Notes under the pieces: generated by a model
The model's database searches: none
Told to the model about the DNA's origin: nothing
The model's input: only the letters and a program-made list of their open reading frames with translations
Assembly (NCBI GenBank): GCA_015488325.1
Contig: WFOA01000010.1
Coordinates: forward strand, 15,945-79,944
DNA from: Acidimicrobiia bacterium
Lineage (GTDB): Bacteria; Actinomycetota; Acidimicrobiia; Spongiisociales; ZC4RG35
Reading direction: 5' to 3'
Length of the DNA stretch: 64,000 nucleotides
In this document: piece after piece, positions 1 to 64,000 of the stretch
Layout: every line of letters begins with the position of its first letter
Position numbering within the stretch: position 1 is the first letter of the stretch
Translations under genes and position numbers: made by a program

Positions 1-1413
1 CACCTCGGCGGTCCGGTCGTCGACCCACGCGAACAGCGCCTCGTCTCCCCGTCCCAGACCGTCGACGACGAACACGCAGGCCGACCAGCCTTCGGCGTAG
101 CGGGCCAGGTCGTCGGGGGTCGGGTCGCCGCTCGGGTAGCCGATGGCGGTGACGCCGAGCATCAGTTCGGTGACCGCTGGTTTCCGGGAGATGACCGGTT
201 CCGTCTCCACCCGTCCGGCGGCGTCCCGATGGGCCTGGTAGAAGTCGAGCTCCTTCGTCGAAGGGCCGATGCTCTGGACGAAGCCGGACAGCCCGGCCGC
301 CAAAGCGACGGCTGCCATCGTCGCCAGGATCCCGTAGACGACACGCCGCTTCGTCGCCGCCGAACGGACCCGGTCTGCGGCCAGGCCGCCGAGCCGGTCG
401 AAGGCCACCGCCAGTCCCCCGAGGAGGACCGGGGCGACGGGGACGACGAGGCGGACCGACTCGGTGACCCTGATCGGCCAGGCCAGCAGGAGGAGGAGGT
501 ACACGGCGGTGCCCGAGACGACATCCCATCGGAAGGGTCGGGAACGACCGAGCAGACCCCACGCCATCGCCGCCAGGGTGGCGGCGGCGAGGGCCGGGCC
601 GAGGGGTGTCGCCAACACCCGGTAGGGCCAGACCAGTCGGGGGACGCCGTACCGTCCGAAGGTGACGATCCCCGACCCTATCTGGCGGGCGACGGAGGCG
701 ACGGGGCCGGCGGTCGCCGCGTTGGCGTCGTAGATGCTCTCGGCGATCTCGACGTAGCTCGGGTCGGCGACCGGCCCGGTGGCGAAATGGGCTGCGGCGG
801 CGCCGAGGATCAGGACCAGCGCCACGATGGCGACCCGGAGCCGGCGGCGGAGGCGGAGCAGCCACAGGATCCCGAAGAAGGGTGCGACGGCGATGCGGAC
901 GGCGACGGCCGCACCGGTGATGGCCGCCGCCCACATCCCCCGGCGGTCGTCCGCCAACAACACGAGGGCGACGAAGGCGAGCACGACCGGTTCGGGGTTG
1001 ATACCCCGGAGGAACCCGAGTCCGGCCTGACCGAGAGCGAAGGCTGCCGTCACGCCCAGGGAGGCCCAGGCCGTCGCCCGGAGACGGACCACCCGGTAGG
1101 TGAGGGCCAGGGCCGCCACCGCCACCCCCACCGTGAGGACCTCGATGGCCACCGTCGCCGCCGCCGGGTCGCCTCCGGTCGCCCACAGGACCGGGACGAG
1201 GAGGATCGGCAGACCGGGGCTGTACCGGGACCGGGCGACGTCGCCTTCGGAGAAGGCGATGGCGTCCCGCAGGTAGTAGGTGCCGTTGCCGAGCTCCAGG
1301 TCGGGGCCGACCCGGGCCAGTTGGAGGAGGGCGAAGCCGACGAGGACGACGACCAGCCAGAACCGTTCGTCGAATCGGATGATGCGGCGTGCCGGCTCCG
1401 CCTCAGTCGTCAC
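1..1413 (-). CDS. polytopic integral membrane protein, N-terminal part only (runs off the window); candidate GT-C-type glycosyltransferase or polymerase of the glycan locus
   Basis: Minus-strand frame is open from the GTG at 1411-1413 down to position 1. The GTG overlaps the stop of the upstream oxidoreductase gene. The translation (VTTEAEPARRIIRFDERFWLVVVLVGFALLQLA...) is dominated by hydrophobic helices and shows strong GC3 bias. It is absent from the ORF track because it has no in-window stop. Confidence 0.6.
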   Translation of the reverse strand, partial: MTTEAEPARRIIRFDERFWLVVVLVGFALLQLARVGPDLELGNGTYYLRDAIAFSEGDVARSRYSPGLPILLVPVLWATGGDPAAATVAIEVLTVGVAVAALALTYRVVRLRATAWASLGVTAAFALGQAGLGFLRGINPEPVVLAFVALVLLADDRRGMWAAAITGAAVAVRIAVAPFFGILWLLRLRRRLRVAIVALVLILGAAAAHFATGPVADPSYVEIAESIYDANAATAGPVASVARQIGSGIVTFGRYGVPRLVWPYRVLATPLGPALAAATLAAMAWGLLGRSRPFRWDVVSGTAVYLLLLLAWPIRVTESVRLVVPVAPVLLGGLAVAFDRLGGLAADRVRSAATKRRVVYGILATMAAVALAAGLSGFVQSIGPSTKELDFYQAHRDAAGRVETEPVISRKPAVTELMLGVTAIGYPSGDPTPDDLARYAEGWSACVFVVDGLGRGDEALFAWVDDRTAEV

Positions 1414-2890
1414 GCACGGTCACCTTCCGAGGCACCATGCGGCCACCCGTGTCGTCGGCGGAGACCTCCTCCAGGTATTCGGCGTCCTGGTTGACCCGCC
1501 ACTGGTCCCATTCCTGACCCGCCAGGTTCCGGGCGGCCATGAGTCCGGTCATCATGGCATGGTCCTGGTTGTTGTATTTGTGCATGCCGTTGCGGCCGCA
1601 GAGCTGGAGGTTGTCGAACTCGGCGTCGAGGTAGCTGCGGATCACCGCCACGTTGGCGGCGTATTCCTCGTCGTAGACGGGGTACGCCTTGTGCACCCGG
1701 ATCACCGTGCCGTCGATCACCTTGTCCGAGTCGATGAGCCCGATGGAGGCGAGCTCGCGGGATCCCCGCTCCAGCAGCTCCTCGTCGGTGGCGTCCCACA
1801 GGTCGTCGCCTTCGTTGCAGAAGTACTCCAACCCGAGGGCGGTGTGCCGCTGATCGGGCACCATCTCCGGCGACCAGTTCTTGAAGTTCTGGACCCTGCC
1901 CACCCGGACGGACGGGTCGTGGATGTAGATCCAGTTGTCCGGGAACACGTCCGGGTCGTCGAGGACGAGGACGACGGTGAGGAAGTCCCGATAGCGAAGG
2001 GCCCGGGCGGCGTCGAGGACCTCCGACGGCGGTTTCGGGCGGAGACCTTCGACGAGGGCACGGATCGGCATCGACGACACCATGGCGTCGACGGCGACCC
2101 GGCGCGACTCCGTCGCCGTCTCCACTTCGAGGGCCACCACCCGCCCACCGTCGTGGTGGATCTCCGCGACGCGGGTTCCCAACTGGACCGACACGCCTCG
2201 GGCGGCGAGGTCTTCGGCGACCCGTTCCCACATCATCCCGGGGCCGAGGCGGGGGTATTCGAACTCTTCGATGAGGGTCTTGACGATCTCTCCCCGTTGA
2301 CCGAACAGCGCTTGTTTCACCGCTCGGAACAGGGAGAGCCCTTTGATGCGCTGCGCCGCCCAGTCGGCCGAGATCTCCGAACAGGGCATCCCCCACACCT
2401 TCTCGGTGTAGGTCTTGAAGAAGATCTCGTAGAGCCGGCGACCGAAATGGGCGACGACCCAGTCCTCGAAGGAGACGATGTTTCGTTTCGGACGAAGCGT
2501 CGACGCCAGGTAGGAGAATCCACATCGGGCGGCTTCGACGACCCCGAGCTTGCGGAGGGCGTCTTTGGCGTCGAGGGGGTAGCGGAAAAACCGGCCCCGG
2601 TAGTAGATCCGGGACATCCGCTGGCGGACCAGGAAGTCCTCGTCGGGCAGGAACCGATGCCACAGTTCACGGATCTCGTCGCTCTTGGTGAAGAAACGGT
2701 GTCCACCGATGTCGAAGCGGTACCCGCCGTAGCGTTCGGTTCGTGACAGCCCTCCGACGAGGCTCGGATGAGCCTCGAACACCGTCGGTCGCAGCCCCAG
2801 CCGGTCCAGCTCCCAGGCGGCGGTGAGCCCCGCCGGCCCGGCGCCGACCACCCCGATCGTCCCTGAAGATCCGTCGCCCATCGCTCCCAT
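1403..2890 (-). CDS. NAD(P)/FAD-dependent oxidoreductase (amine-oxidase/protoporphyrinogen-oxidase-like fold)
   Basis: 495-aa ORF with an N-terminal dinucleotide-binding motif (IGVVGAGPAGLTAAWEL). Reading frame is consistent along its length. Confidence 0.8.
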   Translation of the reverse strand: MGAMGDGSSGTIGVVGAGPAGLTAAWELDRLGLRPTVFEAHPSLVGGLSRTERYGGYRFDIGGHRFFTKSDEIRELWHRFLPDEDFLVRQRMSRIYYRGRFFRYPLDAKDALRKLGVVEAARCGFSYLASTLRPKRNIVSFEDWVVAHFGRRLYEIFFKTYTEKVWGMPCSEISADWAAQRIKGLSLFRAVKQALFGQRGEIVKTLIEEFEYPRLGPGMMWERVAEDLAARGVSVQLGTRVAEIHHDGGRVVALEVETATESRRVAVDAMVSSMPIRALVEGLRPKPPSEVLDAARALRYRDFLTVVLVLDDPDVFPDNWIYIHDPSVRVGRVQNFKNWSPEMVPDQRHTALGLEYFCNEGDDLWDATDEELLERGSRELASIGLIDSDKVIDGTVIRVHKAYPVYDEEYAANVAVIRSYLDAEFDNLQLCGRNGMHKYNNQDHAMMTGLMAARNLAGQEWDQWRVNQDAEYLEEVSADDTGGRMVPRKVTVRDD

Positions 2891-2937
2891 CCCCTGTCGG
2901 ACGCCTCACGTTAGCCCAGATCGGAGAGAGCTCTATG

Positions 2938-2949
2938 GGTCGATCGACC
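2938..2949. promoter_or_regulatory. perfect 12-bp palindrome GGTCGATCGACC (adjacent to 8-bp palindrome AGAGCTCT at 2927-2934) in the intergenic region upstream of the FAD oxidoreductase gene
   Basis: Directly visible in sequence. Flanked by CTATG/TATG. Confidence 0.35.
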
Positions 2950-2986
2950 TATGCGCCGGTGATGCTCCCCCGGGCTGCGTTCCGGC

Positions 2987-5248
2987 TCACGGGGCGAGGT
3001 AGGAGTGGAGGGCGTCCCCCACGGTCTCGGAGACGACCCCCGGACCTCCGAGGATGAAGATGCGGCGAGGGGCGAGCCGACCCAGCTCGGTGGCCGTCGC
3101 CCCCGGGATGGCGTCGGGACGGGTGAGGAGCACGGGACGTCCTCCGAGGCCTCCGGGGGGTCCGCCGGCGAGGGCGTCGGGATAGTCGAGACCGGTGGCG
3201 ACCAGGACTTCCTCGGCGGTGGCGAAGCTCCCCTGGGAGACCGCCGCCGCCGTGGCGTACCGGTCGGCGCCGGCCCTCCGCACGACGGTGTAGTCGGCCG
3301 CCAGGCTCGCCTCGACGTCCGAGGAGATCACCCCGGTTCCCCCGAGGAGCACCACCGTGGACACCCCCAGATCCGCCAGGGCCTGGCGGGTCACCGTCGG
3401 GACCTGATCGGTACGGGTGAGAAGCAGCGGCCCCGGGATCGAGCCGGCGGCGGGGGCACCGGCGAGGGCGTCCGGGTAGTTCTCCCCGGTGGCCAGGTAG
3501 GCGGTGGAGGCACCCGAAGGCCACTGGCCGGAGGCCACCGCCGCCGCCGTGGCGTACCGGTCGGGCCCGGCCCACCGCACCACCGCCGGGTTGGAAGGGA
3601 GCCCCGCCAACGCCGCCGCCACCGCGTCGGAGATCACCCCGGTCCCGCCGACGATCACCACGGTCTTCGGGGCGAGGCGAACCAGCTCCGCCAGGGTGGC
3701 CGACGGGACGGCGTCGGTGCGTACCAGCAGCACCGGGGCGGAGGCCGCCGCCGCCGCCGGTCCGGCGGCGAGGGCGTCGGGATAGTTGAGACCGGTGGCG
3801 ACGAACACGGTGGCGGCGCCGTCGGGGAAGAAATACGAGGAGACGGCCGCCGCCGTCCCGTACCGGTCGGCGGCCCACAGGCGGATGACGCTGAACGCCT
3901 CGCCGACGAAGACGTCGCCTTCGGCGTTGGTGTCGTCGCCCACCAGGTTCGACGCGAAGGAGTCGAAGGCGACGAACCGTCCGTCGTCGGAGACGGAAGC
4001 CGCCAGAGAGTCGCTGTTGGAGGGGGTGCCGTCGGAGGCCACCGACACCAGTTCGGCCCGGTTCGTCTGACGGTCGTAGACGAACACGTCCCGCCGGCCG
4101 TTGGTGTCGTCGGCCACCAGGTTCGAGGCGTAGGAGTCGAAGGCGACGAACCGTCCGTCGGCCGAGATCGAGGCGTCCTGGGAGGCACCGTCGGCCTCGG
4201 TGCCGTCGAAACCGACCGAGACCCGTTCGACGGTGTCGGTCTGGCGGTCGTAGACGAACACGTCCTTCGTCCCGTTGGTGTCCCCCGCCACCAGGTTCGT
4301 CGCCGACGACTCGAAGGCCACGTACCGGCCGTCGGCCGAGATCGAGGCGAAGAAGGAGTCGGCGTCCCCCTCGGTACCGTCGGAGGCGACCGAGACCCGT
4401 TCGACGGTGTCGGCCTGACGGTCGTAGACGAACACGTCGCGGGCTCCGTTGGTGTCCCCGGCCACCAGGTTCGAGGCCCACGAGTCGAACGCCACGAACC
4501 GTCCGTCGTCGGAGAGGACGGGAAGCACCGACGAGGCGTTGCCCTGCGTCCCTCCCGACGCCACCGACACCCGTTCGATGGTGTCGGTCTGACGGTCGTA
4601 GACGAACACGTCGGTGTTGGCGTTGGTGTCTCCCGGCACCAGGTTCGTCGCCGACGATTCGAAGGCCACGTACCGGCCGTCCCCGGAGATGGAGGGGAAA
4701 CGGGCCGGCCCGTTGCTCTCCGCACCGTCCCAGGCGATCGACACCCGTTCGACGGTGTCGGTCTGACGGTCGTAGACGAACACGTCCGAGATGCCGTTGG
4801 TGTCCCCCGCCACCAGGTTCGTCGCCGACGACTCGAAGGCCACGTACCGGCCGTCTGTCGACAGCGACGGATGGAGGGAACTGGCATCGCCCTGGGTGCC
4901 GTCCGAAGCCACCGACACCCGCTCCACCGCACCGGTCCAGCGGTCGTAGACGAAGATGTCGGCGGTGGCGTTGGTGTCCCCCGCCACCAGGTTCGTCGCC
5001 CACGACTCGAAGGCCACGTACCGGCCGTCCCCCGAGATGGACGCGAACAGCGAGTATCCGTCACCTTCGGTCCCGTCGCCCGCCACCGACACCCGGTCGG
5101 TCACTACCCGGGCGGCCGAGACAGGCCGCACGCCGACGACGCCGGCGACCAGGGCCACGACGCCGATCCCGGCGATCCACCGTCTCGTCTTCGAGGTCAC
5201 CGAAACCCTCCACTCGTCCCCGTCGACACCTGTCGGACAGCGATGCAC
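2987..5248 (-). CDS. secreted protein with 7 tandem ~58-aa PD40/TolB-like beta-propeller repeats and 3 C-terminal CWB2-type cell-wall-binding repeats
   Basis: Hydrophobic N-terminal segment (WIAGIGVVALVAGVVGV). Seven repeats of the pattern GDG..S..SISGDGRYVAFES.ATNLVAGDTN...DVFVYDR.TDTVERVS. Three repeats of DRYATAAAV..(ATG.NYPDALAG)..P(V/L)LL..(VP)..GGTGVIS. Alternative GTG start 42 nt downstream is possible. Confidence 0.85.
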   Translation of the reverse strand: MHRCPTGVDGDEWRVSVTSKTRRWIAGIGVVALVAGVVGVRPVSAARVVTDRVSVAGDGTEGDGYSLFASISGDGRYVAFESWATNLVAGDTNATADIFVYDRWTGAVERVSVASDGTQGDASSLHPSLSTDGRYVAFESSATNLVAGDTNGISDVFVYDRQTDTVERVSIAWDGAESNGPARFPSISGDGRYVAFESSATNLVPGDTNANTDVFVYDRQTDTIERVSVASGGTQGNASSVLPVLSDDGRFVAFDSWASNLVAGDTNGARDVFVYDRQADTVERVSVASDGTEGDADSFFASISADGRYVAFESSATNLVAGDTNGTKDVFVYDRQTDTVERVSVGFDGTEADGASQDASISADGRFVAFDSYASNLVADDTNGRRDVFVYDRQTNRAELVSVASDGTPSNSDSLAASVSDDGRFVAFDSFASNLVGDDTNAEGDVFVGEAFSVIRLWAADRYGTAAAVSSYFFPDGAATVFVATGLNYPDALAAGPAAAAASAPVLLVRTDAVPSATLAELVRLAPKTVVIVGGTGVISDAVAAALAGLPSNPAVVRWAGPDRYATAAAVASGQWPSGASTAYLATGENYPDALAGAPAAGSIPGPLLLTRTDQVPTVTRQALADLGVSTVVLLGGTGVISSDVEASLAADYTVVRRAGADRYATAAAVSQGSFATAEEVLVATGLDYPDALAGGPPGGLGGRPVLLTRPDAIPGATATELGRLAPRRIFILGGPGVVSETVGDALHSYLAP
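3870..5090 (-). repeat. seven in-frame tandem ~174-bp repeats encoding the PD40-like propeller blades (coordinates approximate)
   Basis: Recurring DNA/protein units (...SISGDGRYVAFES.ATNLVAGDTN...DVFVYDRQTDTVERVS). Confidence 0.7.
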
Positions 5249-5287
5249 TCTAGCTTCCGCGCCTCCCCGGTCGAGGCCCAGTTCGGG

Positions 5288-6130
5288 TCAGAGTCGGCGG
5301 CCCCAGACCGCCAGGTCGAGGGAGGTGAGTTCCGACAGGTTACGGACCGACGCGTCGAGGCGGGCCGTCACCGACCCGGGAAGCGGCTGGTCCCGGGATT
5401 CCGCCCGCAGCCGTTCGGCCATCGGATCCCGGCGGAGCAGGAGGGGACGTACGAGCTTGCGGATCGCCCGGGGGGTGACCGGTTCGAGGCGCCGCAGCAG
5501 GCGGCTGTCGTACAGGCGCCTCATGAGGGGCGTGTAGTCGGGTTTGTCGGCGGTGACGTTCACGGCGACCCGGGGGTGGGGACTCGGCGGCAGATCCAGG
5601 AACGCCAGCACCTCGCTCCAGGCCGGATGCTCGCCGTCGACCAGATGTTCCATCTGGACGACCAGGAGCGCCTCGGTCCCGAACCGTTCGAGGAAGGGAG
5701 CCAGGGCCAGGTCGTAGAGGCTGCGGCGAACGTAGGGGTTGTCGGGTTCGGAGACGGCCTGGAGGAACGGTCGACGTTCCCTCCCATGATGCACTTCGTG
5801 CCGATAGTGGCTCCGCAGCCGGGTCTCCGGCTCCCGAAGCACACAGATGAGCCGCACCGACGGGCACATCTCGGCGATCCGAGCGGCGACCTCGGAGGCC
5901 ACCTGGGGGTCCGAGTACGCCACCGAAGCCTCCCCGGCGAGACCGTCGGTCGGGAACAGCGACCGGTAGCGCCGGTGGGCCCGGGAACCTGGCCCGTTGC
6001 CGGTGAGGAAGAACTCGGGTTCTTTCTCCCTGCACAGGATCGAACCCGACGCCTGCTGGAGCCACCGGAACAGGGCGGTGGTTCCCGATTTCATGGTGCC
6101 GACGATGATGAACTCGGGGTCGCGGCTCAT
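5288..6130 (-). CDS. PAPS-dependent sulfotransferase family protein
   Basis: 5'-PSB P-loop-like motif (FIIVGTMKSGTT) and 3'-PB-like motif (REPETRLRSHY). ATG at 6128-6130 (MSRDPEF...) is preferred over the upstream ATG at 6157. Confidence 0.8.
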   Translation of the reverse strand: MSRDPEFIIVGTMKSGTTALFRWLQQASGSILCREKEPEFFLTGNGPGSRAHRRYRSLFPTDGLAGEASVAYSDPQVASEVAARIAEMCPSVRLICVLREPETRLRSHYRHEVHHGRERRPFLQAVSEPDNPYVRRSLYDLALAPFLERFGTEALLVVQMEHLVDGEHPAWSEVLAFLDLPPSPHPRVAVNVTADKPDYTPLMRRLYDSRLLRRLEPVTPRAIRKLVRPLLLRRDPMAERLRAESRDQPLPGSVTARLDASVRNLSELTSLDLAVWGRRL

Positions 6131-6435
6131 CTCAGGCTGACGGCTCCGAGGACCCAAACCGTAGACGGACCGCCTCCCCCGGAACTCCGGGCGTCGGGAA
6201 ATCCGGCCCCGTCGTTCGACGGGGCCGTACGGTCGGCGGCGAACTCGGTCGGCGCGGGGGCGGGGCGGAAGGGATGTCGAGACACCTCCGTCGCGGTCTC
6301 GGTACGAGCCTAGCGGTCGCCCGATGGTGAACGTCGACGGACCCGGGACCGGACGAGTCCGGCCTCTGCGAACACCGTCCCCCTTTCCAGCATGAAGCCC
6401 CCGGGTAGCATGGGCGGTCGGTCAGACCAGCGGGA

Positions 6436-8226
6436 GTGATCATCGCCAGTCCAGGGCTTCGCCGAAGCCTCTCCGTCCTCCTCGAACCGGGACGCCGCGC
6501 CCGGTGGGGGTGGCTGGTGGTGCTCGCCGCCGTCAACGCCGCCGTCGAAGCCCTCGGCGCCCTCCTCATCTTCTTCGCCGTCAACCGGGTCACCCAGAGT
6601 CCGTCGACGACCCCCCTCGACGCCTGGTTCCCGCCCGGTTCAGACCGGGCCACCATGATGGTCGTGGCTGCGGTGATCGGCGGCTTCTTCCTCGCCCGTG
6701 CCGTCTTCACCGTCGGCCGCACGTGGTTCGAGCACCAGGTGATCCAACACACCGCCGCCCGCACCGCCGACCGCCTGTTCCGCCGCTACCTGGCCACTCC
6801 CTACCGTGTCCATCTGCGTCGAAGCTCGCCCGAGCTGATCCGCAACGCCATCACGTCGGTCGACGAAGTGGCGATGCGGTTCCTCACCCCCCTGGTGAGT
6901 GTCAGCGGCGAGGCCGTCATCGTCGTCGTGATGGTGGCGGTCCTCGCCGTCACGGCACCGGTGGTCACCGTCGTCGCCGCAGGAGCGATCGGCGTCGTCG
7001 GTTTCGCCCTCCTCCGGTTCGTGCGGGGACGCCTCCGGCAGGTGGGACGGCTGTCCGAGCGTTCCCAGCAGCGGTCCTTCGCCGCCATCCAACACGGACT
7101 CGGGGACCTGCGGAACATCAAGGTCTACGGCCGGGAACGGTTCTTCGCCGCCATCTTTCAGACCGAACGTCTCGGGTTCGCCCGGGCCCGCTACGAGATG
7201 GCCACCCTGTCGGTGGTGCCCCGGGTGGGGATCGAGACCCTCGTGTTCCTGATGGTGGTGGGGTTCCTCGCCGTCGCCTCCGCCGACGCCGCCGCCGAAT
7301 CCCTGTCGGTCCTGGGGCTCTTCGCCTACGCGGCCCTGCGGATCATGCCGGGCGTCAACCGGATCATCCACGGCCTCAACCGGATCCGGTTCGCCACCGC
7401 GGCCGTCGACAACGTGGTCGCCGACCTGAGCGGACCCGAACCGTCGCTTCCTCCCCTTCGCAACCGGGAGGCACCCCTCGAATGGTCGGCCGTCGTCTTC
7501 GAAGACGTCTCCTTCCGCTACGACGACGACGGACCGGAGGTGCTCTCGGGGATCGACCTGACCCTCCGCAAGGGGTCGTCGACGGGGCTGGTCGGTCCTA
7601 CCGGTGCCGGGAAGTCGACCCTCCTCGACCTGATCCTCGGTCTGTTGGAGCCGACCGGCGGGACGATCACCCTCGATGGACGTCCCCTCACCGACGTCCT
7701 CGACCGGTGGCAGGCGATGATCGGTCTCGTCTCCCAGGACATCTTCCTCCTCGACGACACCATCCGCCGAAACGTCGCCTTCGGGATCCCCGACGACGAG
7801 ATCGACGACGACAAGGTATGGAGGGCCCTCCGCCTCGCCCAGCTCGCCGACTTCGTGGAGCAGACCGACCGGGGTCTCGACACCCCGGTGGGCGAACGCG
7901 GGGTGTCGCTGTCGGGGGGACAGCGTCAGCGGGTGGCGATCGCCCGGGCCCTCTACCACGACCCCGAGATCCTCGTCTTCGACGAGGCCACCTCTTCGCT
8001 CGACCCCGTCACCGAACGGGACCTCCTCGACGCCATCGACCAGCTCGGACGAGACCGGACCGTCGTCATGGTCGCCCACCGGCTCTCCACCGTCGAACGC
8101 TGCGACCGGATCGTCGTCGTCGACGGTGGCCGGATCGTCGCCGAAGGGGACTTCGGGGAGCTGACCCGGGACAGCGCCCTGTTCCGCCGCCTCTCCGCCC
8201 CTACGAGGCTGCCCGAACCGACCTGA
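6436..8226 (+). CDS. ABC transporter, fused permease/ATP-binding exporter (MsbA/ABCB-like)
   Basis: GTG start preceded by GGGAG. N-terminal multi-TM domain followed by Walker A (GPTGAGKST), ABC signature (LSGGQRQR) and Walker B (ILVFDEATSSLD). Confidence 0.9.
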   Translation: MIIASPGLRRSLSVLLEPGRRARWGWLVVLAAVNAAVEALGALLIFFAVNRVTQSPSTTPLDAWFPPGSDRATMMVVAAVIGGFFLARAVFTVGRTWFEHQVIQHTAARTADRLFRRYLATPYRVHLRRSSPELIRNAITSVDEVAMRFLTPLVSVSGEAVIVVVMVAVLAVTAPVVTVVAAGAIGVVGFALLRFVRGRLRQVGRLSERSQQRSFAAIQHGLGDLRNIKVYGRERFFAAIFQTERLGFARARYEMATLSVVPRVGIETLVFLMVVGFLAVASADAAAESLSVLGLFAYAALRIMPGVNRIIHGLNRIRFATAAVDNVVADLSGPEPSLPPLRNREAPLEWSAVVFEDVSFRYDDDGPEVLSGIDLTLRKGSSTGLVGPTGAGKSTLLDLILGLLEPTGGTITLDGRPLTDVLDRWQAMIGLVSQDIFLLDDTIRRNVAFGIPDDEIDDDKVWRALRLAQLADFVEQTDRGLDTPVGERGVSLSGGQRQRVAIARALYHDPEILVFDEATSSLDPVTERDLLDAIDQLGRDRTVVMVAHRLSTVERCDRIVVVDGGRIVAEGDFGELTRDSALFRRLSAPTRLPEPT

Positions 8227-8237
8227 TCCGAACTGCC

Positions 8238-9139
8238 TCAGGCCGACGGCCCCGGCAGCGGCGGCGGGAACCTGAGGTGGCGGAGGTCGCTCCCCGCCAC
8301 CGCCAACCGGAGGTAGGCACCGAGCCGTTCACGTCCGCCATGCCATCCGATCCCCCGGAGGATCTGGATGGCTCGGAGCGAAGCCGGAGAGAACCAGATG
8401 CGGTAGTAGGTGGCCCGGCCCGACATCTGGCGGAGGGAACGGGCACCCGAGTCGTAGACGGCGCTGGTGGCCACCCCCTGGGTGTGTACGCACACGGCAC
8501 CGGGGACGCTGACCCGTCGATAGCCGAGGGCGGCCAGGCGCCGGCTCAGATCGATGTCCTCTCCATACAGGAAGAAGGCGGGATTGAATCCGCCGACTTC
8601 CCGCAGCAGGTCGGTGGGTCCCAGGAGGCACGCACCCACCAGCCAGGCGACGTCGTGGGGCTCCTCCGACGCCGGATAGGTGACGTCCGCCAGGCCGACC
8701 AGCCTCCGAAGCCGCTGCCACTCCTCCGACCATCCGGGGAACCGGTAGCGGGCGCTGGGTGCCGGGGTGCCGTCTTCCCCGACGATGCGGGGACCGACCA
8801 GACCGATCGTCGGATCCGACGAGAGGGTGTCGATGAGCAGACGGATCGAGTCGGTGTCGATGACGGCGTCGTCGTTCATGATCAGCGCCCAGGTGCCCCG
8901 GGCTTCGACGAGGCCTCGGTTCACGGCCCTGCCGAAACCGACGTTGTCGTCGTTGACGAGCACCCTGCCCCGCCGGAGGACCCTGCGGGCTTCGGAGACG
9001 GTGTCGTCGGAGGAGGCGTTGTCGACGACCAGCAGCTCGGCGTCGAAGGGCTCGAGCGCGGCCTCCATCGCCTCCAGGTTGGCGGCGATGTCCCGACCCG
9101 AGTTGTAGGTTACGGTGATGAAGGTCAGCTCTGTGGCCA
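8238..9139 (-). CDS. glycosyltransferase family 2
   Basis: MATELTFITVTYNSGRDI...LLVVDNASSDDT...DDA motifs. The ORF track extends the frame upstream to 9539, but that part has poor protein-like composition. ATG at 9137-9139 chosen. Confidence 0.8.
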
Positions 9140-9222
9140 TGCCGAGCCCGTTCCGTTCCGCGACTCCGTCCCAACACGGTAGCCCACCGGAGACCCCCCC
9201 TTCCGTCGGCGAGGAAGCGGCG

Positions 9223-10404
9223 GTGAGTTCGACATCACGGCCGCGGGTGCTGTTCTTGGGGAACGTGTTCCCCGTCCCTGCCGACGACGGCACCAAGATC
9301 CGGATCCGGAATCTGGTCGAGGCGGTGGCGACGGTCGCCGACGTCGACGTGTTCACCCTGTACGGCCCCGACGATCCCCTCGGCACCGCGGCCGACCTCG
9401 GGGTGGCGCGCCTCGGCGGCGTCTCCCGCAACCGGGCGTGGAGACCTCGCTCCCCGCTCCGATGGCCGGTGTCGCCCCTGCCGCGACCGTGGGCCTCCCG
9501 GGACGTGTCGGCCGCCCGGGAGGCCCTGTCGGCCTTCACCCGAGGTTCCTACGACCTCGTCTGGTACTGCCGGGTCGAGACGTTCCTCACCTTTGGTCCG
9601 GTCCCGGCGTCCCGCCGCCTGCTCGACGTCGACGTCCTGGAGGAGGAGCGGATCGCCACCTCCGTCGAAGCGGGGAAGGGTTCACCGCTGCGGACCTTCG
9701 CCGCCTTCGTCGACCGGGCACGGTGGCGAAGGCTCGAGAGGCGGGTCGTCGACGCCGTGGACGTCGCCTTCGTCTGCAGCGACGCCGACCGGCGCCACCT
9801 GGGAGGCGACGGCGTGGTGGTCGTCCCCAACGGCTACGAGGAGACCCGGTCGCTGCCGGCCGTCACGCCGGAGCACCCAACCGTCGGGTTCGTCGGCTCC
9901 TTCGCCTACGGGCCGAACGTCGACGCCGCCCGGGTCCTCGTGGAAGAGGTGATGCCGCGGGTCCGGGCACGGGTGCCCCAGGCACGCCTCCTCCTCGTCG
10001 GCAAACACGGCGACGAGCTGTTCGGCGTCGACCGCCCCGACTGGGTGGAGGCCACCGGCTACGTCGACGAGGTGGAACCCTGGCTGGCCCACATCGACGT
10101 GATGGCGGTGCCGATCAGGTATGGGGGCGGCACCCGGATCAAGATCCTCGAAGCCCTCTGCCACCGGATCCCGTTGGCCGCATACCGGTACGCGGTGGCC
10201 GGGATCGACGTGGCCGACGGGGTCCATGCCCGCCTCGTCGAGGACGCCGAGGGACTCGCCGCGGCCGTGGTGGCGCTGCTGGAAGACGCCGACTCGGCGG
10301 CCCGGCTGGCGGAGGCCGGGCGACGACTCTTCGAGGAGCGCTACCGCTGGGCTGCCATCCGCACACAGGTCGCCGGCCTCGTCGCCGACCTCGTTCAGAG
10401 GTAG
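9223..10404 (+). CDS. glycosyltransferase family 4 (GT-B fold)
   Basis: GT4 C-terminal domain (VGFVGSFAYGPNVDAA...LLLVGK...IDVMAVPIRYGGGTRIKILEAL). GTG at 9223 with upstream GAGGAAG chosen because the ORF-track ATG at 9115 would overlap the divergent GT2 start. Confidence 0.7.
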   Translation: MSSTSRPRVLFLGNVFPVPADDGTKIRIRNLVEAVATVADVDVFTLYGPDDPLGTAADLGVARLGGVSRNRAWRPRSPLRWPVSPLPRPWASRDVSAAREALSAFTRGSYDLVWYCRVETFLTFGPVPASRRLLDVDVLEEERIATSVEAGKGSPLRTFAAFVDRARWRRLERRVVDAVDVAFVCSDADRRHLGGDGVVVVPNGYEETRSLPAVTPEHPTVGFVGSFAYGPNVDAARVLVEEVMPRVRARVPQARLLLVGKHGDELFGVDRPDWVEATGYVDEVEPWLAHIDVMAVPIRYGGGTRIKILEALCHRIPLAAYRYAVAGIDVADGVHARLVEDAEGLAAAVVALLEDADSAARLAEAGRRLFEERYRWAAIRTQVAGLVADLVQR

Positions 10405-11324
10405 AGCACCCGGTACCGCACCGAACCGACGAGACGTCCCAGGCGCAGCCCCGCCCCTTTGATCCATTCCCGTCGGCGGCGGGAGGAGACGACGAGGGGG
10501 AGACGAGCGACGAGCGACACGTAGGCCCGGAGCGTCGACAGCACCCCCGGATGGGGCATGTACTCGGCGCCGTAGACCCGGCGGGCGAGAGCCTGCTCGA
10601 CGCCCCACCGTACCCGTTGCCGCCACAGGGACCAGGCGTCGTCCCGGATCCGGTACCAGATCTCGGCGTCGGGGACCGACACGTACGCGAGGCCTCCTCG
10701 CTGCAGCCGCCACGACAGGTCGAGTTCGGAGAGGTGGGACGGATAGTCCTCTCGGAACCCTCCCAGGGCCCTCCACAGGTCGGCCCGCATGGCGAAGTTG
10801 GCGCTGGAGGCGTGGGATGCGGCCGCGGGCGACCGTCCCCAGGGCTGTGTGTCACGGTCGGGATGGTCGGAGGGATGCATGGGACCCGCGCCCGCAGGCG
10901 CCGACGCCAGGGCCTCGACGAACGCAGAGATCCACCTGGTCGACACCCGGTCGTCGGCGTCGCAGAAACAGAGGATGTCTGCGTCGGTGGACTTGGCGCC
11001 GATGTTGCGGGCAGCCGGGGATCCGACCGGTTCGGGAACGGAGATCACCTGGAGGGCGGGGAGGCGCTCTCGGAAGCCCTCGGCGACGGCGCGGGTACCG
11101 TCGGTCGACCCGTCGTCGACCACCACCACCTCCCAGGGACCTTCGTAGTCTTGGGCTTCGAGGGCTTCGAGCTGCTCGGCGAGATGACGGGCCGCGTTCC
11201 GGGCCGGGATCACGACGGCGACCCTCGGGTTGGGACCCGGCGGGCGGCTCACCTCCGAGAGATCCGGCACATCCCAGGGGGCGAGGTCGTCGAGGCCCAT
11301 ACGGTGAGGATACCGAGGGTCCAT
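10395..11324 (-). CDS. glycosyltransferase family 2 (paralog of 12876-13739)
   Basis: RVAVVIPARNAARHL...VVVVDDGSTDGTR...CDADD motifs. C-terminal RYRVLYL tail shared with the GT2 at 12876-13739. Start at internal ATG (MDPRYPH...). Confidence 0.75.
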   Translation of the reverse strand: MDPRYPHRMGLDDLAPWDVPDLSEVSRPPGPNPRVAVVIPARNAARHLAEQLEALEAQDYEGPWEVVVVDDGSTDGTRAVAEGFRERLPALQVISVPEPVGSPAARNIGAKSTDADILCFCDADDRVSTRWISAFVEALASAPAGAGPMHPSDHPDRDTQPWGRSPAAASHASSANFAMRADLWRALGGFREDYPSHLSELDLSWRLQRGGLAYVSVPDAEIWYRIRDDAWSLWRQRVRWGVEQALARRVYGAEYMPHPGVLSTLRAYVSLVARLPLVVSSRRRREWIKGAGLRLGRLVGSVRYRVLYL

Positions 11325-11433
11325 GCGGGTCCCCGACCGCGGGCTAGCCTGCCCCGCAGTCGTGACCGAGGGTGGAGTGGCGGACAGGGCGGAGATCCCC
11401 AGAGGAGACGAGGAGGGGCTGAAAGCCGGCGCG

Positions 11434-12897
11434 ATGGCGGGCGGTCGCTGGTCGGCGACCTCCAGCATCGGCCGTCAACTCGTCACCACCCTCGCCACCG
11501 TCGTCCTGGCTCGGCTCCTCGCCCCCGCCGACTACGGGATCGCGGTGGCCGTCACCGTCATCCTCGGCGTCTTCGAGCTGATGTCACAGTTCGGAATCGG
11601 CCAGTCCCTGGTCCGTCACCGTCGACTCGACCCCTCGACCACGTCGACGACGTTCTGGGCCTCGCTGATCATCGCCGGGGTGGTCTCGACCAGCGTCGTG
11701 GTGTTCGCCGACCCGCTGGGGAGCCTCATCGGCCAGGAGGCTCTGGGGCCGTTCCTCCGGCTGGCGGCGGTCGGGTTGGCGGTCTCGATGGCGGCTTCGG
11801 TGCCTGCAGGTCTGCTCACCCGGCAGATGGAATGGTCGAAGCTGACGATGATCCAGCTCGCCGGGTCGATCGTCCAGTTCTCGGTGGCGGTGGGGTTGGC
11901 GGCGACGACGGCGCTCGGGGCGTGGGTCCTCATCATCGGACGGGTGGCCGGGTCGGCCTTCCAGTTCGTCGGCCTCTTCTGGGCGGCACGGTGGACCCCG
12001 ACCTGGGAGTTCTCCCCGGCGGTGCTCCGCCGGGACCTCTCCTTCAACCTGGGGTTCTGGAGCACCTACGTCACCTCGTATGTGGCGAAGAACCTGGACT
12101 ACTGGGTGGTGGGCCGGCTGTTGGGGGCTGCCGTGCTGGGCGTCTATTACATCGCCTACGTGCTGCCGGTGCTCGTCCGCCAGCGCATCACCCGGGTCCT
12201 GGAGGGTGTCTTGTATCCGGTCATGGCACGGGTCGCCGACGACCGCCGCCGTCTCGAAGCCGTGTACGTCGAAGCCCTCGGGTTCTCCACCTTCGTCACC
12301 CTCCCGGCGGTGCTGGGCCTGGTCGCCGTCGCCGACCTCGTCGTCCCCCTGTTCTTCGGTACCCAATGGTCCGGGGCGGTGGCACCGATGCGGATCCTGG
12401 CGCTGGCGACCGCCTTCGACGCCCTCCTCCCCGTCGGCACCGCCCTGTTCCTGGCCCTCGGCCTCCCCGGCCGCAACGCCGTCATCACCACCTCCCGGGT
12501 GGTGACGATGGTCGTCGTCTTGGCCGTGGTGGCCGGGTCCCGGGACCTCACCTCGATCGCGTGGGCGGTCGCCGCCGGGTCGGTGACGGCCGTCGTCGTG
12601 GCGTTCCGCCTCGTCGTCCGCCGGGCCGGCGTGTCGCCCCGCTCCTTCGCATCCGCGGTGCTCGCCCCGAGCGTCACCTCGGCGGCGATGCTCGGTGTCG
12701 TCGTCGCGACCCGCCAGTTCACCTTCGTCGGCGGCCTGGGCGACCTCCCCCAACTCGTCGTCGCCGTCGTCGTAGGGATCGTCGCCTACACGGTGCTCGG
12801 GATGGGACTGTTCCGCCGCCGATACCGGAAGTATTTCGCCGACCTCGCAACCCTGGTCGGCTTCGACCGGATCCGTCAGAGGACCAGCACCCGATAG
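11434..12897 (+). CDS. polysaccharide biosynthesis protein / Wzx-type oligosaccharide flippase (MOP superfamily)
   Basis: About 12 predicted TM helices with the typical MOP/Wzx layout. ATG at 11434 is preceded by GAGGAGACGAGGAGGGG. Divergent from the GT2 gene. Confidence 0.75.
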   Translation: MAGGRWSATSSIGRQLVTTLATVVLARLLAPADYGIAVAVTVILGVFELMSQFGIGQSLVRHRRLDPSTTSTTFWASLIIAGVVSTSVVVFADPLGSLIGQEALGPFLRLAAVGLAVSMAASVPAGLLTRQMEWSKLTMIQLAGSIVQFSVAVGLAATTALGAWVLIIGRVAGSAFQFVGLFWAARWTPTWEFSPAVLRRDLSFNLGFWSTYVTSYVAKNLDYWVVGRLLGAAVLGVYYIAYVLPVLVRQRITRVLEGVLYPVMARVADDRRRLEAVYVEALGFSTFVTLPAVLGLVAVADLVVPLFFGTQWSGAVAPMRILALATAFDALLPVGTALFLALGLPGRNAVITTSRVVTMVVVLAVVAGSRDLTSIAWAVAAGSVTAVVVAFRLVVRRAGVSPRSFASAVLAPSVTSAAMLGVVVATRQFTFVGGLGDLPQLVVAVVVGIVAYTVLGMGLFRRRYRKYFADLATLVGFDRIRQRTSTR

Positions 12898-13739
12898 CGG
12901 AACGCCCCTTCCAGGCGCCCCAGACGGAAGCCGAGCATCCAGGCGAAGCGGAAACGACCCGACCGGGAAGCGAGGAGGGGCAGGCCGGCGAACAGGCGTG
13001 CCCACCCCTTCAGGCCGGAGGTGAGCCGCAGCGGCGGCATCCCCTGGGGCTCGTAGCGGAGGTGCAGAGCGACGTCCGCCACCGCGTAGGCCCGGGCCTG
13101 GCGGAGGACCCCTCGGGTGTCGTGGCGGAGGCGGTAGTGGACCACGGCGTCGGCGGCGAAATGGAGTTCGTGACCGGCGAGCTGCATCCGCCAGCAGAAG
13201 TCGGTGTCGGGGAGAGAGGGAAGCGACTCGTCGAACCCTCCGACCGCCTGGGCCGCCTTCCGGTTCACCCCGAGGTTGGCTCCGGCCGCGTGGGGGAGGA
13301 AGCCGTATTTGTTCTGGGGACGGTCCGGTTGAGGGTTCGTACGGGTGGCCAGCACCCAGGGAGGGTTGAGTTCGGTGAGGTCGAGGGGTCCGGTGACGAG
13401 GGAGTGGGTGTCGAGGGCCCGGCTCATGGCGCCGACCCACCCGCGGCCGACGACGTCGTCGGCGTCGCAGAAGGCGATCTTGTCCGACGCCGCCTCGGCA
13501 AGACCCACGTTCCGGGCATGGGGTTCCCCTGCCCGCCGGAAGGCGTCGACGATCCGCAAGGGCAGCCGGGAGGCGAAGGCCTGGGCGACGTCCCGGGTCC
13601 GGTCGGTACTGCGGTTGTCCACCACCACCACCTCGAAGGACCCGGGATCGACCTGGCGGGTCAGGGCTTCGAGCTGGTCCGCCAACGTCGCCTCGGCGTT
13701 GAAGGCGGGGATGACGACGCTGAGCTCGGGTACCTCCAT
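12876..13739 (-). CDS. glycosyltransferase family 2
   Basis: MEVPELSVVIPAFNAEATL...VVVVDNRSTDRTR...CDADD motifs. C-terminal FRYRVLVL tail. Confidence 0.85.
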   Translation of the reverse strand: MEVPELSVVIPAFNAEATLADQLEALTRQVDPGSFEVVVVDNRSTDRTRDVAQAFASRLPLRIVDAFRRAGEPHARNVGLAEAASDKIAFCDADDVVGRGWVGAMSRALDTHSLVTGPLDLTELNPPWVLATRTNPQPDRPQNKYGFLPHAAGANLGVNRKAAQAVGGFDESLPSLPDTDFCWRMQLAGHELHFAADAVVHYRLRHDTRGVLRQARAYAVADVALHLRYEPQGMPPLRLTSGLKGWARLFAGLPLLASRSGRFRFAWMLGFRLGRLEGAFRYRVLVL

Positions 13740-13754
13740 CTTCGTGTCCCGGCC

Positions 13755-14906
13755 TCAGCCGCCCCTCGGGTCGGGGCCGGCAGAGACGACCCTTCGGGCG
13801 ATGTCTCGCCACAGGTCCACGGCGAGGCTCTCGGGAAGGGAGACGTCGGCGGTCTGGAGGACGGCTCCGCGGGGCACCGGCCGTTCGACGACGGCGTCGC
13901 GAATCAGCCCGATGGGGACGTGCTCGGGATGGTCGACGATGCGGACCGCCCGGCCCCGGAGATCGAAGGATCCGATCCCCCGGTCGAGACGGTCGCCGGG
14001 ATGCAGGTCCCGTTTCGCCACGGCCGCCAGGGACAGCTCGGGGCGAGCCGAGTTGTCGAGGAGCACCCCGCCCCCTTCCGTCACCCGTCGGATCGTCTTG
14101 AGGATCTCCAGATGCACGAAGATGTTGGGTCGGACGAGGGTGTAGTAGGGCCCGTCGCCCATCTTGTAGTACCGCAGGGCCGGGGCCTGGTCGGGGTCGT
14201 GGGTGGCGACGATGAACACGCCGTGGCTGAGATGGGGTGAGACGACGAAGTCGGTCACCGGCCGCCCCACCTTCTCCGCCAGCGACGCCAGGCGGGCGGC
14301 GCCGTCGGACAGGTCGTCGACCGCCGCCCCTTCCATGCCGTCGGGCCCGATGGTGGCACCGAAACGGTTCCCGACGAGGACCTGTTCGGCTTCGACCTTG
14401 GTGCCGTCGGTGAAGGCGGTCACCATCGGGAGGCTGATGCCCTGACGCTCGGCCCAATACTCCATCTCGTCGGGGGTGGGATCCCGGTTGAGGAACCCTT
14501 TCATGTTCCCGTAGGCGACGGGCCGAAAGCCCATCGCCACTGCCTCTTCGTGCAGCTCGGCGAGACAGCCCGGCTGGTCGCCGGCGGCTTCGGTCACGAC
14601 CCCTCGGCCGACGAAAGCCGAGCCGGTGGTGATGTGGAACTCGGTGTTCATGGTGACGACCGGGACGCCGCGGTCGACGGCCGCGGCCACCACGTCGGTC
14701 GCCCAGATGGGATCACCCGAGCATTCGACGACGACGTCGGCGTGGTCGACGAGCTCGTCGATCGAACGGGTGACCAGGTCGTCGTCGAAGACGTCCACCG
14801 TCCGACGTCGGGTGAGCACCTTGACGATACGGGCCGTGTCCCTCCGCCGGACTTCGGTGGCGAAGTTCCGGGCGATGAAGCCGGTTCCGACCAGACCCAG
14901 GTTCAT
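13755..14906 (-). CDS. NAD(P)-binding oxidoreductase with C-terminal SAF domain (COG4091-like 'predicted homoserine dehydrogenase' family, typical of sugar-modification clusters)
   Basis: N-terminal Rossmann motif ([15 protein letters not shown]). Start ATG overlaps the rmlA stop (ATGA). The long upstream extension in the ORF track is a compositional artefact. Confidence 0.65.
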
Positions 14907-15808
14907 CGGATCGGCCTCGACCGGGGTGCCCAGCCGCTGAAGGGCTGGTCCAACAGCTCGAGCAGGTACTGGCCGTACTGGGAGGAACGCATGGCACCGG
15001 CGAGCCGGCGGACCTGTTCGGCGTCGATGTAGCCCATCCGCCAGGCGATCTCCTCGGGGGCTGCGATCTGCAGACCCTGGCGGCGTTGGATCGTGGCGAT
15101 GAAGTTGGAGGCTTCGAGCAGGGCGTCGTGGGTTCCCGTGTCCATCCAGGTGGTTCCCCGGCCCAAGAGCTGCACCGACAGTCGGCCCTGTTCCAGATAC
15201 ACCCTGTTGAGGTCGGTGATCTCGAGTTCGCCCCGGGCCGACGGTTTCAGGCCTTTGGCGATGGAGGAGACGTCGCCGTCGTAGAAGTAGAGCCCGGTGA
15301 CGGCGAAGTTCGAACGGGGCCGTTCCGGTTTCTCCTCGATGGACAGCACCGTGCCCTTCTCGTCGAACTCGATCACCCCGTACCGCCGGGGGTCTCGCAC
15401 GTAGTAGGCGAACACGAGGGCCCCTTCGGTGAGGGCGGCGGCCTCCTGCACCCGGTCGGTGATGCCGTAGCCGAAGAAGATGTTGTCGCCGAGGATCAAA
15501 GCGACGGGGTCGCCGTCGACGAACCGTTCCCCGACGATGAAGGCGTCCGCCAGGCCCCGCGGTTCGGGCTGAAAGGCGTACGAGAAGCTGAGTCCCCACT
15601 GACTGCCGTCTCCGAGGACGTTGTGGAAGCTGGGGGCGTCGCCGGGGTTGGTGATGACGAGGATGTCGCGGATCCCGGCCAGCATCAGCACCGAGAGCGG
15701 GTAGTAGATCATCGGCTTGTCGAACACCGGTAGGAGCTGTTTGGAGACCCCCCGGGTGACGGGGGCCAGCCGGGTCCCCGAGCCGGCAGCGAGGATGATC
15801 CCTTTCAT
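14903..15808 (-). CDS. rmlA: glucose-1-phosphate thymidylyltransferase
   Basis: [39 protein letters not shown]... is the canonical RmlA/RfbA N-terminus. ATGA overlap with the upstream epimerase stop. Confidence 0.9.
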
Positions 15809-16842
15809 CCCTCCGGCTCCAGGTCGATGAGAGCTCCGTCGAGCTCCACTTCGGCGAGACGGCGGCGCCATTCGGTGAGCAGCCGGTACCACTCGAGGGT
15901 GATGGTGTCGGGGGTCCGGTCGGTGAGACCCGCCGAGAGGGCCTCCACCACCTCCTGGACCCCGTCGATGGCGGTGAGTTCCGCCTTGTACCCCCGGGAT
16001 TCGATCTTGTCGAAGCACACCCGGTAGGACCGGTGGTCGGGGTCTCCGTACCATTCGATCTCGACGTCGTCGCCCACCGTTTCGGCGACGAGCCGGCCGA
16101 GGGGCCCGATCTGGTACACGTTCGCCTCCGAGCCCACGTTGAAGATCTCCCCGCTCACGTCCGAATGGGGAGCTTCGATGGCCCAGATGAGGGCGCGGCT
16201 GGTGTCGGCGACGTGGACCATCGGGCGCCACTGGCTTCCGTCCCGCATCAGCGGGAGACGACGATGTTTCCACGCCCCGTACGTCATCCCGTTGATGGCC
16301 AGGTCGAAACGCATCCGCGGGGAGTAGCCGTACACCGTCGCCTGGCGGAGCACCACCACACCGAAGGTGTCGCAGGCCAGGGGCAGCACCCCCGCCTCGG
16401 CCCGCTCGTTGGCCTGGGCGTAGATGGTGAGGGGGTTGGTGGGATGGGTCTCGTCGGCCACCACGTCGGGGTCTTGGAACCCGTACACCGAACAGGAGCT
16501 CGGCAGCACGTATCGTTCCACCCCGGCTTCACGGGCCAGACGGGCGCATCGCACCCTCGCCTCGTAGTTGATCTGCCAGGTGGCTTCGGGGAAGAGGGCG
16601 CCGCTGGGGTCGTTGGAGATGGCGGCCAGGTCGATCACGTACCGGACCCCGGAGAAATGGTCGGGACGCAGGCGTCGGGTGTCTTCGGTGATCTTCTCCA
16701 CCCGGTCGTCGTCGGCGAGGCGGTCCCGCCCGAAGAAGAACCGGTCGATGACCCGTACCCGGTATCCCCGTTCGACCAGCATCGGGACCAGGGTGGTGCC
16801 GATGTATCCGCCGCCGCCGGTCACCATCACCAGATCACTCAT
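15805..16842 (-). CDS. NAD-dependent epimerase/dehydratase family protein (extended SDR)
   Basis: [14 protein letters not shown] Rossmann motif. The active-site region reads [11 protein letters not shown], i.e. Y-x3-N where extended SDRs normally have Y-x3-K. Overlaps rmlC (ATGA). Confidence 0.8.
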
Positions 16843-17411
16843 GGGGTCTCCTCGTCGTAGGTGAAGTACACGGGCAGGTCGGCGAAGCGGGGCTGTCTCC
16901 GGTCTTTCTCGGAGACGATGGCCTCGTCGGGGGCCACCGGCCAGTCGATCCCGAGGTCGGGGTCGTCCCAGGCCACCCCCCGGTCCACGTCGGGTGACCA
17001 GTGACTCGTGACCTTGTACAGGACTTCGGTGTTGGGTTGGAGGGTGCAGAACCCGTGGGCGAAGCCCACCGGCACGTAGACCTGGTTCCAGGCCTCCGCC
17101 GACAGTTCGACGGCGACGTGCCGCCCGAAGGTGGGTGAACCTCTGCGGAGGTCGACGAGGACGTCGAAGACGGCTCCGGCGGTGACCCGCACCAGCTTGG
17201 ACGTGGCCGCCGGGGGGACCTGGAAGTGGAGACCGCGTACCACTCCGACGTCCACCGAGAGGGAGTGGTTGTCTTGAACGAAGTCATCGTGGATGCCCAG
17301 CTCGGCGAGGGTTCGGCGGTTGTACACCTCGGAGAAGAAGCCCCGTTCGTCTCGGTGACGGTCCGGTACGAACAGCCACGCCCCCGGCAGCTCGAGCTCG
17401 ATCGCTTCCAC
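16839..17411 (-). CDS. rmlC: dTDP-4-dehydrorhamnose 3,5-epimerase
   Basis: RmlC cupin motifs (DERGFFSE, RGLHFQ, HGFCTL). GTG start (VEAIELEL...) preferred over the GTG 18 nt upstream. Confidence 0.85.
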   Translation of the reverse strand: MEAIELELPGAWLFVPDRHRDERGFFSEVYNRRTLAELGIHDDFVQDNHSLSVDVGVVRGLHFQVPPAATSKLVRVTAGAVFDVLVDLRRGSPTFGRHVAVELSAEAWNQVYVPVGFAHGFCTLQPNTEVLYKVTSHWSPDVDRGVAWDDPDLGIDWPVAPDEAIVSEKDRRQPRFADLPVYFTYDEETP

Positions 17412-17500
17412 CTGGCCTCCCCTCCACACCCACGGTCATGTTACCCGCCGGCACCGGGCCGACAAGGTGCGTCTCGAACCCCGCCGGAGCGTTTCCCAGG

Positions 17501-18679
17501 TCACCGCCCCAGCACCTCGTGGTAGAGACGCTCCAACTCGGCGGCCACTCGGTCCGGGCGAAATCCCTGCTCCACCACCCGTTTGGCGGCGGCACCGAGG
17601 CGGGCCCGCAGCTCGGCGTCTTCCGCCAGCTCGACGATCGCCGCCGCCAGCGCCTCAGGGTCCTGGGGTGGGACCGTGAGACCGCTTTCGCGGTCGGTGA
17701 CGACGTCGCTCATCGGGGGAACACCGGTGACGACGACCGCGCATTCGGCGGCCATCGCCTGCAGCATCGCCACCCCGATCCCTTCGAACAGGGAAGGGAA
17801 GGCGAAGACGTCGGCGGCCGCCAACAGGTCGACGACGTCACGGCGGTGCCCGAGGAACCGCATTCGGTCGCCGAGACCGGACGCGGCGAGCCGTCTCCGG
17901 AGGTCGTCGCTGAGACTGCCCGGCGTGCCGGCGACCAGGGCCCGAGCGGTGGGGATCCGGTCCACCACGAGCCGCATCGCTTCGATCAGGTAGCGCTGAC
18001 CCTTCTGGGGGGCTTCCCGGCCGATGTTCACCACGAGGAAGGTGTCCTCTGCCCAACCCATCTCCCCGAGGATCCGCTTCCGGGCGGCCTCACGGCCGCC
18101 GACGGGGACGAGATCGGCCGGGTCGACCGCCCGGGGGATGACGGCGATCCGTTCGTCGGCGATACGAGCGGTGTCTCTCCACGACCGAGCCACCTCCCCG
18201 GAGATGGCATGGAAACGGGTGACCAGCCGCATGGTGGTGGTGTCCACCACCTGGTAGGCCCGCAGCTTCCACCAGGCCAACGGGTTGTCGAGGGATTTCA
18301 CCTTCTCGTTGGCGATGTTCACCAGGGTCTCCACCACAGGAACGCGGAGGCGACGCCCGGCGAACCGGGCCGCCAAGGCGGCGTCGGCGAGGGAGCAGTG
18401 GACGAGGTCCGGCTCCAGATCGCGAAGTACACGGATGAGGTCACGGGCCCGGGTCCAGGGCCCGGGACGGGCGACACCCTTCGGGTACAGGTGGACGACC
18501 GGCACGGTCGAAGGCACTTCGTCCCTTCGCGACGGATCGACTTCGTAGAGGCAGACGAGGCTGTGGCGCAGCTCGGGGTCGGTGAACGACCGGAGGTTGG
18601 TGACGAGTTGCTGTTCGGCCCCCCCGGTCGCCGCGATCGAGTTGATGACGTGGACGACATGCGCCCGTCTGCGCGTCAT
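17501..18679 (-). CDS. glycosyltransferase family 4
   Basis: Starts MTRRRAHVVHVINSIAATGGAEQQ. GT4 C-terminal signature (FAFPSLFEGIGVAMLQAMAAECAVVVT). Upstream ORF-track extension is an artefact. Confidence 0.8.
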   Translation of the reverse strand: MTRRRAHVVHVINSIAATGGAEQQLVTNLRSFTDPELRHSLVCLYEVDPSRRDEVPSTVPVVHLYPKGVARPGPWTRARDLIRVLRDLEPDLVHCSLADAALAARFAGRRLRVPVVETLVNIANEKVKSLDNPLAWWKLRAYQVVDTTTMRLVTRFHAISGEVARSWRDTARIADERIAVIPRAVDPADLVPVGGREAARKRILGEMGWAEDTFLVVNIGREAPQKGQRYLIEAMRLVVDRIPTARALVAGTPGSLSDDLRRRLAASGLGDRMRFLGHRRDVVDLLAAADVFAFPSLFEGIGVAMLQAMAAECAVVVTGVPPMSDVVTDRESGLTVPPQDPEALAAAIVELAEDAELRARLGAAAKRVVEQGFRPDRVAAELERLYHEVLGR

Positions 18680-18681
18680 GG

Positions 18682-18748
18682 TTCGGTGCGCTCCCGGCTC
18701 GGTGTCCTCCTCCGCCTCGACGAACCCGGCGTCTGCGGGCACCGAACC
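18682..18748 (-). promoter_or_regulatory. 10-bp inverted repeat GGTTCGGTGC...GCACCGAACC (47-nt spacer) in the 5' leader, abutting the GT4 start codon at 18679; possible RBS-occluding leader structure
   Basis: Arms at 18682-18691 and 18739-18748. No flanking A/T tract, so it is not a typical intrinsic terminator. Confidence 0.3.
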
Positions 18749-18846
18749 GTTCGCGTCGCTCCCCCGTCCGGCATGGGTTCCCCTCTCGAACGTCCACCGC
18801 GCATTATCGGACGCCGACGGGTTCAGGACCAAGTTCCCCACCTCGG

Positions 18847-19629
18847 TCACGGGCCCCGGTACCCCGACACCAATGACCGCACCCGATCTTCCAGGCTGAG
18901 GCCGCCACGCACCCGGGGCCCGAAGAACACCCGGCCGTCGGCCGCCTGCACGGGGATGCGGGGGATGCGGTGGCGGTCGGTTCCGGGCCCGACCGGGCCG
19001 GGACGTCCCAGCACGGCCGTCTCGTATCGCCGCCGGACCACCCCGTCGGCCCCCTCCGACCAGTAGCCCCACGGGTAGGCGAAATGGCGGGGCCGGATCC
19101 CCAGGCGCCGCTCGATGAGCTCGTCGGAGGCGGCGAGCTCGGATTCGACCTGGTCGGGCGCCAAGGAGCGTAGGTCGACGTGTCGATGGGTGTGAGCGCC
19201 GATCGTGACGAGGCCCGACGCCACCATCTCCTCCACCTGTTCCCAGCGCAACGGGCGGCCGTCGGGGTAGAGGGGCGTTCCCGTCTCGACGGGTTCGGTG
19301 GTGAGGAACAGGGTGAAGGGCATCTGCAAGTCGCGCAGCAGCGGGAACGCGTGCTCGTAGACATCGACGTAGCCGTCGTCGAAGGTGATCGCGACCTCCA
19401 GGGTCTCGCCATGACCGCCATCGACGGCCTGTTCGAAGGGGAGCACCCGGGCGTGCTCCGCCAACCAGGCGACATGGGCGCGAAACACCTCGGGGGTGAC
19501 GTCCATCTGGCGGGCGGATCCGCCCCCCACCTGGTGGTAGATGAGGATGCGGGGCCCGGCGACAGGCGAGAGGAGTGGGTCGGCCACGACCGCGGCCATC
19601 TTGAGGAGTCGCCGGATGAGGTGCGCCAT
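18847..19629 (-). CDS. polysaccharide deacetylase (NodB-homology, carbohydrate esterase family 4)
   Basis: NodB motifs (ITFDDGY, HTHRH, LRDLQMPFTLF). Confidence 0.8.
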   Translation of the reverse strand: MAHLIRRLLKMAAVVADPLLSPVAGPRILIYHQVGGGSARQMDVTPEVFRAHVAWLAEHARVLPFEQAVDGGHGETLEVAITFDDGYVDVYEHAFPLLRDLQMPFTLFLTTEPVETGTPLYPDGRPLRWEQVEEMVASGLVTIGAHTHRHVDLRSLAPDQVESELAASDELIERRLGIRPRHFAYPWGYWSEGADGVVRRRYETAVLGRPGPVGPGTDRHRIPRIPVQAADGRVFFGPRVRGGLSLEDRVRSLVSGYRGP

Positions 19630-19633
19630 GGCC

Positions 19634-22429
19634 TCAGCGATGGGACATCGGGGGGCCGAGGGCGAGGAGCTCCTCGTCGGTGAGGACCGGCTGCGCCAGG
19701 AGCCCGAGACGCTGGACCGGCGCCAGGTTGGGGCGGATCCCCTCGGACCAGTCGGGGTCCCAGCCGAGGGGCTGCTCGTTGGCGGACCGCCACGGGTAGT
19801 AGATGCGGGCTCCGTCGATCGTCCCCTCGTAGAGCCAGCCGAGACTGATCTCGAAGTACCGGACCTCTTCGATCTGCTCTTGGAGGGCGGCGGCCGTCTC
19901 GGCCTGGTTCCGTTTCGCCGCCGCCCGTTGCTTGCGGTCCAGACGCTCGATCACGGCCTTCACGTAGTCGCCCGCCAGGTGGTCGAGGGCGTCACGGTCG
20001 AACCGGGGGGCGTAGACGAACACGTTGACGGCGCCCCGCTGGCTGGCCAGATGCCAGATCACCGGCGCCCGTTCGGTCGTGGCCACGTGGATCCGGAAGA
20101 AGTTGGCGACGAGCCACTCGTCGATGGTGGGGGCCTGCCCCCCTCCGACGGCCCCGATGATCCGGGTGATGTGACGTTCCAACTCGGCGGCGGCTTTGGT
20201 GCCGAGCTCGGCCCGCAACCCGGCGAGCAGGTAGGACCCCACCGTCCGGTATCCCCGAGCCTCGTCGAGGGGAAGGAAGTCCGGGATCTGGGAGAAACCG
20301 TGTTCGGTGGCGGCGACCGGCGAGGACATGAGGAGGTTCTCGACCCGGGAGACGAGGAAGTTGGCGACGGCCGGGTAGGCACGCTCCGGCTCGGCCTCCG
20401 CCAGACGCTCGACCAGCTCCAAGGCGACGGATTCGTCGACCGCGGCCGTTCCCGTCGGCGGCGGGATCGGCCCCCCGGCCGGAGGCTCGACGGTCGGTTC
20501 GACGACCTGGCCGTCACCGGTCTCGGCGTCGGCGTCCGCCGGGACCGCCGTGGCCTCCACGGTGGGCTCCGGCTCGGGTGTCGGCTCCGCCACCTCCCCT
20601 GGCGGGGCCTCGGTGTCGGTCACCGCTTCGACCAGGGTCCCCAGGTCGGCCTGGGCGGGCTCGAACGTGGAGATCCGGCGGGGACGGGGCGCCGGTGCAC
20701 GGGCGGGTTCGGCGGCCGGTTCCCGGGGGGCGACCGCCGGAGCGACCGGCCGACCCCGTCCGAGACCGGCCGCGGGCATGACGCCCCGCCGGTCCACGAA
20801 CACCGCTCCGAGGAACTTGGCTCCCCGATCTTCGAGATCCGCCACCCGGTCGGCGAGCTCGGTGCGAGAGACCCGACCCGGGACGAGGGTGACGACGGCG
20901 TAGTCGACCCGTTGCACCAGCTCCTGAGCGGTCGCCACGGTGAGGTCGTTGGCGGCGAACAGCACCAGGTCGAACCGGGCCGAAGCCACCCGGATGAGGT
21001 CGGCGAGGAGGGGGCGGGCCAGCAGCTCGGAGGGGTCTTCGGTGGGTGAGCCGGCCTGCACGGAGATGAGGTTGGGTCGGACCGGCCGGGCCTGCGCCAG
21101 TATCCGGGCGAGGGCGGCGTCGTCGCCTTCGGGGATCTCGAGCAGCGTGGCGAAGTCGACGTCGCCCCGGTACTCCACCATGTTGGTGTCGTGGGTGAAG
21201 TCGGCGTCCACCAACAGGACCGAACGCCCTGCCCGGGCGAACGCCACCGCCAGGTCGGCGGCGAGGGCGTGGACGTCCTCGGGTTGCGTGCCGAGGCCCG
21301 TGACCGCCACCGCCGCCCCCAAGCCTCCGATCCGACCCTGCAGCCCGGCACGGAGCCCCTGGACGGCACGTTTTCTCCGCCCCCCTTCTTCCGCGTCGTA
21401 CCAGATGCTCCGCCGTGACGGTTTGCGGATCGGTACGGCCGCGAGGAGGGGAAGCGGAGCCAGGTCGGCCCCGGTCCAGACCGGCTTGAACAGGCGGTCG
21501 ACGACCAGCAAGCCCGCCACAGCGAGGACGAGGCCGACCAGCAGGCCGATGGCTCCGGCCGCTCCCCGTGAGACGGGGTCCGGTGTCTGGTCCACGACGT
21601 CGATGACCTCGGACACGACCGGGCCCGACAGCGCCGCCTGACGGAGGAACAGCTCCTGGAACGAAGCCTCCAACTCTTCGTATTCCCGTTCGAGGGCCCG
21701 GCGCAGGGTCTGCTCCGCGCTGAACTCGGAGACCGTCGGCGGCGGGCCGAGCCGGTCGAGCTGGGCGTTGACGGTGGCGATCGCCAGGGTCGTACGGTCG
21801 AGATCCGCCTGAACTTCGTCTTCGGCTCGGTCGCTGCCGACCAGCAGCTCCTTTTGGTATTCGAGGGCGTCGGCCCGCAGCGACTCGAGGAGCGCCTGCA
21901 GTTCGGCCCGCTCCTCCTCGTCGGGGTCGACGGCGACAGGCGAGCCGATGGCCTCGATCCGGGCCCGCACGTCCGCCATCCGGGCGGAGATCTGTTCGAG
22001 TTGGGTCTGGATCTGCTCCAGGACGTTGGGGGGCTGGCCTTCGAGATACCGGGACCGCAGCTCGCCGGCCCGGGCCTGCGCCTCCTCGGTGCTCGACCCT
22101 TCGGCGACGAAGACGAGGGCGCCTCGATCGACGTCGCTGAAGATCTCCCAGGAGGGGTTGGCCTCGAGCAGGTCGGCGTTCACTTCGAGGGCGAAGGCGA
22201 GGGCCTCTTCGAGACGGGCCTGGGCGAAGTCTCGGGACACACCCGACGGGTTGTCTTCGCTCTCGACGCTGGCGACGACGGTGACCGGGGCCTCCGCCCG
22301 GATCACCGGGGTCAGGGAGGCGTTCCTCCAGGCGGCGCCGAACACGCCGGCGGCGAAGCCGAGCACGGCGAACACCACCACCCAGGGCCAGCGGGCCCGG
22401 AGGACACGAAGGGTGCGGGTCAGGTCCAA
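19634..22429 (-). CDS. multidomain envelope protein: Wzz-like polysaccharide co-polymerase (2 TM segments + coiled coil), a degenerate BY-kinase/ParA-like ATPase domain, a Pro-rich linker, and a ~270-aa C-terminal domain of unknown function
   Basis: TM1 at residues 14-33 and TM2 near residue 295 flank a charged coiled-coil region. The ATPase domain has Walker A' (VLLVDADFTHD) but a degenerate Walker A (TGLGTQPED, no GK[ST]). A P/E/A-rich linker follows. The C-terminal domain (VALELVERLAEAEPERAYPAVANF...WDPDWSEGIRPNLAPVQ) matches nothing I recognise. Confidence 0.8.
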   Translation of the reverse strand: MDLTRTLRVLRARWPWVVVFAVLGFAAGVFGAAWRNASLTPVIRAEAPVTVVASVESEDNPSGVSRDFAQARLEEALAFALEVNADLLEANPSWEIFSDVDRGALVFVAEGSSTEEAQARAGELRSRYLEGQPPNVLEQIQTQLEQISARMADVRARIEAIGSPVAVDPDEEERAELQALLESLRADALEYQKELLVGSDRAEDEVQADLDRTTLAIATVNAQLDRLGPPPTVSEFSAEQTLRRALEREYEELEASFQELFLRQAALSGPVVSEVIDVVDQTPDPVSRGAAGAIGLLVGLVLAVAGLLVVDRLFKPVWTGADLAPLPLLAAVPIRKPSRRSIWYDAEEGGRRKRAVQGLRAGLQGRIGGLGAAVAVTGLGTQPEDVHALAADLAVAFARAGRSVLLVDADFTHDTNMVEYRGDVDFATLLEIPEGDDAALARILAQARPVRPNLISVQAGSPTEDPSELLARPLLADLIRVASARFDLVLFAANDLTVATAQELVQRVDYAVVTLVPGRVSRTELADRVADLEDRGAKFLGAVFVDRRGVMPAAGLGRGRPVAPAVAPREPAAEPARAPAPRPRRISTFEPAQADLGTLVEAVTDTEAPPGEVAEPTPEPEPTVEATAVPADADAETGDGQVVEPTVEPPAGGPIPPPTGTAAVDESVALELVERLAEAEPERAYPAVANFLVSRVENLLMSSPVAATEHGFSQIPDFLPLDEARGYRTVGSYLLAGLRAELGTKAAAELERHITRIIGAVGGGQAPTIDEWLVANFFRIHVATTERAPVIWHLASQRGAVNVFVYAPRFDRDALDHLAGDYVKAVIERLDRKQRAAAKRNQAETAAALQEQIEEVRYFEISLGWLYEGTIDGARIYYPWRSANEQPLGWDPDWSEGIRPNLAPVQRLGLLAQPVLTDEELLALGPPMSHR

Positions 22430-24417
22430 ACCGTCGAAACCTCGGGTTCTGGGGTGAGGACGATCGTCTCGTCGCCGCCCCCAGTATGCCGCGCCAGCGC
22501 CCGCAACATGTCGACGACGTCCTCCAACGCCCCTTTGCGGGCGGCCCGCTCCAGCATCTCGACCCCGTCGGAGAGGGTGGTGACCCCCGGCCGAGGCGGA
22601 TGGGCGATCGAGATCTTCGGGTGCTCCGACGGCTCGAGGGCACCTTCGGCGAGGACCTCCACCATCTTCTCGCCCGGCCGGACCCCGCTGACGACGACTT
22701 CGATGTCGCGGCCGGGGACGAGTCCGGCGAGGCGGATCAGACGCCGAGCCAGGTCGGCGATCCGGATCGGCTCGCCCATGTCCAGCACGAACACCTCGCC
22801 GCCTTCGGCGAGGGCGGCGGCCTGGAGGACGAGCTGGACCGCCTCGTCGACCGTCATGAAGTACCGGGTCATGCTGGGGTCGGTGAGCGTGACCGGCCCG
22901 CCCTTCTTGATCTGCTCGACGAAGGTGGGCACGACACTGCCGCGGCTGCCGAGGACGTTCCCGAACCGCACGGCGGTGTAGGTGCAGCCGTCGGCACGCA
23001 GGTCGGCGGCCTGGACGAGCATCTCGGCGACCCGCTTGGTGGCGCCCATCACCGAGACGGGATCCACCGCCTTGTCGGTGGAGATCAACACGAACCGCTC
23101 CGCCCCGACCTGGGTGGCGATGTCGATCATGTTCCGGGTGCCGATCACGTTGGTCAGCACCGCCTCGTCCGGGAACCCTTCGAGGATCGGTACGTGTTTC
23201 AGCGCCGCCGCATGAAAGATGACCTGAGGCCGGTACGGGGTGACACGTCGCGCCAACATGTCGGCGTCCCGCACGTCGGCGAGGATCGGCGTGATCTCGG
23301 CGTCGGGTCCGCAGCCCAGCACCGTCTCGTGGAGGTGGGTCTCGTCGTTGTCGAGCGCCAGCACCGTCTCCGGACCGAACCGGAGGACCTGACGGACGAT
23401 CTCGGAACCGATCGAGCCTCCGGCCCCGGTGACGAGGACCCTTCTGCCCCGCAAGAGGCCCGCCACCGCGGCCAGGTCCGTCGAGACGGTGGCTCGAGGC
23501 AGCAGGTCGGTGAGTTCGATGTCTCGGACATCGACCGCGCCGGCGGAACCTTCCATCACCCGATGGGCGACGGGGAGGATCCGCAGCCGCACGTCGACGT
23601 CGGTGCAGAGGTCGACGACCCTCCTGCTGAGGTAGTCGTCGTCGGCCACGACGATCACCTGCTCGGCTCCGTACCGCTCGATCACGTCGTGCAGTTCGTC
23701 GAGGTCCCCCAAGATGGGCAGTCCGGCCAGACGGCGGACACTGTCGGCGCCTCCGGTCGAGACGAACCCGATGATGTCGATCTCACCGCCGTTGCTCGTC
23801 ACCTCACGGACGAAATCCGCCGCCGCCCGGCAGGTGCCGACGACGAGGGTGGGGAGCGGCCGCCCACCGGTGATGGTCCGTTTGAACGAGAACAGCCGCG
23901 ACCGGAACCGCACCAGGCCCATCCCGGCGAGGGCGAGCAGCGGGCCCATGATCGCCACCGACAGCGGGATCGGCACCAGGCCGTCGGAGGTGACGTCCAC
24001 CCAGAGCACCCAGCCGGTGACGGCCATGCCGACGACGACGTTGGAGGCGATCACCTGTTTCGCCTCGGAGATCGAGGCGAACTCCCAGACGTGCCCGTAG
24101 GCGCCGAAGACGACGTTGGCCGCGAGGTGCAGCAACAACAGCAGGGGCATCGTCCGGGTGAGGCCCGTCCACCAGGTGAGGGGGTCGGTGATCCCGGTGT
24201 CGAGCATCCGCAGCCCCAGGGCGATCGTATAGGCGCCGACGACGATGGCCAGGTCGACCACGGCGAAGGCGATGTCCGCCCGCACCCTGGAAGCGGCCGC
24301 GGCCAGCGGCCTCCACCATCGTCCAGCCCTTGTCCCCAAAACAGATCCGGTGTCTGCCACCAGAACCTCCCAGCTCTCGCATCCCCACTTGACCCCGTCG
24401 GGGTCAGTCGGATACAT
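22420..24417 (-). CDS. membrane-anchored nucleotide-sugar 4,6-dehydratase/epimerase (CapD/PglF/WbpM family)
   Basis: N-terminal TM helices followed by two Rossmann-like regions (VLVTGAGGSIGSEI) and an extended SDR C-terminal domain. Confidence 0.85.
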   Translation of the reverse strand: MYPTDPDGVKWGCESWEVLVADTGSVLGTRAGRWWRPLAAAASRVRADIAFAVVDLAIVVGAYTIALGLRMLDTGITDPLTWWTGLTRTMPLLLLLHLAANVVFGAYGHVWEFASISEAKQVIASNVVVGMAVTGWVLWVDVTSDGLVPIPLSVAIMGPLLALAGMGLVRFRSRLFSFKRTITGGRPLPTLVVGTCRAAADFVREVTSNGGEIDIIGFVSTGGADSVRRLAGLPILGDLDELHDVIERYGAEQVIVVADDDYLSRRVVDLCTDVDVRLRILPVAHRVMEGSAGAVDVRDIELTDLLPRATVSTDLAAVAGLLRGRRVLVTGAGGSIGSEIVRQVLRFGPETVLALDNDETHLHETVLGCGPDAEITPILADVRDADMLARRVTPYRPQVIFHAAALKHVPILEGFPDEAVLTNVIGTRNMIDIATQVGAERFVLISTDKAVDPVSVMGATKRVAEMLVQAADLRADGCTYTAVRFGNVLGSRGSVVPTFVEQIKKGGPVTLTDPSMTRYFMTVDEAVQLVLQAAALAEGGEVFVLDMGEPIRIADLARRLIRLAGLVPGRDIEVVVSGVRPGEKMVEVLAEGALEPSEHPKISIAHPPRPGVTTLSDGVEMLERAARKGALEDVVDMLRALARHTGGGDETIVLTPEPEVSTVWT

Positions 24418-24441
24418 CCTACCCGCGGACCGACATCATCA

Positions 24442-24461
24442 AATGGGCCGTCCGGCCCATT
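24442..24461. promoter_or_regulatory. 20-bp palindrome AATGGGCCG-tc-CGGCCCATT in the divergent capD/epimerase promoter region
   Basis: Perfect 9-bp inverted arms with a 2-bp spacer. Confidence 0.45.
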
Positions 24462-24613
24462 CCTGGGTCCCGGGACTCATTGTCGACCGCGACCGGAAAG
24501 TCCCACTTCCCGCCGCCCGATGCACCGTCTAGCCTGGCCCGGGGCGGCGCCGCATCGGCGCCAGTTCGCCACCACATCACGACTCGGTGCGAGCCAGGGA
24601 GGTTCGAAGAGCT

Positions 24614-25498
24614 ATGAAAGTGCTCGTCACGGGGGCAGCCGGTTTCTTGGGGAGAACGGTCGCCACCTATCTGAAGGAGCAAGGACATCACGTCGTCGGG
24701 TTCGACCTGAAAGACCCGGGAATCGACGGTCTCACGATGCAGATCGGTGACCTCACCGACCTCGATCAGGTCTCGGCTGCGGTCGAAGGCCACGACGCGG
24801 TGTGTCACATCGGAGCGATCGGCGACGTCTACCTGGCCGGGGAGGATCCCGGCCTGGCGGCGGCGGTCAACGTGTTGGGGACCGCCAACGTCGCCGAAGC
24901 GGCGGTGCGTCACGGCGCCCGGGTGGTCTACGCCTCCACGTGGGAGGTCTACGGTGAACCCCGATACCAGCCGATCGACGAAGACCATCCCTGCGCCCCC
25001 GACCACCCGTACAACATCACGAAGCTGGCGGGCGAGTCGCTGCTGCTGTCGGCTGCACGTCTCCGTGGGCTCGAGACGGTCGCCCTCCGTCTCGGCACCG
25101 CCTACGGGCCGGGTCTGCGCCCGAACTCGGTGTTTCGGATCTTCATCGACCGGGCACGCCGAGGCGAGCCGATCACCATTCAGGGTGACGGCTCCCAGGG
25201 GCGGCAGTTCACCCACAGCCGCGACATCGCCCGGGCCTTCGACCTGGCGCTCCGGTCCGACGTCTCCGGGGTCGCCCTGAACACGGTGGCGACACGGACC
25301 GTGACGATTCGTGAGCTGGCGGAGAAGGTGGTCGAACGGTTCCCCACCGAGCTCACCTTCGGACCGCCCCGTCCCGGCGACGTCCCTCCGGCGACCGTCT
25401 CGGCGGCCCGGATCGCCGACGTCCTCGGATGGGAGGCGCAGATCCCCTTCGAGGACGGGCTCGCCGACCTGATCGACCATGAGCTCGCCGGAGACTGA
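24614..25498 (+). CDS. NAD-dependent epimerase/dehydratase (UDP-glucose-4-epimerase-like, short form)
   Basis: ATG preceded by GGGAGG. MKVLVTGAAGFLGRTV Rossmann motif. Catalytic YNITK (YxxxK). Confidence 0.85.
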   Translation: MKVLVTGAAGFLGRTVATYLKEQGHHVVGFDLKDPGIDGLTMQIGDLTDLDQVSAAVEGHDAVCHIGAIGDVYLAGEDPGLAAAVNVLGTANVAEAAVRHGARVVYASTWEVYGEPRYQPIDEDHPCAPDHPYNITKLAGESLLLSAARLRGLETVALRLGTAYGPGLRPNSVFRIFIDRARRGEPITIQGDGSQGRQFTHSRDIARAFDLALRSDVSGVALNTVATRTVTIRELAEKVVERFPTELTFGPPRPGDVPPATVSAARIADVLGWEAQIPFEDGLADLIDHELAGD

Positions 25499-26585
25499 CG
25501 GGCGGATCCTCGTTCTCGTCTACGGGCTCGGCCTCGGCGGCGCCGAGAAGCTCCTCGCCACCTCGGCTCCGCTGTGGGCCGAGTCGTCGTTCACCTACCG
25601 GGTCGCCTACGTGCTCCCCTGGAAGGACCAGCTCGTCGACACCATCCGGAGGTCGGGAGTCGAGGTGGACTGTCTCGGAGGGAGAGCCTCCGACCCCCGG
25701 GTCGCCTTCCGACTGCGACGCCTCATCCGGTCCTGGAGACCCGATCTGGTCCATGCCCACCTTCCGATCGCCGGGACCATCGCCCGGGTCGTCTCCCCCG
25801 TCCCCGTCGTGTACACCGAGCACAACCTCGCCGGCTCCTACCGGCCTCTGGTCCGCCTCGGCAACCGGGTGACCTACCGGGCGAACGCGGCGGTGATCGC
25901 CGTGTCGGACGCCGTGGCATGCTCCCTCGAGGGCTACCCGGGCCCGACCCCTCGGGTCGTGCCCAACGGCGTGCTCTGCGAGGTCGGCGCCGACGAGGCG
26001 GAGGCGGCGAGACACGAACTCGACCTCGACCCTGACGCCAGACTCGTCGTACACGTGGGCAACCTCCGCCCCCACAAGGGACACCGGAACCTGGTCGAGG
26101 CAGCGGCGGTGCTGGAACAGGCCGGATCGAAGGCGATCCTGGTCTCCATCGGTGGGGAGAAACACCCCGGCGACCTCGAACGCCTCCGAGCCGAAGTCGC
26201 CGCCCGGGGTCTCGAGCACCGGCTCAGATTCCTCGGCCGTCGCGAAGACGCCCGGGCGTTCATCGCCGCCGCCGACGTGTTCGTCAGCCCCGCCGACGTG
26301 GAGGGGCTCCCCGTGGCGATCCTCGAAGCCCTCGCCCTGGGCCGCCCGGTGGCGGCGACGGCGGTGGGGGGTGTCCCCAGCGTCGTCGTCGACGGTGAAA
26401 CCGGAATCCTGGTACCGCCGGGCGACCCGGAAGCCCTCGCCGAGGCCGTCGAACGCCTCCTCGCCGACGCCGAATGGGCGGCGCGGCTGGGCAAGGCGGG
26501 ACAGGCCCTCGTGGAGACCGAGTACGGCCTCGAGAAGATGGTGGACGCCTACGAACGGGTGTACCGAGAGATCCTCGGGACATGA
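25479..26585 (+). CDS. glycosyltransferase family 4
   Basis: GT4 fold (ILVLVYGLGLGGAEK...HVGNLRPHKGH...VFVSPADVEGLPVAILEALALGRPVAATAVGG). Overlaps the upstream gene by 20 nt. Confidence 0.85.
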   Translation: MSSPETDGRILVLVYGLGLGGAEKLLATSAPLWAESSFTYRVAYVLPWKDQLVDTIRRSGVEVDCLGGRASDPRVAFRLRRLIRSWRPDLVHAHLPIAGTIARVVSPVPVVYTEHNLAGSYRPLVRLGNRVTYRANAAVIAVSDAVACSLEGYPGPTPRVVPNGVLCEVGADEAEAARHELDLDPDARLVVHVGNLRPHKGHRNLVEAAAVLEQAGSKAILVSIGGEKHPGDLERLRAEVAARGLEHRLRFLGRREDARAFIAAADVFVSPADVEGLPVAILEALALGRPVAATAVGGVPSVVVDGETGILVPPGDPEALAEAVERLLADAEWAARLGKAGQALVETEYGLEKMVDAYERVYREILGT

Positions 26586-27526
26586 CCGGCCCGAGCATCC
26601 GCCTCGCCCGACCCGACGATCTCCCCCAGATCCTCGACGTCCTGCGGGCCGCCCTGGGCGAGACGCCCCTGTTGCGACGCACCCCGGAGCTGTGGCGTTG
26701 GAAACACGTCGAGAACCCCTTCGGGCCGTCTCTGGTCCTCGTCGCCGAAGCCGACGGCCGGGTCGTCGGGGTACGGGCCTTCATGCGTTGGGAGTTGGAG
26801 ACGCCCGACGGTGACACCCTCCGGTGCGTCAGGGCGGTCGACACCGCCACCCATCCCGACTATCTGCGACGGGGGATCTTCCGGCGTCTGACCGAGTCGG
26901 CGATCGAATACGCCCGGGACGAAGGGGTGGATCTGGTCTTCAACACCCCCAACGCCAAGTCGGGGGCGGGATACCTGAAGATGGGGTGGCGGACCGTCGC
27001 CCGACTCGGGGTGATCGTCCGATGGCGGACGGGTCGGGTCGCACCCCTCGATTCCGATACCGTGCCCCGCCTCGACGACCATGTGGCGGCGGTCGACCCG
27101 CTGGATCCGCTGCCCCCGGCCAGACGGGGACACGGTCTCAGGACTCCCCGCCGCGACGCCTACCTCCACTGGAGGTTCTCACAGCATCCGACGGCACGCT
27201 ACGGAGCCGTCCGGTTCGGATCCGGGACCGCCGTGGTGCGACCCAACGTCCGTGCAGGACGCCGGGAGCTGGTGGTGTCGGACGTCCTCGGTGACGCCAC
27301 CGCGGGGCTGTTCCGGGAGGTGGCGAAGAGGAACCGCTCCCGCTACGTGGCCACCTGGTTCTCCCCGGCGGCACCGGAACGGCGCATAGCCCGACGTGCC
27401 CTGTACGCTCCGGTTCCGGGACTGCGGACCCTCACCCTCGTGGCCCGACCGCTACGGTCCCTCCCCGTGGACGTCTTCGATCTGGGGAACTGGGATCTGG
27501 CGGTGAGCGACCTGGAGTTGCTGTGA
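26582..27526 (+). CDS. GNAT-family N-acetyltransferase (Acetyltransf_6/FemAB-like) with C-terminal extension
   Basis: ATG overlaps the previous stop (ATGA). GNAT core (HPDYLRRGIFRRLTESAIEYARDEGVDLVFNTPNAKSGAGYLKMGW). Confidence 0.75.
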   Translation: MTGPSIRLARPDDLPQILDVLRAALGETPLLRRTPELWRWKHVENPFGPSLVLVAEADGRVVGVRAFMRWELETPDGDTLRCVRAVDTATHPDYLRRGIFRRLTESAIEYARDEGVDLVFNTPNAKSGAGYLKMGWRTVARLGVIVRWRTGRVAPLDSDTVPRLDDHVAAVDPLDPLPPARRGHGLRTPRRDAYLHWRFSQHPTARYGAVRFGSGTAVVRPNVRAGRRELVVSDVLGDATAGLFREVAKRNRSRYVATWFSPAAPERRIARRALYAPVPGLRTLTLVARPLRSLPVDVFDLGNWDLAVSDLELL

Positions 27527-28869
27527 GACAGCAGATCGTCCTCGGGATCGGCGCCGGGTTGACGGCACTGGTCGCGTTCGTCCTCGCCGCCGGCGCCGTC
27601 CCCCTCCACCTCGTGGTGCTGGCGGTGGCCGGCCTCTCCGTCACCTACCTGGTGGGTCGGGCGATGGCGACGGACTTCGACCGGTCCTGGCTCCCCGGTC
27701 TCCTGGTGGCCGGACTGGCCGCGAAGCTGGTCGGGGCCTGGGTCCGGTACTTCGTCCTCATCGAGGTGTACGGCGGTGTGGGTGACGCCCTCGGATACCA
27801 CAGCCGAGGCCTCCGCCTCGCCGAGATGTTCCGGGCGTTCACGGTCCCCACCTTCGAGGACGCCGGTTTCGGGTCGACCGGCACCCGGTTCGTCTCCTGG
27901 TTCACGGGTCTCGTCTACACGCCGTACCAGCCCGAGCCCCTCGGCGGTTTCTGGCTGTTCTCGCTGATCGCGTTCGCCGGCACGGTTCTCTTCTACGCGG
28001 CGGTGCGACGCAGCCTGCCACCGTCGACGTGGCGGCGGTTCCTCATCATGCTGATGTTCTGGCCGACGCTGCTGTACTGGCCGTCGTCGGTGGGCAAGGA
28101 AGCCCTGATCCTGGGCTTCGGAGGGGTGGTGACCTACGGGGCGGCGCGGCTGTTCGAGCGGTACCGCCTGAGCTGGCTGCTCGTCATCGGCGCGGCGATG
28201 GCCGTCATAGGCATCATCCGGGTCCACGTCGCCGGCCTGTTCGCCGGAGCGATCGTCGTCGGCATGCTCGTCTCCGCCGCACCTCGCGGTGCAGGCCCGA
28301 AGAGTCGCCGCCTCCTCCTCATGGCGGCCGGGTTCGCGGCGCTCATCCCCCTGGCCGCCCTGGTCTCGAGGGAGTTCGGCATCGACCCCAGCGGCCCCCT
28401 CGACCCCTCCGCCCTCGAGCCGGTCCTGTCCGAGGTGGCCCGCACCACCGGCCAGGGAGGCTCGGCGGTGCAGGGCGGGGTGATCCGCTCCATCGCCGAC
28501 GTCCCGGCCGGTGTCCTCAAGGTGTTGTTCCGTCCCCTCCCCTACGAGGCGTCCAACATCCAGATGCTGGCGGCCAGCGTCGAGGGCGTGGCGTTGCTCC
28601 TGTTGATCCTCTCCCGCACCCCGTGGATGATCGGGAACCTGCGTCGGCTGCGCCGCTTCCCGTATCTGATCTTCGCCGCCACGTTCTCGGCCGGTTTCGT
28701 GGTGGCCTGGAGCGCGATCCTCAACCTGGGGATCATCGCCCGCCAGCGGGCCCTCGTCATCCCCTTCGTCCTGACCCTCGTCGCCGGCCTCGGCTGGCCC
28801 CTGGCCGCCGGCGAGGAGCCGGCTTCCGCTGCCGAACCCGACCGGGACGCCGCCCTCAACCCCACTTGA
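27523..28869 (+). CDS. polytopic membrane protein, candidate Wzy-type polysaccharide polymerase
   Basis: 448 aa with about 10-12 predicted TM helices and a larger loop in the C-terminal half. Sits among glycosyltransferase genes. Polymerase function is inferred from context only. Confidence 0.6.
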   Translation: MRQQIVLGIGAGLTALVAFVLAAGAVPLHLVVLAVAGLSVTYLVGRAMATDFDRSWLPGLLVAGLAAKLVGAWVRYFVLIEVYGGVGDALGYHSRGLRLAEMFRAFTVPTFEDAGFGSTGTRFVSWFTGLVYTPYQPEPLGGFWLFSLIAFAGTVLFYAAVRRSLPPSTWRRFLIMLMFWPTLLYWPSSVGKEALILGFGGVVTYGAARLFERYRLSWLLVIGAAMAVIGIIRVHVAGLFAGAIVVGMLVSAAPRGAGPKSRRLLLMAAGFAALIPLAALVSREFGIDPSGPLDPSALEPVLSEVARTTGQGGSAVQGGVIRSIADVPAGVLKVLFRPLPYEASNIQMLAASVEGVALLLLILSRTPWMIGNLRRLRRFPYLIFAATFSAGFVVAWSAILNLGIIARQRALVIPFVLTLVAGLGWPLAAGEEPASAAEPDRDAALNPT

Positions 28870-29794
28870 GCGCGGCCCCCACGGCGCCGACCACCGCCAG
28901 CACCCCGGTGACCGCCGCCGCGCCCACCCCGGCCCACCACCAGGCGGCGACGACCGCGCCACATAGGAGCGCCTGCGCCCCGGCGGCCACGAACACGACC
29001 GTCGGCACGCTCCACCCCCGGTCGGCCAGCCGGTCGTAGAGATGGGACCGGTCCCCTTGGAACAGGGGCATCCCCGCCCTCCGCCGTCGCAGCACCGTCG
29101 AGACGAGGTCGACGAGGAACACGCCGAGCAACGAGCCGCCGGCGACCATCCCGACCACGTCTTCGCCTCCCAGCCGGACACCGGAGGCCACGAGCATCAG
29201 GCCGACCAGGTAGCTGCCGTTGTCCCCGAGGAACACCCGCGCCGGATGCCAGTTGAAGACACCGAACCCGACCAAGGCGGCACCGAGGGCGACTTCGGCA
29301 CCGAGATCCGCTCCCGACGTCGACCCGACCAGCCCCATCGCCACCAGCGTCACCAGGGCCACCGACGCGACCAACCCGTCGAGGCCGTCGAAGAGGTTCA
29401 CGGCGTTGATCCCCACCACCACGCCGGCGGCGACGAGGGCACCGCCGACGGGTCCGACCCCGAGAGCCCAGGCCACGAGCACCCCGGCGACGGCTTCGAC
29501 GGCGAGCCTGAGCACCGGGGGCAGGCCTCTGCGGTCGTCGACCAGCCCCAACGCGACCACCAGCCCTGCCGCGACCATCAGCCTCGGGGAGGGACGTCCG
29601 GTGAGTATCGACGAGACGACGAGGGCGCCGTACAGCCCCACCCCTCCGAGGGGCACCGCCGGGACCGTGTGGACTTTCAGGGCCTCCCCGGGTCGGTCGA
29701 CGATCCCCAGTCGGGGGCCGAGCGCCGGTGCGATCGCCGACCACCCGGCGGAGACGACTGCGGCGGCGAGCCCTCCGGCGATCAGGCCGACCAC
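28856..29794 (-). CDS. polyprenyl-phosphate N-acetylhexosamine-1-phosphate transferase (WecA/MraY family, GT4 polyprenol-P class)
   Basis: MraY/WecA motifs (VGINAVNLFDGLDGL, FLGDNGSYLVG). GTG start overlaps the upstream gene stop by 12 nt. The N-terminal 275 aa in the ORF track are an artefact. Confidence 0.75.
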   Translation of the reverse strand: MVGLIAGGLAAAVVSAGWSAIAPALGPRLGIVDRPGEALKVHTVPAVPLGGVGLYGALVVSSILTGRPSPRLMVAAGLVVALGLVDDRRGLPPVLRLAVEAVAGVLVAWALGVGPVGGALVAAGVVVGINAVNLFDGLDGLVASVALVTLVAMGLVGSTSGADLGAEVALGAALVGFGVFNWHPARVFLGDNGSYLVGLMLVASGVRLGGEDVVGMVAGGSLLGVFLVDLVSTVLRRRRAGMPLFQGDRSHLYDRLADRGWSVPTVVFVAAGAQALLCGAVVAAWWWAGVGAAAVTGVLAVVGAVGAALKWG

Positions 29795-31554
29795 ACCAGC
29801 ACCTCCGAGGTCTCGCCGCGGTGGACTTCGATCGTCCCCACCGGTTCGAACCCCATCTTCCGGTAGGCGGCGATCGCCGCCGAGTTGTCGGCGCCCACGA
29901 CCACCTTCACCTTCCCCACGCGGCTCATCGCGGTGAGGAGCTCCCGTCCCAGAACGGTGCCGATCCCTCGACCGCGCCGATCCGCCACCACCGCCATCGA
30001 CACCAGTTCGGCGTCGACGCCGACGTCGCCGCCTTCGTAACGGAAGGTCTCCCAGGCCCGCCGCAGCATCGTCGGGCGCAGCAACCGAGGTGCGGCCGCC
30101 ACGACCGCCCGGATCCCGAAGCGACGGACGAAGGAACGGTAGAAGGCGCCGATGTCGGCGACGCCGGCGACGAACCCGACCGGCCCGCACTCGTCCTCGG
30201 CGACGAGCACGACGGCGTCTTCGTGTTCCACGAGCGCACGGTAGAGGAGTGTCATGAACCGGCGTCCCAGACGGGGCAGGAAACCGGTGGAGATCGCTTG
30301 CGCGTGCAGGACGGCCAGGAAACGGGTGTCCCCTTCGTCGGCCCGCCGGACCCGGACCTCGCCGGAAGGTCCGTCGCCGAGGGCGGCCGCCAGCCGGTCC
30401 AGGCCTTTGGTGAGGGCGAGCTCCCGATAGGTGGAGAGGACGATCTCGACGACCCTGTCCTCGTCGAAGAGCCGTCTGGCCCGTTCGCGCCCGGCCCGGC
30501 CCATCCGAGAGGCCAGCTCCGGGTCGTCCCCGATGGTCCGGATCGCCCGGGCCAGGGACCGGGCGTCGGAGACGGGGACGAGGAGGCCGTTCTCGCCGTC
30601 GGCGACGACCTCCCGGCATCCCCGGATGTCGGTGGCGACGATGGGCAGGCCCATGGCGGCAGCCTCCATCGCCGCCCGGGGGAAGCCTTCACGGTGCGAC
30701 GGGAGCACGAACACGTCCATCGTCGGGTAGAGGGCATCGACGTCGGTGCGCATCCCCAGGAACCGGACGCCGTTCGCCTTCGCCCGTTCGATCATCGCGT
30801 CGCCGAGGTCGTCCGCCTTTTCGGGGTCCCGGGGCCCGATGCAGACCACCACGTACCGGTCGTCGAGGAGTCGGGCGGCCTCGAAGAGCTCCGGGTAGCC
30901 CTTCTCCGCCACCATCCGCCCCACCATGCCCACCACCACCGCGTCCGACGGGATGCCGAGCTCGGCACGCATCCGATCCCGATGGGACCGGTCGTACCGG
31001 GCGGGATCGAACCGGGCGAGGTCGACACCGTTGCCGAGATGCCGTGTCCGAGCCCGGGGTGCGAGACGCAGCCTGTGGGCCAGTTCGAGATCCTCCGCGC
31101 TCTGATAGAGCTCGGCGTCGGAGAACCGGGAGGCGACGAACTCCAGGGCGTAGACGACCAGGCGTTTCAGCGGTGGATCGTCGGGGGCCGCGTAGAAGCC
31201 GTGCACCGTGTTGACGACGACGGGCACGCCGGCCACACGGCCGAGGATCCGACCGTAGACGCCGGGTTTGGGGTTGTGGGTGTGCAGCACGTCCGGTCGG
31301 AGCCGCCTCAGCACCCTCCAGAGCTGGGCGGCTGCCCGCAGGTCGGCGCCGAGGCTCATCCCACGTGTCGACGCCGACAGTGCCACATGTTCGATGCCTG
31401 CCGCCTCCAGCTCGGCCACCCAGGGGCCGGGAGAGGAGATCCCCACCGACCGGATGTCCCTCTGGAGGGGTGCGAGGAGCTGGGGGAACACCAGGTAGCG
31501 GAGGGACAGGTCCACCGTCGTCAGGTGGGCGATCACCGGGCGCCGATCAGCCAT
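29782..31554 (-). CDS. bifunctional fusion: glycosyltransferase family 4 (N-terminal ~400 aa) + GNAT N-acetyltransferase (C-terminal ~190 aa)
   Basis: GT4 signature (VFVLPSHREGFPRAAMEAAAMGLPIVATD). GNAT motif A (ADRRGRGIGTVLGRELL...AAIAAYRKMGF). Confidence 0.85.
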   Translation of the reverse strand: MADRRPVIAHLTTVDLSLRYLVFPQLLAPLQRDIRSVGISSPGPWVAELEAAGIEHVALSASTRGMSLGADLRAAAQLWRVLRRLRPDVLHTHNPKPGVYGRILGRVAGVPVVVNTVHGFYAAPDDPPLKRLVVYALEFVASRFSDAELYQSAEDLELAHRLRLAPRARTRHLGNGVDLARFDPARYDRSHRDRMRAELGIPSDAVVVGMVGRMVAEKGYPELFEAARLLDDRYVVVCIGPRDPEKADDLGDAMIERAKANGVRFLGMRTDVDALYPTMDVFVLPSHREGFPRAAMEAAAMGLPIVATDIRGCREVVADGENGLLVPVSDARSLARAIRTIGDDPELASRMGRAGRERARRLFDEDRVVEIVLSTYRELALTKGLDRLAAALGDGPSGEVRVRRADEGDTRFLAVLHAQAISTGFLPRLGRRFMTLLYRALVEHEDAVVLVAEDECGPVGFVAGVADIGAFYRSFVRRFGIRAVVAAAPRLLRPTMLRRAWETFRYEGGDVGVDAELVSMAVVADRRGRGIGTVLGRELLTAMSRVGKVKVVVGADNSAAIAAYRKMGFEPVGTIEVHRGETSEVLVWSA

Positions 31555-33658
31555 CGATCGTGCTCCTCAGGACCTGCTCGTACCGGTCGATGCTCGCACC
31601 CATCGTGTACCTGCGGGCCAGCTCCCGGGCGGCGGCACCCATCCGGCGGCGACGCTCGGGATCCGCGGCGAGGTTCTTCAGGGCGGCGGCGGCACCTTCG
31701 ACGTCCCCGGGCCGGACCAGGATCCCCGTCGTACCGTCGGTCACCACTTCGGGGGTGCCTCCCACCCGGGTCGCCACCACCGGACGTCCCGCCGCCGCGG
31801 CCTCCAGCACGACGCCGGGGAGCCCTTCGGTGCGGGAGGTGGACAACAGCACGTCCGCCCATCCGAACAGCTCTTCCATCTCCGCCGCCGAACCGAGGAC
31901 CTCGATCCGGGGACCCGCCGCCGCCTCGACTTCGGTGCGCAACGGGCCGTCACCGGCGATCTTCGCCCACACGTCGGCGTCGGCCGCGGCGAGGTTGATC
32001 GCCTGCACCGCCGTCAGCGGGTCCTTCTCCGTGGACAGGGCGCCGGCCACCAGCACCCGCAGCTCGGGGTGCGGGAGGGGCGGGTCCAGCTCGAACCAGT
32101 GGTCGGGCACGCCGGTGGGCGCGACCGTGACCCGGTCGGGGGCCACACCCATCGAGTCGATGAGCTGGCTGCGGGTGGCCTCCGACACGGCGGTGATCCG
32201 GTCGCAACGTCCGAGGAGGTACCGCTGGATCCGAGCGTGCCACGGGCCCCGCACCCAGTACCGGGGTTCACCGATCGACGAGTAGACGACGCGGGGACGC
32301 CCGGGCATGAACCTGGTGGCGGCGACGACGGTCCGCAGGGTGGCTCCTCCGTTGGCCAGGACGACGTCGGGCCGGCGCCGCCGGAGGAGCCTGCGCAACA
32401 GCCGTGGCAGCGCCACGTCGGAGACGTCGGCTCCCCCGACGGCGTCGTCCACCTGGACCCGGGGGTCGGATCCGCCGGCTCTGAGGGCCACCAGGCTCGC
32501 CTTCCATCCCCGTGCCCGCAGGCCCTCGACGAGACGTTCACCGAACACTTCGGCGCCGCGTCGCCGATCGGAGCTGACCAGCACCATCACCGACCCGAAC
32601 CGGTCCCCCTTCGAGGCGACGACCCGCCGACGCCAGCGCGGGTAGGCGCGGGGGGCCCGCAGCGCCAGCACCGCCCGGTCGAGCCGTCGGTCGGCGTGGA
32701 GGGTGACCGCCAGGTTGAGGAGATGGGGCCTCTTCCCGTCGAACCGCACCAGGTCGGTGCGGGGGAGCAACTCCCGGGCGACCCGGAGGGGGAGACCGCC
32801 GGTGGAGGTCTCCGCCAACACCTCCCCGGGTACGGCGGCTCCCAGGGCGGAGGCGACGCTCCAGGCCAGATGCCCGAACCCGGCCAGGCCGTGGTCGTGG
32901 GCGAAGCGGACCGCCGTCTCCCAGTCGAGGCCGTGCCGGGCGACTTCGACGAGGTCACGGAACAGCACCAGCCGGAACCGATGATCCAAGAGGGCGTGGG
33001 TACACAGGAACGCCGCCACGACCTCGTCGGGCAGCAGCCACCCGAGGTGGGTCTGGTCCGGCTCGGGGGGACGTGCCCGCTCCCACGCCTGCTCGGTCGC
33101 TCCGGCGGCGCGGCCGCGGAGTTGACGGTACGAGAAGAGGTCCCAGTGCAGGTCGACGTTGAAGACCACCCCGGAGGGGTCGCGGAACGGGATGTCCCGT
33201 TTGTCGGCTCTCGGTCGCTTCGGTGGAATCCCCAGACATTCGGGGTCGGAGGCGACGATCTCAAGGGTGCGACCGAGTTCGGCGGACGGGACGACCAGAT
33301 CGAGGTCGGTGAAGATCCGCTGGCCCGGGGTCGGGTAGAGCCGGTCCGCCAGCGCGGGCCCCTTCACCACCGCCGCTCGGATGCCGGCGGCGGCGAGGCG
33401 TTCCATGAGGCGACGGAGGCTGCGGCGCATCACGATGCCCAGGGCGACCGCCCGGGTCTGCACGGTGGACAGCTCGTGGCGATCGACGACGTCGCCGGGG
33501 GTGAGCAGGCCGACCAGACCGTGGCTACAGGCGAGTTCGAAGACGGCGCCGTCGACCGACCCGGCCGGGCGTTCCCATCCTGCCGCCACCGCCGCCAGCA
33601 CCCGTTCGGCGGGATCGGCCGCGAACAGCCATCCTTCGTTCGGTTCGGTGCCCCTCAC
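31547..33658 (-). CDS. fusion: uncharacterised nucleotidyltransferase-like domain (NTP_transf_5-type, N-terminal ~330 aa) + glycosyltransferase family 4 (C-terminal ~370 aa)
   Basis: N-terminal domain carries a polymerase-beta-like nucleotidyltransferase motif (RIFTDLDLVVP). C-terminal GT4 signature (LLSTSRTEGLPGVVLEAAAAGRPVVATRVGG). Confidence 0.8.
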   Translation of the reverse strand: MRGTEPNEGWLFAADPAERVLAAVAAGWERPAGSVDGAVFELACSHGLVGLLTPGDVVDRHELSTVQTRAVALGIVMRRSLRRLMERLAAAGIRAAVVKGPALADRLYPTPGQRIFTDLDLVVPSAELGRTLEIVASDPECLGIPPKRPRADKRDIPFRDPSGVVFNVDLHWDLFSYRQLRGRAAGATEQAWERARPPEPDQTHLGWLLPDEVVAAFLCTHALLDHRFRLVLFRDLVEVARHGLDWETAVRFAHDHGLAGFGHLAWSVASALGAAVPGEVLAETSTGGLPLRVARELLPRTDLVRFDGKRPHLLNLAVTLHADRRLDRAVLALRAPRAYPRWRRRVVASKGDRFGSVMVLVSSDRRRGAEVFGERLVEGLRARGWKASLVALRAGGSDPRVQVDDAVGGADVSDVALPRLLRRLLRRRRPDVVLANGGATLRTVVAATRFMPGRPRVVYSSIGEPRYWVRGPWHARIQRYLLGRCDRITAVSEATRSQLIDSMGVAPDRVTVAPTGVPDHWFELDPPLPHPELRVLVAGALSTEKDPLTAVQAINLAAADADVWAKIAGDGPLRTEVEAAAGPRIEVLGSAAEMEELFGWADVLLSTSRTEGLPGVVLEAAAAGRPVVATRVGGTPEVVTDGTTGILVRPGDVEGAAAALKNLAADPERRRRMGAAARELARRYTMGASIDRYEQVLRSTIDG

Positions 33659-33812
33659 CCCGGCCTTCCCTCGTCTCGATGCCTGCCGGGGCGAACGATG
33701 GCGTCACCCGCCCCGGTGCCTCCTTAGAGTACCGGCGGGCAGCCGGCCCGAAAGGGGGTACCGGGCGGCCGCCGCCCAGACGACCAGCGGACGACCAGGA
33801 GGATCCCAGCCC

Positions 33813-34409
33813 GTGACGACCCTCACCGCCGCCGACGGGACGGTGTTGGAGGCCCGATGGGACGGCCCCGCAGACGCCGGGATGGCGGTTGTGTTCTGCC
33901 ATCCCCATCCCGGTTACGGGGGGACCATGACCGCCCCCCTCATGAACGGTGTCACCGACGGGCTCACGGCGAGGGGTTTCGCCGTCCTCCGCTTCAACTT
34001 CCGTGGTGTCGGCGAGTCGGGCGGGCACCACGACGACGGCGAAGGAGAGGTCGCCGACGTCGCCGCGGCGGTCGCCGCCGCCGAGGCCCGCCACCCCCGG
34101 GTCTCGGTGTGCGGCTGGTCCTTCGGGGCGGCGATGGCCCTGGGTTGGATGGCCCGGTCCCGACGGGCTCTCCCCTTCGTCGGGATCGCCCCGCCCCCTC
34201 AGCTCTGCCCTCCGCCCGACGAGGTACCGCCCGGTCCGAAGCTCATCGTCGTCGGCGACCGTGAACAGGTGATCGACCTCGACGCCCTCCGCGCCTACGC
34301 CGCCGCCATCGGGGCGACGGTCGAGACGCTCGTCGGCTCGGACCATTTCTTCGTGTTCCGCCACACCCAGGTGGCGGAGATGGTGGCCGGTTTCCTCAGC
34401 GCGGAGTGA
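33813..34409 (+). CDS. alpha/beta hydrolase (small, COG2945-like)
   Basis: GTG preceded by AGGAGG. GxSxG nucleophile motif (GWSFGAAMAL). 198 aa. Confidence 0.75.
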   Translation: MTTLTAADGTVLEARWDGPADAGMAVVFCHPHPGYGGTMTAPLMNGVTDGLTARGFAVLRFNFRGVGESGGHHDDGEGEVADVAAAVAAAEARHPRVSVCGWSFGAAMALGWMARSRRALPFVGIAPPPQLCPPPDEVPPGPKLIVVGDREQVIDLDALRAYAAAIGATVETLVGSDHFFVFRHTQVAEMVAGFLSAE

Positions 34410-34599
34410 ATCCGCGGTTTCGAGCCTCGGCGAGCTCGTCCGGTCCGAAGGACGCCAACAGGTTCCGCCCGAGCAGGTCGTCGGCTTCCACCCTGGCCTC
34501 GAGCAGCTCGTACTGTCGGGGATCGTCGGTGTCATAGACCACCATGTCGTCGCGGGTTCCCACGTAGCGGTGGTGCTCGAACCTCCGCAGCCGGGGCAT
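34396..34599 (-). CDS. small hypothetical protein (67 aa)
   Basis: ATG preceded by GGGGAGGAG. Start overlaps the stop of the upstream zinc-ribbon gene by one base (TGATG). Acidic, helical composition. Confidence 0.6.
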   Translation of the reverse strand: MPRLRRFEHHRYVGTRDDMVVYDTDDPRQYELLEARVEADDLLGRNLLASFGPDELAEARNRGFTPR

Positions 34600-34901
34600 C
34601 ACTCCTCCCCTCCCCGACCGGTCGGCACCTCGGCTCCGCAGTTCGGGCAGGTGGCGACGGCGATGTCGCCGACGATGAAACGGAACTCGCATTCGGGACA
34701 CTGCACCCGGGGCGATGGCGGTTCGGGCCGCGGAGGAGGCGGAGGCGACGTGTATCCCGGGGGTGCCCCGGCCGCCTGGCCCGGTCCGGGCCGAGCTCCG
34801 GCGGCCCTCACCGCGTTCACCGACCCGCAGGCCGGACAGGAGAACTTCCCGGGACCGGGCACCTCGAACTGCGTGTGGCATGCTCCGCACCGTACGATCA
34901 T
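34599..34901 (-). CDS. double zinc-ribbon protein (two CxxC...CxxC modules separated by a Pro-rich linker)
   Basis: CGACHTQF...CPACGS and CPECEF...CPNCGA motifs. 100 aa. Confidence 0.7.
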   Translation of the reverse strand: MIVRCGACHTQFEVPGPGKFSCPACGSVNAVRAAGARPGPGQAAGAPPGYTSPPPPPRPEPPSPRVQCPECEFRFIVGDIAVATCPNCGAEVPTGRGGEE

Positions 34902-35338
34902 CCTTCACCTCCCACCGGCTCGCCGACCGCCCCGATCGCCGCCAGATACTCGGCCTCCAGGGCCAGCACGGCGACGACGTCGTCCCGAGGGTAGGAGACG
35001 CCGTGACGGAGGGCGATCTGGTCCATGATGTACTCGACGGCCGCCGGGGCGCCGCCGGCCGTGACCTCCACCGGGGTGCGTCGACGCCTCTGGGCGAGCC
35101 CCTGGAGGTAGTAGACCTCCCATTCGATGATCCGGCGGATGTCGGAACGTCTGAGACGTGCCGCCAGCTCGGAGTCGAGCCGCTCGTGGATGAAGGCGAC
35201 GGCGTCTTCCACGACGTACACGGGTTCGATCGGACCCGAACTGCGACGTTTGGCCTCCTGGTAGACGAGGGCGGCGACGATGAAGAAGAAGATCGCCGCC
35301 AACAGACCGGCGAGGGCGACGGTGGTGACCCCGGACAT
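34898..35338 (-). CDS. membrane-anchored hypothetical protein (single N-terminal TM helix)
   Basis: N-terminal TM helix (VALAGLLAAIFFFIVAALVY). Stop overlaps the zinc-ribbon gene start. Confidence 0.6.
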   Translation of the reverse strand: MSGVTTVALAGLLAAIFFFIVAALVYQEAKRRSSGPIEPVYVVEDAVAFIHERLDSELAARLRRSDIRRIIEWEVYYLQGLAQRRRRTPVEVTAGGAPAAVEYIMDQIALRHGVSYPRDDVVAVLALEAEYLAAIGAVGEPVGGEG

Positions 35339-35370
35339 GGTCTGAACTGTAGATGTCTTCCGGCCGGATC

Positions 35371-36480
35371 TCAGAGCCCGATCCGGTCGGCCAGGAGCCG
35401 CCGATGGTGGGCGGGGTCCCCGAACATGAGCTGGGTGCTCTTGGCCCGGCGAAAGTACAGGTGGGCGTCGTGTTCCCAGGTGAAGCCGATGCCGCCGTGG
35501 ACCTGGATGTTCTCACCGGCGCAGAACAGGGCCGCTTCGGAACAGTACGACTTGGCGAGGGGGGCGAGCTCGTCGAGTTCGTCGTCGCCTGCCGCCAGGG
35601 CGACGGCGGCCGCGGAGGCGGCGGCGCGGGCCGACTCGGCCTGGACCAGCATGTCGGCGCAGGTGTGCTTCACCGCCTGGAAGGACCCGATCGGCCGCCC
35701 GAACTGGTGTCGTTCTTTGGCGTAGGACACCGCCATGTCGAGGCAGCGTTCGGCGAGGCCGACCTGTTCGGCGGCGAGGGCCACCGACCCGACCTTCACC
35801 GCCCGTTCCAACAGGTCCTCACCGGCCGCCGGGAGCCGGGCGTCGTCGGGGACCTCCACCCCGTCGAAGCGGACATCGGCGAGGGCCCGGGTGAGGTCGA
35901 GGGCGTCGAGACGGCGGCGTTCGGCCGCCGCAGCCGGGACGACGAACCACGAGACCCCGTCGCCGGTCCGGGCCGCCACCAGGTAGTCGTCCGCCACGTG
36001 CCCGTGGGCGACGTAGCGCTTCGTCCCGGTGATGACCCATCCGTCGTCGGCGGCGACGGCTTCGGTGGCGACACCTGCGGGTTCCCACTCCCCCGTCGTC
36101 TCGGTGACGGCGGGAACGACGATCCGTGTCCCGTCGGCGATGCCGGGGAGCAGGGATTCCTTGTGGGCGTCGGAACCGCCGGTGAGCAGAAGGTCGGCGG
36201 CGAGTACCGCCGAGAACAGGTAGGGGGTCGGGTCGAGGGCACGACCCATCTCTTCGATCAGCACCGCCGCTTCGAGGTGTCCGAACCCCGCCCCTCCGTA
36301 CTCCTCGGGGATCAGCATCGCCTGCCATCCCATGGCAGCCATCTCGTCCCAGTGGGCGCGGTCGAACCCTTCGGGGAGGTCGATGACCCGCCGCAGCTCC
36401 GCGGAGGGGAGGCGTTCGGAGAACCAGCGCCGGGCGACGCGCGCCAGTTCCTGTTGTTCCTCGCCGAAGGCGACTCCCAT
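35371..36480 (-). CDS. acyl-CoA dehydrogenase family protein
   Basis: Starts MGVAFGEEQQELARVARRWF. ACAD C-terminal motifs (QVHGGIGFTWEHDAHLYFRRAK). Upstream ORF-track extension rejected. Confidence 0.85.
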   Translation of the reverse strand: MGVAFGEEQQELARVARRWFSERLPSAELRRVIDLPEGFDRAHWDEMAAMGWQAMLIPEEYGGAGFGHLEAAVLIEEMGRALDPTPYLFSAVLAADLLLTGGSDAHKESLLPGIADGTRIVVPAVTETTGEWEPAGVATEAVAADDGWVITGTKRYVAHGHVADDYLVAARTGDGVSWFVVPAAAAERRRLDALDLTRALADVRFDGVEVPDDARLPAAGEDLLERAVKVGSVALAAEQVGLAERCLDMAVSYAKERHQFGRPIGSFQAVKHTCADMLVQAESARAAASAAAVALAAGDDELDELAPLAKSYCSEAALFCAGENIQVHGGIGFTWEHDAHLYFRRAKSTQLMFGDPAHHRRLLADRIGL

Positions 36481-36530
36481 GTCGGCTCCTTCCCCGGGGC
36501 CAGCACAGGTTAGCGGTCGTTCACCGCCCT

Positions 36531-38321
36531 TCAGAACGCCTCGACGGCCAGCTCCATGATCCGTCCGTCCTCGGATTCGGCTGCACGCCGGCGGGCGGCG
36601 ACCTGGGGTGCCACCGACCGCACGAAGAACCGGGCCGACTCCACCTTGCCGGCGTAGAAGGGGTCGTCGGCGACCTTGGGGGCGGCGACTTCGGCGTGGC
36701 GCAGGAGCAGCCACGCCACCACGACCTCGGCGAGGCTGAACAGAAGCGGAGTCGCGTGGAGGCCCGTCAGGTAGATCTCGGCCGGTTCGGTCTGGGATGC
36801 GACGAGGTGGCCGACCATCGCGCCCACATGGGCCTGGGCGTCGTCGAGCATCCGCCCCAACAGCTCCCGCTCGGCCGACACCGGGTCGTCGGCGCCTCCG
36901 GCCTTGACGAACTCGGCGATCTCGGCGGCGAGGGCGGCCACGGCCTGGCCCTGATCCCGTGCGATCTTGCGGAAGAACAGGTCGAGACCCTGGATGCCGG
37001 TCGTGCCTTCGTAGATGCTGTCGATCTTCGCGTCCCGGATGTACTGTTCCAGCGGGTAGTCCTTCAGGTATCCGGAACCTCCGAGGGTCTGAAGGGACAG
37101 GGAGAGCAGCTCGTACCCCTTCTCCGACGAGTACCCCTTGACCAGGGGCAGCAGCAGATCGTTGCGCCGCCGCCAGGTGTCGTCGTCGGGATGGAGGTGG
37201 ACCTGATCCTGCACCCAGGCCGTGTAGGCGACGAGGGCGCGCAGCCCTTCGGCCCAGGCCTTTTGGATCATCAGCATCCGCCGGACGTCGGGGTGGGCGA
37301 TGATCGGGACCCGCGGGGACGTCTTGTCGGCGGCCCTGGTGAGATCCGGACCTTGGATCCGCTCCTTGGCGTATTCGAGGGCGTTGAGGTAGCCGGTCGA
37401 CAGGGTCGCCATCGACTTGGCGCCGATCATCATCCGGGCGTGCTCGATGACCCGGAACATCTGGCGGATCCCGTCGTGAACACCCCCGACGAGGTATCCG
37501 ACTGCGGGACGGTCCATCCCGAGGGTCAGCTCGCAGGTCGCCGACCCGTTGATGCCCATCTTCTTCTCCAGGTTGGTGGCGACGATCCCGTTGCGTTCGC
37601 CGAGGGTTCCGTCGGGGTTCACCAGGAACTTGGGGACGATGAACAGGGAGAGCCCCTTCGTTCCGGGTCTCGCACCTTCGGGTCGGGCGAGGACCAGGTG
37701 GATGATGTTCTCGGCGCCGTCGTGTTCGCCTCCGGTGATGAACCGCTTCACCCCTTCGAGGTGGTACACGTCGCCGTCGACGTGGGTCGCCTTGGTCGTT
37801 CCGGCGCCGACGTCGGAGCCGGCGTCGGGTTCGGTGAGGACCATCGTCGCGGCCCAGCCCCGCTCGACCATCGTCCGGGCGAGGTCACGCTGGGCCGGCG
37901 TGCCCTCCTCCCACAGCACCCGGGCGAACAGTGGACCCGACGCGTAGAAGGTGATGGCCGGGTTCGCTCCGAGCAGGAACTCCTGGGTCGCCCAGAAGAT
38001 GGTGGGGGGCACCACCATGCCGCCGAGCTCTTCGGGGATCCCGAGCCGGTCCCAACCGGTTTCCCGCAGCAGCGCCAGGGCTCCCTTCACCTCGTCGGGG
38101 AGGTGGATCTCGCCGTCGGTCAGCTCGAGGGGGGTACGGTCGGCGAGGGCGAACGACCGGGCCCATTCCTCGCGGGCGAAACGTTCGACCTCCCGGAGGA
38201 TGTCGCGGGCCGTGTCGAGGTCGAGGTCGGAGAACGCGTCGAGGTGCTCTTGGATGCCCAGCACCTCGAACAGGTTGAATTCCAGGTCCCGCAGGTTCGA
38301 CCGGTAGTGGGTCATGGCCAT
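36531..38321 (-). CDS. acyl-CoA dehydrogenase, long form (FadE-like, ~596 aa)
   Basis: Starts MAMTHYRSNLRDLEFNLFEVLG. ACAD N-terminal, middle and C-terminal domains are all present. RBS-like GAAGGG lies upstream. Confidence 0.85.
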   Translation of the reverse strand: MAMTHYRSNLRDLEFNLFEVLGIQEHLDAFSDLDLDTARDILREVERFAREEWARSFALADRTPLELTDGEIHLPDEVKGALALLRETGWDRLGIPEELGGMVVPPTIFWATQEFLLGANPAITFYASGPLFARVLWEEGTPAQRDLARTMVERGWAATMVLTEPDAGSDVGAGTTKATHVDGDVYHLEGVKRFITGGEHDGAENIIHLVLARPEGARPGTKGLSLFIVPKFLVNPDGTLGERNGIVATNLEKKMGINGSATCELTLGMDRPAVGYLVGGVHDGIRQMFRVIEHARMMIGAKSMATLSTGYLNALEYAKERIQGPDLTRAADKTSPRVPIIAHPDVRRMLMIQKAWAEGLRALVAYTAWVQDQVHLHPDDDTWRRRNDLLLPLVKGYSSEKGYELLSLSLQTLGGSGYLKDYPLEQYIRDAKIDSIYEGTTGIQGLDLFFRKIARDQGQAVAALAAEIAEFVKAGGADDPVSAERELLGRMLDDAQAHVGAMVGHLVASQTEPAEIYLTGLHATPLLFSLAEVVVAWLLLRHAEVAAPKVADDPFYAGKVESARFFVRSVAPQVAARRRAAESEDGRIMELAVEAF

Positions 38322-38349
38322 CCCTTCTCTTTTCAGCACCCAGTCTAAT

Positions 38350-38365
38350 TTGAGTAATAGCTCAA
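38350..38365. promoter_or_regulatory. palindromic candidate TetR operator TTGAGTAATAGCTCAA in an AT-rich divergent intergenic region
   Basis: 5-bp inverted arms (TTGAG/CTCAA) around a 6-bp spacer, inside a local AT-rich patch (cagtctaatttgagtaatagctcaagaacattcg) between the TetR and acyl-CoA dehydrogenase genes. Confidence 0.5.
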
Positions 38366-38403
38366 GAACATTCGACCTCCGGGAACCTGGTACGGTCGCC
38401 ACC

Positions 38404-38949
38404 ATGAGGAACCGCGCCGGTATCGAGACCCGGGAGCGAATCCTGGAAGCGACCCGCACGCTCCTCTCCGAGCGAGGTCTGGAGGGCACCACCGTCAAGG
38501 CGATCTGCGAGGTCGCCGGGATCCTGGCCGGGAGCTTCTACAACCTGTTCGACTCGAAGGAGCAGGTGGTGCTGTCCGTCGTCGCCGAGGCGATCGCGGC
38601 CGTCGACCCCGACGGCCCGGGCCCCGAGAGCGTGGCCGAACTCGTCGAGGCGTACGTCCGGTTCGTCACCGAGGAACAGACCCTGGCGAGGGTGTACCTG
38701 GCCGTGGCGGTGAGCAAAGGCCTCCAAGACCCCGAGATGGCCCGACGGGTGCTCCGACACCACGAGCAGCGGGTCGAACGGTTCCGACGTGCCCTGGCCG
38801 CCGAAGGACTCGGCGAACCGGAGGCCTCCCTGCGGGCGGAGGCCGTCGCCGCCACGTTGGAGGGGTATGCCCTCCATGCCCTGTTGGACCCCGGCTTCGA
38901 TCTGGCCGCCCACGCCCTCAGGTTGGTGAACGAGACGGTGGGAGCATGA
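38404..38949 (+). CDS. TetR/AcrR-family transcriptional regulator
   Basis: Helix-turn-helix N-terminus (RERILEATRTLLSERGLEGTTVKAICEVAGILAGSFYNLF). Divergent from the acyl-CoA dehydrogenase genes. Confidence 0.85.
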   Translation: MRNRAGIETRERILEATRTLLSERGLEGTTVKAICEVAGILAGSFYNLFDSKEQVVLSVVAEAIAAVDPDGPGPESVAELVEAYVRFVTEEQTLARVYLAVAVSKGLQDPEMARRVLRHHEQRVERFRRALAAEGLGEPEASLRAEAVAATLEGYALHALLDPGFDLAAHALRLVNETVGA

Positions 38950-39557
38950 AGGTGGAGACGCTGCGGGACGACGACACCCTCGTCGTTCGACGGGTACCGT
39001 CGATCGGCCCCTTCGACAACAACGCCTACGTCGTCGGTACCCCCGGCGGGGCAGCAGCGGTGATCGACGCCGCTGCCGAACCGGAGCTGATCATCGAGGC
39101 CTGCGCCGGCCTGACACCGCAGATGATCGTCACCACCCACGGCCACCTCGACCACATCGGCGCCCTCGACGCCGTCCAAGAGGCCTTCGACATCCCGTTC
39201 CTCCTCCACCCGGCCGACACCGAGATCGCCCAACGCTCCCCCGACGCCCCCCTCGGCGACGGCCAGGAGATCGTCCTCGGCGACGTCGCCCTCCACGTCG
39301 TCCACACCCCGGGACACACCCCGGGTTCGGTCTGCTTCGTCGTCGAGCCCTTCCTGTTCTCCGGCGACACCCTCTTCCCGGGCGGTCCCGGCGCGACCCG
39401 GTGGGAGTACTCGAGCTTCGGCCAGATCATGGATTCGCTGGAACGGCGTCTGTTCACCCTCCCCGATCCCACCTTGGTCTACCCGGGCCACGGCGATCCG
39501 ACGACCATCGGCGCCGAACGTCCCCATCTGGACGAGTGGCGGGCGCGAGGTTGGTGA
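38946..39557 (+). CDS. MBL-fold metallo-hydrolase (glyoxalase-II-like)
   Basis: THGHLDH and HTPGHTPGS metal-binding motifs. Confidence 0.85.
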   Translation: MKVETLRDDDTLVVRRVPSIGPFDNNAYVVGTPGGAAAVIDAAAEPELIIEACAGLTPQMIVTTHGHLDHIGALDAVQEAFDIPFLLHPADTEIAQRSPDAPLGDGQEIVLGDVALHVVHTPGHTPGSVCFVVEPFLFSGDTLFPGGPGATRWEYSSFGQIMDSLERRLFTLPDPTLVYPGHGDPTTIGAERPHLDEWRARGW

Positions 39558-39582
39558 CCCCGAGGCGATAGGCTCGGGCGTC

Positions 39583-40506
39583 ATGGACTACGCCCTCATG
39601 ACCGAGCCGCAGATCGGCGGCACCTACGAACAGCTCCTCGAACTCGCCCGCTGGGCCGAGGCGGCCGGGATGGTCGCCTTCGCCCGTTCCGACCATCTCT
39701 ACTCGTCCCGGGAGCCTCGCCCCGACGCCACCGAGGCCTTCACCACCCTCGCCGGCCTCGCCCGGGAGACCGACCGGATCCGGCTCTGCGTGTTGGTGAC
39801 ACCGATCACGTTCCGTCACCCGGCGATCATCGCCAAGGCGGCCGCCACCATCGACCAGATGTCGGAGGGCCGCCTCGACCTGGGGATCGGAACCGGGTGG
39901 ATGGAGCTGGAACACGAGGCGTTCGGACTGACGTTCCCCCCGGAACGAGAGCGGTTCGAACGGCTGGAGGAGGCGATCCGCTACGTCCGCTCTGCCTTCG
40001 GAGACGACCACGCCCGCTTCGACGGACGCCACTATCACCTCGACGCCGAGGTGCGCCCCCGACCGTCGGGGACCCGCATCGTCGTGGGAGGCTCCGGTCC
40101 CCGCCGCACCCCCACCCTGGCCGGACGTTTCGCCGACGAGTACAACCATTTCCTCGCCCCACCGGAGACCATCGCCCCCAAGGTGGCGACGATGCGCCGG
40201 GCGGCAGAAGAGGCAGGTCGCGACCCCGAGGGGATCTGCGTGTCTGTGATGGGTCCCGTCGTGGCCGGCACCGACGAGGCGGACTACGCCGAGAGGCTGG
40301 CCCGGAGGGCGGCGAGCCGTGACCTGTCCCCGGCCGAATACGAGGAACGGCTGGTCGCGGCGGGCGTCCCGGTGGGCCCACCCGACCGACTGGCCGAGGC
40401 CGTCGGGGGTCTCGAAGCCGTCGGTGTCTCCAAGCTCTACCTGCAATGGGTCGACCTCGACGACCGCGAAGGCCTCGAAGCCACCTACCGGGCCCTCACC
40501 GGGTGA
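39583..40506 (+). CDS. LLM-class (luciferase-like) flavin/F420-dependent oxidoreductase
   Basis: Luciferase-like monooxygenase fold motifs (LDLGIGTGW, VVGGSGPRRTPTLAGRFADEYN). Confidence 0.8.
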   Translation: MDYALMTEPQIGGTYEQLLELARWAEAAGMVAFARSDHLYSSREPRPDATEAFTTLAGLARETDRIRLCVLVTPITFRHPAIIAKAAATIDQMSEGRLDLGIGTGWMELEHEAFGLTFPPERERFERLEEAIRYVRSAFGDDHARFDGRHYHLDAEVRPRPSGTRIVVGGSGPRRTPTLAGRFADEYNHFLAPPETIAPKVATMRRAAEEAGRDPEGICVSVMGPVVAGTDEADYAERLARRAASRDLSPAEYEERLVAAGVPVGPPDRLAEAVGGLEAVGVSKLYLQWVDLDDREGLEATYRALTG

Positions 40507-40548
40507 CGGCGAACCGAGACCGACGACGCCGTCGACACCCCCAAACCC

Positions 40549-41040
40549 TCAGCCGGTGCCGGGACGTTCCGCCACCTCGGCCACCACCGCCCCCGAGACC
40601 CGCAGGAGGTCGGCGACGGAGAGGGGGAACACCGTGTCCGGCGTCCCCGCCGCCACCCACACCGGATCGTGGCGGGCCAGCAGCGGGTCGGCGAACACCC
40701 GGAGCGGCTCCGGGAAGCCGAAGGGGGCCGTCCCGCCCGCGGCGAACCCCGTCGCCTCCCGCACCTCCTCCAAGGTGGCTCTCCGCACCTCGGTCCCCCC
40801 GGCGGCGACCGCCAGACGCTCGGGATCGAGCCTCCTGTCGCCGGGGACCAGCGCCACGACCGGCTCATCGTCGACCATGAACACGAGGGACTTCACGATC
40901 GCCGCCACCTCGCATCCGACCGCCCGAGCCGCCTGCTCCGCGGTCTTCGTCCCCTCCGGGAAGCGGTGGACCTCCATGGCCAGCCCGAGCTCCGAGGCGA
41001 CGTGTTGGAGACGACGGGTGGCGGCGGGGAACTCGGTCAC
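40549..41040 (-). CDS. YbaK/ProX-family aminoacyl-tRNA deacylase (Cys-tRNA(Pro) deacylase-like)
   Basis: Only the C-terminal 163 aa of the 472-aa track ORF are protein-like. The GTG start gives VTEFPAATRRLQHVASELGLAMEVHRF..., which aligns to the YbaK N-terminus. Conserved GGT.PFG motif is present. Confidence 0.7.
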   Translation of the reverse strand: MTEFPAATRRLQHVASELGLAMEVHRFPEGTKTAEQAARAVGCEVAAIVKSLVFMVDDEPVVALVPGDRRLDPERLAVAAGGTEVRRATLEEVREATGFAAGGTAPFGFPEPLRVFADPLLARHDPVWVAAGTPDTVFPLSVADLLRVSGAVVAEVAERPGTG

Positions 41041-41108
41041 GGCCCCCGAGACTAATGATTGCTCCGGAAACGGCCGATACTGGAGGGGATCCACGAGAGG
41101 GGAACGAC

Positions 41109-42201
41109 CGTGAAGACCCGCCTGCGCATCCTGGCAGCCGTGTTCGCCCTGACCGCGGCAGCGTGCGGCGGTGGCACACCCGCCGCCACCGACCCGGCCG
41201 CCCCGGCCGACGACACCACCTCCCCACCTGCGTCGGGGCCCCAGATCGCGCCGGCGTCGTTCCAGTACCACTACGACGACGTCGTCGAATACGCGTTGAC
41301 CCTCGACCAGACCCTGACGATGCGCGCCGACGGCGACGCCTCGGGTTTCGGCGACGGCCGGTACGAGCTGCCCGTCGAGATGGAAGCCGATGTGCGGGCG
41401 GACCTGACGCTGCGCTACGAGACGAGTCCCGGTCCCGACCCGGGCACCACCACCGTCCGCCTCACCTCCGAGGTGACGAACCTGGTCGTCGAAGGGACGA
41501 TCAACGGCGAGCCGGCGGCCGACACCGACATGGCCCAGCTCGGGCCGACCACCCTGCCACCGGTGGACGTCACCGTCATCGTGGACGAACGGGGCAACGT
41601 GGTGGAGATCGAGAGCTCCGGCGAAGATCTCGGAGCCCTCTTCGGCGGGCTCGGGAGCCTCGAGAACCTCGGCACCTCCCGGCTCGGCCGCCCCGTCGGC
41701 CCGGCCTTCCCCGAAGAGCCGGTGGGGGTGGGCGACACCTGGACGGAGACCACCGAGACGGAAGGCCCCGAAGGGCCCATCGTCACCCGGGCCACCCACA
41801 CCGTCGTCGGCACCGACGTCGTCGCCGGGCGGGACGTGCTCGTCGTCGAGAGCGTCTACGAGACCGACGGGTTCTCGTTCGACTTCACCGACTTCCTCCG
41901 AGGGTTCCTCGAAGGCTTCAGCGACGCCGCCGGCGAGGCCGGGGCACCCGACGAGGGGGAGCTCCAAGACATGCTCGAACAGCTCGTGTTCCGCATCGAC
42001 GTGGCGCCGACGACCAGCACCGTGACCTCCTGGTTCGATCCCGAACGGGGCCTCGTCGTCGAGGCCGACGGCAACGACGACACCGGAATGGCGATGCAGT
42101 TCCAGGGCCCCAACGAGGAGACGGGGGCGATGGAACGCCTCGACGTGGACATGTCGATCACCCAGTCGGTCTCCTACCGCCTCCTCGGCCCGGGCGCCTG
42201 A
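41109..42201 (+). CDS. secreted lipoprotein of unknown function
   Basis: GTG preceded by GAGAGGGGA. Signal peptide with lipobox (LTAAAC). Acidic Thr/Asp-rich mature protein. Confidence 0.7.
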
Positions 42202-42202
42202 G

Positions 42203-42229
42203 CGCGTCGACCTCGCAAGGGTCGACGCG
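42203..42229 (+). terminator. stem-loop (10-bp GC-rich stem, 7-nt loop) immediately after the lipoprotein stop codon; weak U-tract
   Basis: cgcgtcgacc-tcgcaag-ggtcgacgcg starts 2 nt after the TGA at 42199-42201. Downstream sequence is gcgccugcauuu. Confidence 0.4.
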
Positions 42230-42275
42230 GCGCCTGCATTTCCACTATCACGACCGTGGAATTTAGGCTGGGGCC

Positions 42276-43037
42276 GTGCGCACCGAGACCCCCCTCCTCC
42301 AGATCGAGAACCTCCACGCCGGGGTCGATGACGTCGAGATCCTCAAGGGCGTCGATCTCACGGTCGAACGCGGCCGCATCCACGTGCTGATGGGTCCCAA
42401 CGGCTCCGGCAAGTCCACCCTCGCCAACGTCCTCATGGGTCACCCCTCCTACGAGGTGACCGAAGGTCGCATCCTCTTCGACGGCGACGACGTCACCGAG
42501 ATGGCCCCGGACGAACGGGCACGGCGCGGCATGTTCCTCGCCTTCCAATACCCCGAAGCCATCCCCGGGGTCTCGGTGATCCAGTTCCTGCGCCAAGCCC
42601 TCTCCAACCGCCACGGCATCGACTACACGGTGCTGGAGCTGCGGCTCAAGGTGATGGACGCGATGAGAGAGCTGGGGATGGACTCCAGCTTCGCCGACCG
42701 CTACCTCAACGAGGGATTCAGCGGCGGTGAGCGGAAACGCAACGAGGTCCTGCAGATGGCGATCCTCGAGCCGACCCTCGCCATCTTGGACGAGACCGAC
42801 TCCGGTCTCGACATCGACGCCCTCAAGACCGTCGCCGAGGGGATCGACAAGCTCCGCCACCCGGACCGTGGTTTCCTCATCATCACCCACTACCAGCGGC
42901 TGTTGGACTACGTCACCCCCGACGACGTCCACGTCTTCATGGACGGCCGGGTCGTCGAGACCGGCGGCCCCGAGCTGGCGAAGCGACTCGAAGAGGAAGG
43001 GTACGAGGCCTTCCGCCGAACCGAGGTCCCCTCATGA
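42276..43037 (+). CDS. sufC: Fe-S cluster assembly ATPase SufC (copy 1)
   Basis: GPNGSGKST Walker A, LSGGERKR signature, ILDETDSGLD Walker B. Followed by sufS and sufU. Confidence 0.9.
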   Translation: MRTETPLLQIENLHAGVDDVEILKGVDLTVERGRIHVLMGPNGSGKSTLANVLMGHPSYEVTEGRILFDGDDVTEMAPDERARRGMFLAFQYPEAIPGVSVIQFLRQALSNRHGIDYTVLELRLKVMDAMRELGMDSSFADRYLNEGFSGGERKRNEVLQMAILEPTLAILDETDSGLDIDALKTVAEGIDKLRHPDRGFLIITHYQRLLDYVTPDDVHVFMDGRVVETGGPELAKRLEEEGYEAFRRTEVPS

Positions 43038-44263
43038 GCGGTCTCGAGCACCTCCGGGCAGATTTCCCGGTGCTCCAACGGGAGATCGGGGGCAAGCCGG
43101 TGCATTTCCTCGACTCCGCCGCCAGCTCCCAGAAGCCGACGAGCGTCCTGGAAGCGATGGACGACTTCTACCGGTGCTGTTACGCCAACGTCCACCGGGG
43201 GGCGTACGCCCTGTCGGTGGAGTCGACCGAACGGTACGAGGCGGCCCGGAGCAGGGTCGCCTCGTTCATCAACGCCTCCGATCCGACCCAGGTGGCCTTC
43301 GCCCGAGGTGCCACCAGTGCGCTGAACCTCATCGCCCACGGCTGGGGTGGCGAACACCTCCGCCCCGGTGATCGGGTGCTGCTCACCGAGATGGAACACC
43401 ACGCCAACCTGGTGCCTTGGCAGATGGTCGCCGCCCGTACGGGAGCCCGCCTCGATTTCGTCCCCCTCACCGACGACTACCGGCTCGACCTGGAGGCGTT
43501 GGAGCAGAAGCTGGACGACGACGTGGCCGTCGTCGGCGTGACCGGGATGTCGAACGTCCTCGGCACCATCCCCCCGATCCCCCGGATCGCCGAGGCGGCC
43601 CGGACCGTCGGTGCTCTCCTGGTCGTGGACGGAGCCCAGCTCGTACCCCACCAACCCGTCGACGTCCAGACCCTCGGAGCCGACTTCCTCGTCTTCTCGG
43701 CCCACAAGATGCTGGGTCCGACCGGCATCGGGGCCCTGTGGGGTCGCCCCGAACGTCTCGAGGAGATGGAACCCTACGAAGGGGGCGGGGAGATGATCGC
43801 CGACGTCCAGCTCCACACCTCGACCTGGGCGGCGATCCCCCACCGTTTCGAGGCGGGGACACCGCCGATCGCCGAAGCCGTTGGTTTCGCCGCCGCGGTC
43901 GACTACCTCGACAAGGTGGGGATGGACCAGGTCGCCGCCCACGACGCCGACCTCACCGCCTACGCCCTCCAGCTCCTCGCCGAGATCCCCCACGTCACCG
44001 TGTACGGACCCGCCGACGTCGACGCCCGGGGAGGGGTGATCTCCTTCACGATGGCGGACGTCCACCCCCACGACCTGGCCACGATCCTCGACCAGCAGGG
44101 CGTGTCGGTGCGGGCGGGACATCACTGTGCCAAGCCCCTGATGCGCCGTCTCTGCGTGCCCGCCACCGCCCGGGCCTCCTTCTACGTGTACAACACCCGG
44201 ACCGACGTGGACGCCCTGGTCGAGGCCCTGGGGGTCGCATCTCGGATCTTCGGGGTCGGGTGA
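43034..44263 (+). CDS. sufS: cysteine desulfurase SufS
   Basis: Class-V aminotransferase. PLP-lysine motif (FSAHKMLGPTGIGAL). Active-site Cys loop (RAGHHCAKPL). Overlaps the sufC stop. Confidence 0.9.
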   Translation: MSGLEHLRADFPVLQREIGGKPVHFLDSAASSQKPTSVLEAMDDFYRCCYANVHRGAYALSVESTERYEAARSRVASFINASDPTQVAFARGATSALNLIAHGWGGEHLRPGDRVLLTEMEHHANLVPWQMVAARTGARLDFVPLTDDYRLDLEALEQKLDDDVAVVGVTGMSNVLGTIPPIPRIAEAARTVGALLVVDGAQLVPHQPVDVQTLGADFLVFSAHKMLGPTGIGALWGRPERLEEMEPYEGGGEMIADVQLHTSTWAAIPHRFEAGTPPIAEAVGFAAAVDYLDKVGMDQVAAHDADLTAYALQLLAEIPHVTVYGPADVDARGGVISFTMADVHPHDLATILDQQGVSVRAGHHCAKPLMRRLCVPATARASFYVYNTRTDVDALVEALGVASRIFGVG

Positions 44264-44274
44264 GGGAGGCGGAG

Positions 44275-44730
44275 ATGTCACTCGAAGAGCTGTATCGAGA
44301 GGTCATCCTCGACCACTACCGCAACCCGCGTCATCGCAAACCCCTCGACCGGGCCGACGCCCACGCCGAAGGCGTCAACCCGCTGTGCGGCGACGAGGTG
44401 ACGGTCGAACTCGCCGTCACCGACGGGAGGATCAGCGACGTCGCCGCCATCGGCCAGGGATGTTCGATCAGCCAGTCCTCGGCTTCGATGATGACCGACG
44501 CGATCCTCGGCAAGACCGTCGAAGAGGTGCGGGACCTCATCCAACGGTTCAAGGCCATGATGGACATCGACCACGAAGCCGACCTGGGTCTCGACCCGGA
44601 TCGTCCGGGGGCGGTGTTGGGGGACCTGGAAGCCCTCCAGGGCGTGCGCCGCTACCCGGTCCGGATCAAGTGCGCCAACCTCCCCTGGACCACCCTCGCC
44701 CAGGCTCTCGACCAGCTCTCCGCCTCTTAG
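44275..44730 (+). CDS. sufU: SUF-type Fe-S assembly scaffold SufU/NifU-like
   Basis: ATG preceded by GGGAGG. MSLEELYREVILDHYRNPRH...NPLCGDEV...GQGCSISQSSASMM is the SufU signature with conserved cysteines. Absent from the ORF track as a separate ORF. Confidence 0.85.
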   Translation: MSLEELYREVILDHYRNPRHRKPLDRADAHAEGVNPLCGDEVTVELAVTDGRISDVAAIGQGCSISQSSASMMTDAILGKTVEEVRDLIQRFKAMMDIDHEADLGLDPDRPGAVLGDLEALQGVRRYPVRIKCANLPWTTLAQALDQLSAS

Positions 44731-44816
44731 GCTCTTCTTGACCTCCTGCTGATGCGCCCCTGAGTCGCATCCCGGCACGATGTCCACAGAACCGAGGGAT
44801 CAGTAGGAGGTCTCAC

Positions 44817-45692
44817 ATGGAACGAAAGATCTGGACCACGGCGGCGGCGCTCACCGTCGTTCTCGCCGTGACCGGCGTCGCCTGGGCAGGGCTGCCCCGC
44901 GCCGCCGAGACGAGCACCACCGTGACCGTGGAGAACGAGCTGGTGGCCCCGGCAGCCGACGCCGGCACCGTCACCCTCCGGAAAGTCGCCGCCGGCCTCG
45001 AGGTCGTGTCGGTGAGCCCGGCCGACGGCTGGGAGTACACCGTGAAACGTGCCGCCGGCCGGGAGGTCGAAGTCGACTTCCGAGCGATGGACGGGACGGT
45101 CGAGTTCGAGGCCGAGATCGACAACGGCCAGGTTCGCATCAAGGTGAAGGTCCGCGTGGACGCCGGTGCCTCCTCCACGACGACCGTCGATTCCACGTCC
45201 TCGACGGTGGACAGCACCTCCACCTCGGTGGCCGCCGGCCCCTCCACCACCGAGGCGGTGACGTCGACCACCATCGACGACAGCCCGTCCACCACGGTCG
45301 ACGATACGTCGCCGACCACCATCGACGACGACCGCACCACCTCGACCACGGTGTACGACGACGACGATGACGACGACCACACCACCTCGACCACGGTGTA
45401 CGACGACGATGACGACGACCGCACCACCTCGACCACGGTGGCGCAGGGCGATCCGGCCGACTTCGGCACCAAGGTCTACGACGTCGACGGCATCGGCACC
45501 GTCACCGTGGAACGGGACGCCGACGGCCTGACCCTCATCGCCGTCGTCTCCAACCCCGACTGGACGATCAACGTCGAGAAGGCCGGTCCGAAAGAGATCG
45601 AGATCGAGTTCAGGAACGGAGAGCTCGAGGTCAAGTTCGAAGCCGAGCTCGAGTACGGGGAGCTCCGGATCAAGATCGAGCGGGGTTCCTGA
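44817..45692 (+). CDS. secreted protein with two related ~60-aa beta-rich (PepSY-like) domains separated by an S/T/D-rich linker containing tandem repeats
   Basis: Signal peptide (AAALTVVLAVTGVAWA). N- and C-terminal domains are related (e.g. VEFEAEIDNGQVRIKVKV and LEVKFEAELEYGELRIKIE). Linker carries 45/42-bp in-frame tandem repeats. Confidence 0.75.
   Translation: MERKIWTTAAALTVVLAVTGVAWAGLPRAAETSTTVTVENELVAPAADAGTVTLRKVAAGLEVVSVSPADGWEYTVKRAAGREVEVDFRAMDGTVEFEAEIDNGQVRIKVKVRVDAGASSTTTVDSTSSTVDSTSTSVAAGPSTTEAVTSTTIDDSPSTTVDDTSPTTIDDDRTTSTTVYDDDDDDDHTTSTTVYDDDDDDRTTSTTVAQGDPADFGTKVYDVDGIGTVTVERDADGLTLIAVVSNPDWTINVEKAGPKEIEIEFRNGELEVKFEAELEYGELRIKIERGS
45331..45440 (+). repeat. in-frame tandem repeat (45-bp, 42-bp and a partial unit) encoding TTSTTVYDDDDDD(D)[HR]
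   Basis: accgcaccacctcgaccacggtgtacgacgacgacgatgacgacg is followed by accacaccacctcgaccacggtgtacgacgacgatgacgacg, then a partial third unit. The two full units differ by one GAC codon. Confidence 0.8.
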
Positions 45693-45696
45693 CCGG

Positions 45697-46974
45697 TCAA
45701 TCCTTCCCGAACACCACCCGGAGAACCGCCCCGCCCTCGGGGCGGTTCTCCGCGTCGAGGTGGCCGCCCGTCCGCGCGGCGGTACGGGCCACGATGTCGA
45801 GTCCGAGACCCGTCGACCCGGCCCCGCTCTCCCCCCGGCGCAGGGGATCGACCCCGTCGGGGAACCCGGGTCCCTCATCGGCGACTTCCAGGACGGCACC
45901 ACCGGCGCCTCTATCGACCTTCACCGTGAACCCGGTCCCCGGAGGGGTGTGGGCGAAGACGTTGCCGACGAGGGCGTCGACGGCGGCTGCGACGTCGCCC
46001 GGAGGGAGCGGCACCGGCGTGGGATCGTCGGTGATCTTCACCTCCAGGGCGCGGTCCTGGTCTTCGGCGGCGACCGCCCAGAAGGCGATCCGGTCTCGGA
46101 CCACCGTCCCCAGATCGCAGGAGGCGGGCCGGTCGTCGGGCCTGGACCGGGCCTCTTCGATGAGCAGGTCGACTTGGCGCTGGAGGCGATCGAGCTGGGC
46201 GAGGAGGGACTCCCGCTCGGGGGATGCTTCGAGCCGCTCGACGCGCAAGCGGAGGGCGGTGAGGGGGGTGCGAAGTCGATGGGAGAGGTCGGCGACCGAT
46301 TCCCGCTCGGCGGCGAGGAGGTCGTCCAACCGCCGTGCGAGCCAGTTGAACGACCGGGCGACCTCCTCGATCTCGACCGGACCTTCCAGGGGAACCCGAA
46401 CCTGCAGATCGCCGGCTCCGAGACGGCGGGCGGCCGTCGCCAGGCGAGTGACGGGACGAACGAGGGACGTTCCCAGTCGGTCGGCCACCAGGACGGCAGC
46501 GACGATCATCCCCAACCCGAGCAGCGCCAAGAACACCCAGGCGGTGGCCACACCCGACCGCAACTGGTCGTCGGTGACGAAGGCCGTGACCACGATCGGG
46601 CCTTCCCGGGTCACCACCGGGAGCGCCACCTGCCAGCCCCCGTCGACCTCGTCGGCCACCGCACGTTGCTCATCGGCGGCGAGGCGGGTCACCGCGCTGG
46701 GCAGGGCGGACCCGATCAACCCTCCGTCGGGGAGGATGACGCTCACTCCGGGAGGTAGGGGCCCGAGGAGGTCGGCGAGGACGTCGACGTCGAGGCGGTC
46801 CACCTGGGCGAGGGCGAGGGCGACGAGGCTCCCCACCTCCTGAATGTCCCGTTCAGCGGCGACCCGGGCTCGGGTCTCCGCCTGGTGGCGGACCAACAGG
46901 GCCAGGGGCACGGTGAAGGCGATGACGACCAGGGACGTCACGGCGGCGGAGACGAGGACGAATCGGCGTCTCAC
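45697..46974 (-). CDS. sensor histidine kinase (TM-HAMP-HisKA-HATPase)
   Basis: Two TM helices. HisKA H-box (LSHRLRTPLTAL). HATPase G-boxes (DEGPGFPDG, GSTGLGLDIVAR). GTG start overlaps the response-regulator stop (GTGA). Confidence 0.85.
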   Translation of the reverse strand: MRRRFVLVSAAVTSLVVIAFTVPLALLVRHQAETRARVAAERDIQEVGSLVALALAQVDRLDVDVLADLLGPLPPGVSVILPDGGLIGSALPSAVTRLAADEQRAVADEVDGGWQVALPVVTREGPIVVTAFVTDDQLRSGVATAWVFLALLGLGMIVAAVLVADRLGTSLVRPVTRLATAARRLGAGDLQVRVPLEGPVEIEEVARSFNWLARRLDDLLAAERESVADLSHRLRTPLTALRLRVERLEASPERESLLAQLDRLQRQVDLLIEEARSRPDDRPASCDLGTVVRDRIAFWAVAAEDQDRALEVKITDDPTPVPLPPGDVAAAVDALVGNVFAHTPPGTGFTVKVDRGAGGAVLEVADEGPGFPDGVDPLRRGESGAGSTGLGLDIVARTAARTGGHLDAENRPEGGAVLRVVFGKD

Positions 46975-47654
46975 GATTCGGGTTCGACCAGCTTCACCCC
47001 CACACCGTGAACGGTCCGCAGGTAGCGGGGCTGCTGCGCAGACTCGCCCAGTTTCTTGCGAAGCCACGACAGGTGCACGTCGACGGACCGCTCACTGCCG
47101 CCGTACGGCTCCCGCCAGACTTCGGCCATCAGCTCCCGCTTCGACACCACTTCGCCTGCACGTTCCGCCAGCACCCGCAACAGGTCGAACTCCTTGGGAC
47201 TGAGGTCCAGGGGTTCACCGTCGAGGGAGGCTTCCCGGGAGGACGGGTCCACCACCAGGCCGCCGATGACGATGGGTCCGTCCCGCCGACCCGACTCGGC
47301 CCGGCGAAGCACCGCCCGCACCCTCGCCTCGAGCTGGGCCACCGAGAAGGGCTTCACGAGGTAGTCGTCGGCGCCGGCGTCGAGGGTACGGACCACCGAC
47401 TCGTCCCCTTCCCGGGCGGTGATGACCACGACGGGCACCTGCGACACCGCTCGGATCATCCGGAGCAGCTCCGAGCCGTCGAGGTCGGGCAGGCCCAGGT
47501 CGAGGATCACCAGATCGGGCGACGATCCGACGACCTGGCGGAGACCCTCCATGGCGGTGGCCGCCGATTCGACGTCGTGACCCTGGCGGGCCAGCGTCTC
47601 GGCGACCAGGTGCCTGATCTCGAAGTCGTCCTCGACGACGATCACACGGGACAT
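46971..47654 (-). CDS. OmpR-family response regulator
   Basis: Receiver domain (RVIVVEDD...LVILDLGLPDLDG) and winged-helix output domain (VDVHLSWLRKKL). Confidence 0.9.
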   Translation of the reverse strand: MSRVIVVEDDFEIRHLVAETLARQGHDVESAATAMEGLRQVVGSSPDLVILDLGLPDLDGSELLRMIRAVSQVPVVVITAREGDESVVRTLDAGADDYLVKPFSVAQLEARVRAVLRRAESGRRDGPIVIGGLVVDPSSREASLDGEPLDLSPKEFDLLRVLAERAGEVVSKRELMAEVWREPYGGSERSVDVHLSWLRKKLGESAQQPRYLRTVHGVGVKLVEPES

Positions 47655-47695
47655 CGGCCCCGAGCATATCGGCCGTGCCACCCCGGAGATCGGAC

Positions 47696-47724
47696 CTTGA
47701 CGAAACCTTGACTACCCCTTGACT
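47696..47724. promoter_or_regulatory. three direct CCTTGAC repeats with exact 11-bp phasing in the divergent response-regulator/secreted-protein promoter region; candidate OmpR-family response-regulator binding site
   Basis: ccttgacgaaa / ccttgactacc / ccttgac start at 47696, 47707 and 47718. Each TTGAC also resembles a -35 hexamer. Confidence 0.55.
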
Positions 47725-47757
47725 TCCGAGTGCGCGGATCTCGGGGAGAATGACGGT

Positions 47758-48405
47758 ATGCGCCGGCTCGTACTCGTCGTCGCCTGGATGGGCGCCACCG
47801 TGATCGTCACCGCCACCGCCTGGGCGGTGGTCTCCGCGGTGGAGGACCGGGTCAGCGACCGGCCCCTCACCCCCCTCATCGCCACCACCTTGGCGGTCGA
47901 CGAGACCACGACCACCACCTTGCCTCCGGTGACGGACCCGTCGGCCGAGACCCCGCCGCCGGCGACCGGCGACGAACCGACCACGACCACGGTCGGAGCC
48001 GAGACCGACGACACGGTGGCCTCGACGGGAAACACCGGAGGGGGCACCGTCCCCACCACCGCCGCCCCGACCACCACCACGACCTTGGTGACCACCACGA
48101 CGACCGTCCCGACCACCACCACGACCGTCGCGACCACCACGACCACCTCGACGGAGCCCTCCGGCGAGTGGCAGACGAAGACGATCGTGACGCCGGGAGG
48201 CAGCCTCACCATCAAGCACCGCCCCGACGAAGTCGTCTTGACGTCGACGACTCCGGCCGCCGGCTTCGTGGTCGAGATCAAAAACGCCGGTCCACCCGAA
48301 GTGGATGTCGAGTTCGAGACGAACGACGACACCGTCAAGATCGACGTGCGGGTCCGCTACGAGAACGGCGTCCTCATCGAAGACATCGAAGAGGAGCGAA
48401 GCTGA
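47758..48405 (+). CDS. secreted/membrane-anchored Thr/Pro-rich protein with a C-terminal PepSY-like domain related to the domains of the 44817-45692 protein
   Basis: ATG preceded by GGGAGA. Signal/anchor sequence (LVLVVAWMGATVIVTATAWA). About 100 aa of T/P-rich low complexity. C-terminal domain (EVDVEFETNDDTVKIDVRVRYENGVLIEDIE). Confidence 0.7.
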   Translation: MRRLVLVVAWMGATVIVTATAWAVVSAVEDRVSDRPLTPLIATTLAVDETTTTTLPPVTDPSAETPPPATGDEPTTTTVGAETDDTVASTGNTGGGTVPTTAAPTTTTTLVTTTTTVPTTTTTVATTTTTSTEPSGEWQTKTIVTPGGSLTIKHRPDEVVLTSTTPAAGFVVEIKNAGPPEVDVEFETNDDTVKIDVRVRYENGVLIEDIEEERS

Positions 48406-48408
48406 ACC

Positions 48409-49800
48409 TCAGAGGATGCCACCCTCGGTCATCTTCTTGATGTCGAGGGCGGCGTCGACCTCTTCGGCGCTCATCAGCCCCTTCTCGAGGACCACCTCCC
48501 GCACGGTCCGCCCGCTGGCGAATGCCTCTTTCGCCACGGCGGCTCCGGCGTCGTAGCCGATGTGGGGGTTGAGGGCCGTTACCACGATGACGTTTTTCTC
48601 GACGAGTTCACGGGCCCGTTCTTCGTTCGCCTCGATCCCGGTGACACACTTCTCGGCCAGCACCCGCGACGCGTTGCCGAGGATCGTGATCGCCTGCAAC
48701 AGGTTGTGGGCGATCAACGGCATCATCACGTTGAGCTCGAAGTTGCCGTTGGCTCCCCCCCAGGTGATGGCGGCGTCGTTGCCCATCACCTGCGCCGCCA
48801 CCATCATCACCGCCTCGGGGATGACCGGGTTCACCTTGGCGGGCATGATCGACGAGCCGGGTTGGAGTGCCGGAAGCCGGATCTCGCCGATCCCGGTGAC
48901 CGGACCGCTCGACAGCCAGCGGAGGTCGTTGGCGATCTTGAACAGTGACGTGGCGACGGTCTTGAGGGTGCCGGCCGCCTGCACCGTGGCGTCCTTCGCC
49001 GCCTGCGCCTCGAAGTGGTTCGTGGCTTCCCGGAACGGGATCCCGGTCCGCTCGGAGATGACGTCGATCACCTTCGCGGCGAAGCCTTCCGGACAGTTGA
49101 TCCCGGTCCCTACGGCGGTTCCCCCGAGGGGGAGCTCCTCGAGTTCGGGGAGGACCTTCTCGACCCGTTCGATCCCCTTGCGGACCTGGGTGGCGTAGCC
49201 GGAGAACTCCTGGCCGAGGGTGACCGGCGTGGCGTCCATGAGGTGGGTCCGTCCCGACTTCACGACCCGTTCGAACTCCCGGGACTTCTCCTCCAAGGCG
49301 AGGGCCAGCGCCGACAGTCCCGGGATCAGCACTTCCCGCACCTCGGCGGCGGCGGCGACGTGGATCGCCGTGGGGATCACGTCGTTCGACGACTGACCGA
49401 AGTTGACGTGGTCGTTGGGATGTACGAGTTTGGACCCCAGGGCTCCACCCAGGACCTGCGAAGCGCGGTTGGCGATCACCTCGTTGGCGTTGGTGTTCGT
49501 CGACGTCCCCGATCCGGTCTGGAAGATGTCGACCGGGAAGTGCTCGTCGAAGTCGCCCCTCGCCACTTCGGCGGCGGCCTGCTCGATCGCCTTCGCCTTC
49601 TCGGCGTCGACGTACCCTTCGGGTCCTGCGACGGCGGCCACCGCCCCTTTGATGACGCCGAGGGCCCAGATGAACCGACGGGGGAAACGGATCCCCGAGA
49701 TCGGGAAGTTCTCGATCGCCCGTTGCGTCGAAGCTCCGTAGAGGGCGTCGGCCGGGACCCGGACCTCGCCCATCGAGTCTCTCTCGGTGCGGTACTCCAC
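48409..49800 (-). CDS. aspA: aspartate ammonia-lyase (class II fumarase/aspartase family)
   Basis: Signature [15 protein letters not shown] matches the aspartase form rather than the fumarase form (GSSIMPGKVNPTQ). 463 aa. Confidence 0.8.
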
Positions 49801-49873
49801 GATGGTGCTCCTTCGTCGACAGCTCCAGCGTACGCCCCGGCCGCCCCGGCCGCGACCGCTGAAAGTCCATCCG

Positions 49874-50674
49874 TCAGAAGTCGAAGGGAGTGTCGGTGAA
49901 GAAGTCCGACGGCCGGCGTTCCGACGGGGTGGGTTCGGGCTGGAGACCGAGACGCTCCCGCAGGCCTTCGTATCCTTCTGCCTCCAGCTCGTCGGCCAGC
50001 TCGGGTCCTCCCGAACACACGATCCTGCCGTCCATCATCACGTGGATCCGGTCGGCCCGCAGGTAGCGGAGGATGCGGGAGTAGTGGGTGATGAGCAGCA
50101 CCCCGAGGTCGGGGCCTCGCATCTCCTCCACGGCGGCCGCCACCTCCCGGACGGCGTCGATGTCGAGTCCGGAGTCGATCTCGTCGAGCAGCGCCGCCTT
50201 CGGACGGAGTACGGCCATCTGGAGGATCTCGGAACGCTTCTTCTCCCCGCCGGAGAGGTCGTCGTTGACCGACCGGTCCAAGAATTCGGTGGCGCCGAGG
50301 CGTTCGGCGAGCTCCCGGGCCCGGGTCAGTGTCGCCTCCGGGTCGGCTCCCCACTCTTCCGCCGCCTCTCGGAGCAGCTCGGACAGTTTCACCCCGGGGA
50401 TCTCCACGGGATACTGGAAGGCCTGCAGGAGCCCCAACCGGGCCCGCTCGTCCACCTCGAGGCCCAACACCTCCGTCCCGTCGAGGAGGGCGGATCCCGA
50501 GACCTCGTAGCCGTCTTTTCCGGTGAGCACATGACAGAGGGTCGACTTGCCCGAACCGTTCGGGCCCATCACGGCGTGGACCTCGCCGAAACCGATGTCG
50601 AGGTCCACGCCACGCAGGATCTCGACGGAACCAACCGAGGCGTGGAGGTCGCGGATCTGGAGGGCGAGGCTCAT
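49874..50674 (-). CDS. sufC: Fe-S cluster assembly ATPase SufC (copy 2)
   Basis: Starts [31 protein letters not shown] and [10 protein letters not shown] motifs. ATGA overlap with the Rieske gene stop. Confidence 0.85.
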
Positions 50675-50985
50675 GACGGCTCCACGGACAGGTAGACGTC
50701 GCCGTCTTCCACCTTCACCCGGTAGGTGGGCACCGGCCGGGTCGCCGGAAGGGTGAGGGGTTTGCCCGTCTTGAGGTCGAAGACGGCGCCATGGCGGGGA
50801 CATTCGATCTCGTGGTCCACGACCTCTCCTTCGGCGAGGGACGCCTCGGCGTGACTGCATCGATCACCGAGGGCGTAGACGTCGTCTCCGACCCGGACGA
50901 GGGCGATCCGGTGCCCGGGAAGGTCGACCCGCACCGGGGCGCCCGGGACCAGATCGTCCATCGACGTCACCTTCACCCAGCTCAT
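50671..50985 (-). CDS. Rieske [2Fe-2S] domain protein (suf-operon-associated ferredoxin subunit)
   Basis: CSH...CPRHG Rieske motifs. Located between sufD and sufC, as in actinobacterial suf operons. Confidence 0.85.
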   Translation of the reverse strand: MSWVKVTSMDDLVPGAPVRVDLPGHRIALVRVGDDVYALGDRCSHAEASLAEGEVVDHEIECPRHGAVFDLKTGKPLTLPATRPVPTYRVKVEDGDVYLSVEPS

Positions 50986-52247
50986 CCCAACCTCCCTGCG
51001 GCCTGAGCGGCACCGAACCGTTCGTCCACTTCCCGCCGGAGCGGATCGGCCATGGCGTCCGACGGGAGGCGTTCGATGACCTCTTCGAAGAACCCGTGCA
51101 CCAGGAGGCGTTCGGCCCGGTCACGGGAGAGACCCCGGCTCATCAGGTAGTACAGATGTTCGGCGTCGAGGGGCCCGACGCTGGAGCCGTGCCCGCAGAC
51201 CACGTCGTCACAGAGGATCTCGAGGTTGGGGACCGAATGGGCCTTCGCCCCGTCGGAGAGGACCAGGTTGCGGTTGGTCTCGAACGCCGATGTGCGGGCG
51301 GCGGTGGGAGCGATCCGCAACAGACCGGTGAACACCGACTGGGCGTGATCTTCCACCGCGCCTTTGAGGAGGACGTCGGAGCTGGTGGAGCGGCCCACGT
51401 GGTCGATCACCATCCGGTAGTCGAGGACCTGGGTGCCTTCACCGAAGTACAACCCGACGACCTCGGCGGAGCTACCGTCGCCTTCGAGGCGCACCCCGAG
51501 GTCGAGCCGGGCCGTCGACCCCCCGAGGCCCGCCTCCCCGACCCGCAGGGTGGCGTCCCGGGCGAGTCGAGCCCGCTCGTGGGCGACGAGGACGGTGGCG
51601 TCGCCGAGGAGCTGGACGGTGGTGAACCGCAGCCGGGCCCCCTGGGCGACGTCGAGTCCGAGCAGCGGAGCGACGACGGCGTCGACGCCGTCGGGGCTGC
51701 GGTAGACGACCACCACGTTCGCCTCGGCGTTCTCACCGACCTCCACCGTCACTTCCGGGAACGAGATCGTGCCGCCGGCGGTGGCTTGGAGTTCGACCAC
51801 CACCGGACGGACCTCGACCGCACCGGCCGGGACGCCGACGAACACCCCGTCGCCGCCGAAGGCGAACCCGGCGGCGGCGAACTTGTCCACCGAGGGGTCG
51901 ACGAGGGATGGGACCGCTCCCCGCTCCCACCGTTCCGCCCCCCGGCCGATTCGCACGGTGTCCCCACCGTCCACCGACACCGTGTACCCGTCCACGACCA
52001 CGACCCGGCCGGCAGCGTCGCCGATCGCCGACACGAAGGGGCCGGGCTTCAGCGGTTGTCCGGGTTCTTCGGGGAGGGCGAGGGTGTCGAAGTCGACGTC
52101 GAGGTCGACGTATCTCCAGGCCTCGTCGGTGTCGGACGGAGGGGGGATCTCGCGGTAGAGGTCGAAGGCTTCGAGTCGCCGCCGAGCGAGGGGCTCGGGG
52201 GCGTCGCGATTCAGGACCTCGACGGTCGTGGCGTTCAGGGCGAGCAC
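50982..52247 (-). CDS. sufD: Fe-S cluster assembly protein SufD
   Basis: 421-aa SufB/SufD-family protein with the C-terminal LYYLMSRGL motif. Its size and position before Rieske-sufC indicate SufD. Confidence 0.8.
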   Translation of the reverse strand: MLALNATTVEVLNRDAPEPLARRRLEAFDLYREIPPPSDTDEAWRYVDLDVDFDTLALPEEPGQPLKPGPFVSAIGDAAGRVVVVDGYTVSVDGGDTVRIGRGAERWERGAVPSLVDPSVDKFAAAGFAFGGDGVFVGVPAGAVEVRPVVVELQATAGGTISFPEVTVEVGENAEANVVVVYRSPDGVDAVVAPLLGLDVAQGARLRFTTVQLLGDATVLVAHERARLARDATLRVGEAGLGGSTARLDLGVRLEGDGSSAEVVGLYFGEGTQVLDYRMVIDHVGRSTSSDVLLKGAVEDHAQSVFTGLLRIAPTAARTSAFETNRNLVLSDGAKAHSVPNLEILCDDVVCGHGSSVGPLDAEHLYYLMSRGLSRDRAERLLVHGFFEEVIERLPSDAMADPLRREVDERFGAAQAAGRLG

Positions 52248-52287
52248 GGTCTCTCCGCAGGCAGGGACGGCCCGAATCGTATTCTCA

Positions 52288-52977
52288 CTACCGCCGTATT
52301 GGAAATTCGTCGAGCAGCGACCGCGCCCGCTCGAACACGGCGTCGAGCATGGCCTCGGTGAGACGCCCTGTGAAGGTGTTCTGCTGGGACGGATGGTAGG
52401 AGGCGAGGAGGGTGGCGGCCCCCACCCGGACCTCGACCCCGTGGCCGAAGCGGGGACGGGGACGGGGGACCTCCCGCCCCAGGTCGCTCAACACCCGCAG
52501 CACCCCCCGGAAGGCGACACCGCCCAGGGCGACGACCACGGAAGGGTCGAGGAGTTCGAGTTCTTCGGCGAGGAACGGGCGACATGCCGCCTCCTCGGCC
52601 CCGACCAGGCGGTTCTGGGGCGGCGCGCAGCGGGCCACGGCGGTGATCCAGCAGTCGGTGAGCACGAGACCGTCGTCACGGCCGACCGACTCCGGCCGGT
52701 CGGCGAACCCGGCCCGGTGCAGCGCCCGGTACAGCCAGTCGCCGGACCGGTCTCCGGTGAACATGCGCCCCGTACGGTTGGCGCCGTGGGCGGCGGGGGC
52801 GAGGCCCACCACCACCATCCGGGCATCCGGGTCTCCGAATCCGGGTACGGGGCGCCCCCAATAGGTCTCGTCCCGGTAAGCCGCCCGTTTGGTCCGAGCG
52901 ACCTCCTCCCGCCACTGCACCAGACGGGGACATCGCCGGCACTCGACGATCTCGGCTTGGAGGTCGGCGAGCCTCAC
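52288..52977 (-). CDS. uracil-DNA glycosylase superfamily protein, family 4/5 type (UdgB-like)
   Basis: 4Fe-4S cysteines (ECRRCPRL). Motif A (GLAPAAHGANRTGRMFTGD). Motif B (ASYHPSQQN). GTG start overlaps the upstream stop (GTGA). The N-terminal 200 aa of the track ORF are an artefact. Confidence 0.75.
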   Translation of the reverse strand: MRLADLQAEIVECRRCPRLVQWREEVARTKRAAYRDETYWGRPVPGFGDPDARMVVVGLAPAAHGANRTGRMFTGDRSGDWLYRALHRAGFADRPESVGRDDGLVLTDCWITAVARCAPPQNRLVGAEEAACRPFLAEELELLDPSVVVALGGVAFRGVLRVLSDLGREVPRPRPRFGHGVEVRVGAATLLASYHPSQQNTFTGRLTEAMLDAVFERARSLLDEFPIRR

Positions 52978-54515
52978 TCCCGACCCGCCGGATCCAGGGC
53001 CTCCACCGTCACGTTCGACAGTGCGTTCCACAGCATCCATCCGAACCCGAACCCTTCGGCGGCGTCGATCTGTGCTCGGACCTGTTGGGGGTCGTAGCCG
53101 AAATCCTGGAGCCAGGGACGGATGACCGTCCCCGAGTCGAGCCGCTCCACGCCGTCGGCGAGGGCCCGGGAGACCACCTCGGCCGGGTAGTCGTTGGGGT
53201 TGTCGAACCCGAACCACCCGCGGCCGTAGTGGCTCGGGTACAGCATCGGGGAGATCACGTCGACGACTTCGGCGACGGCCGGCCAGAGCTGGCCGATCCC
53301 GCCGTCGTCCAGGGCGGTAGTGGTGAACCCGAACACGTCGGCGGCCACCGCGCATCCGAGGGGATGGAGCTGGTCCCGGGCGCGGCCGAGGAACCCGACG
53401 ATGGTCCGTACACGGGTCTGGGGGTCGGATCCCTCGTCGAACACGGTCGACGGCCCGAAGCCGTCCGGATAACGCACGTAGTCGAACTGGATCTCGTCGA
53501 CGCCCCGGGTACAGGCCTCCCGGGCGATCTGGAGTGCGTAGTCCTGGGCGGCGGGATCGGTGGGGTCGAGGAACCACTGCCCGCCCTTGCGGTACGGGGC
53601 CCCCCGGGCCGTGTCCCACACCGCCATCTCCGGGGCACGGCGGGCGGCGATGGGATCCTGGAAGGTGACGATCCTGGCCACCACGTAGAGGCCGGCGGCG
53701 TCGGCCTGGCGAACCACCTCGTCCAGCGAGTACGGCTCCGCGACGATGGTCCCGAGCCGCAGCGCCGTGGCGACGTTCGAGTCGTACCAGATGAGGCCGT
53801 CGTCGTCTTTCAGGTCGATCATCAGAGCGTTGAGCTCGGTCGTCTCCGCCATGCGGAGGTATTCCTGGCGGCGGGATTCGTCGGCGAGGACCTCACCGCC
53901 GATGTGCACGGCCTTCACCACCCGGGGGACCACTTCGATCTGGCGGAACCCGGGGCCTCCGTCCCAGTCGAAGGCGGTGTTCTCCCATGCCGGGCGCCAG
54001 ACGTCCACCGGCCCCGCCTCCGCTCGCCGCAGCAGGAACCGTCCTGTCTCGTCGGTGACCGTCGAAGCACCACCAGCCGTGATCCGTACCGCCCCCACCG
54101 GCCGGCCTTCGGGGTCACGTACCTCGCCCCGGAGCATCCGGGCCTGGACCCGGAAACGCACCGGCCCGTCGGGACGTCGAGGGATCGACATGGTCCGGGG
54201 CAGGTACCCGGGGGCGTCGAAGGTGAGCTGGGTCCCCGGCGGTCGCCACGCGAGCAGCACGGTTCCCTCCGGGTCGGTCACCCCCAGGGAGTCGCCGTCG
54301 GCCAGGACCTCGACACCGACCACCGGGACTCCCTCCTCGTCTACGACCAGCACGGCGACGTCGGCGCTGCCGGCCGCCACCCGCCATCCGGCGAGTGCCG
54401 CCCACAGGAGGGTGACGAAGAGGAGCAGCCGGAGCTGTCTGGGTCGGGACACCGACGTGGAGGATACCGACCGCCCGGGGGTGCGCACCCCGGCGACCAT
54501 CCCAGGATTTTCCAT
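52974..54515 (-). CDS. secreted/membrane-anchored putative glycoside hydrolase (TIM-barrel GH-like, DUF4015/GHL-type) with N-terminal beta-sandwich domain
   Basis: Signal/TM segment (LRLLLFVTLLWAALAGW). Conserved IQFDYVRYP and WLQDFGY-type motifs of the uncharacterised GH-like family. Alternative ATG at 54500. Confidence 0.65.
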   Translation of the reverse strand: MENPGMVAGVRTPGRSVSSTSVSRPRQLRLLLFVTLLWAALAGWRVAAGSADVAVLVVDEEGVPVVGVEVLADGDSLGVTDPEGTVLLAWRPPGTQLTFDAPGYLPRTMSIPRRPDGPVRFRVQARMLRGEVRDPEGRPVGAVRITAGGASTVTDETGRFLLRRAEAGPVDVWRPAWENTAFDWDGGPGFRQIEVVPRVVKAVHIGGEVLADESRRQEYLRMAETTELNALMIDLKDDDGLIWYDSNVATALRLGTIVAEPYSLDEVVRQADAAGLYVVARIVTFQDPIAARRAPEMAVWDTARGAPYRKGGQWFLDPTDPAAQDYALQIAREACTRGVDEIQFDYVRYPDGFGPSTVFDEGSDPQTRVRTIVGFLGRARDQLHPLGCAVAADVFGFTTTALDDGGIGQLWPAVAEVVDVISPMLYPSHYGRGWFGFDNPNDYPAEVVSRALADGVERLDSGTVIRPWLQDFGYDPQQVRAQIDAAEGFGFGWMLWNALSNVTVEALDPAGRE

Positions 54516-54571
54516 TGTGGTTGTCCGTGGGTGGTGATAGCGTTGCCTTCCAAGGGGACAGAGGTGATGAG

Positions 54572-55504
54572 GTGGCAGAGCACCGCGGGTCCGGTGCATC
54601 GGTGGCGGATGCCGTAGGCCTCTACCTCGACGAGGTGGCGGATCACTATCTGCTCACCGCCGAGGACGAGGTTCGGCTGGCCAGGGCGATCGAACAGGGA
54701 CGACGCGCCCAGAGCCGTCTCGACGGTGACACCGAACTCGATCCCGCCGAACGGGCTCGTCTGGAACAGCTCGTAGAAGAAGGCCACGACGCCAAACTCA
54801 CCTTCATCCGGTGCAACCTGCGGCTCGTCATCTCGATCGCCAAGCGGTACACGGGCCGCGGCCTCGACCTCCTCGACCTCATCCAGGAGGGCAACCTCGG
54901 GTTGATCCGGGCGGTGGAGAAGTTCGACTGGCGGAAAGGCTTCAAGTTCTCCACGTACGCCACCTGGTGGATCCGTCAGGCCATCACCCGGGGACTGGGG
55001 AACAACGCCCGGACGATCCGCCTCCCGGTGCACATGGTCGACGTCGTCCGCACCGTCCACGACACCCACCAGCAGCTCGCCGAAGAGTTCCACCGGGCAC
55101 CGACGGTGGACGAGATCGCCGCCGTCTCCGGGCTCGACCCCGACCGTGTCGAAGCAGCCCTGTCGGCCCCCACCGACACCGTCTCCCTCGACCGGCCCGT
55201 CGGTGACGACGGCGACGCCGAACTCCACGAATTCATCTGCGACGACGACACCCCCGACCCCTTCACCACCGCCGTCGAACGGATGCGGGACGCCGAGATC
55301 CAACGGGCGCTCTCGATGCTCAGCCGGGAAGAGCGGGTCGTCCTCACCCTCCGGTTCGGGCTCGACGGCCGCGACTCGTGGACGCTGTCGGCGGTGGGCA
55401 AGCTGTTGGGCATGACCCGGGAACGGGTCCGCCAGATCGAGAGTCGGGCCCTCGCCAAGCTCCGCCATCCCTCGGCCGCCGTCCAACTGGAGTCGCTCCT
55501 GTAA
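54572..55504 (+). CDS. RNA polymerase sigma-70 family factor (group 2-like; regions 1.2-4.2)
   Basis: Region 1.2 (DAVGLYLDEV), region 2 (YATWWIRQAITR), region 4.2 (VGKLLGMTRERVRQIESRALAKLR). GTG at 54572 preceded by GAGGTGA is preferred over the track start at 54515, which coincides with the divergent gene's start. Confidence 0.8.
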   Translation: MAEHRGSGASVADAVGLYLDEVADHYLLTAEDEVRLARAIEQGRRAQSRLDGDTELDPAERARLEQLVEEGHDAKLTFIRCNLRLVISIAKRYTGRGLDLLDLIQEGNLGLIRAVEKFDWRKGFKFSTYATWWIRQAITRGLGNNARTIRLPVHMVDVVRTVHDTHQQLAEEFHRAPTVDEIAAVSGLDPDRVEAALSAPTDTVSLDRPVGDDGDAELHEFICDDDTPDPFTTAVERMRDAEIQRALSMLSREERVVLTLRFGLDGRDSWTLSAVGKLLGMTRERVRQIESRALAKLRHPSAAVQLESLL

Positions 55505-55563
55505 CGGCCCTTCGGGGTCGAGACCCTGGCCATCGGCGAACCCTGCTGTAGCCTGACCCTCCG

Positions 55564-55836
55564 ATGGAAGCCATCAGCAGCGAAATCGTCGACGCGTTCA
55601 TCCGGATCGCCGTCGCCGGCGGCATCGGAGGCCTCTTCGGAGGGTTCATCGGAGGTCGGGGGAAGAACCTGATCGGCTCGATCCTGTTGGGAATCATCGG
55701 CGGGATCTCGGCTTCGGCGATCCTCCGGATCGCCGGGGTGCCCGCCATCATGAACGCCGGCGAAGGATTCGGACTGGTCTACGGCTTCGTCGGTGGTTTC
55801 ATCCTGGCGTTCGTCGTGGGAGCCTCCAATCGCTGA
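55564..55836 (+). CDS. GlsB/YeaQ/YmgE-family stress-associated membrane protein (copy 1)
   Basis: 90 aa. Gly-rich TM repeats (GGIGGLFGGFIGG...LLGIIGGISASAIL). Confidence 0.75.
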   Translation: MEAISSEIVDAFIRIAVAGGIGGLFGGFIGGRGKNLIGSILLGIIGGISASAILRIAGVPAIMNAGEGFGLVYGFVGGFILAFVVGASNR

Positions 55837-55900
55837 CCTGCCCCGCTCCGGAGTCACCAAGCTCGACATCGCCCGGGACTGGCTGCCCCGGTACACGGGT

Positions 55901-56623
55901 ATGCCGGTCGAGGATTTCGGCGACTACATCCTGCTGACGAACTTCGGCTACTACGTGGAGCGGTTCGCCGAGCGTTTCGACTGCCCGATCACCGGCACCG
56001 ACCGCCCCATGCAGGCGGCCACCAACGACGACGGCCTCACCATCGTCAACTTCGGGATCGGCACCGCCAACGCCGCCACGATCATGGACCTGCTCACCGC
56101 CCGCCGGCCCGCCGGGGTCCTGTTCCTCGGCAAATGCGGCGGGCTCAAGCATTCGACCGAGATCGGGCATTTCATCCTCCCGATCGCCGCCATCCGGGGA
56201 GAGGGCACCTCCAACGACTACTTCCCGCCCGAAGTCCCCGCCCTCCCCTCCTTCAAGCTCCACAAGTTCGTCTCCGACCGCATCGTCGCCCGGGGCCTCG
56301 AATACCGCACCGGCGTGGTCTACACGACCAACCGCCGGGTGTGGGAACACGATCAGGAGTTCCTGGCCCGGCTCCGCCGGCTCACCGCGATCGGCATCGA
56401 CATGGAGACCGCCACCCTGTTCATCGTCGGGCACGCCAACCGGATCAGCCGCGGGGCGCTGCTGTTGGTCTCCGACGTGCCCTTTCATCCCCAGGGGATC
56501 AAGACCGAGGAGAGTGACGCGCGGGTCACCGCCCAATGGTCGGACACCCACCTCGACATCGGTATCGAGGCGATGAGCCAGATCGCCCGGGAAGGCGAGC
56601 CGATCAAACACTTCACCTTCTGA
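55901..56623 (+). CDS. nucleoside phosphorylase-fold protein (PNP/UDP family, AMP-nucleosidase/MTA-nucleosidase-like)
   Basis: GIDMETATLF active-site motif of the PNP_UDP_1 fold. Start is uncertain: the track ORF begins at 55793 and would overlap the previous gene by 44 nt. Confidence 0.65.
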   Translation: MPVEDFGDYILLTNFGYYVERFAERFDCPITGTDRPMQAATNDDGLTIVNFGIGTANAATIMDLLTARRPAGVLFLGKCGGLKHSTEIGHFILPIAAIRGEGTSNDYFPPEVPALPSFKLHKFVSDRIVARGLEYRTGVVYTTNRRVWEHDQEFLARLRRLTAIGIDMETATLFIVGHANRISRGALLLVSDVPFHPQGIKTEESDARVTAQWSDTHLDIGIEAMSQIAREGEPIKHFTF

Positions 56624-56645
56624 GCGGCCCGGTAGAGTCCCCGGG

Positions 56646-56903
56646 GTGTTCGGGTTCCTGTTCTCGCTGGTCGTCGCCGCCTTCGCCGGGTGGCTGGGAG
56701 CCCGTCTGGCGGGCCGTGACGAACCCCTCGGGTGCCTGTCGTCCATCGTGTTGGGGTTCATCGGATCCCTCTTCGGGTCGTGGCTGGCCCGCACCCTCGA
56801 CCTGCCCCTCCTCTGGACGGTCCGGGGCTTCCCGGTGATCTGGGCGGTGGTGGGCGCGGCCCTGTTCGTCGCCCTGCTCAACCTCGTCGGCGGGCGACGC
56901 TGA
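56646..56903 (+). CDS. GlsB/YeaQ/YmgE-family stress-associated membrane protein (copy 2)
   Basis: 85 aa with two or three TM helices and a GxxxG-rich pattern similar to copy 1. Confidence 0.65.
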   Translation: MFGFLFSLVVAAFAGWLGARLAGRDEPLGCLSSIVLGFIGSLFGSWLARTLDLPLLWTVRGFPVIWAVVGAALFVALLNLVGGRR

Positions 56904-56927
56904 ACCCGAAGGCGGTCGGTTCCGACC

Positions 56928-58340
56928 TCAGCCGACGGCGCCGGCCTCCGCCATGTTCAGCTCGATGAGCCGGTTCATCTCGACCGCGTACTCCATCGGG
57001 AGCTCCTTCACGATCGGTTCGATGAACCCGGCCACGATCATCGAGGTCGCCTGGTCTTCGGTGAGGCCGCGACTCATCAGGTAGAAGAGCTGCTCCTCCC
57101 CGACCTTCGAGACGGTCGCCTCGTGGCCGATCTCGGCGTCGTTCTCTTCGATCTCCATGTAGGGGTAGGTGTCCGACCGGCTCTTCTCGTCGAGGATCAG
57201 GGCGTCGCAGCGGACGAAGCTGCGCGAATCCTCGGCGTCCGGCTCGACCCGGACCAGACCCCGGTACCCGGCCCGACCTCCGTCCTTCGAGATCGACTTG
57301 GAGACGATCGTCGACGTGGTGTGGGGGGCGGCATGCACCATCTTCGCCCCGGTGTCCTGGTGTTGGCCTTTCCCGGCGAAGGCGATCGACAGCACTTCGC
57401 CGTGGGCCCCGGGCTCCATGAGCCACACGGCCGGGTATTTCATCGTCAGGCGGGAACCGAGGTTGCCGTCGACCCACTCCATGGTGGCGTCGGCGTAGGC
57501 CATCGCCCGTTTCGTCACGAGGTTGAACACGTTCGACGACCAGTTCTGGATGGTCGAGTAGCGGCAGCGTCCGCCCCGCTTGACGACGATCTCGACGACG
57601 GCGGCGTGGAGAGAGTCGGTCGAGTAGATCGGAGCCGAACACCCTTCGACGTAGTGCACGTAGGCGCCCTCGTCCACGATGATGAGGGTCCGTTCGAACT
57701 GACCCATGTTCTCCGAGTTGATCCGGAAGTAGGCCTGGAGGGGCTGTTCGACGTGGACCCCGGGGGGCACGTAGATGAAGGACCCTCCCGACCAGACCGC
57801 CGAGTTGAGGGCGGCGAACTTGTTGTCGTTGGGCGGGATCACCGTCCCGAAGTACTGGCGAACCAGCTCTTCGTACTCCCGCAGGGCGGTGTCCATGTCG
57901 GTGAACAGCACCCCTTGGGCTTCGAGCTCCTCCCGGTTGCGGTGGTACACCACCTCGGATTCGTATTGGGCGGTCACCCCGGCCAGATATTTCCGTTCCG
58001 CCTCCGGGATCCCGAGCTTCTCGTAGGTCTCTTTGATCTCCTCGGGCACCATGTCCCAGGACTTGGCCTGACCCTCGGTGGGTTTGATGTAGTAGTAGAT
58101 GTCGTCGAAGTCGATGGTGTCGAGGAGCCCACCGCCGCCCCAGGTGGGCATCGGCTTGCGAAGGAAACGCTGATAGGCGCGCAGACGGAAGTCGAGCATC
58201 CAGGCGGGCTCGCCCTTCATGTCCGACATCTGGCGGATGATGTCCTCGGACAGCCCCTTCTGGGGCTTGAAGACGTACTCCTCCTCGGAGTCCTTCCAGC
58301 CCAGCTTGTAGGCACCCAGGTCGATGTCAACGGTTGCCAT
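56928..58340 (-). CDS. sufB: Fe-S cluster assembly protein SufB
   Basis: 470 aa. Highly conserved SufB sequence ([21 protein letters not shown]...[10 protein letters not shown]). Confidence 0.9.
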
Positions 58341-58411
58341 GCGGCGTCTCCTCGAGGGTCTCGACGAAGCGAATTTCTACTACGCAGATAGTGTATAGGA
58401 CTCGGGCGGGT

Positions 58412-62830
<4,419 letters not shown>

Positions 62831-62913
62831 GGGTGGGCACTCCCCGGTCGGCGGAACGGCGATCTTACCTGGTGACGACGGTGCCCAAACCCGCCGGGTA
62901 CCCTGAACAGCCC

Positions 62914-63357
62914 ATGCCCGTCATCGTCGTCGGAGCCGACACCCCCGCCGGGGAGGCCGTCATCGGCGCCCTCCTCGCCCCCGGACGTGAGGTCCGGGCG
63001 TTCGTATCCGACCCCGGCGCGGCCCTCCGACTGAAGAAGGCCGGGGTGAAGGTGGCCCTCGGCGACGTCTCCGACGCCTCCCACCTCGCCGGTGCCGCCC
63101 TCAACTGTTTCAGCGTCGTGTTCATCGAGGCCGCCGCCACCGACGGCCGGGACCGGGCCTTCGCCGCGGACCGGGCCGCCGTGTTCGAAGCCTGGGCGGA
63201 GGCCGCATCCGACGCTTCGGTGCGGAGGGTGATCTGGGTTTCCAGCGTCGAACCCCCCGCAGGTGCCGCCCCCGAGTCGGCTCGGGTGGATCCGGGTCTC
63301 GCCCTCGACGAGCTGGCACGGCGGGTCGCCGAGCTCGACGACGCCGTCGAGCTCTGA
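62914..63357 (+). CDS. small NAD(P)-binding Rossmann-fold protein (NmrA/SDR-like)
   Basis: Starts MPVIVVGADTPAGEAVIGALL. 147 aa. Start chosen downstream of the track start at 62833. Confidence 0.55.
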   Translation: MPVIVVGADTPAGEAVIGALLAPGREVRAFVSDPGAALRLKKAGVKVALGDVSDASHLAGAALNCFSVVFIEAAATDGRDRAFAADRAAVFEAWAEAASDASVRRVIWVSSVEPPAGAAPESARVDPGLALDELARRVAELDDAVEL

Positions 63358-63389
63358 ACCGGGCGACCGGACCCCGCCGAGGGTTGACC

Positions 63390-63995
63390 TCAGTCGAGGG
63401 GGATCGTCGCCAGCCAGGCGAGCCGGGCGGCGAGGGCGGCCCGCTCGTAGGCCGGGGCGAGATAGGGGTAGGGGTCCACCGCCTCGCCCCGGTAGCGAAG
63501 CTCGAAGTGGGTGTGCGGAGACGAATCCTCGGTGTTCCCCGAATCCCCGACGTAGGCGATCACGTCGCCTGCCCGGACGAAGGCGCCCACTTCGATCCCC
63601 GGGGCGTATGTGTATCGGTAGTCGGCGGCCCCGTCGTCGGTGCCGGGGGTGTCGTTGTTGAGGTGCAGATACCAGGTCTCCCACCCGCCGGCGTGGGTGA
63701 CGACCAGATACCTCCCGGCGTTCCCCGACGTCCGGATCCTCGTCACCACGCCGTCGGCGGCCGCGTAGACCGGTGTCATCTTCGGGGCGAACAGGTCGTT
63801 GCCTTGGTGACGATGGTTGTGCCGGGGGTCACCGAAGGTGGACCGGAAACGGGTCACCGCCTGATCTTGGGGGAAGACGAGGACCAGCTCCGGGATCTCC
63901 ACCCCGGTGTCGGGCACCGCCGTGCCGGCGACGGCCGGTGTCGCCGGCAGGATCCCGGCCAGGGCGAGGACGATGACGATGATGCGGCGCGGCAC
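63390..63995 (-). CDS. secreted M23-family metallopeptidase (LytM domain)
   Basis: Signal peptide (IIVIVLALAGILPATPAVA). HxxxD motif (HQGND). HxH motif (SSPHTHFE). Confidence 0.8.
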   Translation of the reverse strand: MPRRIIVIVLALAGILPATPAVAGTAVPDTGVEIPELVLVFPQDQAVTRFRSTFGDPRHNHRHQGNDLFAPKMTPVYAAADGVVTRIRTSGNAGRYLVVTHAGGWETWYLHLNNDTPGTDDGAADYRYTYAPGIEVGAFVRAGDVIAYVGDSGNTEDSSPHTHFELRYRGEAVDPYPYLAPAYERAALAARLAWLATIPLD

Positions 63996-64000
63996 GACCA

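Follow-up and report, generated by a model that had tools for sequence, protein, structure and literature searches.

Polysaccharide loci of the Wzx/Wzy type routinely encode deacetylases and acetyltransferases, and S-layer glycan clusters typically combine rml genes with a lipid-linked pathway. Sulfotransferases are unusual in such loci, yet precedents are found in the polysaccharide loci for synechan (PMC8205485) and in wps-1 of Actinoplanes (PMC13390465). In C. difficile, PSII, an anionic polymer, is the ligand of CWB2 domain triplets (PMC5817068). Wzy-type polymerases carry invariant polar residues in their outer loops, according to the CAZy authors (PMC10920833). Here, we analyzed a window of 64,000 nucleotides on a metagenome scaffold of an uncultured Acidimicrobiia lineage, which agrees with the actinobacterial host proposed by an initial annotation. 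The host cell envelope is probably monoderm. Genes were called based on third-position GC bias and domains were scanned with Pfam and NCBIfam. An unbroken run of 25 genes fills positions 1-33658 (Table 1). All but one carry domains of glycan pathways or stand in such a context, the exception being the wall-binding protein g3. Such clustering of glycan genes far exceeds chance. The earlier reading of a coherent lipid-carrier pathway of the Wzx/Wzy type is supported. The locus is a large cluster for a decorated cell-surface sugar polymer, an ordinary kind of pathway of which some parts are uncharacterized proteins.

Table 1. Genes of the glycan locus in window coordinates, with the assigned product and the supporting match.
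Gene	Product	Position	Strand	Match
g1	polytopic membrane protein, weakly GT87/DUF2029-like	1..1413	-	PF09594 E 2e-4
g2	FAD-dependent, UDP-galactopyranose-mutase-like enzyme, PRK07208 family	1403..2881	-	NF005548
g3	secreted beta-propeller + 3x CWB2	2987..5200	-	PF04122 E 3e-53
g4	PAPS-type carbohydrate sulfotransferase, cytoplasmic	5288..6130	-	PF13469
g5	fused MsbA/PglK-type ABC exporter, TMD + NBD	6517..8226	+	PF00005, PF00664
g6	GT2 glycosyltransferase	8238..9140	-	PF00535 E 1e-19
g7	GT4 (GT-B) glycosyltransferase	9223..10404	+	PF13692 E 1.5e-23
g8	GT2 glycosyltransferase	10395..11300	-	PF00535 E 3e-25
g9	Wzx-type MOP flippase	11323..12897	+	PF13440 E 1e-66
g10	GT2 glycosyltransferase	12876..13739	-	PF00535 E 2e-23
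g11	DRL-family NAD(P) oxidoreductase with SAF domain	13755..14906	-	PF21135 E 7e-34
g12	RmlA, glucose-1-phosphate thymidylyltransferase	14903..15808	-	TIGR01207
g13	extended SDR	15805..16842	-	PF01370
g14	RmlC-type dTDP-4-dehydro-6-deoxyhexose 3,5-epimerase (cupin)	16839..17411	-	TIGR01221
g15	GT4 glycosyltransferase	17501..18850	-	PF00534 + PF13692, E about 1e-33
g16	CE4 polysaccharide deacetylase	18847..19629	-	PF01522 E 2e-26
g17	PCP-2a (Wzc-like) co-polymerase	19634..22429	-	Wzc 7NHR match
g18	membrane-anchored CapD/PglF/WbpM-type UDP-HexNAc 4,6-dehydratase	22420..24417	-	PF02719, 353 bits
g19	extended SDR	24614..25498	+	PF01370 E 1.5e-45
g20	GT4 glycosyltransferase	25479..26585	+	PF00534 E 9e-39
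g21	GNAT (Acetyltransf_9) acyltransferase	26582..27526	+	PF13527 E 7e-18
g22	polytopic membrane protein, 448 aa, GT-C-like fold	27523..28869	+	predicted model
g23	WecA/WbpL-like polyprenyl-phosphate HexNAc-1-phosphate transferase (PNPT)	28856..29794	-	PF00953
g24	GT4 + C-terminal GNAT fusion	29782..31554	-	PF00534 E 2e-37; PF13508, PF00583
g25	N-terminal NTP_transf_5 + GT4 fusion	31547..33658	-	PF14907; PF13692, PF00534

The right edge of the locus at about 33.66 kb holds as annotated and is followed by an alpha/beta hydrolase, then acyl-CoA dehydrogenases, a TetR regulator and housekeeping genes. The left boundary does not hold. Position 1 is the edge of the window, where g1 is cut, and the locus runs on for at least 5 kb to the left in a strain sharing 96.6% DNA identity. 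The extension adds a methyltransferase, another two GT4s, and a second representative each of the MOP flippases and CE4 deacetylases. That MOP flippases and CE4 enzymes both occur twice, alongside an ABC exporter, suggests more than one product. Gene overlaps of 4-20 nt are seen in eleven same-strand pairs and of 10-22 nt in three convergent pairs, and five intergenic regions are divergent, in line with the divergent operons and translational coupling noted earlier. At its start, g1 shares 11 nt with the end of g2.

The initiating enzyme is, as predicted from its sequence, the WecA-like g23, which has about nine TM helices and scores 86 bits against PF00953 (cut-off 27) but just 73 bits against the WecA model TIGR02380 (cut-off 326). 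The three GT2 genes of the initial annotation (g6, g8, g10) were recovered, while its six GT4 genes reduce to five GT-B enzymes (g7, g15, g20, g24, g25). Among these, g7 is called as 393 aa in the related locus L007. The GNAT part of g24 spans residues 450-565, and L006, L014 and L016 have kept this fusion. The NTP_transf_5 domain of g25 scores 87 bits against PF14907 (cut-off 31) in a fusion conserved in L002, L004 and L016. The membrane protein g1 (about ten TM helices; 489 aa in the sister strain) is a putative GT-C glycosyltransferase with a PF09594 score below the Pfam cut-off. The initial gene list lacked g1, g2, g3, g5 and the NTP_transf_5 domain of g25.

The claim of a complete Wzx/Wzy toolkit stands for the initiator, the flippase and the co-polymerase, while the polymerase part rests on inference. 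The Wzx flippase g9 has about 13 TM helices, a start at 11323 or 11377, and 196 bits against the MOP flippase model NF007773 (cut-off 273). MsbA, HepA and PglK models match g5 with E-values from 1e-79 to 1e-92, yet none reaches its cut-off. This exporter is an accessory gene; it is missing from this position in the 78% lineage, and a 38%-identical homolog is coupled to a g22 homolog in L012. The protein g17 was described as Wzz-like, and the polysaccharide co-polymerase assignment with two TM helices stands. The type needs correction, as g17 belongs to the Wzc-type co-polymerases and is a predicted pseudokinase whose P-loop is dead. Its profile aligns with Wzc 7NHR (E 3e-11, residues 85-543) and also matches TIGR01007 (E 7e-15) and NF033452 (E 3e-10). 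Besides its two TM helices and coiled-coil outer domain, the protein has a kinase-like domain, followed by a Pro-rich linker and a conserved C-terminal domain of ~250 aa that is shared with BREX PglX/BrxX. An alignment of four orthologs shows a degenerate Walker A motif, with GK[ST] replaced by EDVH. A word-indexed search among 5.8 billion proteins recovered only four full-length homologs, and a HMMER search recovered the architecture in about 50 family clusters.

The membrane protein g22, previously called Wzy-like, is indeed polytopic. However, it has no Pfam or NCBIfam match even at E<10, including the Wzy, WaaL and EpsG families, and its 80 homologs are all unnamed. The best PDB folds for its AF2 model (pLDDT 90) are PglB, ArnT, STT3, ALG9, PMT and AftB, and neither WaaL nor Wzy appears among them. 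The top matches are all GT-C enzymes using lipid-linked donors, with weak scores (E about 0.01, TM 0.3-0.48). The residues D88, Y92, K192, R233, R407 and R409 are invariant. When the positive-inside rule is used to orient the model helices, the invariant polar residues are predicted to fall in outer loops, the same pattern as in Wzy-type polymerases. At the core of the minimal locus L016 are Wzx, PCP, PNPT, three GT4s and the g22 homolog, which has no competing polymerase candidate there. Hence, g22 is likely the repeat-unit polymerase (a Wzy analogue) by elimination, because the conserved core has no other polytopic membrane protein without an assignment. Given the missing family match and the weak, GT-C_A-like fold matches, g22 may alternatively act as a ligase, an oligosaccharyltransferase or a side-chain GT. 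The acyltransferase g21 is always directly upstream of g22 homologs (L002, L004, L013, L014, L015, L016).

Sugar-nucleotide supply is only partly assignable to named enzymes. The annotated rmlA and rmlC were corroborated above the NCBIfam equivalog cut-offs, with 484 bits for g12 (cut-off 361) and 214 bits for g14 (cut-off 156). The NCBIfam scan identified no RmlB or RmlD equivalogs in the locus. The two proteins annotated as epimerases are extended SDRs. One of these, g13, scores below the cut-offs of both RmlB and RmlD, and all its NCBIfam matches fall far short of theirs. Its nearest solved structure is 6VO6 (E 3e-34), and a motif alignment shows YxxxN in place of the catalytic YxxxK, hence the loss of the SDR catalytic Lys. 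The annotated SAF-domain dehydrogenase g11 matches the Brucella DRL 3UPL (E 6e-34) and is a candidate sugar-nucleotide reductase. The CapD-type dehydratase g18 was retained as annotated, with four TM helices preceding the SDR domain and PseB and FnlA models matching below their cut-offs. The divergently oriented g19 keeps an intact YxxxK, has MoeE5 and GalE-type epimerases as nearest solved structures, and is conserved together with g18 in L006, L014 and L016. It is a candidate 4-ketoreductase or epimerase acting downstream of g18. No aminotransferase is present in the locus. A furanose sugar nucleotide may be supplied by g2, which scores 722 bits against NF005548 (cut-off 389), a model named only "hypothetical protein". 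The solved structures closest to it are UGMs of the eukaryote type (4DSG, E 1e-22, nearly full length). The g2 start was placed at 2881 because L007 has a 492-aa call and an RBS-like GGGAG precedes this position.

The annotated tailoring enzymes were all recovered, i.e., the sulfotransferase g4, the deacetylase g16, the stand-alone GNAT g21 and the GT4-GNAT fusion g24, the latter two carrying the two GNAT domains. Describing them as rare was an overstatement, as even sulfotransferases have precedents and recur in related loci, with two to four such genes each. The sulfotransferase scores 32.5 bits against PF13469 (cut-off 27), has no TM helix and has at least 264 homologs. Heparan-sulfate 3-O-sulfotransferases are its nearest solved structures (E 7e-10) and share the aligned motifs GTMKSGTT (5'-PSB) and REPETRLRS (3'-PB) and a Glu. 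The surface polymer is probably sulfated. The deacetylase g16 carries TFDDG and HTHRH motifs and is next to g17 also in L006, L012, L014 and L016. Because all four enzymes are without a signal peptide, they are predicted to act on the cytoplasmic face. Next to g4, g3 has a signal-like hydrophobic N-terminal helix, a ~7-bladed beta-propeller and three CWB2 wall-binding repeats, with matches to PF04122 in three stretches, PD40 and Kelch. Its region contains a 174-nt tandem repeat (x6.8).

Taken together, a heteropolysaccharide is likely made on a polyprenyl-phosphate carrier, flipped by Wzx and displayed on the cell surface of the Acidimicrobiia host, as judged from gene content. The dehydratase g18 and the SDR g19 would provide a QuiNAc- or FucNAc-type 6-deoxy-HexNAc. 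The enzymes g12, g13, g14 and g11 would provide a dTDP-6-deoxy-L-hexose or another C3/C5-epimerized dTDP-sugar, and g2 a furanose sugar nucleotide. The lipid carrier would be primed by g23 and the repeat unit built by cytoplasmic GTs. On the same face, g4 would sulfate the repeat unit, and g16, g21 and g24 would perform N-deacetylation or re-acylation. Flipping would be performed by g9, possibly also by the PglK-like g5, followed by polymerization through g22 with chain length set by g17. Outside branches from a polyprenyl-phosphate sugar would maybe be added by g1. Domain scans identified no LCP-type ligase or other attachment enzyme in the window.

Gene conservation bears on whether a single polymer is made. 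Three relatives keep the gene order of the core at about 18.8-33.7 kb plus Wzx, whereas the left half is variable. The core comprises eleven genes (Wzx, CE4, PCP, CapD, SDR, GT4, GNAT, g22, PNPT, GT4-GNAT and NTP_transf_5-GT4), and g17 or g22 orthologs in relatives keeping the order are 78%, 72%, 32% and 36% identical to those of the window. We propose that the core is an ancestral module of the Acidimicrobiia lineage and the left half a lineage-specific elaboration. The left half encodes the rml-like operon, GT2s, the sulfotransferase, the ABC exporter, the UGM-like enzyme and the GT87-like protein. The initial annotation deduced a complex repeat unit from at least nine transferases. The deduction assumes one product, and the conserved core has only a PNPT and three GT4s. 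Because MOP flippases and GT-C-like proteins both occur twice and an ABC exporter is also encoded, the locus may combine a core pathway with accessory or second-glycan modules. These duplications, together with the two CE4 deacetylases, favor a composite locus, a tentative reading that we consider unlikely. The core would then make one short-repeat polymer and a left arm, spanning 1-17.4 kb and continuing for at least 5 kb outside the window, would make or decorate a second glycan. If so, nine or more transferases do not describe one repeat unit. That left arm has its own flippases, ABC exporter, GT2s, GT4s and rml-like operon, as well as the sulfotransferase, UGM-like enzyme and GT87-like GT-C. 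Distant relatives keeping only the core (as L016), the divergence of L006 past rmlC and the indel of g5 between lineages are consistent with such a split. However, g23 is the single initiating transferase in the window and the sequence seen to its left, and the only Wzx near the core in this lineage is g9, inside the left arm. The order from g25 to g7 is also collinear in the 78% lineage, therefore the arms travel together.

The locus could hardly be an already named, characterized polysaccharide cluster. The homology check for identical organization identified none in databases or literature, the closest loci being unnamed MAG or metagenome contigs. The scarcity of full-length g17 homologs argues in the same direction, as do NCBIfam equivalog-level names being restricted to rmlA, rmlC and the "hypothetical" FAD protein. 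Literature searches yielded analogues only, and the one on Acidimicrobiia, sulfotransferase and polysaccharide brought up nothing relevant. Protein glycosylation is improbable too. In this reading, g22 would be an oligosaccharyltransferase and attach the flipped oligosaccharide to a surface protein (e.g., g3), comparable to S-layer glycoprotein (slg) clusters. PglB, AglB and STT3 are among the top g22 folds, the locus encodes a secreted wall-bound protein, and rml genes with a lipid-linked pathway recall S-layer glycan clusters. Yet g22 has only 448 aa, lacks the large outer C-terminal domain of OSTs and reaches a TM-score of 0.30 to PglB. A Wzc-type co-polymerase is conserved with g22, therefore polymerization is implied, and g3 is not conserved with the core. 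A further reading, somewhat doubtful, is an anionic (sulfated) secondary cell-wall polymer anchoring CWB2-domain surface proteins such as g3. Lineage-wide core conservation would be expected of a structural wall polymer, and g3, with three CWB2 repeats and a signal-like N-terminus, lies inside the locus adjoining the sulfotransferase. Against this, g3 and the sulfotransferase are not neighbors in the 78% lineage, no g3 homolog occurs in the other related loci examined, and the window has no LCP ligase. Furthermore, L015 has a g22 homolog inside a diderm-type Wza/Wzz/BY-kinase export locus, typical of EPS or capsule. The Wzx-flipped surface heteropolysaccharide is the reading we prefer, which the L015 locus and the tight translational coupling also support, although its polymerase candidate is nearer in fold to GT-C_A enzymes (PglB, ArnT) than to WaaL or SEDS proteins. 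A wall polymer would instead give g3 a role like that of the Cwp proteins of C. difficile, which are anchored by PSII, the anionic polymer bound by CWB2 triplets.

Positions 1-33658 of the window hold 25 tightly packed genes (g1 to g25) of a surface-glycan locus, followed by g26, an alpha/beta hydrolase gene. Genes were called from third-position GC bias and families were assigned with Pfam and NCBIfam scans. Raw ORF lists are crowded with spurious frames because the G+C content of the window is ~70%, and our calls are consistent with those recorded for the same contig. Overlaps of 4-20 nt join eleven same-strand gene pairs and overlaps of 10-22 nt three convergent pairs, with divergent genes on either side of five intergenic regions, so the initial annotation was right to describe several divergent operons with translational coupling. 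Its right border at 33658 is also correct, since housekeeping-type genes come next (acyl-CoA dehydrogenases, a TetR regulator, SUF genes, fumarase, glutamate synthase and a sigma factor), but the left border at position 1 is not, as the locus runs past it. The sister-strain loci L007 and L008 are collinear with the window (96.6% DNA identity over 16.1 kb). Beyond g1, the sister strain (L008 16195-20843) encodes another MOP/MurJ-like flippase, a SAM methyltransferase whose N-terminus is Trm112p-like, another CE4 deacetylase and two further GT4s. This brings the true locus length to 38 kb or more. Scanning metagenome contigs for a DNA pattern added 1.4 kb (L011) carrying one further 216-aa ORF without a Pfam match, and did not reach the left border. 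Rfam, tRNA and tandem-repeat scans found no regulatory elements in the locus; the whole 64 kb contains no tRNA genes and no Rfam families at the gathering threshold. Outside the locus, two ORFs with strong coding bias lack a Pfam match (34898-35338, minus strand, 146 aa, without an NCBIfam match either, and 41059-42201, plus strand, 380 aa). A 508-aa protein combining a DUF4015 putative glycoside hydrolase with CarboxypepD_reg is encoded among housekeeping genes 19 kb from the locus (52974-54500, minus strand).

An initiator of the PNPT family (g23), a MOP flippase (g9) and a polysaccharide co-polymerase (PCP, g17) are present, and these family assignments show the locus to encode a polyprenyl-phosphate-linked, Wzx-flipped pathway with a PCP. 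The claimed initiating transferase matches PF00953 (86 bits against a cut-off of 27); its description as WecA-like holds for the PNPT family but not for WecA proper (TIGR02380, 73 bits against a cut-off of 326). The Wzx flippase is likewise well founded (PF13440, E 1e-66, ~13 TM helices), as are the three GT2s (g6, g8 and g10), the membrane-anchored CapD-type dehydratase g18 (PF02719, 353 bits) and the SAF-domain enzyme g11, a SAF/DRL oxidoreductase. The two genes called epimerases, g13 and g19, encode extended SDRs. GT4s number five (g7, g15, g20, g24 and g25) rather than six. All four tailoring genes named earlier are present (sulfotransferase g4, CE4 deacetylase g16, stand-alone GNAT g21 and GT4-GNAT fusion g24), but the rarity ascribed to such enzymes was overrated, and the complex repeat unit deduced from at least nine transferases presumes one single repeat unit. 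The initial annotation had missed g1, g2, g3, g5 and the N-terminal NTP_transf_5 domain of g25. The first of these is a 10-TM protein with weak GT87 similarity, truncated by the window edge. The g5 product is a fused MsbA/PglK-type half-transporter and the sole ABC protein of the locus. A Wzm/Wzt ABC-dependent pathway was rejected, as a separate pair of ABC-2 permease and ATPase was not found in the locus. The g5 gene (6517-8226, plus strand) behaves as a lineage indel: in L010, a locus of the lineage whose g17 is 78% identical, it is absent from the interval that separates GT2 and sulfotransferase.

Comparison with related database loci separates a conserved core from a variable left half. 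In L002, L005 and L010, the 78% lineage, gene order is collinear with the window from g25 to g7, and in L004 (g17 72% identical) the order is kept across the recovered stretch from g25 to g16. The core persists in distant relatives, namely L006 (g17 32% identical) and L012, L014 and L016 (g22 36-48% identical). Its cleanest form, in L016, consists of Wzx, CE4, a PCP-like protein (897 aa) and CapD, then SDR, GT4, GNAT and g22, then PNPT, GT4-GNAT and NTP_transf_5-GT4. Alongside an initiator, three GTs, a flippase and a co-polymerase, the set includes just one polytopic membrane protein without an assignment. The variable left half comprises the rml-like operon, GT2s, g7, the sulfotransferase, the ABC exporter, g3, g2 and g1; in the 78% lineage, g5 is missing at this site and g3 does not lie downstream of the sulfotransferase. 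Adjoining the L016 core (16122-17873) are genes for a GerE-type regulator and two small PqqD-domain proteins, of the kind that characterises RiPP or lasso-peptide clusters. The neighboring core gene bears the NTP_transf_5 domain, which also occurs in such clusters.

The one unassigned membrane protein of the core is g22. The initial annotation had called it Wzy-like, yet g22 has no Pfam or NCBIfam match even at E<10, and a polymerase role is suggested by context. All 80 homologs are unnamed, and the family profile found no match among PDB sequences. An AlphaFold2 model is confident (pLDDT 90, pTM 0.89, 52-sequence alignment), and its best 15 Foldseek matches in the PDB are all GT-C glycosyltransferases using lipid-linked donors, including PglB, ArnT, STT3, AglB, ALG9, ALG12, PMT and AftB; WaaL is absent among these 15. 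Foldseek probabilities reach 0.89-1.00, yet the matches are weak (E only 0.008-0.14, TM-scores 0.30-0.48). With the model helices oriented by the positive-inside rule, the Arg-rich loops 162-172, 212-217, 253-265 and 364-379 would be cytoplasmic and the invariant residues D88, Y92, K192, R233, R407 and R409 would lie in outer loops. Wzy-type polymerases likewise carry conserved residues in outer loops, according to the CAZy authors, and have an overall GT-C fold; one Wzy clan has a long N-proximal loop with conserved Asp, His and two Arg (PMC10920833). The locus offers no other Wzy candidate. With a single such unassigned protein in the L016 core, elimination makes g22 the likely polymerase. 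In the diderm-type Wza/Wzz/BY-kinase locus of L015, the same GNAT and a CE4 deacetylase flank a g22 homolog, which again fits a polymerase. The order of the Acetyltransf_9 GNAT followed by g22 is invariant (L002, L004, L013, L014, L015 and L016), suggesting that the two proteins work together. As a triad with a CE4 deacetylase, the pair recurs in distant loci (L013 9011-12087 and L015 8923-12063).

Coordinates, strands and distinguishing marks of selected features (window positions)
Feature	Position	Strand	Basis
g13	15805-16842	-	extended SDR in rmlA-rmlC operon, YAQAN at YxxxK site
g17 C-terminal domain	19634-20440	-	last 268 aa; NF033452, PDB 8C45/9EWZ
g17 kinase-like domain	20800-21300	-	Walker A GK[ST] replaced
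g21-g22 pair	26582-28869		Acetyltransf_9 GNAT, g22-family membrane protein

The co-polymerase g17 had been described as Wzz-like. Its two-TM PCP topology, with helices flanking a coiled-coil domain, upholds the co-polymerase assignment, but the protein is of the Wzc type: the profile match to E. coli Wzc (7NHR, E 3e-11) spans residues 85-543, beginning in the outer domain, crossing TM2 and reaching into the kinase domain. In three of four orthologs (the window protein and two close ones), TQPEDVH occupies the Walker A site, and the Lys is missing in all four, including the distant P0004. Since this lysine is missing and no Tyr-rich tail follows the kinase-like domain, g17 is a predicted PCP-2a pseudokinase; an active BY-kinase was rejected, with the intact GxxxxGK[ST] lost and no Tyr cluster found. 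Behind a Pro/Ala/Glu-rich linker, g17 ends in a conserved ~250-aa domain matching the C-terminus of the BREX methyltransferase PglX/BrxX (NF033452, E 3e-10; 8C45 and 9EWZ, E 3e-3). A HMMER search of 1.84 billion representatives recovered this domain in 367 proteins, ~50 of which share the 870-930-aa architecture of g17 and others are PglX-sized. The AF2 model of the domain is poor (pLDDT 56, 4-sequence alignment). A word-indexed search of 5.8 billion proteins returned only four full-length g17 homologs.

Among the sugar-nucleotide genes, the earlier rmlA and rmlC calls are confirmed, both exceeding their NCBIfam equivalog cut-offs (g12, TIGR01207, 484 bits against 361; g14, TIGR01221, 214 bits against 156). 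No gene of the locus reaches the cut-offs for RmlB or RmlD (TIGR01181 and TIGR01214, 365 and 224 bits); the best scores are 112 and 78 bits for g19, and g13 scores 42 and 39 bits. A canonical RmlABCD rhamnose operon was rejected, with neither an RmlB nor an RmlD equivalog in the locus, and rmlB and rmlD may be encoded elsewhere in the genome. The SDR g13 has 6VO6 as nearest solved structure (E 3e-34), which is probably Cj1427. Three g13 orthologs have YxxxN at the YxxxK site; the Asn is kept in L002 and L014, and the Lys in L012. Within the same operon, g11 is a DRL-family oxidoreductase matching 3UPL (E 6e-34). In the core, g18 has four N-terminal TM helices, and the generic extended SDR g19 is divergent from g18 and conserved with it. 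The FAD enzyme g2 has eukaryote-type UDP-galactopyranose mutases as its nearest solved relatives (4DSG, E 1e-22, near full length), which suggests a putative furanose residue. Alternative g2 starts giving 495 aa or 482 aa had no exact sequence match; the real start gives 492 aa.

Among the tailoring enzymes, the sulfotransferase g4 scores above the PF13469 cut-off, and its GTMKSGTT (5'-PSB), REPETRLRS (3'-PB) and the Glu of KEPEFF align with 3-OST-5 (3BD9). With both PAPS-binding sites and the Glu as catalytic base, g4 is a predicted carbohydrate O-sulfotransferase. A sulfate decoration of the product is probable. The CE4 motif set of g16 is intact, and neither g4 nor g16 has a signal peptide. 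Sulfotransferase-domain genes number two in L012 and four in L013 (two of them weak matches), and none was seen in the ~21 kb examined of L006, L014, L015 and L016.

Taken as a pathway, g18 and the conserved SDR g19 would produce a 6-deoxy-HexNAc. The lack of a DegT-type aminotransferase within 1-34 kb, unlike L012, L013, L014 and L015 where DegT is present, makes a sugar of the QuiNAc/FucNAc type likelier than bacillosamine. As in WbpM/WbpL-type modules, g23 probably moves this sugar, or GlcNAc-1-P, onto the carrier. The g14-g13-g12-g11 operon would begin with dTDP-glucose made by RmlA and includes a genuine RmlC. If RmlB is supplied from elsewhere in the genome, the operon product might be L-rhamnose or 6-deoxy-L-talose; alternatively, it might be a C3/C5-epimerised hexose reached by a route like that of the C. 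jejuni heptoses (PMC10680097). Sulfation by g4 would occur in the cytoplasm on the lipid-linked unit, given that g4 lacks a signal peptide, as has likewise been proposed for synechan (PMC8205485). Deacetylase g16 and the GNATs might take off and put on N-acyl groups of amino sugars. The unit would be flipped by g9, possibly also by the PglK-like g5, and then polymerised by g22 under the control of g17. In L012, a 38%-identical g5 homolog overlaps the start of the g22 homolog and is translationally coupled to it.

Other readings of the gene content were weighed. The locus could be composite, with a core polymer joined by a second or decorating pathway; the presence of two flippases along with the ABC exporter, and the pairs of CE4s and GT-C-like proteins, would suggest this. 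Against it, only a single initiator is visible and the 78% lineage keeps both arms together. It is unlikely that the locus serves protein glycosylation with g22 acting as oligosaccharyltransferase; a GT-C-like fold shared with PglB, STT3 and AglB would be in keeping with such a role, but g22 is a small protein without an OST-type outer domain and is always accompanied by a co-polymerase.

The nature of the product raises a further reading. Just left of the sulfotransferase, g3 encodes a secreted protein with an N-terminal hydrophobic helix, a ~7-bladed beta-propeller and three CWB2 repeats (PF04122, E 3e-53, three stretches). A 174-nt tandem repeat (6.8 copies, 76% identity; 3925-5099, minus strand) encodes the propeller blades and is the sole strong repeat of the locus. 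It is attractive to see the product as a sulfated secondary wall polymer anchoring CWB2 proteins, by analogy with C. difficile PSII, whose wall-glycopolymer locus adjoins triple-CWB2 protein genes and where CWB2 binds an anionic polymer (PMC5817068). The charge of PSII comes from phosphodiester bonds, whereas here it would come from sulfate. The anchoring reading is weakened by g3 not being conserved with the locus, its adjacency to glycan genes not being kept in relatives in contrast to the PSII/CWB2 arrangement. It is weakened further by the lack of an LCP (LytR-CpsA-Psr) ligase domain in any scanned gene of the window, unlike the PSII locus, in which LCP ligases are encoded. A bioRxiv S-layer paper makes no mention of Actinobacteria, Actinomycetota, Acidimicrobiia or PSII. 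We keep to a predicted Wzx-flipped pathway with g22 as the likely polymerase and a probably sulfated product.

Acidimicrobiia are abundant in soils, waters and sediments and are hardly cultured. To our knowledge, their cell envelope is essentially undescribed. Together with its relatives, the locus outlines a core glycan pathway conserved in the class and flags three uncharacterised conserved parts, namely the putative GT-C-fold protein g22, the PglX-like C-terminal domain of g17 and the coupling of the GNAT g21 with g22. The recurring sulfotransferases add to recent hints from Actinoplanes (2026) that sulfated polysaccharides among bacteria are not confined to cyanobacteria. We regard the finding as useful and unsurprising because the general picture of polymer synthesis is unchanged. 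A broader proposal, which we consider improbable at present, is that an as yet undescribed type of surface-glycan pathway is common to Acidimicrobiia and some other uncultured bacteria. It would combine a GT-C polymerase of the g22 family (~80 members, no Pfam or CAZy family), always after an Acetyltransf_9 GNAT, with a PglX-domain Wzc-like pseudokinase co-polymerase and an often sulfated product, here a sulfated CWB2-anchoring secondary wall polymer. If true, bacterial sulfated polysaccharides would reach well beyond cyanobacteria.

A literature search combining Acidimicrobiia, sulfotransferase and polysaccharide found nothing relevant. No named or characterised cluster of the same organisation matched either, so an already named cluster was rejected. 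The locus works like any Wzx/Wzy-dependent heteropolysaccharide system, and its closest characterised analogues are synechan xss, Actinoplanes wps-1 (a predicted sulfated EPS), modules of the WbpM/WbpL type and the hfs holdfast genes. Caulobacter hfs is a Wzx/Wzy-type system in which the cytoplasmic CE4 deacetylase HfsH and the GNAT-type HfsK tune a HexNAc polymer. The sequence likeness is weak, with NCBIfam matches of g16 to HfsH (E 6e-8) and of g10 to HfsG scoring far under family cut-offs, and the holdfast differs in its PHPT initiator and recognisable Wzy-type polymerases. WbpM/WbpL of P. aeruginosa and WreV/WreU/WreQ of Rhizobium etli combine a membrane CapD-type UDP-GlcNAc 4,6-dehydratase, a small WecA-family PNPT and an SDR 4-ketoreductase, and these modules provide QuiNAc or FucNAc as first sugar. 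Here g18, g23 and g19, of putative specificities, make up a corresponding trio and are conserved as a set. The Gram-negative systems make O-antigens that WaaL ligates to lipid A-core, whereas the locus here has no WaaL.

The rml-like operon resembles C. jejuni heptose modification, where the C4-dehydrogenase Cj1427 (an SDR), a cupin C3/C5 epimerase and a C4 reductase act on an NDP-sugar without a 4,6-dehydratase (PMC10680097). That pathway uses GDP-heptoses, whereas RmlA here points to dTDP-hexoses and g13 lacks the catalytic Lys. Within Actinomycetota, wps-1 of Actinoplanes missouriensis is alike in its predicted Wzx/Wzy/Wzz pathway, sulfotransferases and methyltransferase, with sulfation predicted and a role in the sporangium matrix (PMC13390465); a methyltransferase gene likewise lies just left of the window in the sister strain. 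It differs in belonging to the class Actinomycetes and in having two sulfotransferases of other subfamilies, a GH26, a protein-kinase-like gene and a recognisable Wzy. The xss genes of Synechocystis sp. PCC 6803 make synechan, a sulfated heteropolysaccharide that contains rhamnose and has a large repeat unit. They resemble the locus in gene content, being of the Wzx/Wzy type with a PCP, eight glycosyltransferases and cytoplasmic sulfotransferases (PMC8205485). The xss system differs in its diderm cyanobacterial host, OPX exporter, two sulfotransferases and recognisable Wzy. It is without a CapD/PNPT module, CE4 deacetylase, GNAT, UGM-like enzyme and CWB2 protein, whereas the locus described here has all of these.

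What the first reader, a model, noticed from the sequence alone, without database searches (positions are those of the whole stretch)
19634..22429. Co-polymerase fused to a degenerate BY-kinase-like ATPase and an unrecognised 270-aa C-terminal domain
The N-terminal portion has Wzz/Wzc architecture: TM helix, about 260 aa of charged coiled coil, then a second TM helix. The cytoplasmic ATPase domain keeps Walker A' (VLLVDADFTHD) but has lost the Walker A lysine (TGLGTQPED instead of GxxxxGK[ST]). It also lacks the C-terminal Tyr-cluster of bona fide BY-kinases. In its place, after a Pro/Glu-rich linker, is a ~270-aa domain (from ESVALELVERLAEAEPERAYPAV to the C-terminal GPPMSHR) that I cannot assign to any known family. 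This suggests a non-phosphorylating co-polymerase variant whose cytoplasmic output is a novel module. It is the best candidate for an undescribed component in this window.
Basis: partly seen in the sequence, partly recalled or inferred. Interest (0 to 1): 0.75.

Follow-up and report, generated by a model that had tools for sequence, protein, structure and literature searches.

The report
Dead-kinase co-polymerase with borrowed PglX tail
This gene encodes a membrane protein that helps build a surface polysaccharide; its kinase domain is catalytically dead, and in place of the usual tyrosine tail it carries a domain copied from the end of the BREX phage-defence methyltransferase PglX, a region previously reported to have no homologs outside BREX.

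Summary
Window 19634-22429 (-) is one continuous 931-aa gene. It has two TM helices around a Wzc-like extracytoplasmic domain and a BY-kinase-fold domain. That domain lacks the Walker A GK[ST], the Walker A' Arg, the Walker B Asp and the Tyr cluster. A ~110-aa disordered Pro/Glu linker and a folded ~270-aa C-terminal module follow.

The module is not an orphan. [quoted passage not shown]

The fusion defines a family of about 50 clusters at 50% identity. It was found almost only in Acidimicrobiia MAGs, nearly always between a CapD-like dehydratase and a polysaccharide deacetylase in a Wzx/Wzy cluster. No BREX genes are nearby.

In this family the module has lost PglX's metal ligands and its basic DNA-contact patch, and it is acidic. 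It most likely acts as a protein-interaction or assembly module.

Fused BY-pseudokinase co-polymerases are already described. The PglX-derived module on one is new: a new variant of a known kind.

The parts
19634..22429 (-). Whole gene: 931-aa PCP-2a-like co-polymerase with a dead BY-kinase domain and a PglX-CTD-like C-terminal module (stop codon 19634-19636)
   Evidence: ORF; uniform GC3 ~0.9; full-length orthologs at 78, 72 and 32% identity; AF2 model with mean pLDDT 83
22322..22390 (-). TM helix 1 (res ~14-36), preceded by an Arg-rich cytoplasmic N-terminus
   Evidence: Hydropathy; model helix 14-37; W14 is invariant in the family
21569..22321 (-). Extracytoplasmic PCP (Wzz/Wzc-like) domain, res ~37-287: alpha/beta base plus long helices
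   Evidence: Foldseek of the full-length model: full-length Wzc 7nhr_A E=4e-19 over ~680 columns; secondary structure
21488..21568 (-). TM helix 2 (res ~288-314)
   Evidence: Hydropathy; model helix 288-314
20786..21487 (-). Cytoplasmic juxtamembrane segment plus BY-pseudokinase domain (res ~315-548). It includes the family-conserved W343-Y344...R352-K353..Q357..R360 (a modified ExxRxxR), the degenerate Walker A TGLGTQPED (res 377-385 = 21275-21301), the Walker A' remnant VLLVDADFTHD (res 404-414 = 21188-21220) and the Walker B position A492
   Evidence: NCBIfam TIGR01007 E=7e-15, below its cut-off; motif alignment with bona fide BY-kinases; Foldseek matches to Wzc, CapAB, Etk and BceF kinase domains with TMt 0.7-0.8; no Walker A in any family member
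20444..20785 (-). Disordered Pro/Glu/Ala-rich linker (res ~549-662). It sits where canonical BY-kinases carry the Tyr cluster and contains one short helix (res 596-604, DLGTLVEAV)
   Evidence: pLDDT <50 for 550-592 and 606-662; least conserved segment, pairwise identity 0.17
19637..20443 (-). PglX/BrxX distal-CTD-like module (res ~663-931): N-terminal helices, the G[FI]xPL loop (equivalent to the BrxX D997-I1001 metal loop), helices, a beta-hairpin WHLxS...VxVFV (the three-stranded sheet/wHTH of BrxX), a two-helix hairpin (812-839 and 843-868) and a conserved tail YPW..QPxGWxPxWSEGxRPNxAPxQRLGLLxxPVLTxEEL
22420..24285 (-). Upstream, overlapping gene: membrane-anchored CapD/PglF-like NDP-sugar 4,6-dehydratase (Polysacc_synt_2). 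It is a conserved neighbour
   Evidence: Pfam PF02719 E=1e-105; synteny in 13 of 14 Acidimicrobiia loci
18847..19629 (-). Downstream gene: polysaccharide deacetylase (Polysacc_deac_1), starting 5 nt after the target's stop. It is a conserved neighbour
   Evidence: Pfam PF01522 E=1.6e-26; synteny
9247..33601 (.). Surrounding Wzx/Wzy-type polysaccharide cluster: GT1/GT2/GT4 transferases, Wzx flippase (11377-12897 +), DRL oxidoreductase, RmlA/RmlC and epimerases, GNAT, a ~10-TM 448-aa putative Wzy (27523-28869 +) and a WecA-like initiating transferase (28856-29794 -). It holds no BY-kinase, no phosphatase and no BREX genes
   Evidence: Pfam scans; TM count; tblastn with BY-kinases and PglX hits only the target gene

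Best explanation
The gene encodes the polysaccharide co-polymerase (PCP-2a, Wzc-like) of a Wzx/Wzy-dependent cell-envelope glycan pathway in an Acidimicrobiia (Actinomycetota) bacterium. It belongs to the phosphorylation-independent type.

Shown:
- It has the Wzc scaffold: N-in, TM1, extracytoplasmic helical domain, TM2, cytoplasmic BY-kinase fold.
- Every catalytic signature of the kinase is lost (Walker A Lys/Ser, Walker A' Arg, Walker B Asp, Tyr cluster).
- At the position of the Tyr-rich tail it carries a disordered ~110-aa linker and a ~270-aa module.
- Across the family the module keeps the PglX fold core and the C-terminal tail motif. It has lost the PglX metal ligands and the invariant basic K-x-R DNA-contact patch, and it has become net acidic.

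Inferred:
- The module no longer binds DNA. It serves as a protein-protein interaction or assembly module tethered below the pseudokinase ring.
- In that role it replaces tyrosine phosphorylation as the means of controlling co-polymerase oligomerisation, or it recruits cytoplasmic or membrane partners of the pathway.
- The module was captured once, most parsimoniously from a PglX gene, early in Acidimicrobiia. It has since been inherited vertically with the gene cluster.
For: Architecture and dead kinase. No member of the 2-TM class has GxxxxGK[ST].

PglX homology.

Class-specific changes, 48 membrane-class versus 16 MTase-class modules:
- BrxX K1076 position: K in 16/16 MTases and 0/48 here.
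- R1078 position: R in 16/16 MTases, E in 30/48 here.
- D999 position: D in 16/16 versus 11/48.
- Y1113 position: Y in 14/16 versus 4/48.
- Net charge: -6.8 versus +1.7, Mann-Whitney p=5e-7.

Literature on the PglX region:
- K1076E/K1077E abolishes BREX defence, and D997/D999/D1012/Y1113 bind the metal in BrxX (PMC11842806).

Family and context:
- About 50 clusters at 50% identity, 820-975 aa.
- 14 loci in Acidimicrobiia/Actinomycetes MAGs.
- Conserved CapD -> target -> deacetylase synteny inside a Wzx/Wzy cluster.
- The module is as conserved as the pseudokinase, whereas the linker is not.
- The module tree separates a PglX clade from the membrane-protein sequences.

Precedent: BY pseudokinases act as scaffolds for PCP-2 proteins, and fused versions exist (PMC12004946).
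Against: - No direct evidence for any binding partner or oligomeric role; only monomer models could be made.
- The full-length model gives no confident inter-domain packing (pTM 0.44).
- The beta-sheet/wHTH-like element and the FFxRH motif are retained, so residual nucleic-acid binding is not excluded.
- The function of the homologous region in PglX is itself unsettled (DNA contact and/or partner binding).
- The direction of domain transfer rests on taxonomic breadth, not on a rooted tree. The NJ tree is crude and midpoint-rooted.
- All family members come from uncultured MAGs or metagenomes.
Confidence: 0.6

Rival explanations
1. The module keeps a nucleic-acid-binding role. The protein would be a membrane-tethered wHTH that couples envelope polysaccharide assembly to the nucleoid or cell cycle (compare the CpsD-ParB coupling in pneumococcus), or to gene regulation.
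For: The homologous BrxX region contacts DNA non-specifically and was annotated as a three-stranded wHTH plus helical extension (PMC11842806, PMC12839542). The beta-hairpin, W792 and FFxRH are conserved in both classes. The long flexible linker would allow reach.
Against: The basic residues shown to matter in BrxX (K1076/K1077, plus the invariant R1078) are replaced by D/E/G-R/G-E. The module is net acidic, -6.8 versus +1.7 in PglX. No regulator-type operon context is present.
Confidence: 0.15
2. The module ties surface-glycan synthesis to phage defence. It could recruit BREX-type partners (BrxB/BrxC/PglZ) encoded elsewhere, or act as a decoy for anti-BREX proteins such as Ocr.
For: The only homologs are BREX PglX proteins. 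The PglX C-terminal region is thought to contact other BREX factors (PMC11341690, PMC13326643). Surface polysaccharides are phage receptors and barriers (general knowledge).
Against: No BREX gene lies in the 64-kb window or in the 20-kb flanks of 14 related loci. The locus is a vertically conserved biosynthetic cluster, not a defence island. The Ocr-contacting basic residues are not conserved.
Confidence: 0.05
3. The ATPase-like domain is still an active, unconventional kinase or ATPase, and the module is one of its substrates or regulators.
For: The DxD of Walker A' and the overall fold are kept.
Against: The P-loop Lys/Ser, the Walker A' Arg and the Walker B Asp are all missing. The Walker A segment is not even conserved within the family. 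There is no Tyr cluster and no cognate phosphatase gene in the cluster.
Confidence: 0.04
4. The fusion is an artefact: a frameshift, a misassembly, or two adjacent genes read as one.
For: None beyond the unusual domain combination and the low-complexity linker.
Against: The codon-position GC signal is continuous. The same architecture is seen in ~50 independent 50%-identity clusters from different samples and assemblers. The apparent stand-alone copy is a truncated gene call.
Confidence: 0.01

Closest known systems
Wzc / PCP-2a polysaccharide co-polymerases with a fused BY-kinase (E. coli Wzc, PDB 7NHR and 3LA6)
   Same: Same topology (N-in, 2 TM) and the same helical extracytoplasmic domain. 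Same cytoplasmic P-loop-type BY-kinase fold (Foldseek E=4e-19 full-length; TMt ~0.7 for kinase domains). Same kind of Wzx/Wzy gene-cluster context.
   Different: All catalytic motifs and the Tyr cluster are lost. The host is presumably monoderm and has no Wza/OPX partner in the cluster. An extra linker and a 270-aa C-terminal module are present.
BY pseudokinases and phosphorylation-independent PCP-2 proteins (M. xanthus EcpK/EpsV, C. crescentus HfsB/HfsA; fused variants such as S. meliloti SMc01795) - PMC12004946
   Same: BYK fold without Walker motifs and without a Tyr tail. Presumed scaffold role in a Wzx/Wzy pathway. A single-polypeptide PCP+pseudokinase, like the fused variants listed there.
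   Different: The described examples are from Gram-negative bacteria, and none is reported with a C-terminal PglX-like module. Here the pseudokinase is followed by a long disordered linker and a large folded domain. No sequence-level orthology to EcpK or HfsB was tested.
Distal C-terminal region of the BREX type-1 methyltransferase PglX/BrxX (Salmonella PglX 961-1225, PDB 8C45; E. coli BrxX CTD, PDB 9EWZ)
   Different: No methyltransferase, TRD or spacer helices, and no BREX neighbours. The metal ligands (D997/D999/Y1113 equivalents) and the basic K-x-R patch are lost, with a net charge reversal. It is attached to a membrane protein.

Membership tests
PCP-2a (Wzc-type co-polymerase with active BY-kinase) | Two TM helices flanking a large, mainly helical extracytoplasmic domain | tested here: met
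   Hydropathy; AF2 model; Foldseek to full-length Wzc E=4e-19
PCP-2a (Wzc-type co-polymerase with active BY-kinase) | Cytoplasmic BY-kinase (P-loop, MinD/ParA-like) fold | tested here: met
   TIGR01007 E=7e-15, but below the curated cut-off; Foldseek to Wzc/CapAB/Etk/BceF kinase domains, TMt 0.67-0.82
PCP-2a (Wzc-type co-polymerase with active BY-kinase) | Walker A GxxxxGK[ST] | tested here: not met
   TGLGTQPED at 377-385. No match in any of ~50 family representatives
PCP-2a (Wzc-type co-polymerase with active BY-kinase) | Walker A' (hhhhDxDxR) and Walker B (hhhhD) | tested here: not met
   VLLVDADFTHD keeps the DxD but lacks the Arg. The Walker B Asp aligns with A492
PCP-2a (Wzc-type co-polymerase with active BY-kinase) | C-terminal Tyr-rich cluster | tested here: not met
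   The kinase fold ends at ~548 and is followed by a Pro/Glu-rich linker without a Tyr cluster
Phosphorylation-independent PCP-2 with BY pseudokinase (PMC12004946) | BYK fold lacking the catalytic Walker residues and the Tyr tail | tested here: met
Phosphorylation-independent PCP-2 with BY pseudokinase (PMC12004946) | Encoded in, and required for, a Wzx/Wzy-dependent polysaccharide pathway | tested here: inconclusive
   The cluster context with Wzx, a putative Wzy, a WecA-like transferase and GTs is met and conserved. Requirement for biosynthesis cannot be tested in silico
Phosphorylation-independent PCP-2 with BY pseudokinase (PMC12004946) | Pseudokinase acts by direct protein-protein contact with the PCP base | not testable with these tools
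   Only monomer prediction is available. Here the two parts are covalently fused
BREX PglX/BrxX methyltransferase | N6-adenine MTase domain with NPPY motif, and a TRD | tested here: not met
   No Eco57I, N6_Mtase or MmeI Pfam hit. No NPPY in the 2-TM class
BREX PglX/BrxX methyltransferase | Distal C-terminal region fold (helices + three-stranded sheet + two-helix hairpin) | tested here: met
BREX PglX/BrxX methyltransferase | CTD metal site (BrxX D997, D999, D1012, Y1113) and basic DNA-contact residues (K1076/K1077, R1078) | tested here: not met
   Window residues are Q714/P716 at D997/D999, Y822 (kept) at Y1113 and E786-R787-A788 at the KKR patch. Across the family the K and R are 0/48 and ~0/48, against 16/16 in PglX
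BREX PglX/BrxX methyltransferase | BREX operon context (BrxA/BrxB/BrxC/PglZ) | tested here: not met
   None in the window cluster or in related loci. For contrast see the true PglX locus L022

The most novel reading that the evidence does not exclude
[quoted passage not shown] Acidimicrobiia would have co-opted it as a phosphorylation-free switch or recruitment platform for a Wzc-type co-polymerase. In the boldest version, it physically links envelope-glycan assembly to BREX-type partners or to phage sensing. On this reading the membrane-protein family gives a DNA-independent setting in which to work out what this module binds, and so what it does in BREX.
Probability: 0.3. Interest if true: 0.75.

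Novelty: new variant of a known kind. Interest (0 to 1): 0.55.

Why it matters
There are two reasons.

1. For polysaccharide assembly. How PCP-2 co-polymerases cycle between oligomeric states without tyrosine phosphorylation is an open question, raised by the recent description of BY pseudokinases. This family replaces the Tyr tail with a large folded module on a flexible tether. That points to a concrete alternative control or recruitment device, and it occurs in a poorly studied actinobacterial class.

2. For BREX. [quoted passage not shown] A clear homolog that has shed the DNA-contact and metal-binding residues but kept the fold core and tail motif separates what is structurally essential from what is DNA-related. 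It also offers an independent system for identifying the module's binding partners.

Tried and rejected
- Pfam on the whole protein and on the C-terminal 266 aa gave nothing usable for the module.
- A single-sequence search of PDB sequences gave no hit. Only the profile search did.
- The word-indexed homolog search badly under-sampled the family: 3 to 10 hits, against 627 in the exhaustive profile search.
- The search for related loci with the 43-sequence full-length alignment failed for lack of a conserved stretch. The small C-terminal alignment worked.
- The AFDB Foldseek library was unavailable, so fold occurrences outside PDB were not surveyed.
- Wozniak et al. 2023, on PglX C-terminal mutations, is not held. 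It is cited only through other papers.
- The 'stand-alone C-terminal domain protein' idea was rejected.
- The frameshift or artefact idea was rejected.
- A first GC3-based gene filter missed the target, but only because the stop-to-stop frame extends upstream into the preceding gene.
- I looked for a bona fide BY-kinase or PglX elsewhere in the window and found none.
- The midpoint-rooted NJ tree is too crude to decide the direction of domain transfer.
Full report
**1. Observation**

- Codon-position GC is that of a real gene throughout (GC3 ~0.9, GC2 ~0.5 in every 50-codon window). This holds across the Pro/Glu-rich linker and the C-terminal domain, so there is no frame break.
- The TTG is the first start in the frame. 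It overlaps the stop of the upstream gene by 10 nt and has a GAGG upstream.
- The resulting N-terminus (MDLTRTLRVLRARW) matches the family consensus.
- Hydropathy and the AlphaFold2 model give TM helices at ~14-36 and ~288-314, with a mainly helical extracytoplasmic domain between them.

**2. N-terminal 550 residues: a Wzc-like co-polymerase with a dead kinase**

- Pfam gives only sub-threshold CbiA and Wzz hits.
- NCBIfam gives BY-kinase models well below their cut-offs (TIGR01007, E=7e-15).
- The full-length model (43-sequence alignment, mean pLDDT 83, per-domain >90) best matches full-length E. coli Wzc (E=4e-19).
- Its cytoplasmic domain matches Wzc, CapAB, Etk and BceF kinase domains with target-normalised TM 0.67-0.82.

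Aligned with bona fide BY-kinases, the motifs are degraded as follows.
- The Walker A GK[ST] is replaced (TGLGTQPED), and the segment is not even conserved within the family.
- Walker A' keeps the DxD but lacks the Arg.
- The Walker B Asp aligns with A492.
- ExxRxxR has become xxxQxxR.
- There is no Tyr cluster.

None of the ~50 family representatives has GxxxxGK[ST]. The cluster encodes no phosphatase and no second BY-kinase.

This is a BY pseudokinase fused to its PCP. [quoted passage not shown]

**3. The C-terminal domain**

Residues 550-662 are predicted disordered. Residues 663-925 form a confident domain (C-terminal-only model pLDDT 93, pTM 0.90). Pfam has no model for it, and a single-sequence PDB search finds nothing. 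It is not an orphan, however.
- NCBIfam matches the C-terminal end of BREX-1, -5 and -6 PglX models (best E=3e-10).
- PADLOC matches 12 PglX HMMs and a type IIG RM model (best E=1.2e-15).
- An exhaustive profile search of 1.84 billion representatives finds 627 proteins (64 at E<1e-30). These fall into two clean classes.
  - One class is 2-TM proteins of 820-975 aa with the module at the C-terminus.
  - The other is cytoplasmic proteins of 1,000-1,700 aa with NPPY and Eco57I/MmeI methyltransferase domains.
- The closest methyltransferase, P0042, is 37% identical over 223 aa. It lies in a BrxA-BrxB-BrxC-PglX-PglZ-BrxL operon.
- A profile of both classes hits Salmonella PglX (8C45, E=2.9e-12) and E. 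coli BrxX (9EWZ, E=1.7e-11). The alignment starts exactly at BrxX D997.
- Foldseek returns only BrxX/PglX chains as significant (six chains, E 1e-6 to 3e-5, TM ~0.6; the next hit is at E=0.5).

The PglX region concerned has been described in three ways:
- as part of the BrxX CTD, with a metal site (D997, D999, D1012, Y1113) and non-specific DNA contacts, and reported to lack detectable homologs outside BREX (PMC11842806);
- as a three-stranded wHTH plus a two-helix extension (PMC12839542).

I found no paper linking PglX/BrxX to co-polymerases.

**4. What changed in the module**

I compared 48 membrane-class with 16 methyltransferase-class modules (a smaller set).

| BrxX position | Methyltransferase class | Membrane class |
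|---|---|---|
| K1076 | K in 16/16 | K in 0/48 (D/G/E/N instead) |
| R1078 | R in 16/16 | E in 30/48 |
| D999 | D in 16/16 | D in 11/48 |
| Y1113 | Y in 14/16 | Y in 4/48 |
| Module net charge | +1.7 | -6.8 (p=5e-7) |

- K1076E/K1077E abolishes BREX defence in E. coli (PMC11842806).
- The window protein has Q714/P716 at the D997/D999 positions and E786-R787-A788 at the KKR patch. It happens to keep Y822.
- Conserved in both classes are the fold core (G[FI]xPL, FFxRH, P789, W792-H-L-x-S796) and the tail motif (YPW..QPxGWxPxxxxGxRxNxAPxQxxGxL).
- Within the membrane class the module is about as conserved as the pseudokinase, whereas the linker is not conserved.

**5. Distribution and context**

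- A scan of GTDB species representatives found 14 loci of the membrane class, all in Acidimicrobiia or unclassified Actinomycetes MAGs. It also found three weaker loci in other phyla, presumed to be PglX genes.
- The window gene is 90% identical in its module to one of these MAG loci.
- The gene order WecA-like / 448-aa ~10-TM protein (putative Wzy) / GNAT / GT4 / epimerase, then divergently CapD-like -> target -> deacetylase, is conserved even where the target is only ~30% identical.
- In the window the cluster spans ~9.2-33.6 kb. It also holds Wzx, Rml-type sugar-nucleotide genes and several glycosyltransferases. No BREX gene is present.
- One MAG carries a second, shorter architecture: a short Wzz-like 2-TM part, an unidentified middle domain and the same module. 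It lies among aminotransferase and sulfotransferase-like genes (L014), and its module nests within the membrane class.
- The supposed stand-alone 275-aa homolog is a truncated gene call of the fusion.

**6. Interpretation**

Shown:
- a conserved, vertically inherited family of Wzc-type co-polymerases;
- a catalytically dead kinase domain;
- a PglX-derived C-terminal module in place of the Tyr tail;
- loss of the module's PglX DNA-contact and metal-binding signatures.

Inferred (confidence ~0.6 for the package, ~0.5 for the specific role):
- The module is a protein-interaction or assembly device. It either substitutes for phosphorylation-controlled oligomerisation or recruits pathway partners.
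- It was captured once, probably from a PglX gene, since PglX is pan-bacterial and this family is confined to one class.

Rivals:
- residual nucleic-acid binding (0.15);
- a functional link to BREX-type defence (0.05);
- an unconventional active kinase (0.04);
- an artefact (0.01, effectively refuted).

**7. Novelty and score**

- The 'non-phosphorylating co-polymerase' is a known kind.
- The combination, and the existence of a PglX distal-CTD homolog outside BREX, appear to be unreported. They contradict a published statement that this region has no homologs beyond BREX.
- I rate this a new variant of a known kind, interest 0.55. It is a real and moderately surprising domain co-option that gives both fields a testable handle. 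The mechanism is only inferred, and the hosts are uncultured.

Noticed in passing
window 2987-5200 (-): A 737-aa protein with beta-propeller repeats (PD40/Kelch) and three CWB2 cell-wall-binding repeats (PF04122, E=3e-53) lies a few kb from the polysaccharide cluster. CWB2 domains anchor proteins to secondary cell-wall polymers, so the cluster may make that anchoring glycan.
   Followed up: no
L014 8735-10765 (+): A second architecture carries the same module: 676 aa, with a short Wzz-like 2-TM N-terminus (weak GNVR hit) and an unidentified middle domain (LGDGSYVVLFPG, GGDEF-like by eye only), then the PglX-CTD-like module. It is flanked by DegT-type aminotransferase, Gfo/Idh/MocA and sulfotransferase-like ORFs. 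The same MAG also has the canonical version (L017).
   Followed up: partly
window 27523-28869 (+): A 448-aa protein with ~10 predicted TM segments and no Pfam hit is conserved in synteny at 32-49% identity in distant loci (up to 83% in the close relatives L001/L005). It is most likely the Wzy-type polymerase of the cluster.
   Followed up: partly
window 20615-20641 (res 596-604 of the target): A short predicted helix (DLGTLVEAV) sits inside the otherwise disordered, unconserved linker. An L..L..-type pattern recurs in distant family members. It could be a docking motif at the place where BY-kinases carry the Tyr tail.
   Followed up: no
proteins P0072, P0080, P0094: These proteins of 633-653 aa have no NPPY and no TM helix, yet carry a PglX-type (basic) version of the module and cluster with PglX modules in the tree. 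They may be split PglX C-terminal halves or another stand-alone context.
   Followed up: no
window 31547-33601 (-) and 29782-31536 (-): The cluster holds two unusual fused glycosyltransferases: NTP_transf_5 (an uncharacterised nucleotidyltransferase) fused to GT4, and GT4 fused to a GNAT acetyltransferase. Both are conserved in the related locus L001.
   Followed up: no
window 58412-62830 (-): A glutamate synthase large subunit (1472 aa). It is ordinary housekeeping and unrelated to the finding.
   Followed up: yes

Follow-up and report, generated by a model that had tools for sequence, protein, structure and literature searches.

The Fusion Gene and Its Operon

The window, a 64-kb stretch of DNA from an Acidimicrobiia bacterium, carries on its minus strand a gene for a 703-residue protein (31547..33658, with the stop codon at 31547-31549; ORF list and Pfam) in which an N-terminal NTP_transf_5 domain is joined to a C-terminal GT4 glycosyltransferase. 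The frame opens with a GTG codon, preceded a few bases 5ʹ by the purine-rich AGGGAAGG, and its third-position GC content (GC3) of 0.88 matches that of other genes in the window. The halves are connected by a linker of about 10 residues, VVASKGDRFG (aa 346-355; 32594..32623, minus strand), across which there is no stop codon and no change of frame, and which coincides with a dip in AlphaFold2 pLDDT to ~70-79. The full-length model has a mean pLDDT of 92.6 and a pTM of 0.61, the relative orientation of the two domains being uncertain. A preliminary description of this DNA had given the same reading frame and the same pair of domains; both domain calls are right, and all Pfam matches exceed their gathering scores.

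The gene is the first in a translationally coupled operon. Its stop codon overlaps the ATG of the second gene in the 8 nt ATGGCTGA; this second gene encodes a 590-aa GT4-GNAT fusion (29782..31554, minus strand; Pfam) and directly follows the fused gene, or a stand-alone GT4 gene, in nearly all related loci. The third gene, which overlaps the second by 4 nt and whose position is conserved in relatives, encodes a WecA/MraY-type polyprenyl-phosphate sugar-phosphate transferase (28856..29785, minus strand; Pfam Glycos_transf_4, PF00953, E = 3e-24). The operon is located at the edge of a surface-glycan cluster of ~25 kb and the Wzx/Wzc type. On its other side, the divergent upstream region (33659..34409) comprises 139 bp of intergenic DNA and then an alpha/beta hydrolase gene (33798-34409, plus strand; Pfam).

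The N-Terminal Nucleotidyltransferase Domain

The N-terminal domain (aa 1-345; 32624..33658, minus strand; Pfam and a structural model of the domain) consists of a nucleotidyltransferase (NTase) fold followed by a C-terminal helical bundle. Its core (aa 61-271; 32846-33478, minus strand) matches NTP_transf_5 (PF14907) over profile positions 40-246 of 249 with E = 1.6e-24 and 87.3 bits (gathering score, 31.2), so that the nucleotidyltransferase profile proposed for this region is indeed found there. Four alignments (A1 to A4) were inspected, of which A2 holds the 19 fused proteins and A4 holds 67 sequences down to ~20% identity. K99 and G100 of VVKGPA (33353..33370, minus strand), the "hG[GS]"-type motif of polymerase-beta NTases, are invariant in all of them. 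The RIFTDLDLVVP motif singled out in the preliminary description maps to aa 114-124 (33287..33319, minus strand) and contributes R114 and, on a beta-strand, the metal-binding pair D118/D120. Conservation of this catalytic Asp pair, raised there as a check, is complete in the 67 sequences, as is that of R114. On the neighboring strand, VFNVDLHW (33143..33166, minus strand; alignments and model) supplies a third carboxylate, D169, which is invariant in the fused proteins and at least 90% conserved in the wider sets, and H171, which is invariant in A1 to A3 and at least 90% conserved in A4. The polymerase-beta-type catalytic set (K99-G100, D118, D120, and D169) is intact.

The model of this domain is confident (pLDDT 92.8, pTM 0.92) and places strands at aa 118-122 and aa 165-171. 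With the hG[GS] motif, the [DE]x[DE] pair, the third carboxylate, and the alpha/beta core all present, the modeled domain is a polymerase-beta-type NTase fold. The best PDB folds found by Foldseek were the MenT1 NTase toxin (E = 3e-5, TM 0.66 normalized by target), JHP933, and ANT(2ʹʹ)-Ia, and FAM46 was also among the matches; a search of the PDB with this domain by sequence and by profile gave no match. MenT1, JHP933, ANT(2ʹʹ)-Ia, LnuA, and FKRP share the core fold and carboxylate triad with the domain but have no detectable sequence relationship to it and differ in genomic context, and the helical bundle (aa 211-345) is an addition relative to solved polymerase-beta-fold NTases. We know of no member of NTP_transf_5, a large family, with a solved structure, a defined reaction, or biochemistry.

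Membership in three other families was considered and rejected. Sugar-1-phosphate nucleotidylyltransferases of the RmlA/GalU type (PF00483) gave no Pfam or NCBIfam match, the structural neighbors being polymerase-beta-type NTases. The LicD/fukutin/FKRP family gave no LicD (PF04991) match at E <= 0.1 and a weak fold match to FKRP (6kam_A, E = 0.19, 105 columns). MenT/AbiEii (DUF1814) toxins match at the level of fold only, with 15-20% identity and no Pfam match, and the gene has glycan-gene neighbors.

The C-Terminal Glycosyltransferase and Its Stand-Alone Orthologs

The C-terminal half (aa 356-703; 31550..32593, minus strand; Pfam and Foldseek) is a conventional GT4 glycosyltransferase of the retaining, GT-B type. 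Both lobes are matched above gathering scores, by Glyco_transf_4 at aa 368-518 and Glycos_transf_1 at aa 529-679, and the expected catalytic residues are present, namely the EX7E motif E611...E619 in EGLPGVVLE (31802..31828, minus strand) and K545 in TEKDP (32018-32032, minus strand), all invariant in the fused proteins. Foldseek matched this half to MshA, BshA, PglA, and PimA at E values of ~1e-19 to 1e-13 (4e-19 for MshA/BshA), with target-normalized TM scores of up to 0.83. The GT-B fold, EX7E motif, and conserved Lys are shared with these enzymes and with GlgM; however, identity is only 14-24% and NCBIfam equivalog scores fall far under their cut-offs, so donor and acceptor are not assignable.

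The same half is orthologous, at 45-54% identity over its whole length, to stand-alone GT4 proteins of 350-380 aa (e.g., P0179, P0192, P0198, P0201, and P0234). In Acidimicrobiia genomes without the NTase domain (loci L044-L048), the stand-alone gene opens the same operon in the same glycan cluster. Operon order and glycan cluster are alike in the two kinds of locus, as is the upstream flank of L044 and L046, whereas the 345-aa N-terminal NTase domain is absent. The GT4 half is an ordinary component of the glycan operon that also occurs on its own, a point missed in the preliminary description.

Conservation of the Fusion

The fusion is one gene and not two, as is evident from its continuous frame and from its relatives. 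The cluster at 90% identity has nine members from several sources and contigs, each 703 aa long, and the exact sequence is found in NCBI, ENA, and JGI assemblies. A further 18 clusters at 50% identity have the identical architecture (684-740 aa), and the junction of the two domains occupies an identical position across the 19 aligned fused homologs. Among species representatives of the Acidimicrobiia, about 25-30 carry it. NTP_transf_5 as a whole comprises 3,830 representative clusters matched at E <= 1e-3, mostly of 330-440 aa, and across that family a GT4 fusion is rare, as had been stated; within its own subfamily it is the rule and conserved across Acidimicrobiia.

The same data bear on the notion that the gene is an artefact in which faulty sequencing or assembly joined two genes, or that its N-terminal domain is a MenT/AbiEii-like NTase toxin. 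MenT1 is the best PDB fold match, and some assemblies carry frameshifted or split copies of the fusion (e.g., P0004 in L001). Both versions are nonetheless effectively refuted by the single-frame architecture conserved in the nine same-length proteins and about 25 species. The place of the gene within a translationally coupled glycan operon, the absence of an antitoxin-like partner, and a MenT resemblance confined to the fold also speak against them.

A Putative Peptide-Modification Module Beside Most Fused Genes

In 17 of the 19 fused loci with enough flanking sequence, a divergent module lies just upstream of the fusion. Its genes run GerE-PqqD-TatPre-PqqD-HprK and encode a regulator of the LuxR type, a Tat-signal protein between two peptide-binding PqqD proteins, and an HprK-like kinase. 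The module is absent from all five stand-alone loci, and no PqqD, HprK, or GerE genes occur within 10 kb upstream of the stand-alone GT4s. The association of module and NTase domain (17/19 versus 0/5) has a Fisher p value of 4.9e-4 when the shared ancestry of the loci is ignored. The module kinases best match TIGR04352 (HprK_rel_A) at 52-115 bits, under the 200-bit cut-off, and one module PqqD scores 34.8 bits with TIGR04353, just short of the cut-off of 35. These models, for HprK-related kinase A and a PqqD family peptide chaperone, belong to the HPr-rel-A system of NCBIfam/TIGRFAMs, which has no described function, is absent from the window, and went unmentioned in the literature searched.

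The two fused loci without the module are those of the window and its closest relative, L004. Six-frame HMM searches of the 64-kb window found no PqqD, HprK, or TatPre, and tblastn was also negative. Because the module is missing within reach at both loci, a peptide acceptor is not assertable for this genome. The NTase domain could accordingly be non-catalytic or vestigial here, for instance a scaffold left over after module loss with only the GT4 half mattering, and stand-alone GT4 orthologs do suffice in the same-flank genomes (L044 and L046). This is very unlikely, however, as every catalytic residue is retained, and between the window and L004 dN/dS is 0.20 for the NTase half and 0.27 for the GT4 half at a synonymous divergence of ~0.84. 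The lower value for the NTase half indicates that the domain is still under selection without a local module.

Proposed Function

A possible role for the domain comes from PsmN, an uncharacterized NTP transferase of the pseudomycoidin lasso-peptide cluster of Bacillus pseudomycoides (PMC6993621). PsmN is required in vivo for the addition of one to two hexoses to a Ser that must first be phosphorylated by an HprK, and its D134A/D136A double mutant is inactive in vivo; its discoverers considered both a novel type of glycosyltransferase and an enzyme that only prepares the substrate of a host one, without deciding between them (PMC6993621). Linear polyphosphorylated peptide (LPP) clusters likewise include a "putative NTP transferase," labeled NTP_transf_5 in Supplementary Data 2, and in that 2026 paper LppN showed no activity in a heterologous host, and it was suggested to depend on an additional partner (PMC13381572). 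The combination of RRE, HprK, and NTP_transf_5 is known from the published pseudomycoidin and LPP pathways (PMC6993621, PMC13381572). This link, together with the RRE/HprK module beside most orthologs, suggests action on a phosphorylated acceptor, and both lay beyond the reach of the preliminary description. The roles offered there, in which the domain would activate a sugar or transfer a non-sugar group, are conceivable but are not the best-supported lead.

The fusion may be a transferase of the PsmN kind, directed at phosphates and coupled to a GT4 for glycan assembly, a tentative reading with a little less than an even chance of being right. Beyond what is observed directly (the domains, catalytic residues, fold, operon, conserved fusion, and gene co-occurrence), we infer its chemistry, acceptor, and order of steps. 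The protein would be a bifunctional glycan-assembly enzyme. With its DxD...D metal site, the N-terminal domain would most likely take a nucleotide-linked substrate and act on a phosphate-bearing acceptor to produce a phosphodiester-linked sugar (phosphoglycosylation), and the fused GT4 would then supply that molecule's sugar chain or lengthen it. For most relatives, the probable acceptor is the Tat-signal protein, recognized by the PqqD-type RRE proteins and phosphorylated by the adjoining HprK-like kinase. At the window locus, where the module is missing, it would be encoded elsewhere or be a phosphorylated glycan or lipid intermediate. A broader version regards the fusion as a "Rosetta stone" for PsmN and LppN, in that NTP_transf_5 enzymes, rather than acting by themselves, would join with a GT4-type glycosyltransferase to assemble sugar chains on phosphates placed by a kinase. 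An entire Acidimicrobiia Wzx/Wzc polysaccharide pathway would in that case be linked to a module of RRE, HprK-kinase, and Tat-precursor to make a RiPP-like protein-phosphate-glycan conjugate, the window being a derived version that retained the enzyme while the peptide module was lost or relocated. This version is possible but doubtful.

A rival reading involves no peptide. LicD/FKRP enzymes have an NTase fold with a DxD site, and a phosphotransferase of that kind would draw on an alcohol or sugar activated as a CDP or NDP derivative to place a phospho-substituent or an inter-repeat phosphodiester on a lipid-linked polysaccharide. The shared fold and site, the weak match to FKRP, NTP_transf_5 fusions to deacetylase, Wzy_C, and sulfotransferase domains, and a window locus whose NTase domain is under selection without the RRE/kinase module all fit such an enzyme. 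It is unlikely, however, given the missing LicD match, the strong tie to PqqD/HprK in relatives, a glycan cluster in which no CDP-alcohol synthesis genes were seen, and the action of PsmN, the sole studied relative, on a phosphopeptide.

Sugar activation would instead have the N-terminal domain nucleotidylylate a sugar-1-phosphate, yielding the NDP-sugar that the GT4 fused to it requires as donor. Nucleotidyl transfer to a phosphate monoester would be the simplest chemistry for an NTase with a phosphorylated substrate, no RmlA/GalU-type gene was seen among the scanned cluster genes, and a Wzy_C-NTP_transf_5 fusion adjoins a GHMP sugar kinase and a Bac_transf gene, a kinase-plus-NTase pairing. 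Even so, this role is quite improbable. Known sugar-1-phosphate nucleotidylyltransferases have another fold (PF00483), the structural neighbors MenT, ANT, and FAM46 act on hydroxyl groups, and the target operon has no sugar kinase. Moreover, it leaves unexplained both the PqqD/HprK/precursor association and the hexosyl-phospho-peptide formed in E. coli, a host with UDP-hexoses of its own.

The conserved fusion suggests that the enigmatic NTP_transf_5 family works jointly with a glycosyltransferase, and it names a concrete candidate partner, as the recurrent fusions to Wzy_C, polysaccharide deacetylase, and sulfotransferase likewise do. The fused protein, a soluble two-domain enzyme, offers a direct test system for the chemistry, and the NTase role is genetically tractable through a series of three states: the GT4 by itself, the fusion beside the RRE/kinase module, and the fusion lacking that module. 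A true link to the Tat-signal protein would mean a new type of bacterial glycoconjugate, and the "Rosetta stone" reading, if true, a protein phosphoglycosylation of a kind not described in bacteria.

Comparison with PsmN and LppN

The N-terminal domain probably belongs to the same family as PsmN and LppN, the membership of PsmN resting on the papers' descriptions and the LPP supplementary table. In this reading, D134/D136 of PsmN would be equivalents of D118/D120, an equivalence drawn from the description of PsmN; the DxD pair is essential in the one and invariant in the other. As in the 17 of 19 orthologous fused loci, RRE and HprK-like kinase genes neighbor PsmN and LppN, and their clusters differ in this from the window, which has no HprK-like kinase, PqqD-type RRE, or precursor. 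Lasso cyclase, B2 protease, and SpI peptidase are absent here, and the candidate substrate in relatives is a Tat-signal protein of 160-260 aa rather than a short peptide. Other NTP_transf_5 fusions also join glycan enzymes (Polysacc_deac_1, Wzy_C, and Sulfotransfer_3), and unlike PsmN and LppN, the domain described here is covalently fused to a GT4 within a WecA-primed, Wzx/Wzc-type polysaccharide cluster.

The fusion gene and its nucleotidyltransferase domain

The fusion gene (31547..33658, minus strand) begins with a GTG start codon, carries the purine-rich stretch AGGGAAGG a few bases 5ʹ of that start, and encodes 703 aa. Its third-position GC of 0.88 is typical for genes of this 70% GC window. 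The preliminary description read the gene as a single-gene fusion of a nucleotidyltransferase to a GT4 glycosyltransferase and quoted the motif RIFTDLDLVVP, which is present at aa 114-124. Pfam bears out both halves: NTP_transf_5 (PF14907) covers aa 61-271 (E 1.6e-24; 87.3 bits against a cut-off of 31.2), and Glyco_transf_4 (aa 368-518) and Glycos_transf_1 (aa 529-679) also lie above their gathering scores. The linker between the halves is about 10 residues long and is free of stops or frame changes. An identical 703-aa protein is found in NCBI, and the 90%-identity cluster has nine members from several sources and contigs, each of 703 aa; the possibility that the fusion is really two genes therefore fails. 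A further Pfam match, "GT4-conflict" (26.6 bits against a cut-off of 26), was not taken as evidence of a defence role because stronger generic GT4 matches overlie it.

The N-domain was aligned in three sets: 24 close relatives, 19 full-length fused proteins, and 67 sequences down to about 20% identity. Residues K99, G100, R114, D118, D120, and D235 are invariant across all three, and the two catalytic Asp residues of the fold (D118 and D120), to which the preliminary description had drawn attention, are thus conserved throughout. D169 is invariant in the fused proteins and at least 90% conserved in the wider sets; H171 and H221 are invariant or at least 90% conserved, depending on the alignment. 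In an AlphaFold2 model of aa 1-352 (pLDDT 92.8, pTM 0.92), D118 and D120 share one strand, D169 and H171 sit on the adjacent strand, and a helical bundle follows at about aa 211-350. Together with the state of the GT4 half, these data show one gene with two domains predicted to be catalytically intact.

Sequence and profile searches found no PDB structure related to the N-domain, and no NCBIfam model covers it. By fold, Foldseek against the PDB matched exclusively polymerase-beta-fold nucleotidyltransferases. The top match is the toxin MenT1 (E 3e-5; TM 0.66 normalised by target), and an explanation of the fusion as a toxin or an artefact is given almost no credence. Further matches include JHP933, ANT(2'')-Ia, FAM46, and LnuA, with a weak and local match to FKRP. 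A LicD/FKRP-like phosphotransferase, in which the N-domain would decorate the polysaccharide with no peptide involved, is unlikely but not negligible.

The GT4 half and the glycan cluster

The C-terminal half is a standard retaining GT-B GT4, in which E611-x7-E619 and K545 are invariant among the 19 fused proteins. Its fold matches in Foldseek include MshA and BshA (E ~1e-19) as well as PglA and PimA. Every NCBIfam equivalog scores far below its cut-off, so neither donor nor acceptor can be named. A model of the full-length protein (pLDDT 92.6) has a pTM of 0.61 and so does not fix the relative orientation of the two domains.

The fusion gene is the first of a translationally coupled minus-strand operon. 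The second gene (29782-31554, minus strand) encodes a 590-aa GT4-GNAT fusion and overlaps the first by 8 nt; the third (28856-29785, minus strand) encodes a WecA/MraY-type initiating transferase and overlaps the second by 4 nt. The GT4-GNAT gene is itself a conserved fusion; nearly every related locus has it after the GT4, whether that GT4 is fused or stands alone. The operon forms the edge of a glycan cluster (~9.1 to 33.7 kb of the window) that contains GT1, GT2, and GT4 transferases, a Wzx-type flippase, a DRL-type oxidoreductase, epimerases, RmlC, a polysaccharide deacetylase, a PglF/CapD-type dehydratase, a GNAT, and a 931-aa Wzc-like tyrosine autokinase. The autokinase (19634-22429, minus strand) has its Wzc/EpsG-like polysaccharide tyrosine-autokinase domain at aa 380-545, and its aa 741-855 resemble the C-terminal region of BREX PglX methyltransferases (E 3e-10), an odd combination. 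A 448-aa protein (27523-28869, plus strand) without a Pfam or NCBIfam match is kept in the cluster across relatives at 35-83% identity. It is possibly membrane-bound, and because of its position in the cluster it may be a Wzy-type polymerase or a ligase. A 753-aa protein encoded at 2987-5248 (minus strand) combines Kelch/PD40 beta-propeller repeats with three CWB2 repeats, which bind the cell wall; it may sit on the cell surface, held by a secondary cell-wall polymer that the neighbouring glycan cluster perhaps makes.

A search with aa 353-703 returned hundreds of stand-alone GT4s of 350-380 aa at 45-54% identity. All five of the stand-alone GT4 loci that were examined (L044-L048) have the operon GT4, GT4-GNAT, and WecA genes in the same glycan cluster, without an NTase domain. 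These loci show the GT4 half to be, as far as sequence and gene neighbourhood tell, the ortholog of a stand-alone operon member, so that the NTase domain is an optional extra at the N-terminus of a protein that regularly belongs to the glycan assembly line. In a neighbour-joining distance tree of the GT4 domains, fused and stand-alone forms are interleaved; the tree carries no support values and therefore was not read for the number of gain or loss events.

Distribution of the fusion

Searching 1.84 billion representatives with the N-domain (phmmer, E <= 1e-3) gave 3830 matches, mostly of 330-440 aa. Among the 35 closest (E <= 1e-30), 18 are proteins of 684-740 aa with the same architecture, and most of the others are truncated or have different C-terminal extensions. 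When each GTDB species was represented by a single genome, scanning recovered 40 loci, nearly all in Acidimicrobiia MAGs, with the full fusion in about 25-30 of them. This shows a fusion conserved, by its sequence distribution, across one class of Actinomycetota. Two types of fused paralog occur: the first is followed by GT4-GNAT and then WecA, as in the window; in the second, the GT4 is more divergent, and GT4-GNAT and then a Bac_transf initiating enzyme come next.

Close NTase homologs that appear to stand alone mostly do not: several are really fused, and others are contig-end truncations or frameshifts. The 415-aa NTP_transf_5 protein P0004, seemingly "stand-alone", is an NTase-GT4 fusion disrupted by a frameshift, and its tail is read out of frame and rich in Arg and Pro. 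It adjoins a 334-aa ORF that public annotation lists as "hypothetical" on the opposite strand (L001:11124-12128, minus strand; equivalents in L024, L025, L027, L028, and L033) and that shadows a GT4 domain in antisense. Since the apparent stand-alone homologs are mostly such shadow-ORF, truncation, or frameshift cases, the notion of an NTase that switches between split and fused forms inside the close subfamily was abandoned.

A PqqD/HprK/Tat module upstream of the fused gene

In related loci, a conserved divergent module precedes the fused gene. It comprises a GerE/LuxR regulator, two PqqD-family proteins flanking an ORF of 140-260 aa, and an HprK-like kinase. The N-terminus of the ORF product is conserved and Tat-like (RRxLLKRGAxxGGAVxWxTPVVQTxGMxxAxAQ); its C-terminus varies and contains Cys, in some cases ending in ISHxEFxxxCC. 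Examples, all on the plus strand, are L005:8462-9064, L022:8597-9097, L015:7073-7720, L009:1964-2749, and L001:8051-8479. The ORF belongs to no Pfam or NCBIfam family and is a candidate for the precursor or substrate on which the RRE/kinase/NTase system acts. The best NCBIfam match of the kinase is TIGR04352 (52-115 bits, below the cut-off of 200), and one module PqqD scores 34.8 bits against TIGR04353 (cut-off 35). Literature searches found no paper on the "HPr-rel-A" system or TIGR04352.

Co-occurrence was assessed in the 19 fused loci whose upstream sequence extends for 2.9 kb or more and in the five stand-alone GT4 loci. PqqD genes are present in 17 of the former, most also with the kinase and regulator, and in none of the latter (Fisher p = 4.9e-4, kinship ignored). 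The NTase half is thus shown, at the level of gene content, to co-occur with an RRE/kinase/precursor-like module.

The two fused loci that lack the module are the window and L004, which is closest to it at 72% identity; in both, an alpha/beta hydrolase takes the module position. By tblastn and custom HMMs, PqqD, the HprK-like kinase, and the Tat-signal ORF are absent from the entire 64-kb window, and the sole match to the module GerE regulator is an unrelated GerE-type regulator (46974-47711). The window copy is, to judge from these searches, an atypical, module-less form of the fusion. Between the window and L004, dN/dS is 0.20 for the NTase half versus 0.27 for the GT4 half (synonymous divergence ~0.84); by this estimate the NTase half is under purifying selection despite the absent module. 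Such selection and the intact residues speak against a vestigial NTase domain, which is considered very improbable.

In the upstream flank (33798-40506), the alpha/beta hydrolase, a zinc-ribbon protein, a 146-aa protein, and two acyl-CoA dehydrogenases are divergent from the fusion gene; the flank also includes TetR, a metallo-beta-lactamase, and a luciferase-like monooxygenase. This flank is syntenic with L046:2038-9781 and L044:1-2627, from genomes in which no NTase domain is attached to the GT4. L011 and L032 keep part of it, with the zinc-ribbon protein, the 146-aa protein, and one acyl-CoA dehydrogenase placed directly outside the PqqD/GerE module. This shared flank indicates that the module and NTase domain were probably gained or lost at a fixed chromosomal site.

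Proposed function and relation to known peptide clusters

The fusion is real and more than a chance pairing of domains. It is a new, conserved variant within the known NTP_transf_5 family, and literature searches found no paper on an NTP_transf_5-GT4 fusion. Elsewhere in the representative set, NTP_transf_5 is fused to sulfotransferase (Sulfotransfer_3), polysaccharide deacetylase (Polysacc_deac_1), Wzy_C O-antigen-ligase-type, and VanZ domains, as in proteins P0047 (636 aa), P0022 (430 aa), P0082 (762 aa; locus L050), P0095 (826 aa; locus L049), and P0138 (520 aa). The Wzy_C fusion is followed by genes for a GHMP sugar kinase and a Bac_transf initiating transferase. This kinase-plus-NTase theme would suit a sugar-1-phosphate nucleotidylyltransferase that feeds the GT4, the sugar activation suggested in the preliminary description; the N-domain fold and the RRE/HprK association speak against it, and it is doubtful.

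In paeninodin and pseudomycoidin lasso peptide clusters and in those of linear polyphosphorylated peptides (LPPs), a group described recently, an RRE, an HprK-type kinase, and an "uncharacterised NTP transferase" form an accessory set (PMC13381572); the LPP transferase is labelled NTP_transf_5 in Supplementary Data 2 of that study (PMC13381572). In E. coli, the pseudomycoidin transferase PsmN is needed to put one or two hexoses on the phosphate placed by the kinase PsmK at the C-terminal Ser; no hexose is added when PsmK is missing, and a D134A/D136A mutant of PsmN is inactive (PMC6993621). Its authors offered two options, a new kind of glycosyltransferase or a maker of substrate for a host glycosyltransferase (PMC6993621). 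The LPP counterpart, LppN, showed no activity in B. subtilis, and its dependence on a partner encoded outside the core cluster was proposed (PMC13381572).

We infer, tentatively and at a little under even confidence, that the N-domain is PsmN-like and would act on a phosphate-bearing acceptor to give a phosphodiester-linked sugar, with the fused GT4 supplying or extending the glycan. The acceptor would be the kinase-phosphorylated Tat-signal protein in most relatives; in the window genome it may be encoded elsewhere or be a phosphorylated glycan or lipid intermediate. The fusion gives the PsmN/LppN question a specific, testable hypothesis, with a GT4 as the partner. Unlike the PsmN and LppN clusters, the window copy has no PqqD or HprK-like kinase gene in the surrounding 64-kb window, as searched by tblastn and HMMs. 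The module-bearing fused loci, with PqqD, HprK-like kinase, and NTP_transf_5, resemble those clusters in their combination of RRE, HprK-type kinase, and NTP transferase.

Follow-up and report, generated by a model that had tools for sequence, protein, structure and literature searches.

CTTGAS repeats in 11-bp phase accompany a two-component system and two exported beta-domain proteins in a probable autoregulated envelope module

The stretch of DNA analysed here (64 kb; the window) encodes a two-component system placed between two predicted exported proteins that share a beta-domain. Together these genes probably constitute an autoregulated cell-envelope module, in which the neighbouring extracytoplasmic genes serve as targets or accessories. 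An autoregulated two-component system with such neighbours is most likely of a familiar kind. What is new is a second repeat array, upstream of the gene for protein A, which was found with a matrix built from orthologues only.

Protein A (291 aa, without a Pfam family) is encoded on the plus strand at 44817-45692. The sensor histidine kinase (45697-46974; 425 aa) and the response regulator (46971-47654; 227 aa) lie on the minus strand, with a 4-nt overlap between the regulator stop and the kinase start. Protein B (215 aa) is encoded on the plus strand at 47758-48405, divergent from the regulator-kinase operon across an intergenic gap of 103 bp (47655-47757). The gene content proposed in the initial annotation, an OmpR-type regulator and a kinase between two exported beta-domain proteins, is borne out by domain assignments, BLASTP, and a family profile. 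A search of 44500-48600 for known RNA elements returned just three chance-level matches, far under gathering scores.

The regulator combines a receiver (PF00072, Response_reg, 1.1e-27; residues 4-113) with a winged-helix domain (PF00486, Trans_reg_C, 2.6e-25; residues 146-221), the architecture of the OmpR/PhoB family. Its closest solved relatives are KdpE, PrrA, PhoP, RegX3, and MtrA (E = 1e-38 to 1e-44). The kinase has the features of a HisKA-class membrane sensor: two hydrophobic segments, starting near residues 3-12 and 140-154 and bounding a loop of ~120 aa; and HAMP (4.4e-14), HisKA (3.6e-8), and HATPase_c (7.9e-12) domains. Scores under the NCBIfam equivalog cut-offs (in parentheses) rule out identity with CseBC, MtrAB, or PhoPR: CseB 181.5 (350), MtrA 180.2 (300), and PhoB 178.8 (296) for the regulator; EnvZ 94.7 (415) and MtrB 67.2 (450) for the kinase. 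Indeed, the regulator reaches the equivalog cut-off of no named system.

Proteins A and B are related to each other (BLASTP E = 4e-6 and 4e-5), and the family profile has exactly three matches in the window (E = 1e-21 to 1e-28). Two lie in protein A, which consists of a signal peptide (...VAWA/G), a first beta-domain (44925-45164), a Thr/Ser/Asp-rich linker with a 42-bp tandem repeat (45324-45440), and a second beta-domain (45456-45689). The third lies in protein B, where an N-terminal membrane anchor with a conserved motif next to the membrane (...AVEDRVSDRP) leads into a long stalk rich in Thr and Pro, and then into the C-terminal beta-domain (48163-48402). This is the arrangement first described, with the domain present twice in A and, beyond the stalk, once in B. 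Each protein has one N-terminal hydrophobic segment, with the signal-peptidase motif AWA/G in A; these features suggest that both are exported, A as a secreted protein and B as a membrane-anchored one. (Variable repeat number in the A linker was considered and rejected: the near-identical ENA scaffold L001 differs from the window in linker size because it has a run of N there.)

The shared domain is modelled with high confidence (pLDDT 91.9) as seven beta strands and zero helix. The initial annotation thus described it correctly as beta-rich, but its label "PepSY-like" does not hold. The PepSY fold is alpha+beta, with a helix packed on a small beta-sheet. Profile scans found no PepSY match in A or B at E <= 1, and scattered matches among 39 family members (PepSY in one, E = 0.088; PepSY_2 in two, E = 0.12; PepSY_MTB in one, E = 0.76); together with the predicted all-beta fold, the scans rule out PepSY identity (PF03413, PF13670). 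A Pfam scan of A and B gave the shared domain no significant match of any kind, and a Foldseek search of the PDB with the domain model gave nothing significant (best E = 0.14). Like the shared domain, the amphi-Trp domain (TIGR04354; ~65 aa) has strands of alternating charged and hydrophobic character about a conserved Trp. Its profile matches protein A at 20 bits (E = 6.5e-4; profile positions 15-64 of 67) against a cut-off of 31 bits, and all eight of its matches among the 39 family members fall under that cut-off. An alternation of Glu with hydrophobic residues may be all that underlies this similarity.

The exported beta-domain family is widespread, comprising ~1,900 clusters at 50% identity, and has no Pfam model. 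Word-indexed protein searches returned just 2 and 41 matches, and the family is visible only through exhaustive profile search. (P0012 and P0054, giant Calx-beta repeat proteins with many partial matches, were left out of the family.) Literature searches found no description of this two-component system or of the domain.

The main putative operator occupies 47694-47726 (plus strand) in the gap between B and the regulator, and consists of three 11-bp direct-repeat units, ACCTTGACGAA, ACCTTGACTAC, and CCCTTGACTTC. Copies of CCTTGAC at 47695-47701, 47706-47712, and 47717-47723 have a period of exactly 11 bp; the initial annotation had their number and spacing right, whereas its coordinates (47696, 47707, 47718) were one base too high. 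Direct repeats ~11 bp, or one helical turn, apart are the pattern of OmpR/PhoB-type operators. Both strands of the window together hold 7 copies of CCTTGAC against 6.7 expected by chance, but 3 of them lie within the array, and it is this clustering, unlike the total count, that is beyond chance. With at most one mismatch, CTTGAS-n5-CTTGAS occurs in the window only at the array (2 overlapping matches; 0.42 expected). Tandem Repeats Finder independently reported an 11-bp repeat at 47694-47724, and the array is the best match in the window to the orthologue-built matrix (36.1 bits). Three units are an odd number for a dimer-binding protein, a point that counts against the interpretation favoured here. 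The array also has the opposite orientation relative to the regulator promoter.

The repeats are conserved. Among 36 distinct intergenic regions from orthologous loci, 23 contain a three-unit CTTGAS array of period 11 that scores at least 17/18, and 30 contain one that scores at least 15/18. A score of 17 is reached at period 11 only (0 regions at periods 8-10 or 12-14); of 7,200 shuffles, 0.06% attain 15 and not one attains 17. The initial annotation had taken the repeats for the regulator's likely operator, and would have been contradicted by their absence from orthologous gaps; their retention, at period 11 only, supports the assignment. In most loci, 36-40 bp separate the start of the array from that of the regulator.

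Each flank of the main array bears a candidate promoter. Toward the regulator, the -10-like hexamer TATGCT (TAnnnT; 47663-47668, minus strand) lies 8 nt upstream of the ATG, and a TAnnnT hexamer is found 6-9 nt 5' of the regulator start in 30/30 array-carrying orthologous loci. Toward protein B, the -10-like hexamer GAGAAT (47746-47751, plus strand) lies 6 nt upstream of the ATG. Its counterpart (nAnnnT, mostly GACAAT or GAGAAT) is located 51-52 bp after the array start in 29 of the 30 loci, and 6-7 nt before ATG or GTG, again in 29 of 30. Because these hexamers sit at a fixed short distance from the starts, the B transcript is probably leaderless, and the regulator-kinase transcript leaderless or near-leaderless. 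A consensus scan found no sigma-70-type -35/-10 pair, and the B hexamer has no -35 at sigma-70 spacing. The array is conserved in orthologous promoter regions, and adjoins predicted promoters that lack a recognizable -35.

Could the repeats themselves be overlapping -35 elements of housekeeping-sigma promoters, rather than regulator sites? The TTGAC in each unit does fit five of the six positions of TTGACA. However, a distance of 20-21 bp, beyond the 16-18 bp spacing, separates the last TTGAC from the conserved -10-like hexamer; the consensus scan recovered no such promoter; the units retained in orthologues (CTTGAG, CTTGAT, or CCTGAG) fit a -35 less well, yet the C before them and their strict phasing at 11 bp are conserved; and a phased array recurs upstream of A. 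This alternative is very improbable.

That second array emerged from a matrix built on 29 orthologous B-promoter arrays, window excluded, and scanned over 128,000 window positions. The site at 44724 ranks second in the window, at 18.4 bits; the next unrelated match scores 5.5 bits. The putative operator (44724-44767, plus strand) has four 11-bp-phased units, CTCTTAGGCTC, TTCTTGACCTC, CTGCTGATGCG, and CCCCTGAGTCG. The -10-like hexamer CACGAT (44776-44781, plus strand), read from the sequence, begins 52 bp past the array start, an offset equal to that at the B promoter. Transcription of protein A is predicted to start near 44788, ahead of a Shine-Dalgarno AGGAGG at 44805-44810. Like arrays precede A-type genes in orthologous loci (L083, L084, L094, L100, L108, L110, L123, L003, and L002). 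Across 215 kb of orthologous loci, matches of at least 12 bits fall in the B/regulator gap or, in loci extending past the kinase, at a second site that, wherever checked, precedes either an A-type gene or an acidic paralogue. Because a second conserved array precedes A, all three transcription units appear to share one operator, and the idea of a self-contained module, put forward in the initial annotation, is strengthened.

Assignment of both arrays to the adjacent regulator is a prediction, and direct repeats of 11 bp are read by many actinobacterial activators (PhoP, GlnR, AfsR). The arrays might then be operators of another factor encoded elsewhere (another OmpR-family or a SARP-type protein), with the adjacent regulator acting on other targets. 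We consider this improbable: the arrays move with the module through differing genomic neighbourhoods, occupy the regulator's own promoter region in 30/36 loci, and shift in motif together with the recognition helix and wing of the adjacent regulator. Units of CTTGAS accompany the recognition helix SWLR, and units of CYTGAG accompany SSLR or SELR; units of GTTwAsCC accompany the wing TRRG, in place of TVHG. The predicted DNA-reading residues of the regulator thus change where the repeat motif changes, within a few related clades that are not phylogenetically independent. Farther afield, no CTTGAS repeats were found in Streptomyces and Lentzea orthologues, so the operator is taken as lineage-specific. 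The B-regulator gap is ~0-30 bp in Lentzea and <100 bp in Streptomyces.

Gene order extends farther than the operator. The orthologous regulator is divergent from a B-type gene in 38/38 loci with enough upstream sequence, and B keeps its place beside the regulator even in Streptomyces and Lentzea, at a regulator identity of 54-57%. One domain subfamily is an obligate neighbour of this two-component system. An A-type gene follows the kinase in ~11 of the 15 loci with enough sequence, and fumC or suf genes flank the module in only some loci. (Relatives of the locus carry the label Acidimicrobiaceae or Actinomycetota.) Three distant family members were checked for a wider association of the domain with two-component systems, and showed none.

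What, then, do A and B contribute? They may be output genes only, encoding structural or cation-binding envelope proteins produced as needed; the system would then be a plain one with local targets, and its exported neighbours would have no sensing role. This is a quite possible reading, if not a probable one. Domain family members exist apart from any two-component system; the conserved residues of the family (Gly, Pro, Phe, Val, Trp) are typical of a scaffold; and A-type genes are dispensable in some loci, and domain-less acidic paralogues can replace them. Against this, no locus with enough sequence lacks a B-type gene beside the regulator-kinase pair, even where operator and gap have wholly changed, a persistence that resembles accessory partners such as CpxP and HbpS. 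A bolder proposal makes the beta-domain of A and B a new extracytoplasmic co-sensor through which they dock on the kinase loop, or on each other, through a hydrophobic sheet face, forming a four-component positive-feedback unit. We regard this as rather unlikely. If it were true, Asp/His/Gly-rich secreted proteins under a common operator would point to divalent-cation sensing and buffering at the actinobacterial cell surface.

The interpretation favoured here, an autoregulated envelope module, would operate as follows. The kinase, with two spans and an extracytoplasmic loop, would sense an envelope or extracellular cue and phosphorylate the OmpR/PhoB-type regulator. Phosphorylated regulator would occupy the 11-bp-phased CTTGAS units head-to-tail, with one DNA-binding domain per unit. 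The array at 47694-47726 would sit amid two back-to-back promoters without -35 elements, those of B and of the regulator-kinase operon; the array at 44724-44767 would be placed before A with a matching offset to its -10-like hexamer. Bound regulator most likely replaces the missing -35 contact; it would switch on A and B, rather than repress them, and may modulate its own operon, where the effect of the oppositely oriented array could be activation, repression, or none. Protein B, which stays with the two-component system throughout the lineage as its fixed partner, is likely to act back on the kinase in the style of CpxP on CpxA.

For an uncultured actinobacterial lineage, these results yield a regulon prediction that is clean and can be tested: a CTTGAS operator consensus in 11-bp phase, and three predicted promoters, of which two probably give leaderless transcripts. 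They also offer a natural covariation series, in which recognition-helix and wing changes are paired with operator changes, and delimit the beta-domain family. Current understanding is not overturned; the value of the locus is as a well-defined way into envelope sensing among Acidimicrobiia-like bacteria, and into the annotation of a domain that has no name.

Several known systems invite comparison. OmpR/PhoB regulators bind ~11-bp direct repeats as tandem head-to-tail dimers, overlapping or replacing the -35 contact; PHO boxes are 11-bp units, with a conserved core of 6-8 bp plus spacer, in arrays of two to six (PMC9019756; PMC11825685). The PHO boxes of Streptomyces coelicolor and M. tuberculosis PhoP, and of Escherichia coli PhoB/PhoP, thus share the 11-bp direct-repeat arrangement seen here. 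However, their core is GTTCACC or TCACAGC rather than CTTGAS; the present arrays comprise three conserved units before B and four before A; the regulator scores under the PhoB and PhoP equivalog cut-offs; and Pho governs a global regulon, whereas the predicted control here is local, with two arrays in 64 kb.

HbpS-SenS-SenR, CseA-CseBC, and LpqB-MtrAB each link an actinobacterial kinase-regulator pair to an exported protein, as here. CseA and LpqB can modulate their kinases. Exported HbpS is likewise described as able to modulate the kinase of the pair to which it is linked (PMC4991794). HbpS, CseA, and LpqB are unrelated to A and B in sequence and fold, and any modulating role for A and B would be shared by analogy.

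The layout recalls CpxP-CpxRA of E. coli and its relatives, in which the divergent gene for the extracytoplasmic protein is a top regulator target through direct-repeat boxes in the shared region, and CpxP feeds back on the kinase (PMC6737893). Both loci combine an OmpR-family regulator-kinase operon, a divergent extracytoplasmic gene, and direct repeats in the common gap, those here being predicted regulator boxes. CpxP has no sequence relationship to B. It belongs to Gram-negative bacteria, is periplasmic, and consists wholly of helices, whereas the partner here carries an all-beta domain on a Thr/Pro stalk that is anchored in the membrane. Feedback is observed in Cpx, and is proposed here by analogy. 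The present module, in contrast to Cpx, carries a second related secreted protein on its other flank.

Four genes make up the module, as called from the ORF listing and profile scans. A (44817-45692, + strand; 291 aa) and B (47758-48405, +; 215 aa) are predicted exported proteins that flank a two-component pair: a histidine kinase (45697-46974, − strand; 425 aa) with HAMP, HisKA, and HATPase_c domains, and an OmpR/PhoB-type response regulator (46971-47654, −; 227 aa) with Response_reg and Trans_reg_C domains. The regulator stop and kinase start overlap by 4 nt, and a 103-bp gap (47655-47757), which includes gACCTTGACgaaACCTTGACtacCCCTTGACttc, separates the regulator from B. Convergent genes nearly abut: the stops of A and the kinase lie 4 nt apart (45693-45696), and those of B and fumC lie 3 nt apart (48406-48408). 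A scan found no intrinsic terminator-like site between either pair of stops, and no Rfam family accounts for any part of the region. Both regulator and kinase fall below every equivalog cut-off for named two-component systems, the system has no established name, and literature searches turned up no account of it.

The regulator-B gap contains three copies of CCTTGAC with a period of exactly 11 bp, starting at 47695, 47706, and 47717. The count and spacing are those of the initial annotation, which had placed each copy one base too high. Seven copies of CCTTGAC occur in the window, three of them here; the two-unit repeat pattern, with one mismatch tolerated, occurs nowhere else in the window, and Tandem Repeats Finder called the same 11-bp repeat independently.

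Conservation was examined in 56 related loci, gathered by searching genomes with the regulator and metagenomes with a B-type alignment. An orthologous regulator-kinase pair is divergent from a B-type gene in all 38 loci with sufficient upstream sequence (regulator identity, 52-96%). The best three-unit array of the six-base core CTTGAS, at period 11, scores at least 17/18 in 23 of 36 distinct intergenic regions and at least 15/18 in 30. At periods 8-10 or 12-14 no region reaches 17; of 7,200 shuffles, 0.06% attain 15 and not one attains 17. Lack of conservation in orthologous intergenic regions would have refuted the initial annotation; the repeats withstand that check, at period 11 alone. The consensus across orthologues is GCCTTGAGGAA-ACCTTGACnnn-nnnTTGAS. 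Such repeats are absent from the gap in Streptomyces and Lentzea, whose regulators are 54-57% identical and where a B-type gene still adjoins; this gap is less than 100 bp long in Streptomyces and about 0-30 bp in Lentzea.

Promoter geometry is similarly constrained. Among the 30 loci with an array, 29 have an nAnnnT hexamer, most often GACAAT or GAGAAT, 51-52 bp past the array start and 6-7 nt ahead of the ATG or GTG of the B gene; in the window this −10-like element is GAGAAT (47746-47751). On the other side, all 30 loci have a TAnnnT hexamer 6-9 nt ahead of the regulator start codon, in the window TATGCT (complement of 47663-47668). These hexamer-to-start-codon spacings predict leaderless transcripts in both directions, for B and for the regulator; leaderless transcripts are frequent in Actinobacteria. 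With the closest TTGAC 20-21 bp away from the −10-like hexamer, and no sigma-70-type promoter found by a consensus scan of 44600-48500, both promoters lack a usable −35 element. The array units are centred at about −38, −49, and −60 relative to B, and about −43, −54, and −65 relative to the regulator. OmpR/PhoB activators occupy 11-bp direct repeats in tandem, their domains arranged head to tail, and replace the −35/sigma region 4 contact (PMC9019756; PMC11825685), and the promoter arrangement described for them is the one seen here.

A second array, absent from the initial annotation, emerged when both strands of the window were scanned with a 33-bp weight matrix built from 29 orthologous B-promoter arrays, the window itself excluded. 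The top match (47694) scored 36.1 bits; the runner-up (44724), upstream of A, scored 18.4 bits, and the next unrelated match 5.5 bits (background mean −47.5, sd 11.1). This array (44724-44767) has four phased units, followed at an offset of +52, as at the B promoter, by the hexamer CACGAT (44776-44781); a Shine-Dalgarno sequence, AGGAGG (44805-44810), lies between CACGAT and the ATG of A. Comparable three- to four-unit arrays precede A-type genes by 76-87 bp in eight related loci (L083, L084, L094, L100, L108, L110, L123, and L003). Across 215 kb of orthologous loci, matches of at least 12 bits fall either between the regulator and B or, past the kinase, at a second site. Wherever checked, what follows the second site is an A-type gene or a paralogue with a signal peptide and nothing but Asp/Gly/Ser/His-rich repeats. 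Every array is oriented like the A or B gene it precedes.

Three such paralogues lacking the beta domain (L100, 935-1432, +; L113, 1013-1420, +; L002, 5952-6455, −) keep the signal peptide of A (M-x-RK…VGVAWAS), followed by Asp/Gly/Ser/His-rich repeats such as DDSGSDDKGGDRDD and DDSGHDDDDDHGG. An 11-bp-phased array of its own lies upstream of every one of them (matrix matches at L100 848, L113 925, and L002 6508). These paralogues may bind cations.

Arrays stay with the module despite changing flanks: fumC or suf neighbours are present in only some loci. In the window, the module is wedged between two Fe-S cluster assembly blocks (42276-44730, +; 48409-52247, −), one of them sufC-sufS-sufU, the other including a second SufC-like ATPase, a Rieske protein, and sufD; B is convergent with the gene for a class II fumarase. 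In 10 other loci fumC comes directly after the B-type gene, and suf neighbours recur in the closest relatives only.

Motif and regulator also covary, a further link between the arrays and the adjacent regulator. CTTGAS units accompany a recognition helix with HLSWLR, and clades with CCTGAG, CTTGAG, or GCTGAG units have HLSSLR or HLSELR. The clade whose gap has GTTTAGCC-n3-GTTAACC, still with an 11-bp period, carries the wing TRRG, not TVHG. In three gaps (L128, L131, and L135; regulator 52-58% identical), two-unit GTTwAsCC-n3-GTTAACC, 11 bp apart, replaces CTTGAS; the TRRG wing was read in the full-length regulators of L128 and L135. In this correlation, drawn from a few clades, the DNA-reading surface of the regulator appears to change with the motif.

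Proteins A and B share an alignable stretch of about 55-60 residues (E = 4e-6 and 4e-5), and the family profile matches the 64-kb window at exactly three sites, twice within A and once at the B carboxyl terminus. The initial annotation was therefore correct that the flanking proteins share a domain of about 60 aa, twice in A and once in B. Its PepSY-like label does not hold: PepSY models match just 1-2 of 39 family members, at E ~0.1, which is noise. Neither protein matches a Pfam family. The sole library signal is A against NCBIfam amphi-Trp (20 bits, below the 31-bit cut-off), with weak matches also in 8 of the 39 family members. A confident AlphaFold2 model of the B domain, from a 42-sequence alignment (mean pLDDT 91.9, pTM 0.77), predicts seven consecutive beta strands and no helices. 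Foldseek comparison of this model with the PDB gave a best E of 0.14; its weak top matches, all of curved-sheet or half-barrel shape, include LolA, lipocalins, and designed curved sheets.

Each protein has one amino-terminal hydrophobic segment. In protein A, an AWA|G signal-peptidase motif is found, together with a low-complexity linker rich in Thr, Ser, and Asp, in which a 42-bp tandem repeat (TTSTTVYDDDDDD; 2.7 copies, 45324-45440) is in frame. A run of N in this linker in the near-identical ENA scaffold L001 (~7885-7984, corresponding to window ~45379) is not a length polymorphism; it explains why gene calling there yielded no more than a 99-aa fragment (P0001), plus a spurious antisense ORF. 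In protein B, a juxtamembrane motif conserved among homologues (consensus WQIVSAADxxVSDRP) precedes a low-complexity Thr/Pro stalk, with in-frame tandem repeats of 21- and 42-bp units (48053-48147).

An exhaustive profile search over 1.84 billion cluster representatives retrieved 1,943 proteins at E ≤ 1e-3, of which 390 also pass E ≤ 1e-10. Each carries between one and five domain copies. A side product of the analysis is an undescribed yet widespread beta-domain family. Source-named matches are all labelled "hypothetical protein," without any precomputed Pfam domain. Four classes are apparent: B-type proteins, which combine an anchor and a stalk with a single domain; A-type proteins, in which a signal peptide is followed by up to three domains (at least one) and often by tails rich in Asp, His, and Gly; small lipoproteins with Cys residues either side of the domain; and two-domain proteins without a signal peptide. 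Near-invariant residues are Gly, Pro, Phe, Val, and Trp, which points to a scaffold or binding module, not an enzyme. Three distant family members have no adjoining two-component system. In the lipoprotein subclass P0154-P0174, Cys residues that immediately flank the domain on both sides (C…VCD) suggest a disulfide clamp. Among lipoprotein contexts (L136-L138), one gene is beside glycosyltransferase and other membrane-protein genes, and another is near the gene for an ECF sigma factor, after which comes a gene with an fn3 domain. Two Calx-beta repeat proteins, P0012 and P0054 (2,177 and 2,830 aa), were set aside: their high scores come from 13-17 partial matches, covering only profile positions ~20-56, that probably reflect a common strand pattern and do not mark them as family members.

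Taken together, the findings are most simply read as an autoregulated two-component module of the envelope. The regulator would read CTTGAS units in 11-bp phase at two arrays serving three promoters, turning on both flanking exported proteins and modulating its own operon. The initial proposals of an operator and a self-contained module are upheld, and widened by the array upstream of A. Adjacency suggests that B, the invariant neighbour, or A might feed back on the kinase. More speculatively, divalent cations may be the signal, as hinted by acidic, His-containing tails on the secreted proteins that are co-regulated. The layout is most like that of cpxP-cpxRA, whose divergently encoded periplasmic target doubles as an inhibitor of the kinase (PMC6737893); it is similar too to that of the actinobacterial HbpS-SenS-SenR system (PMC4991794).
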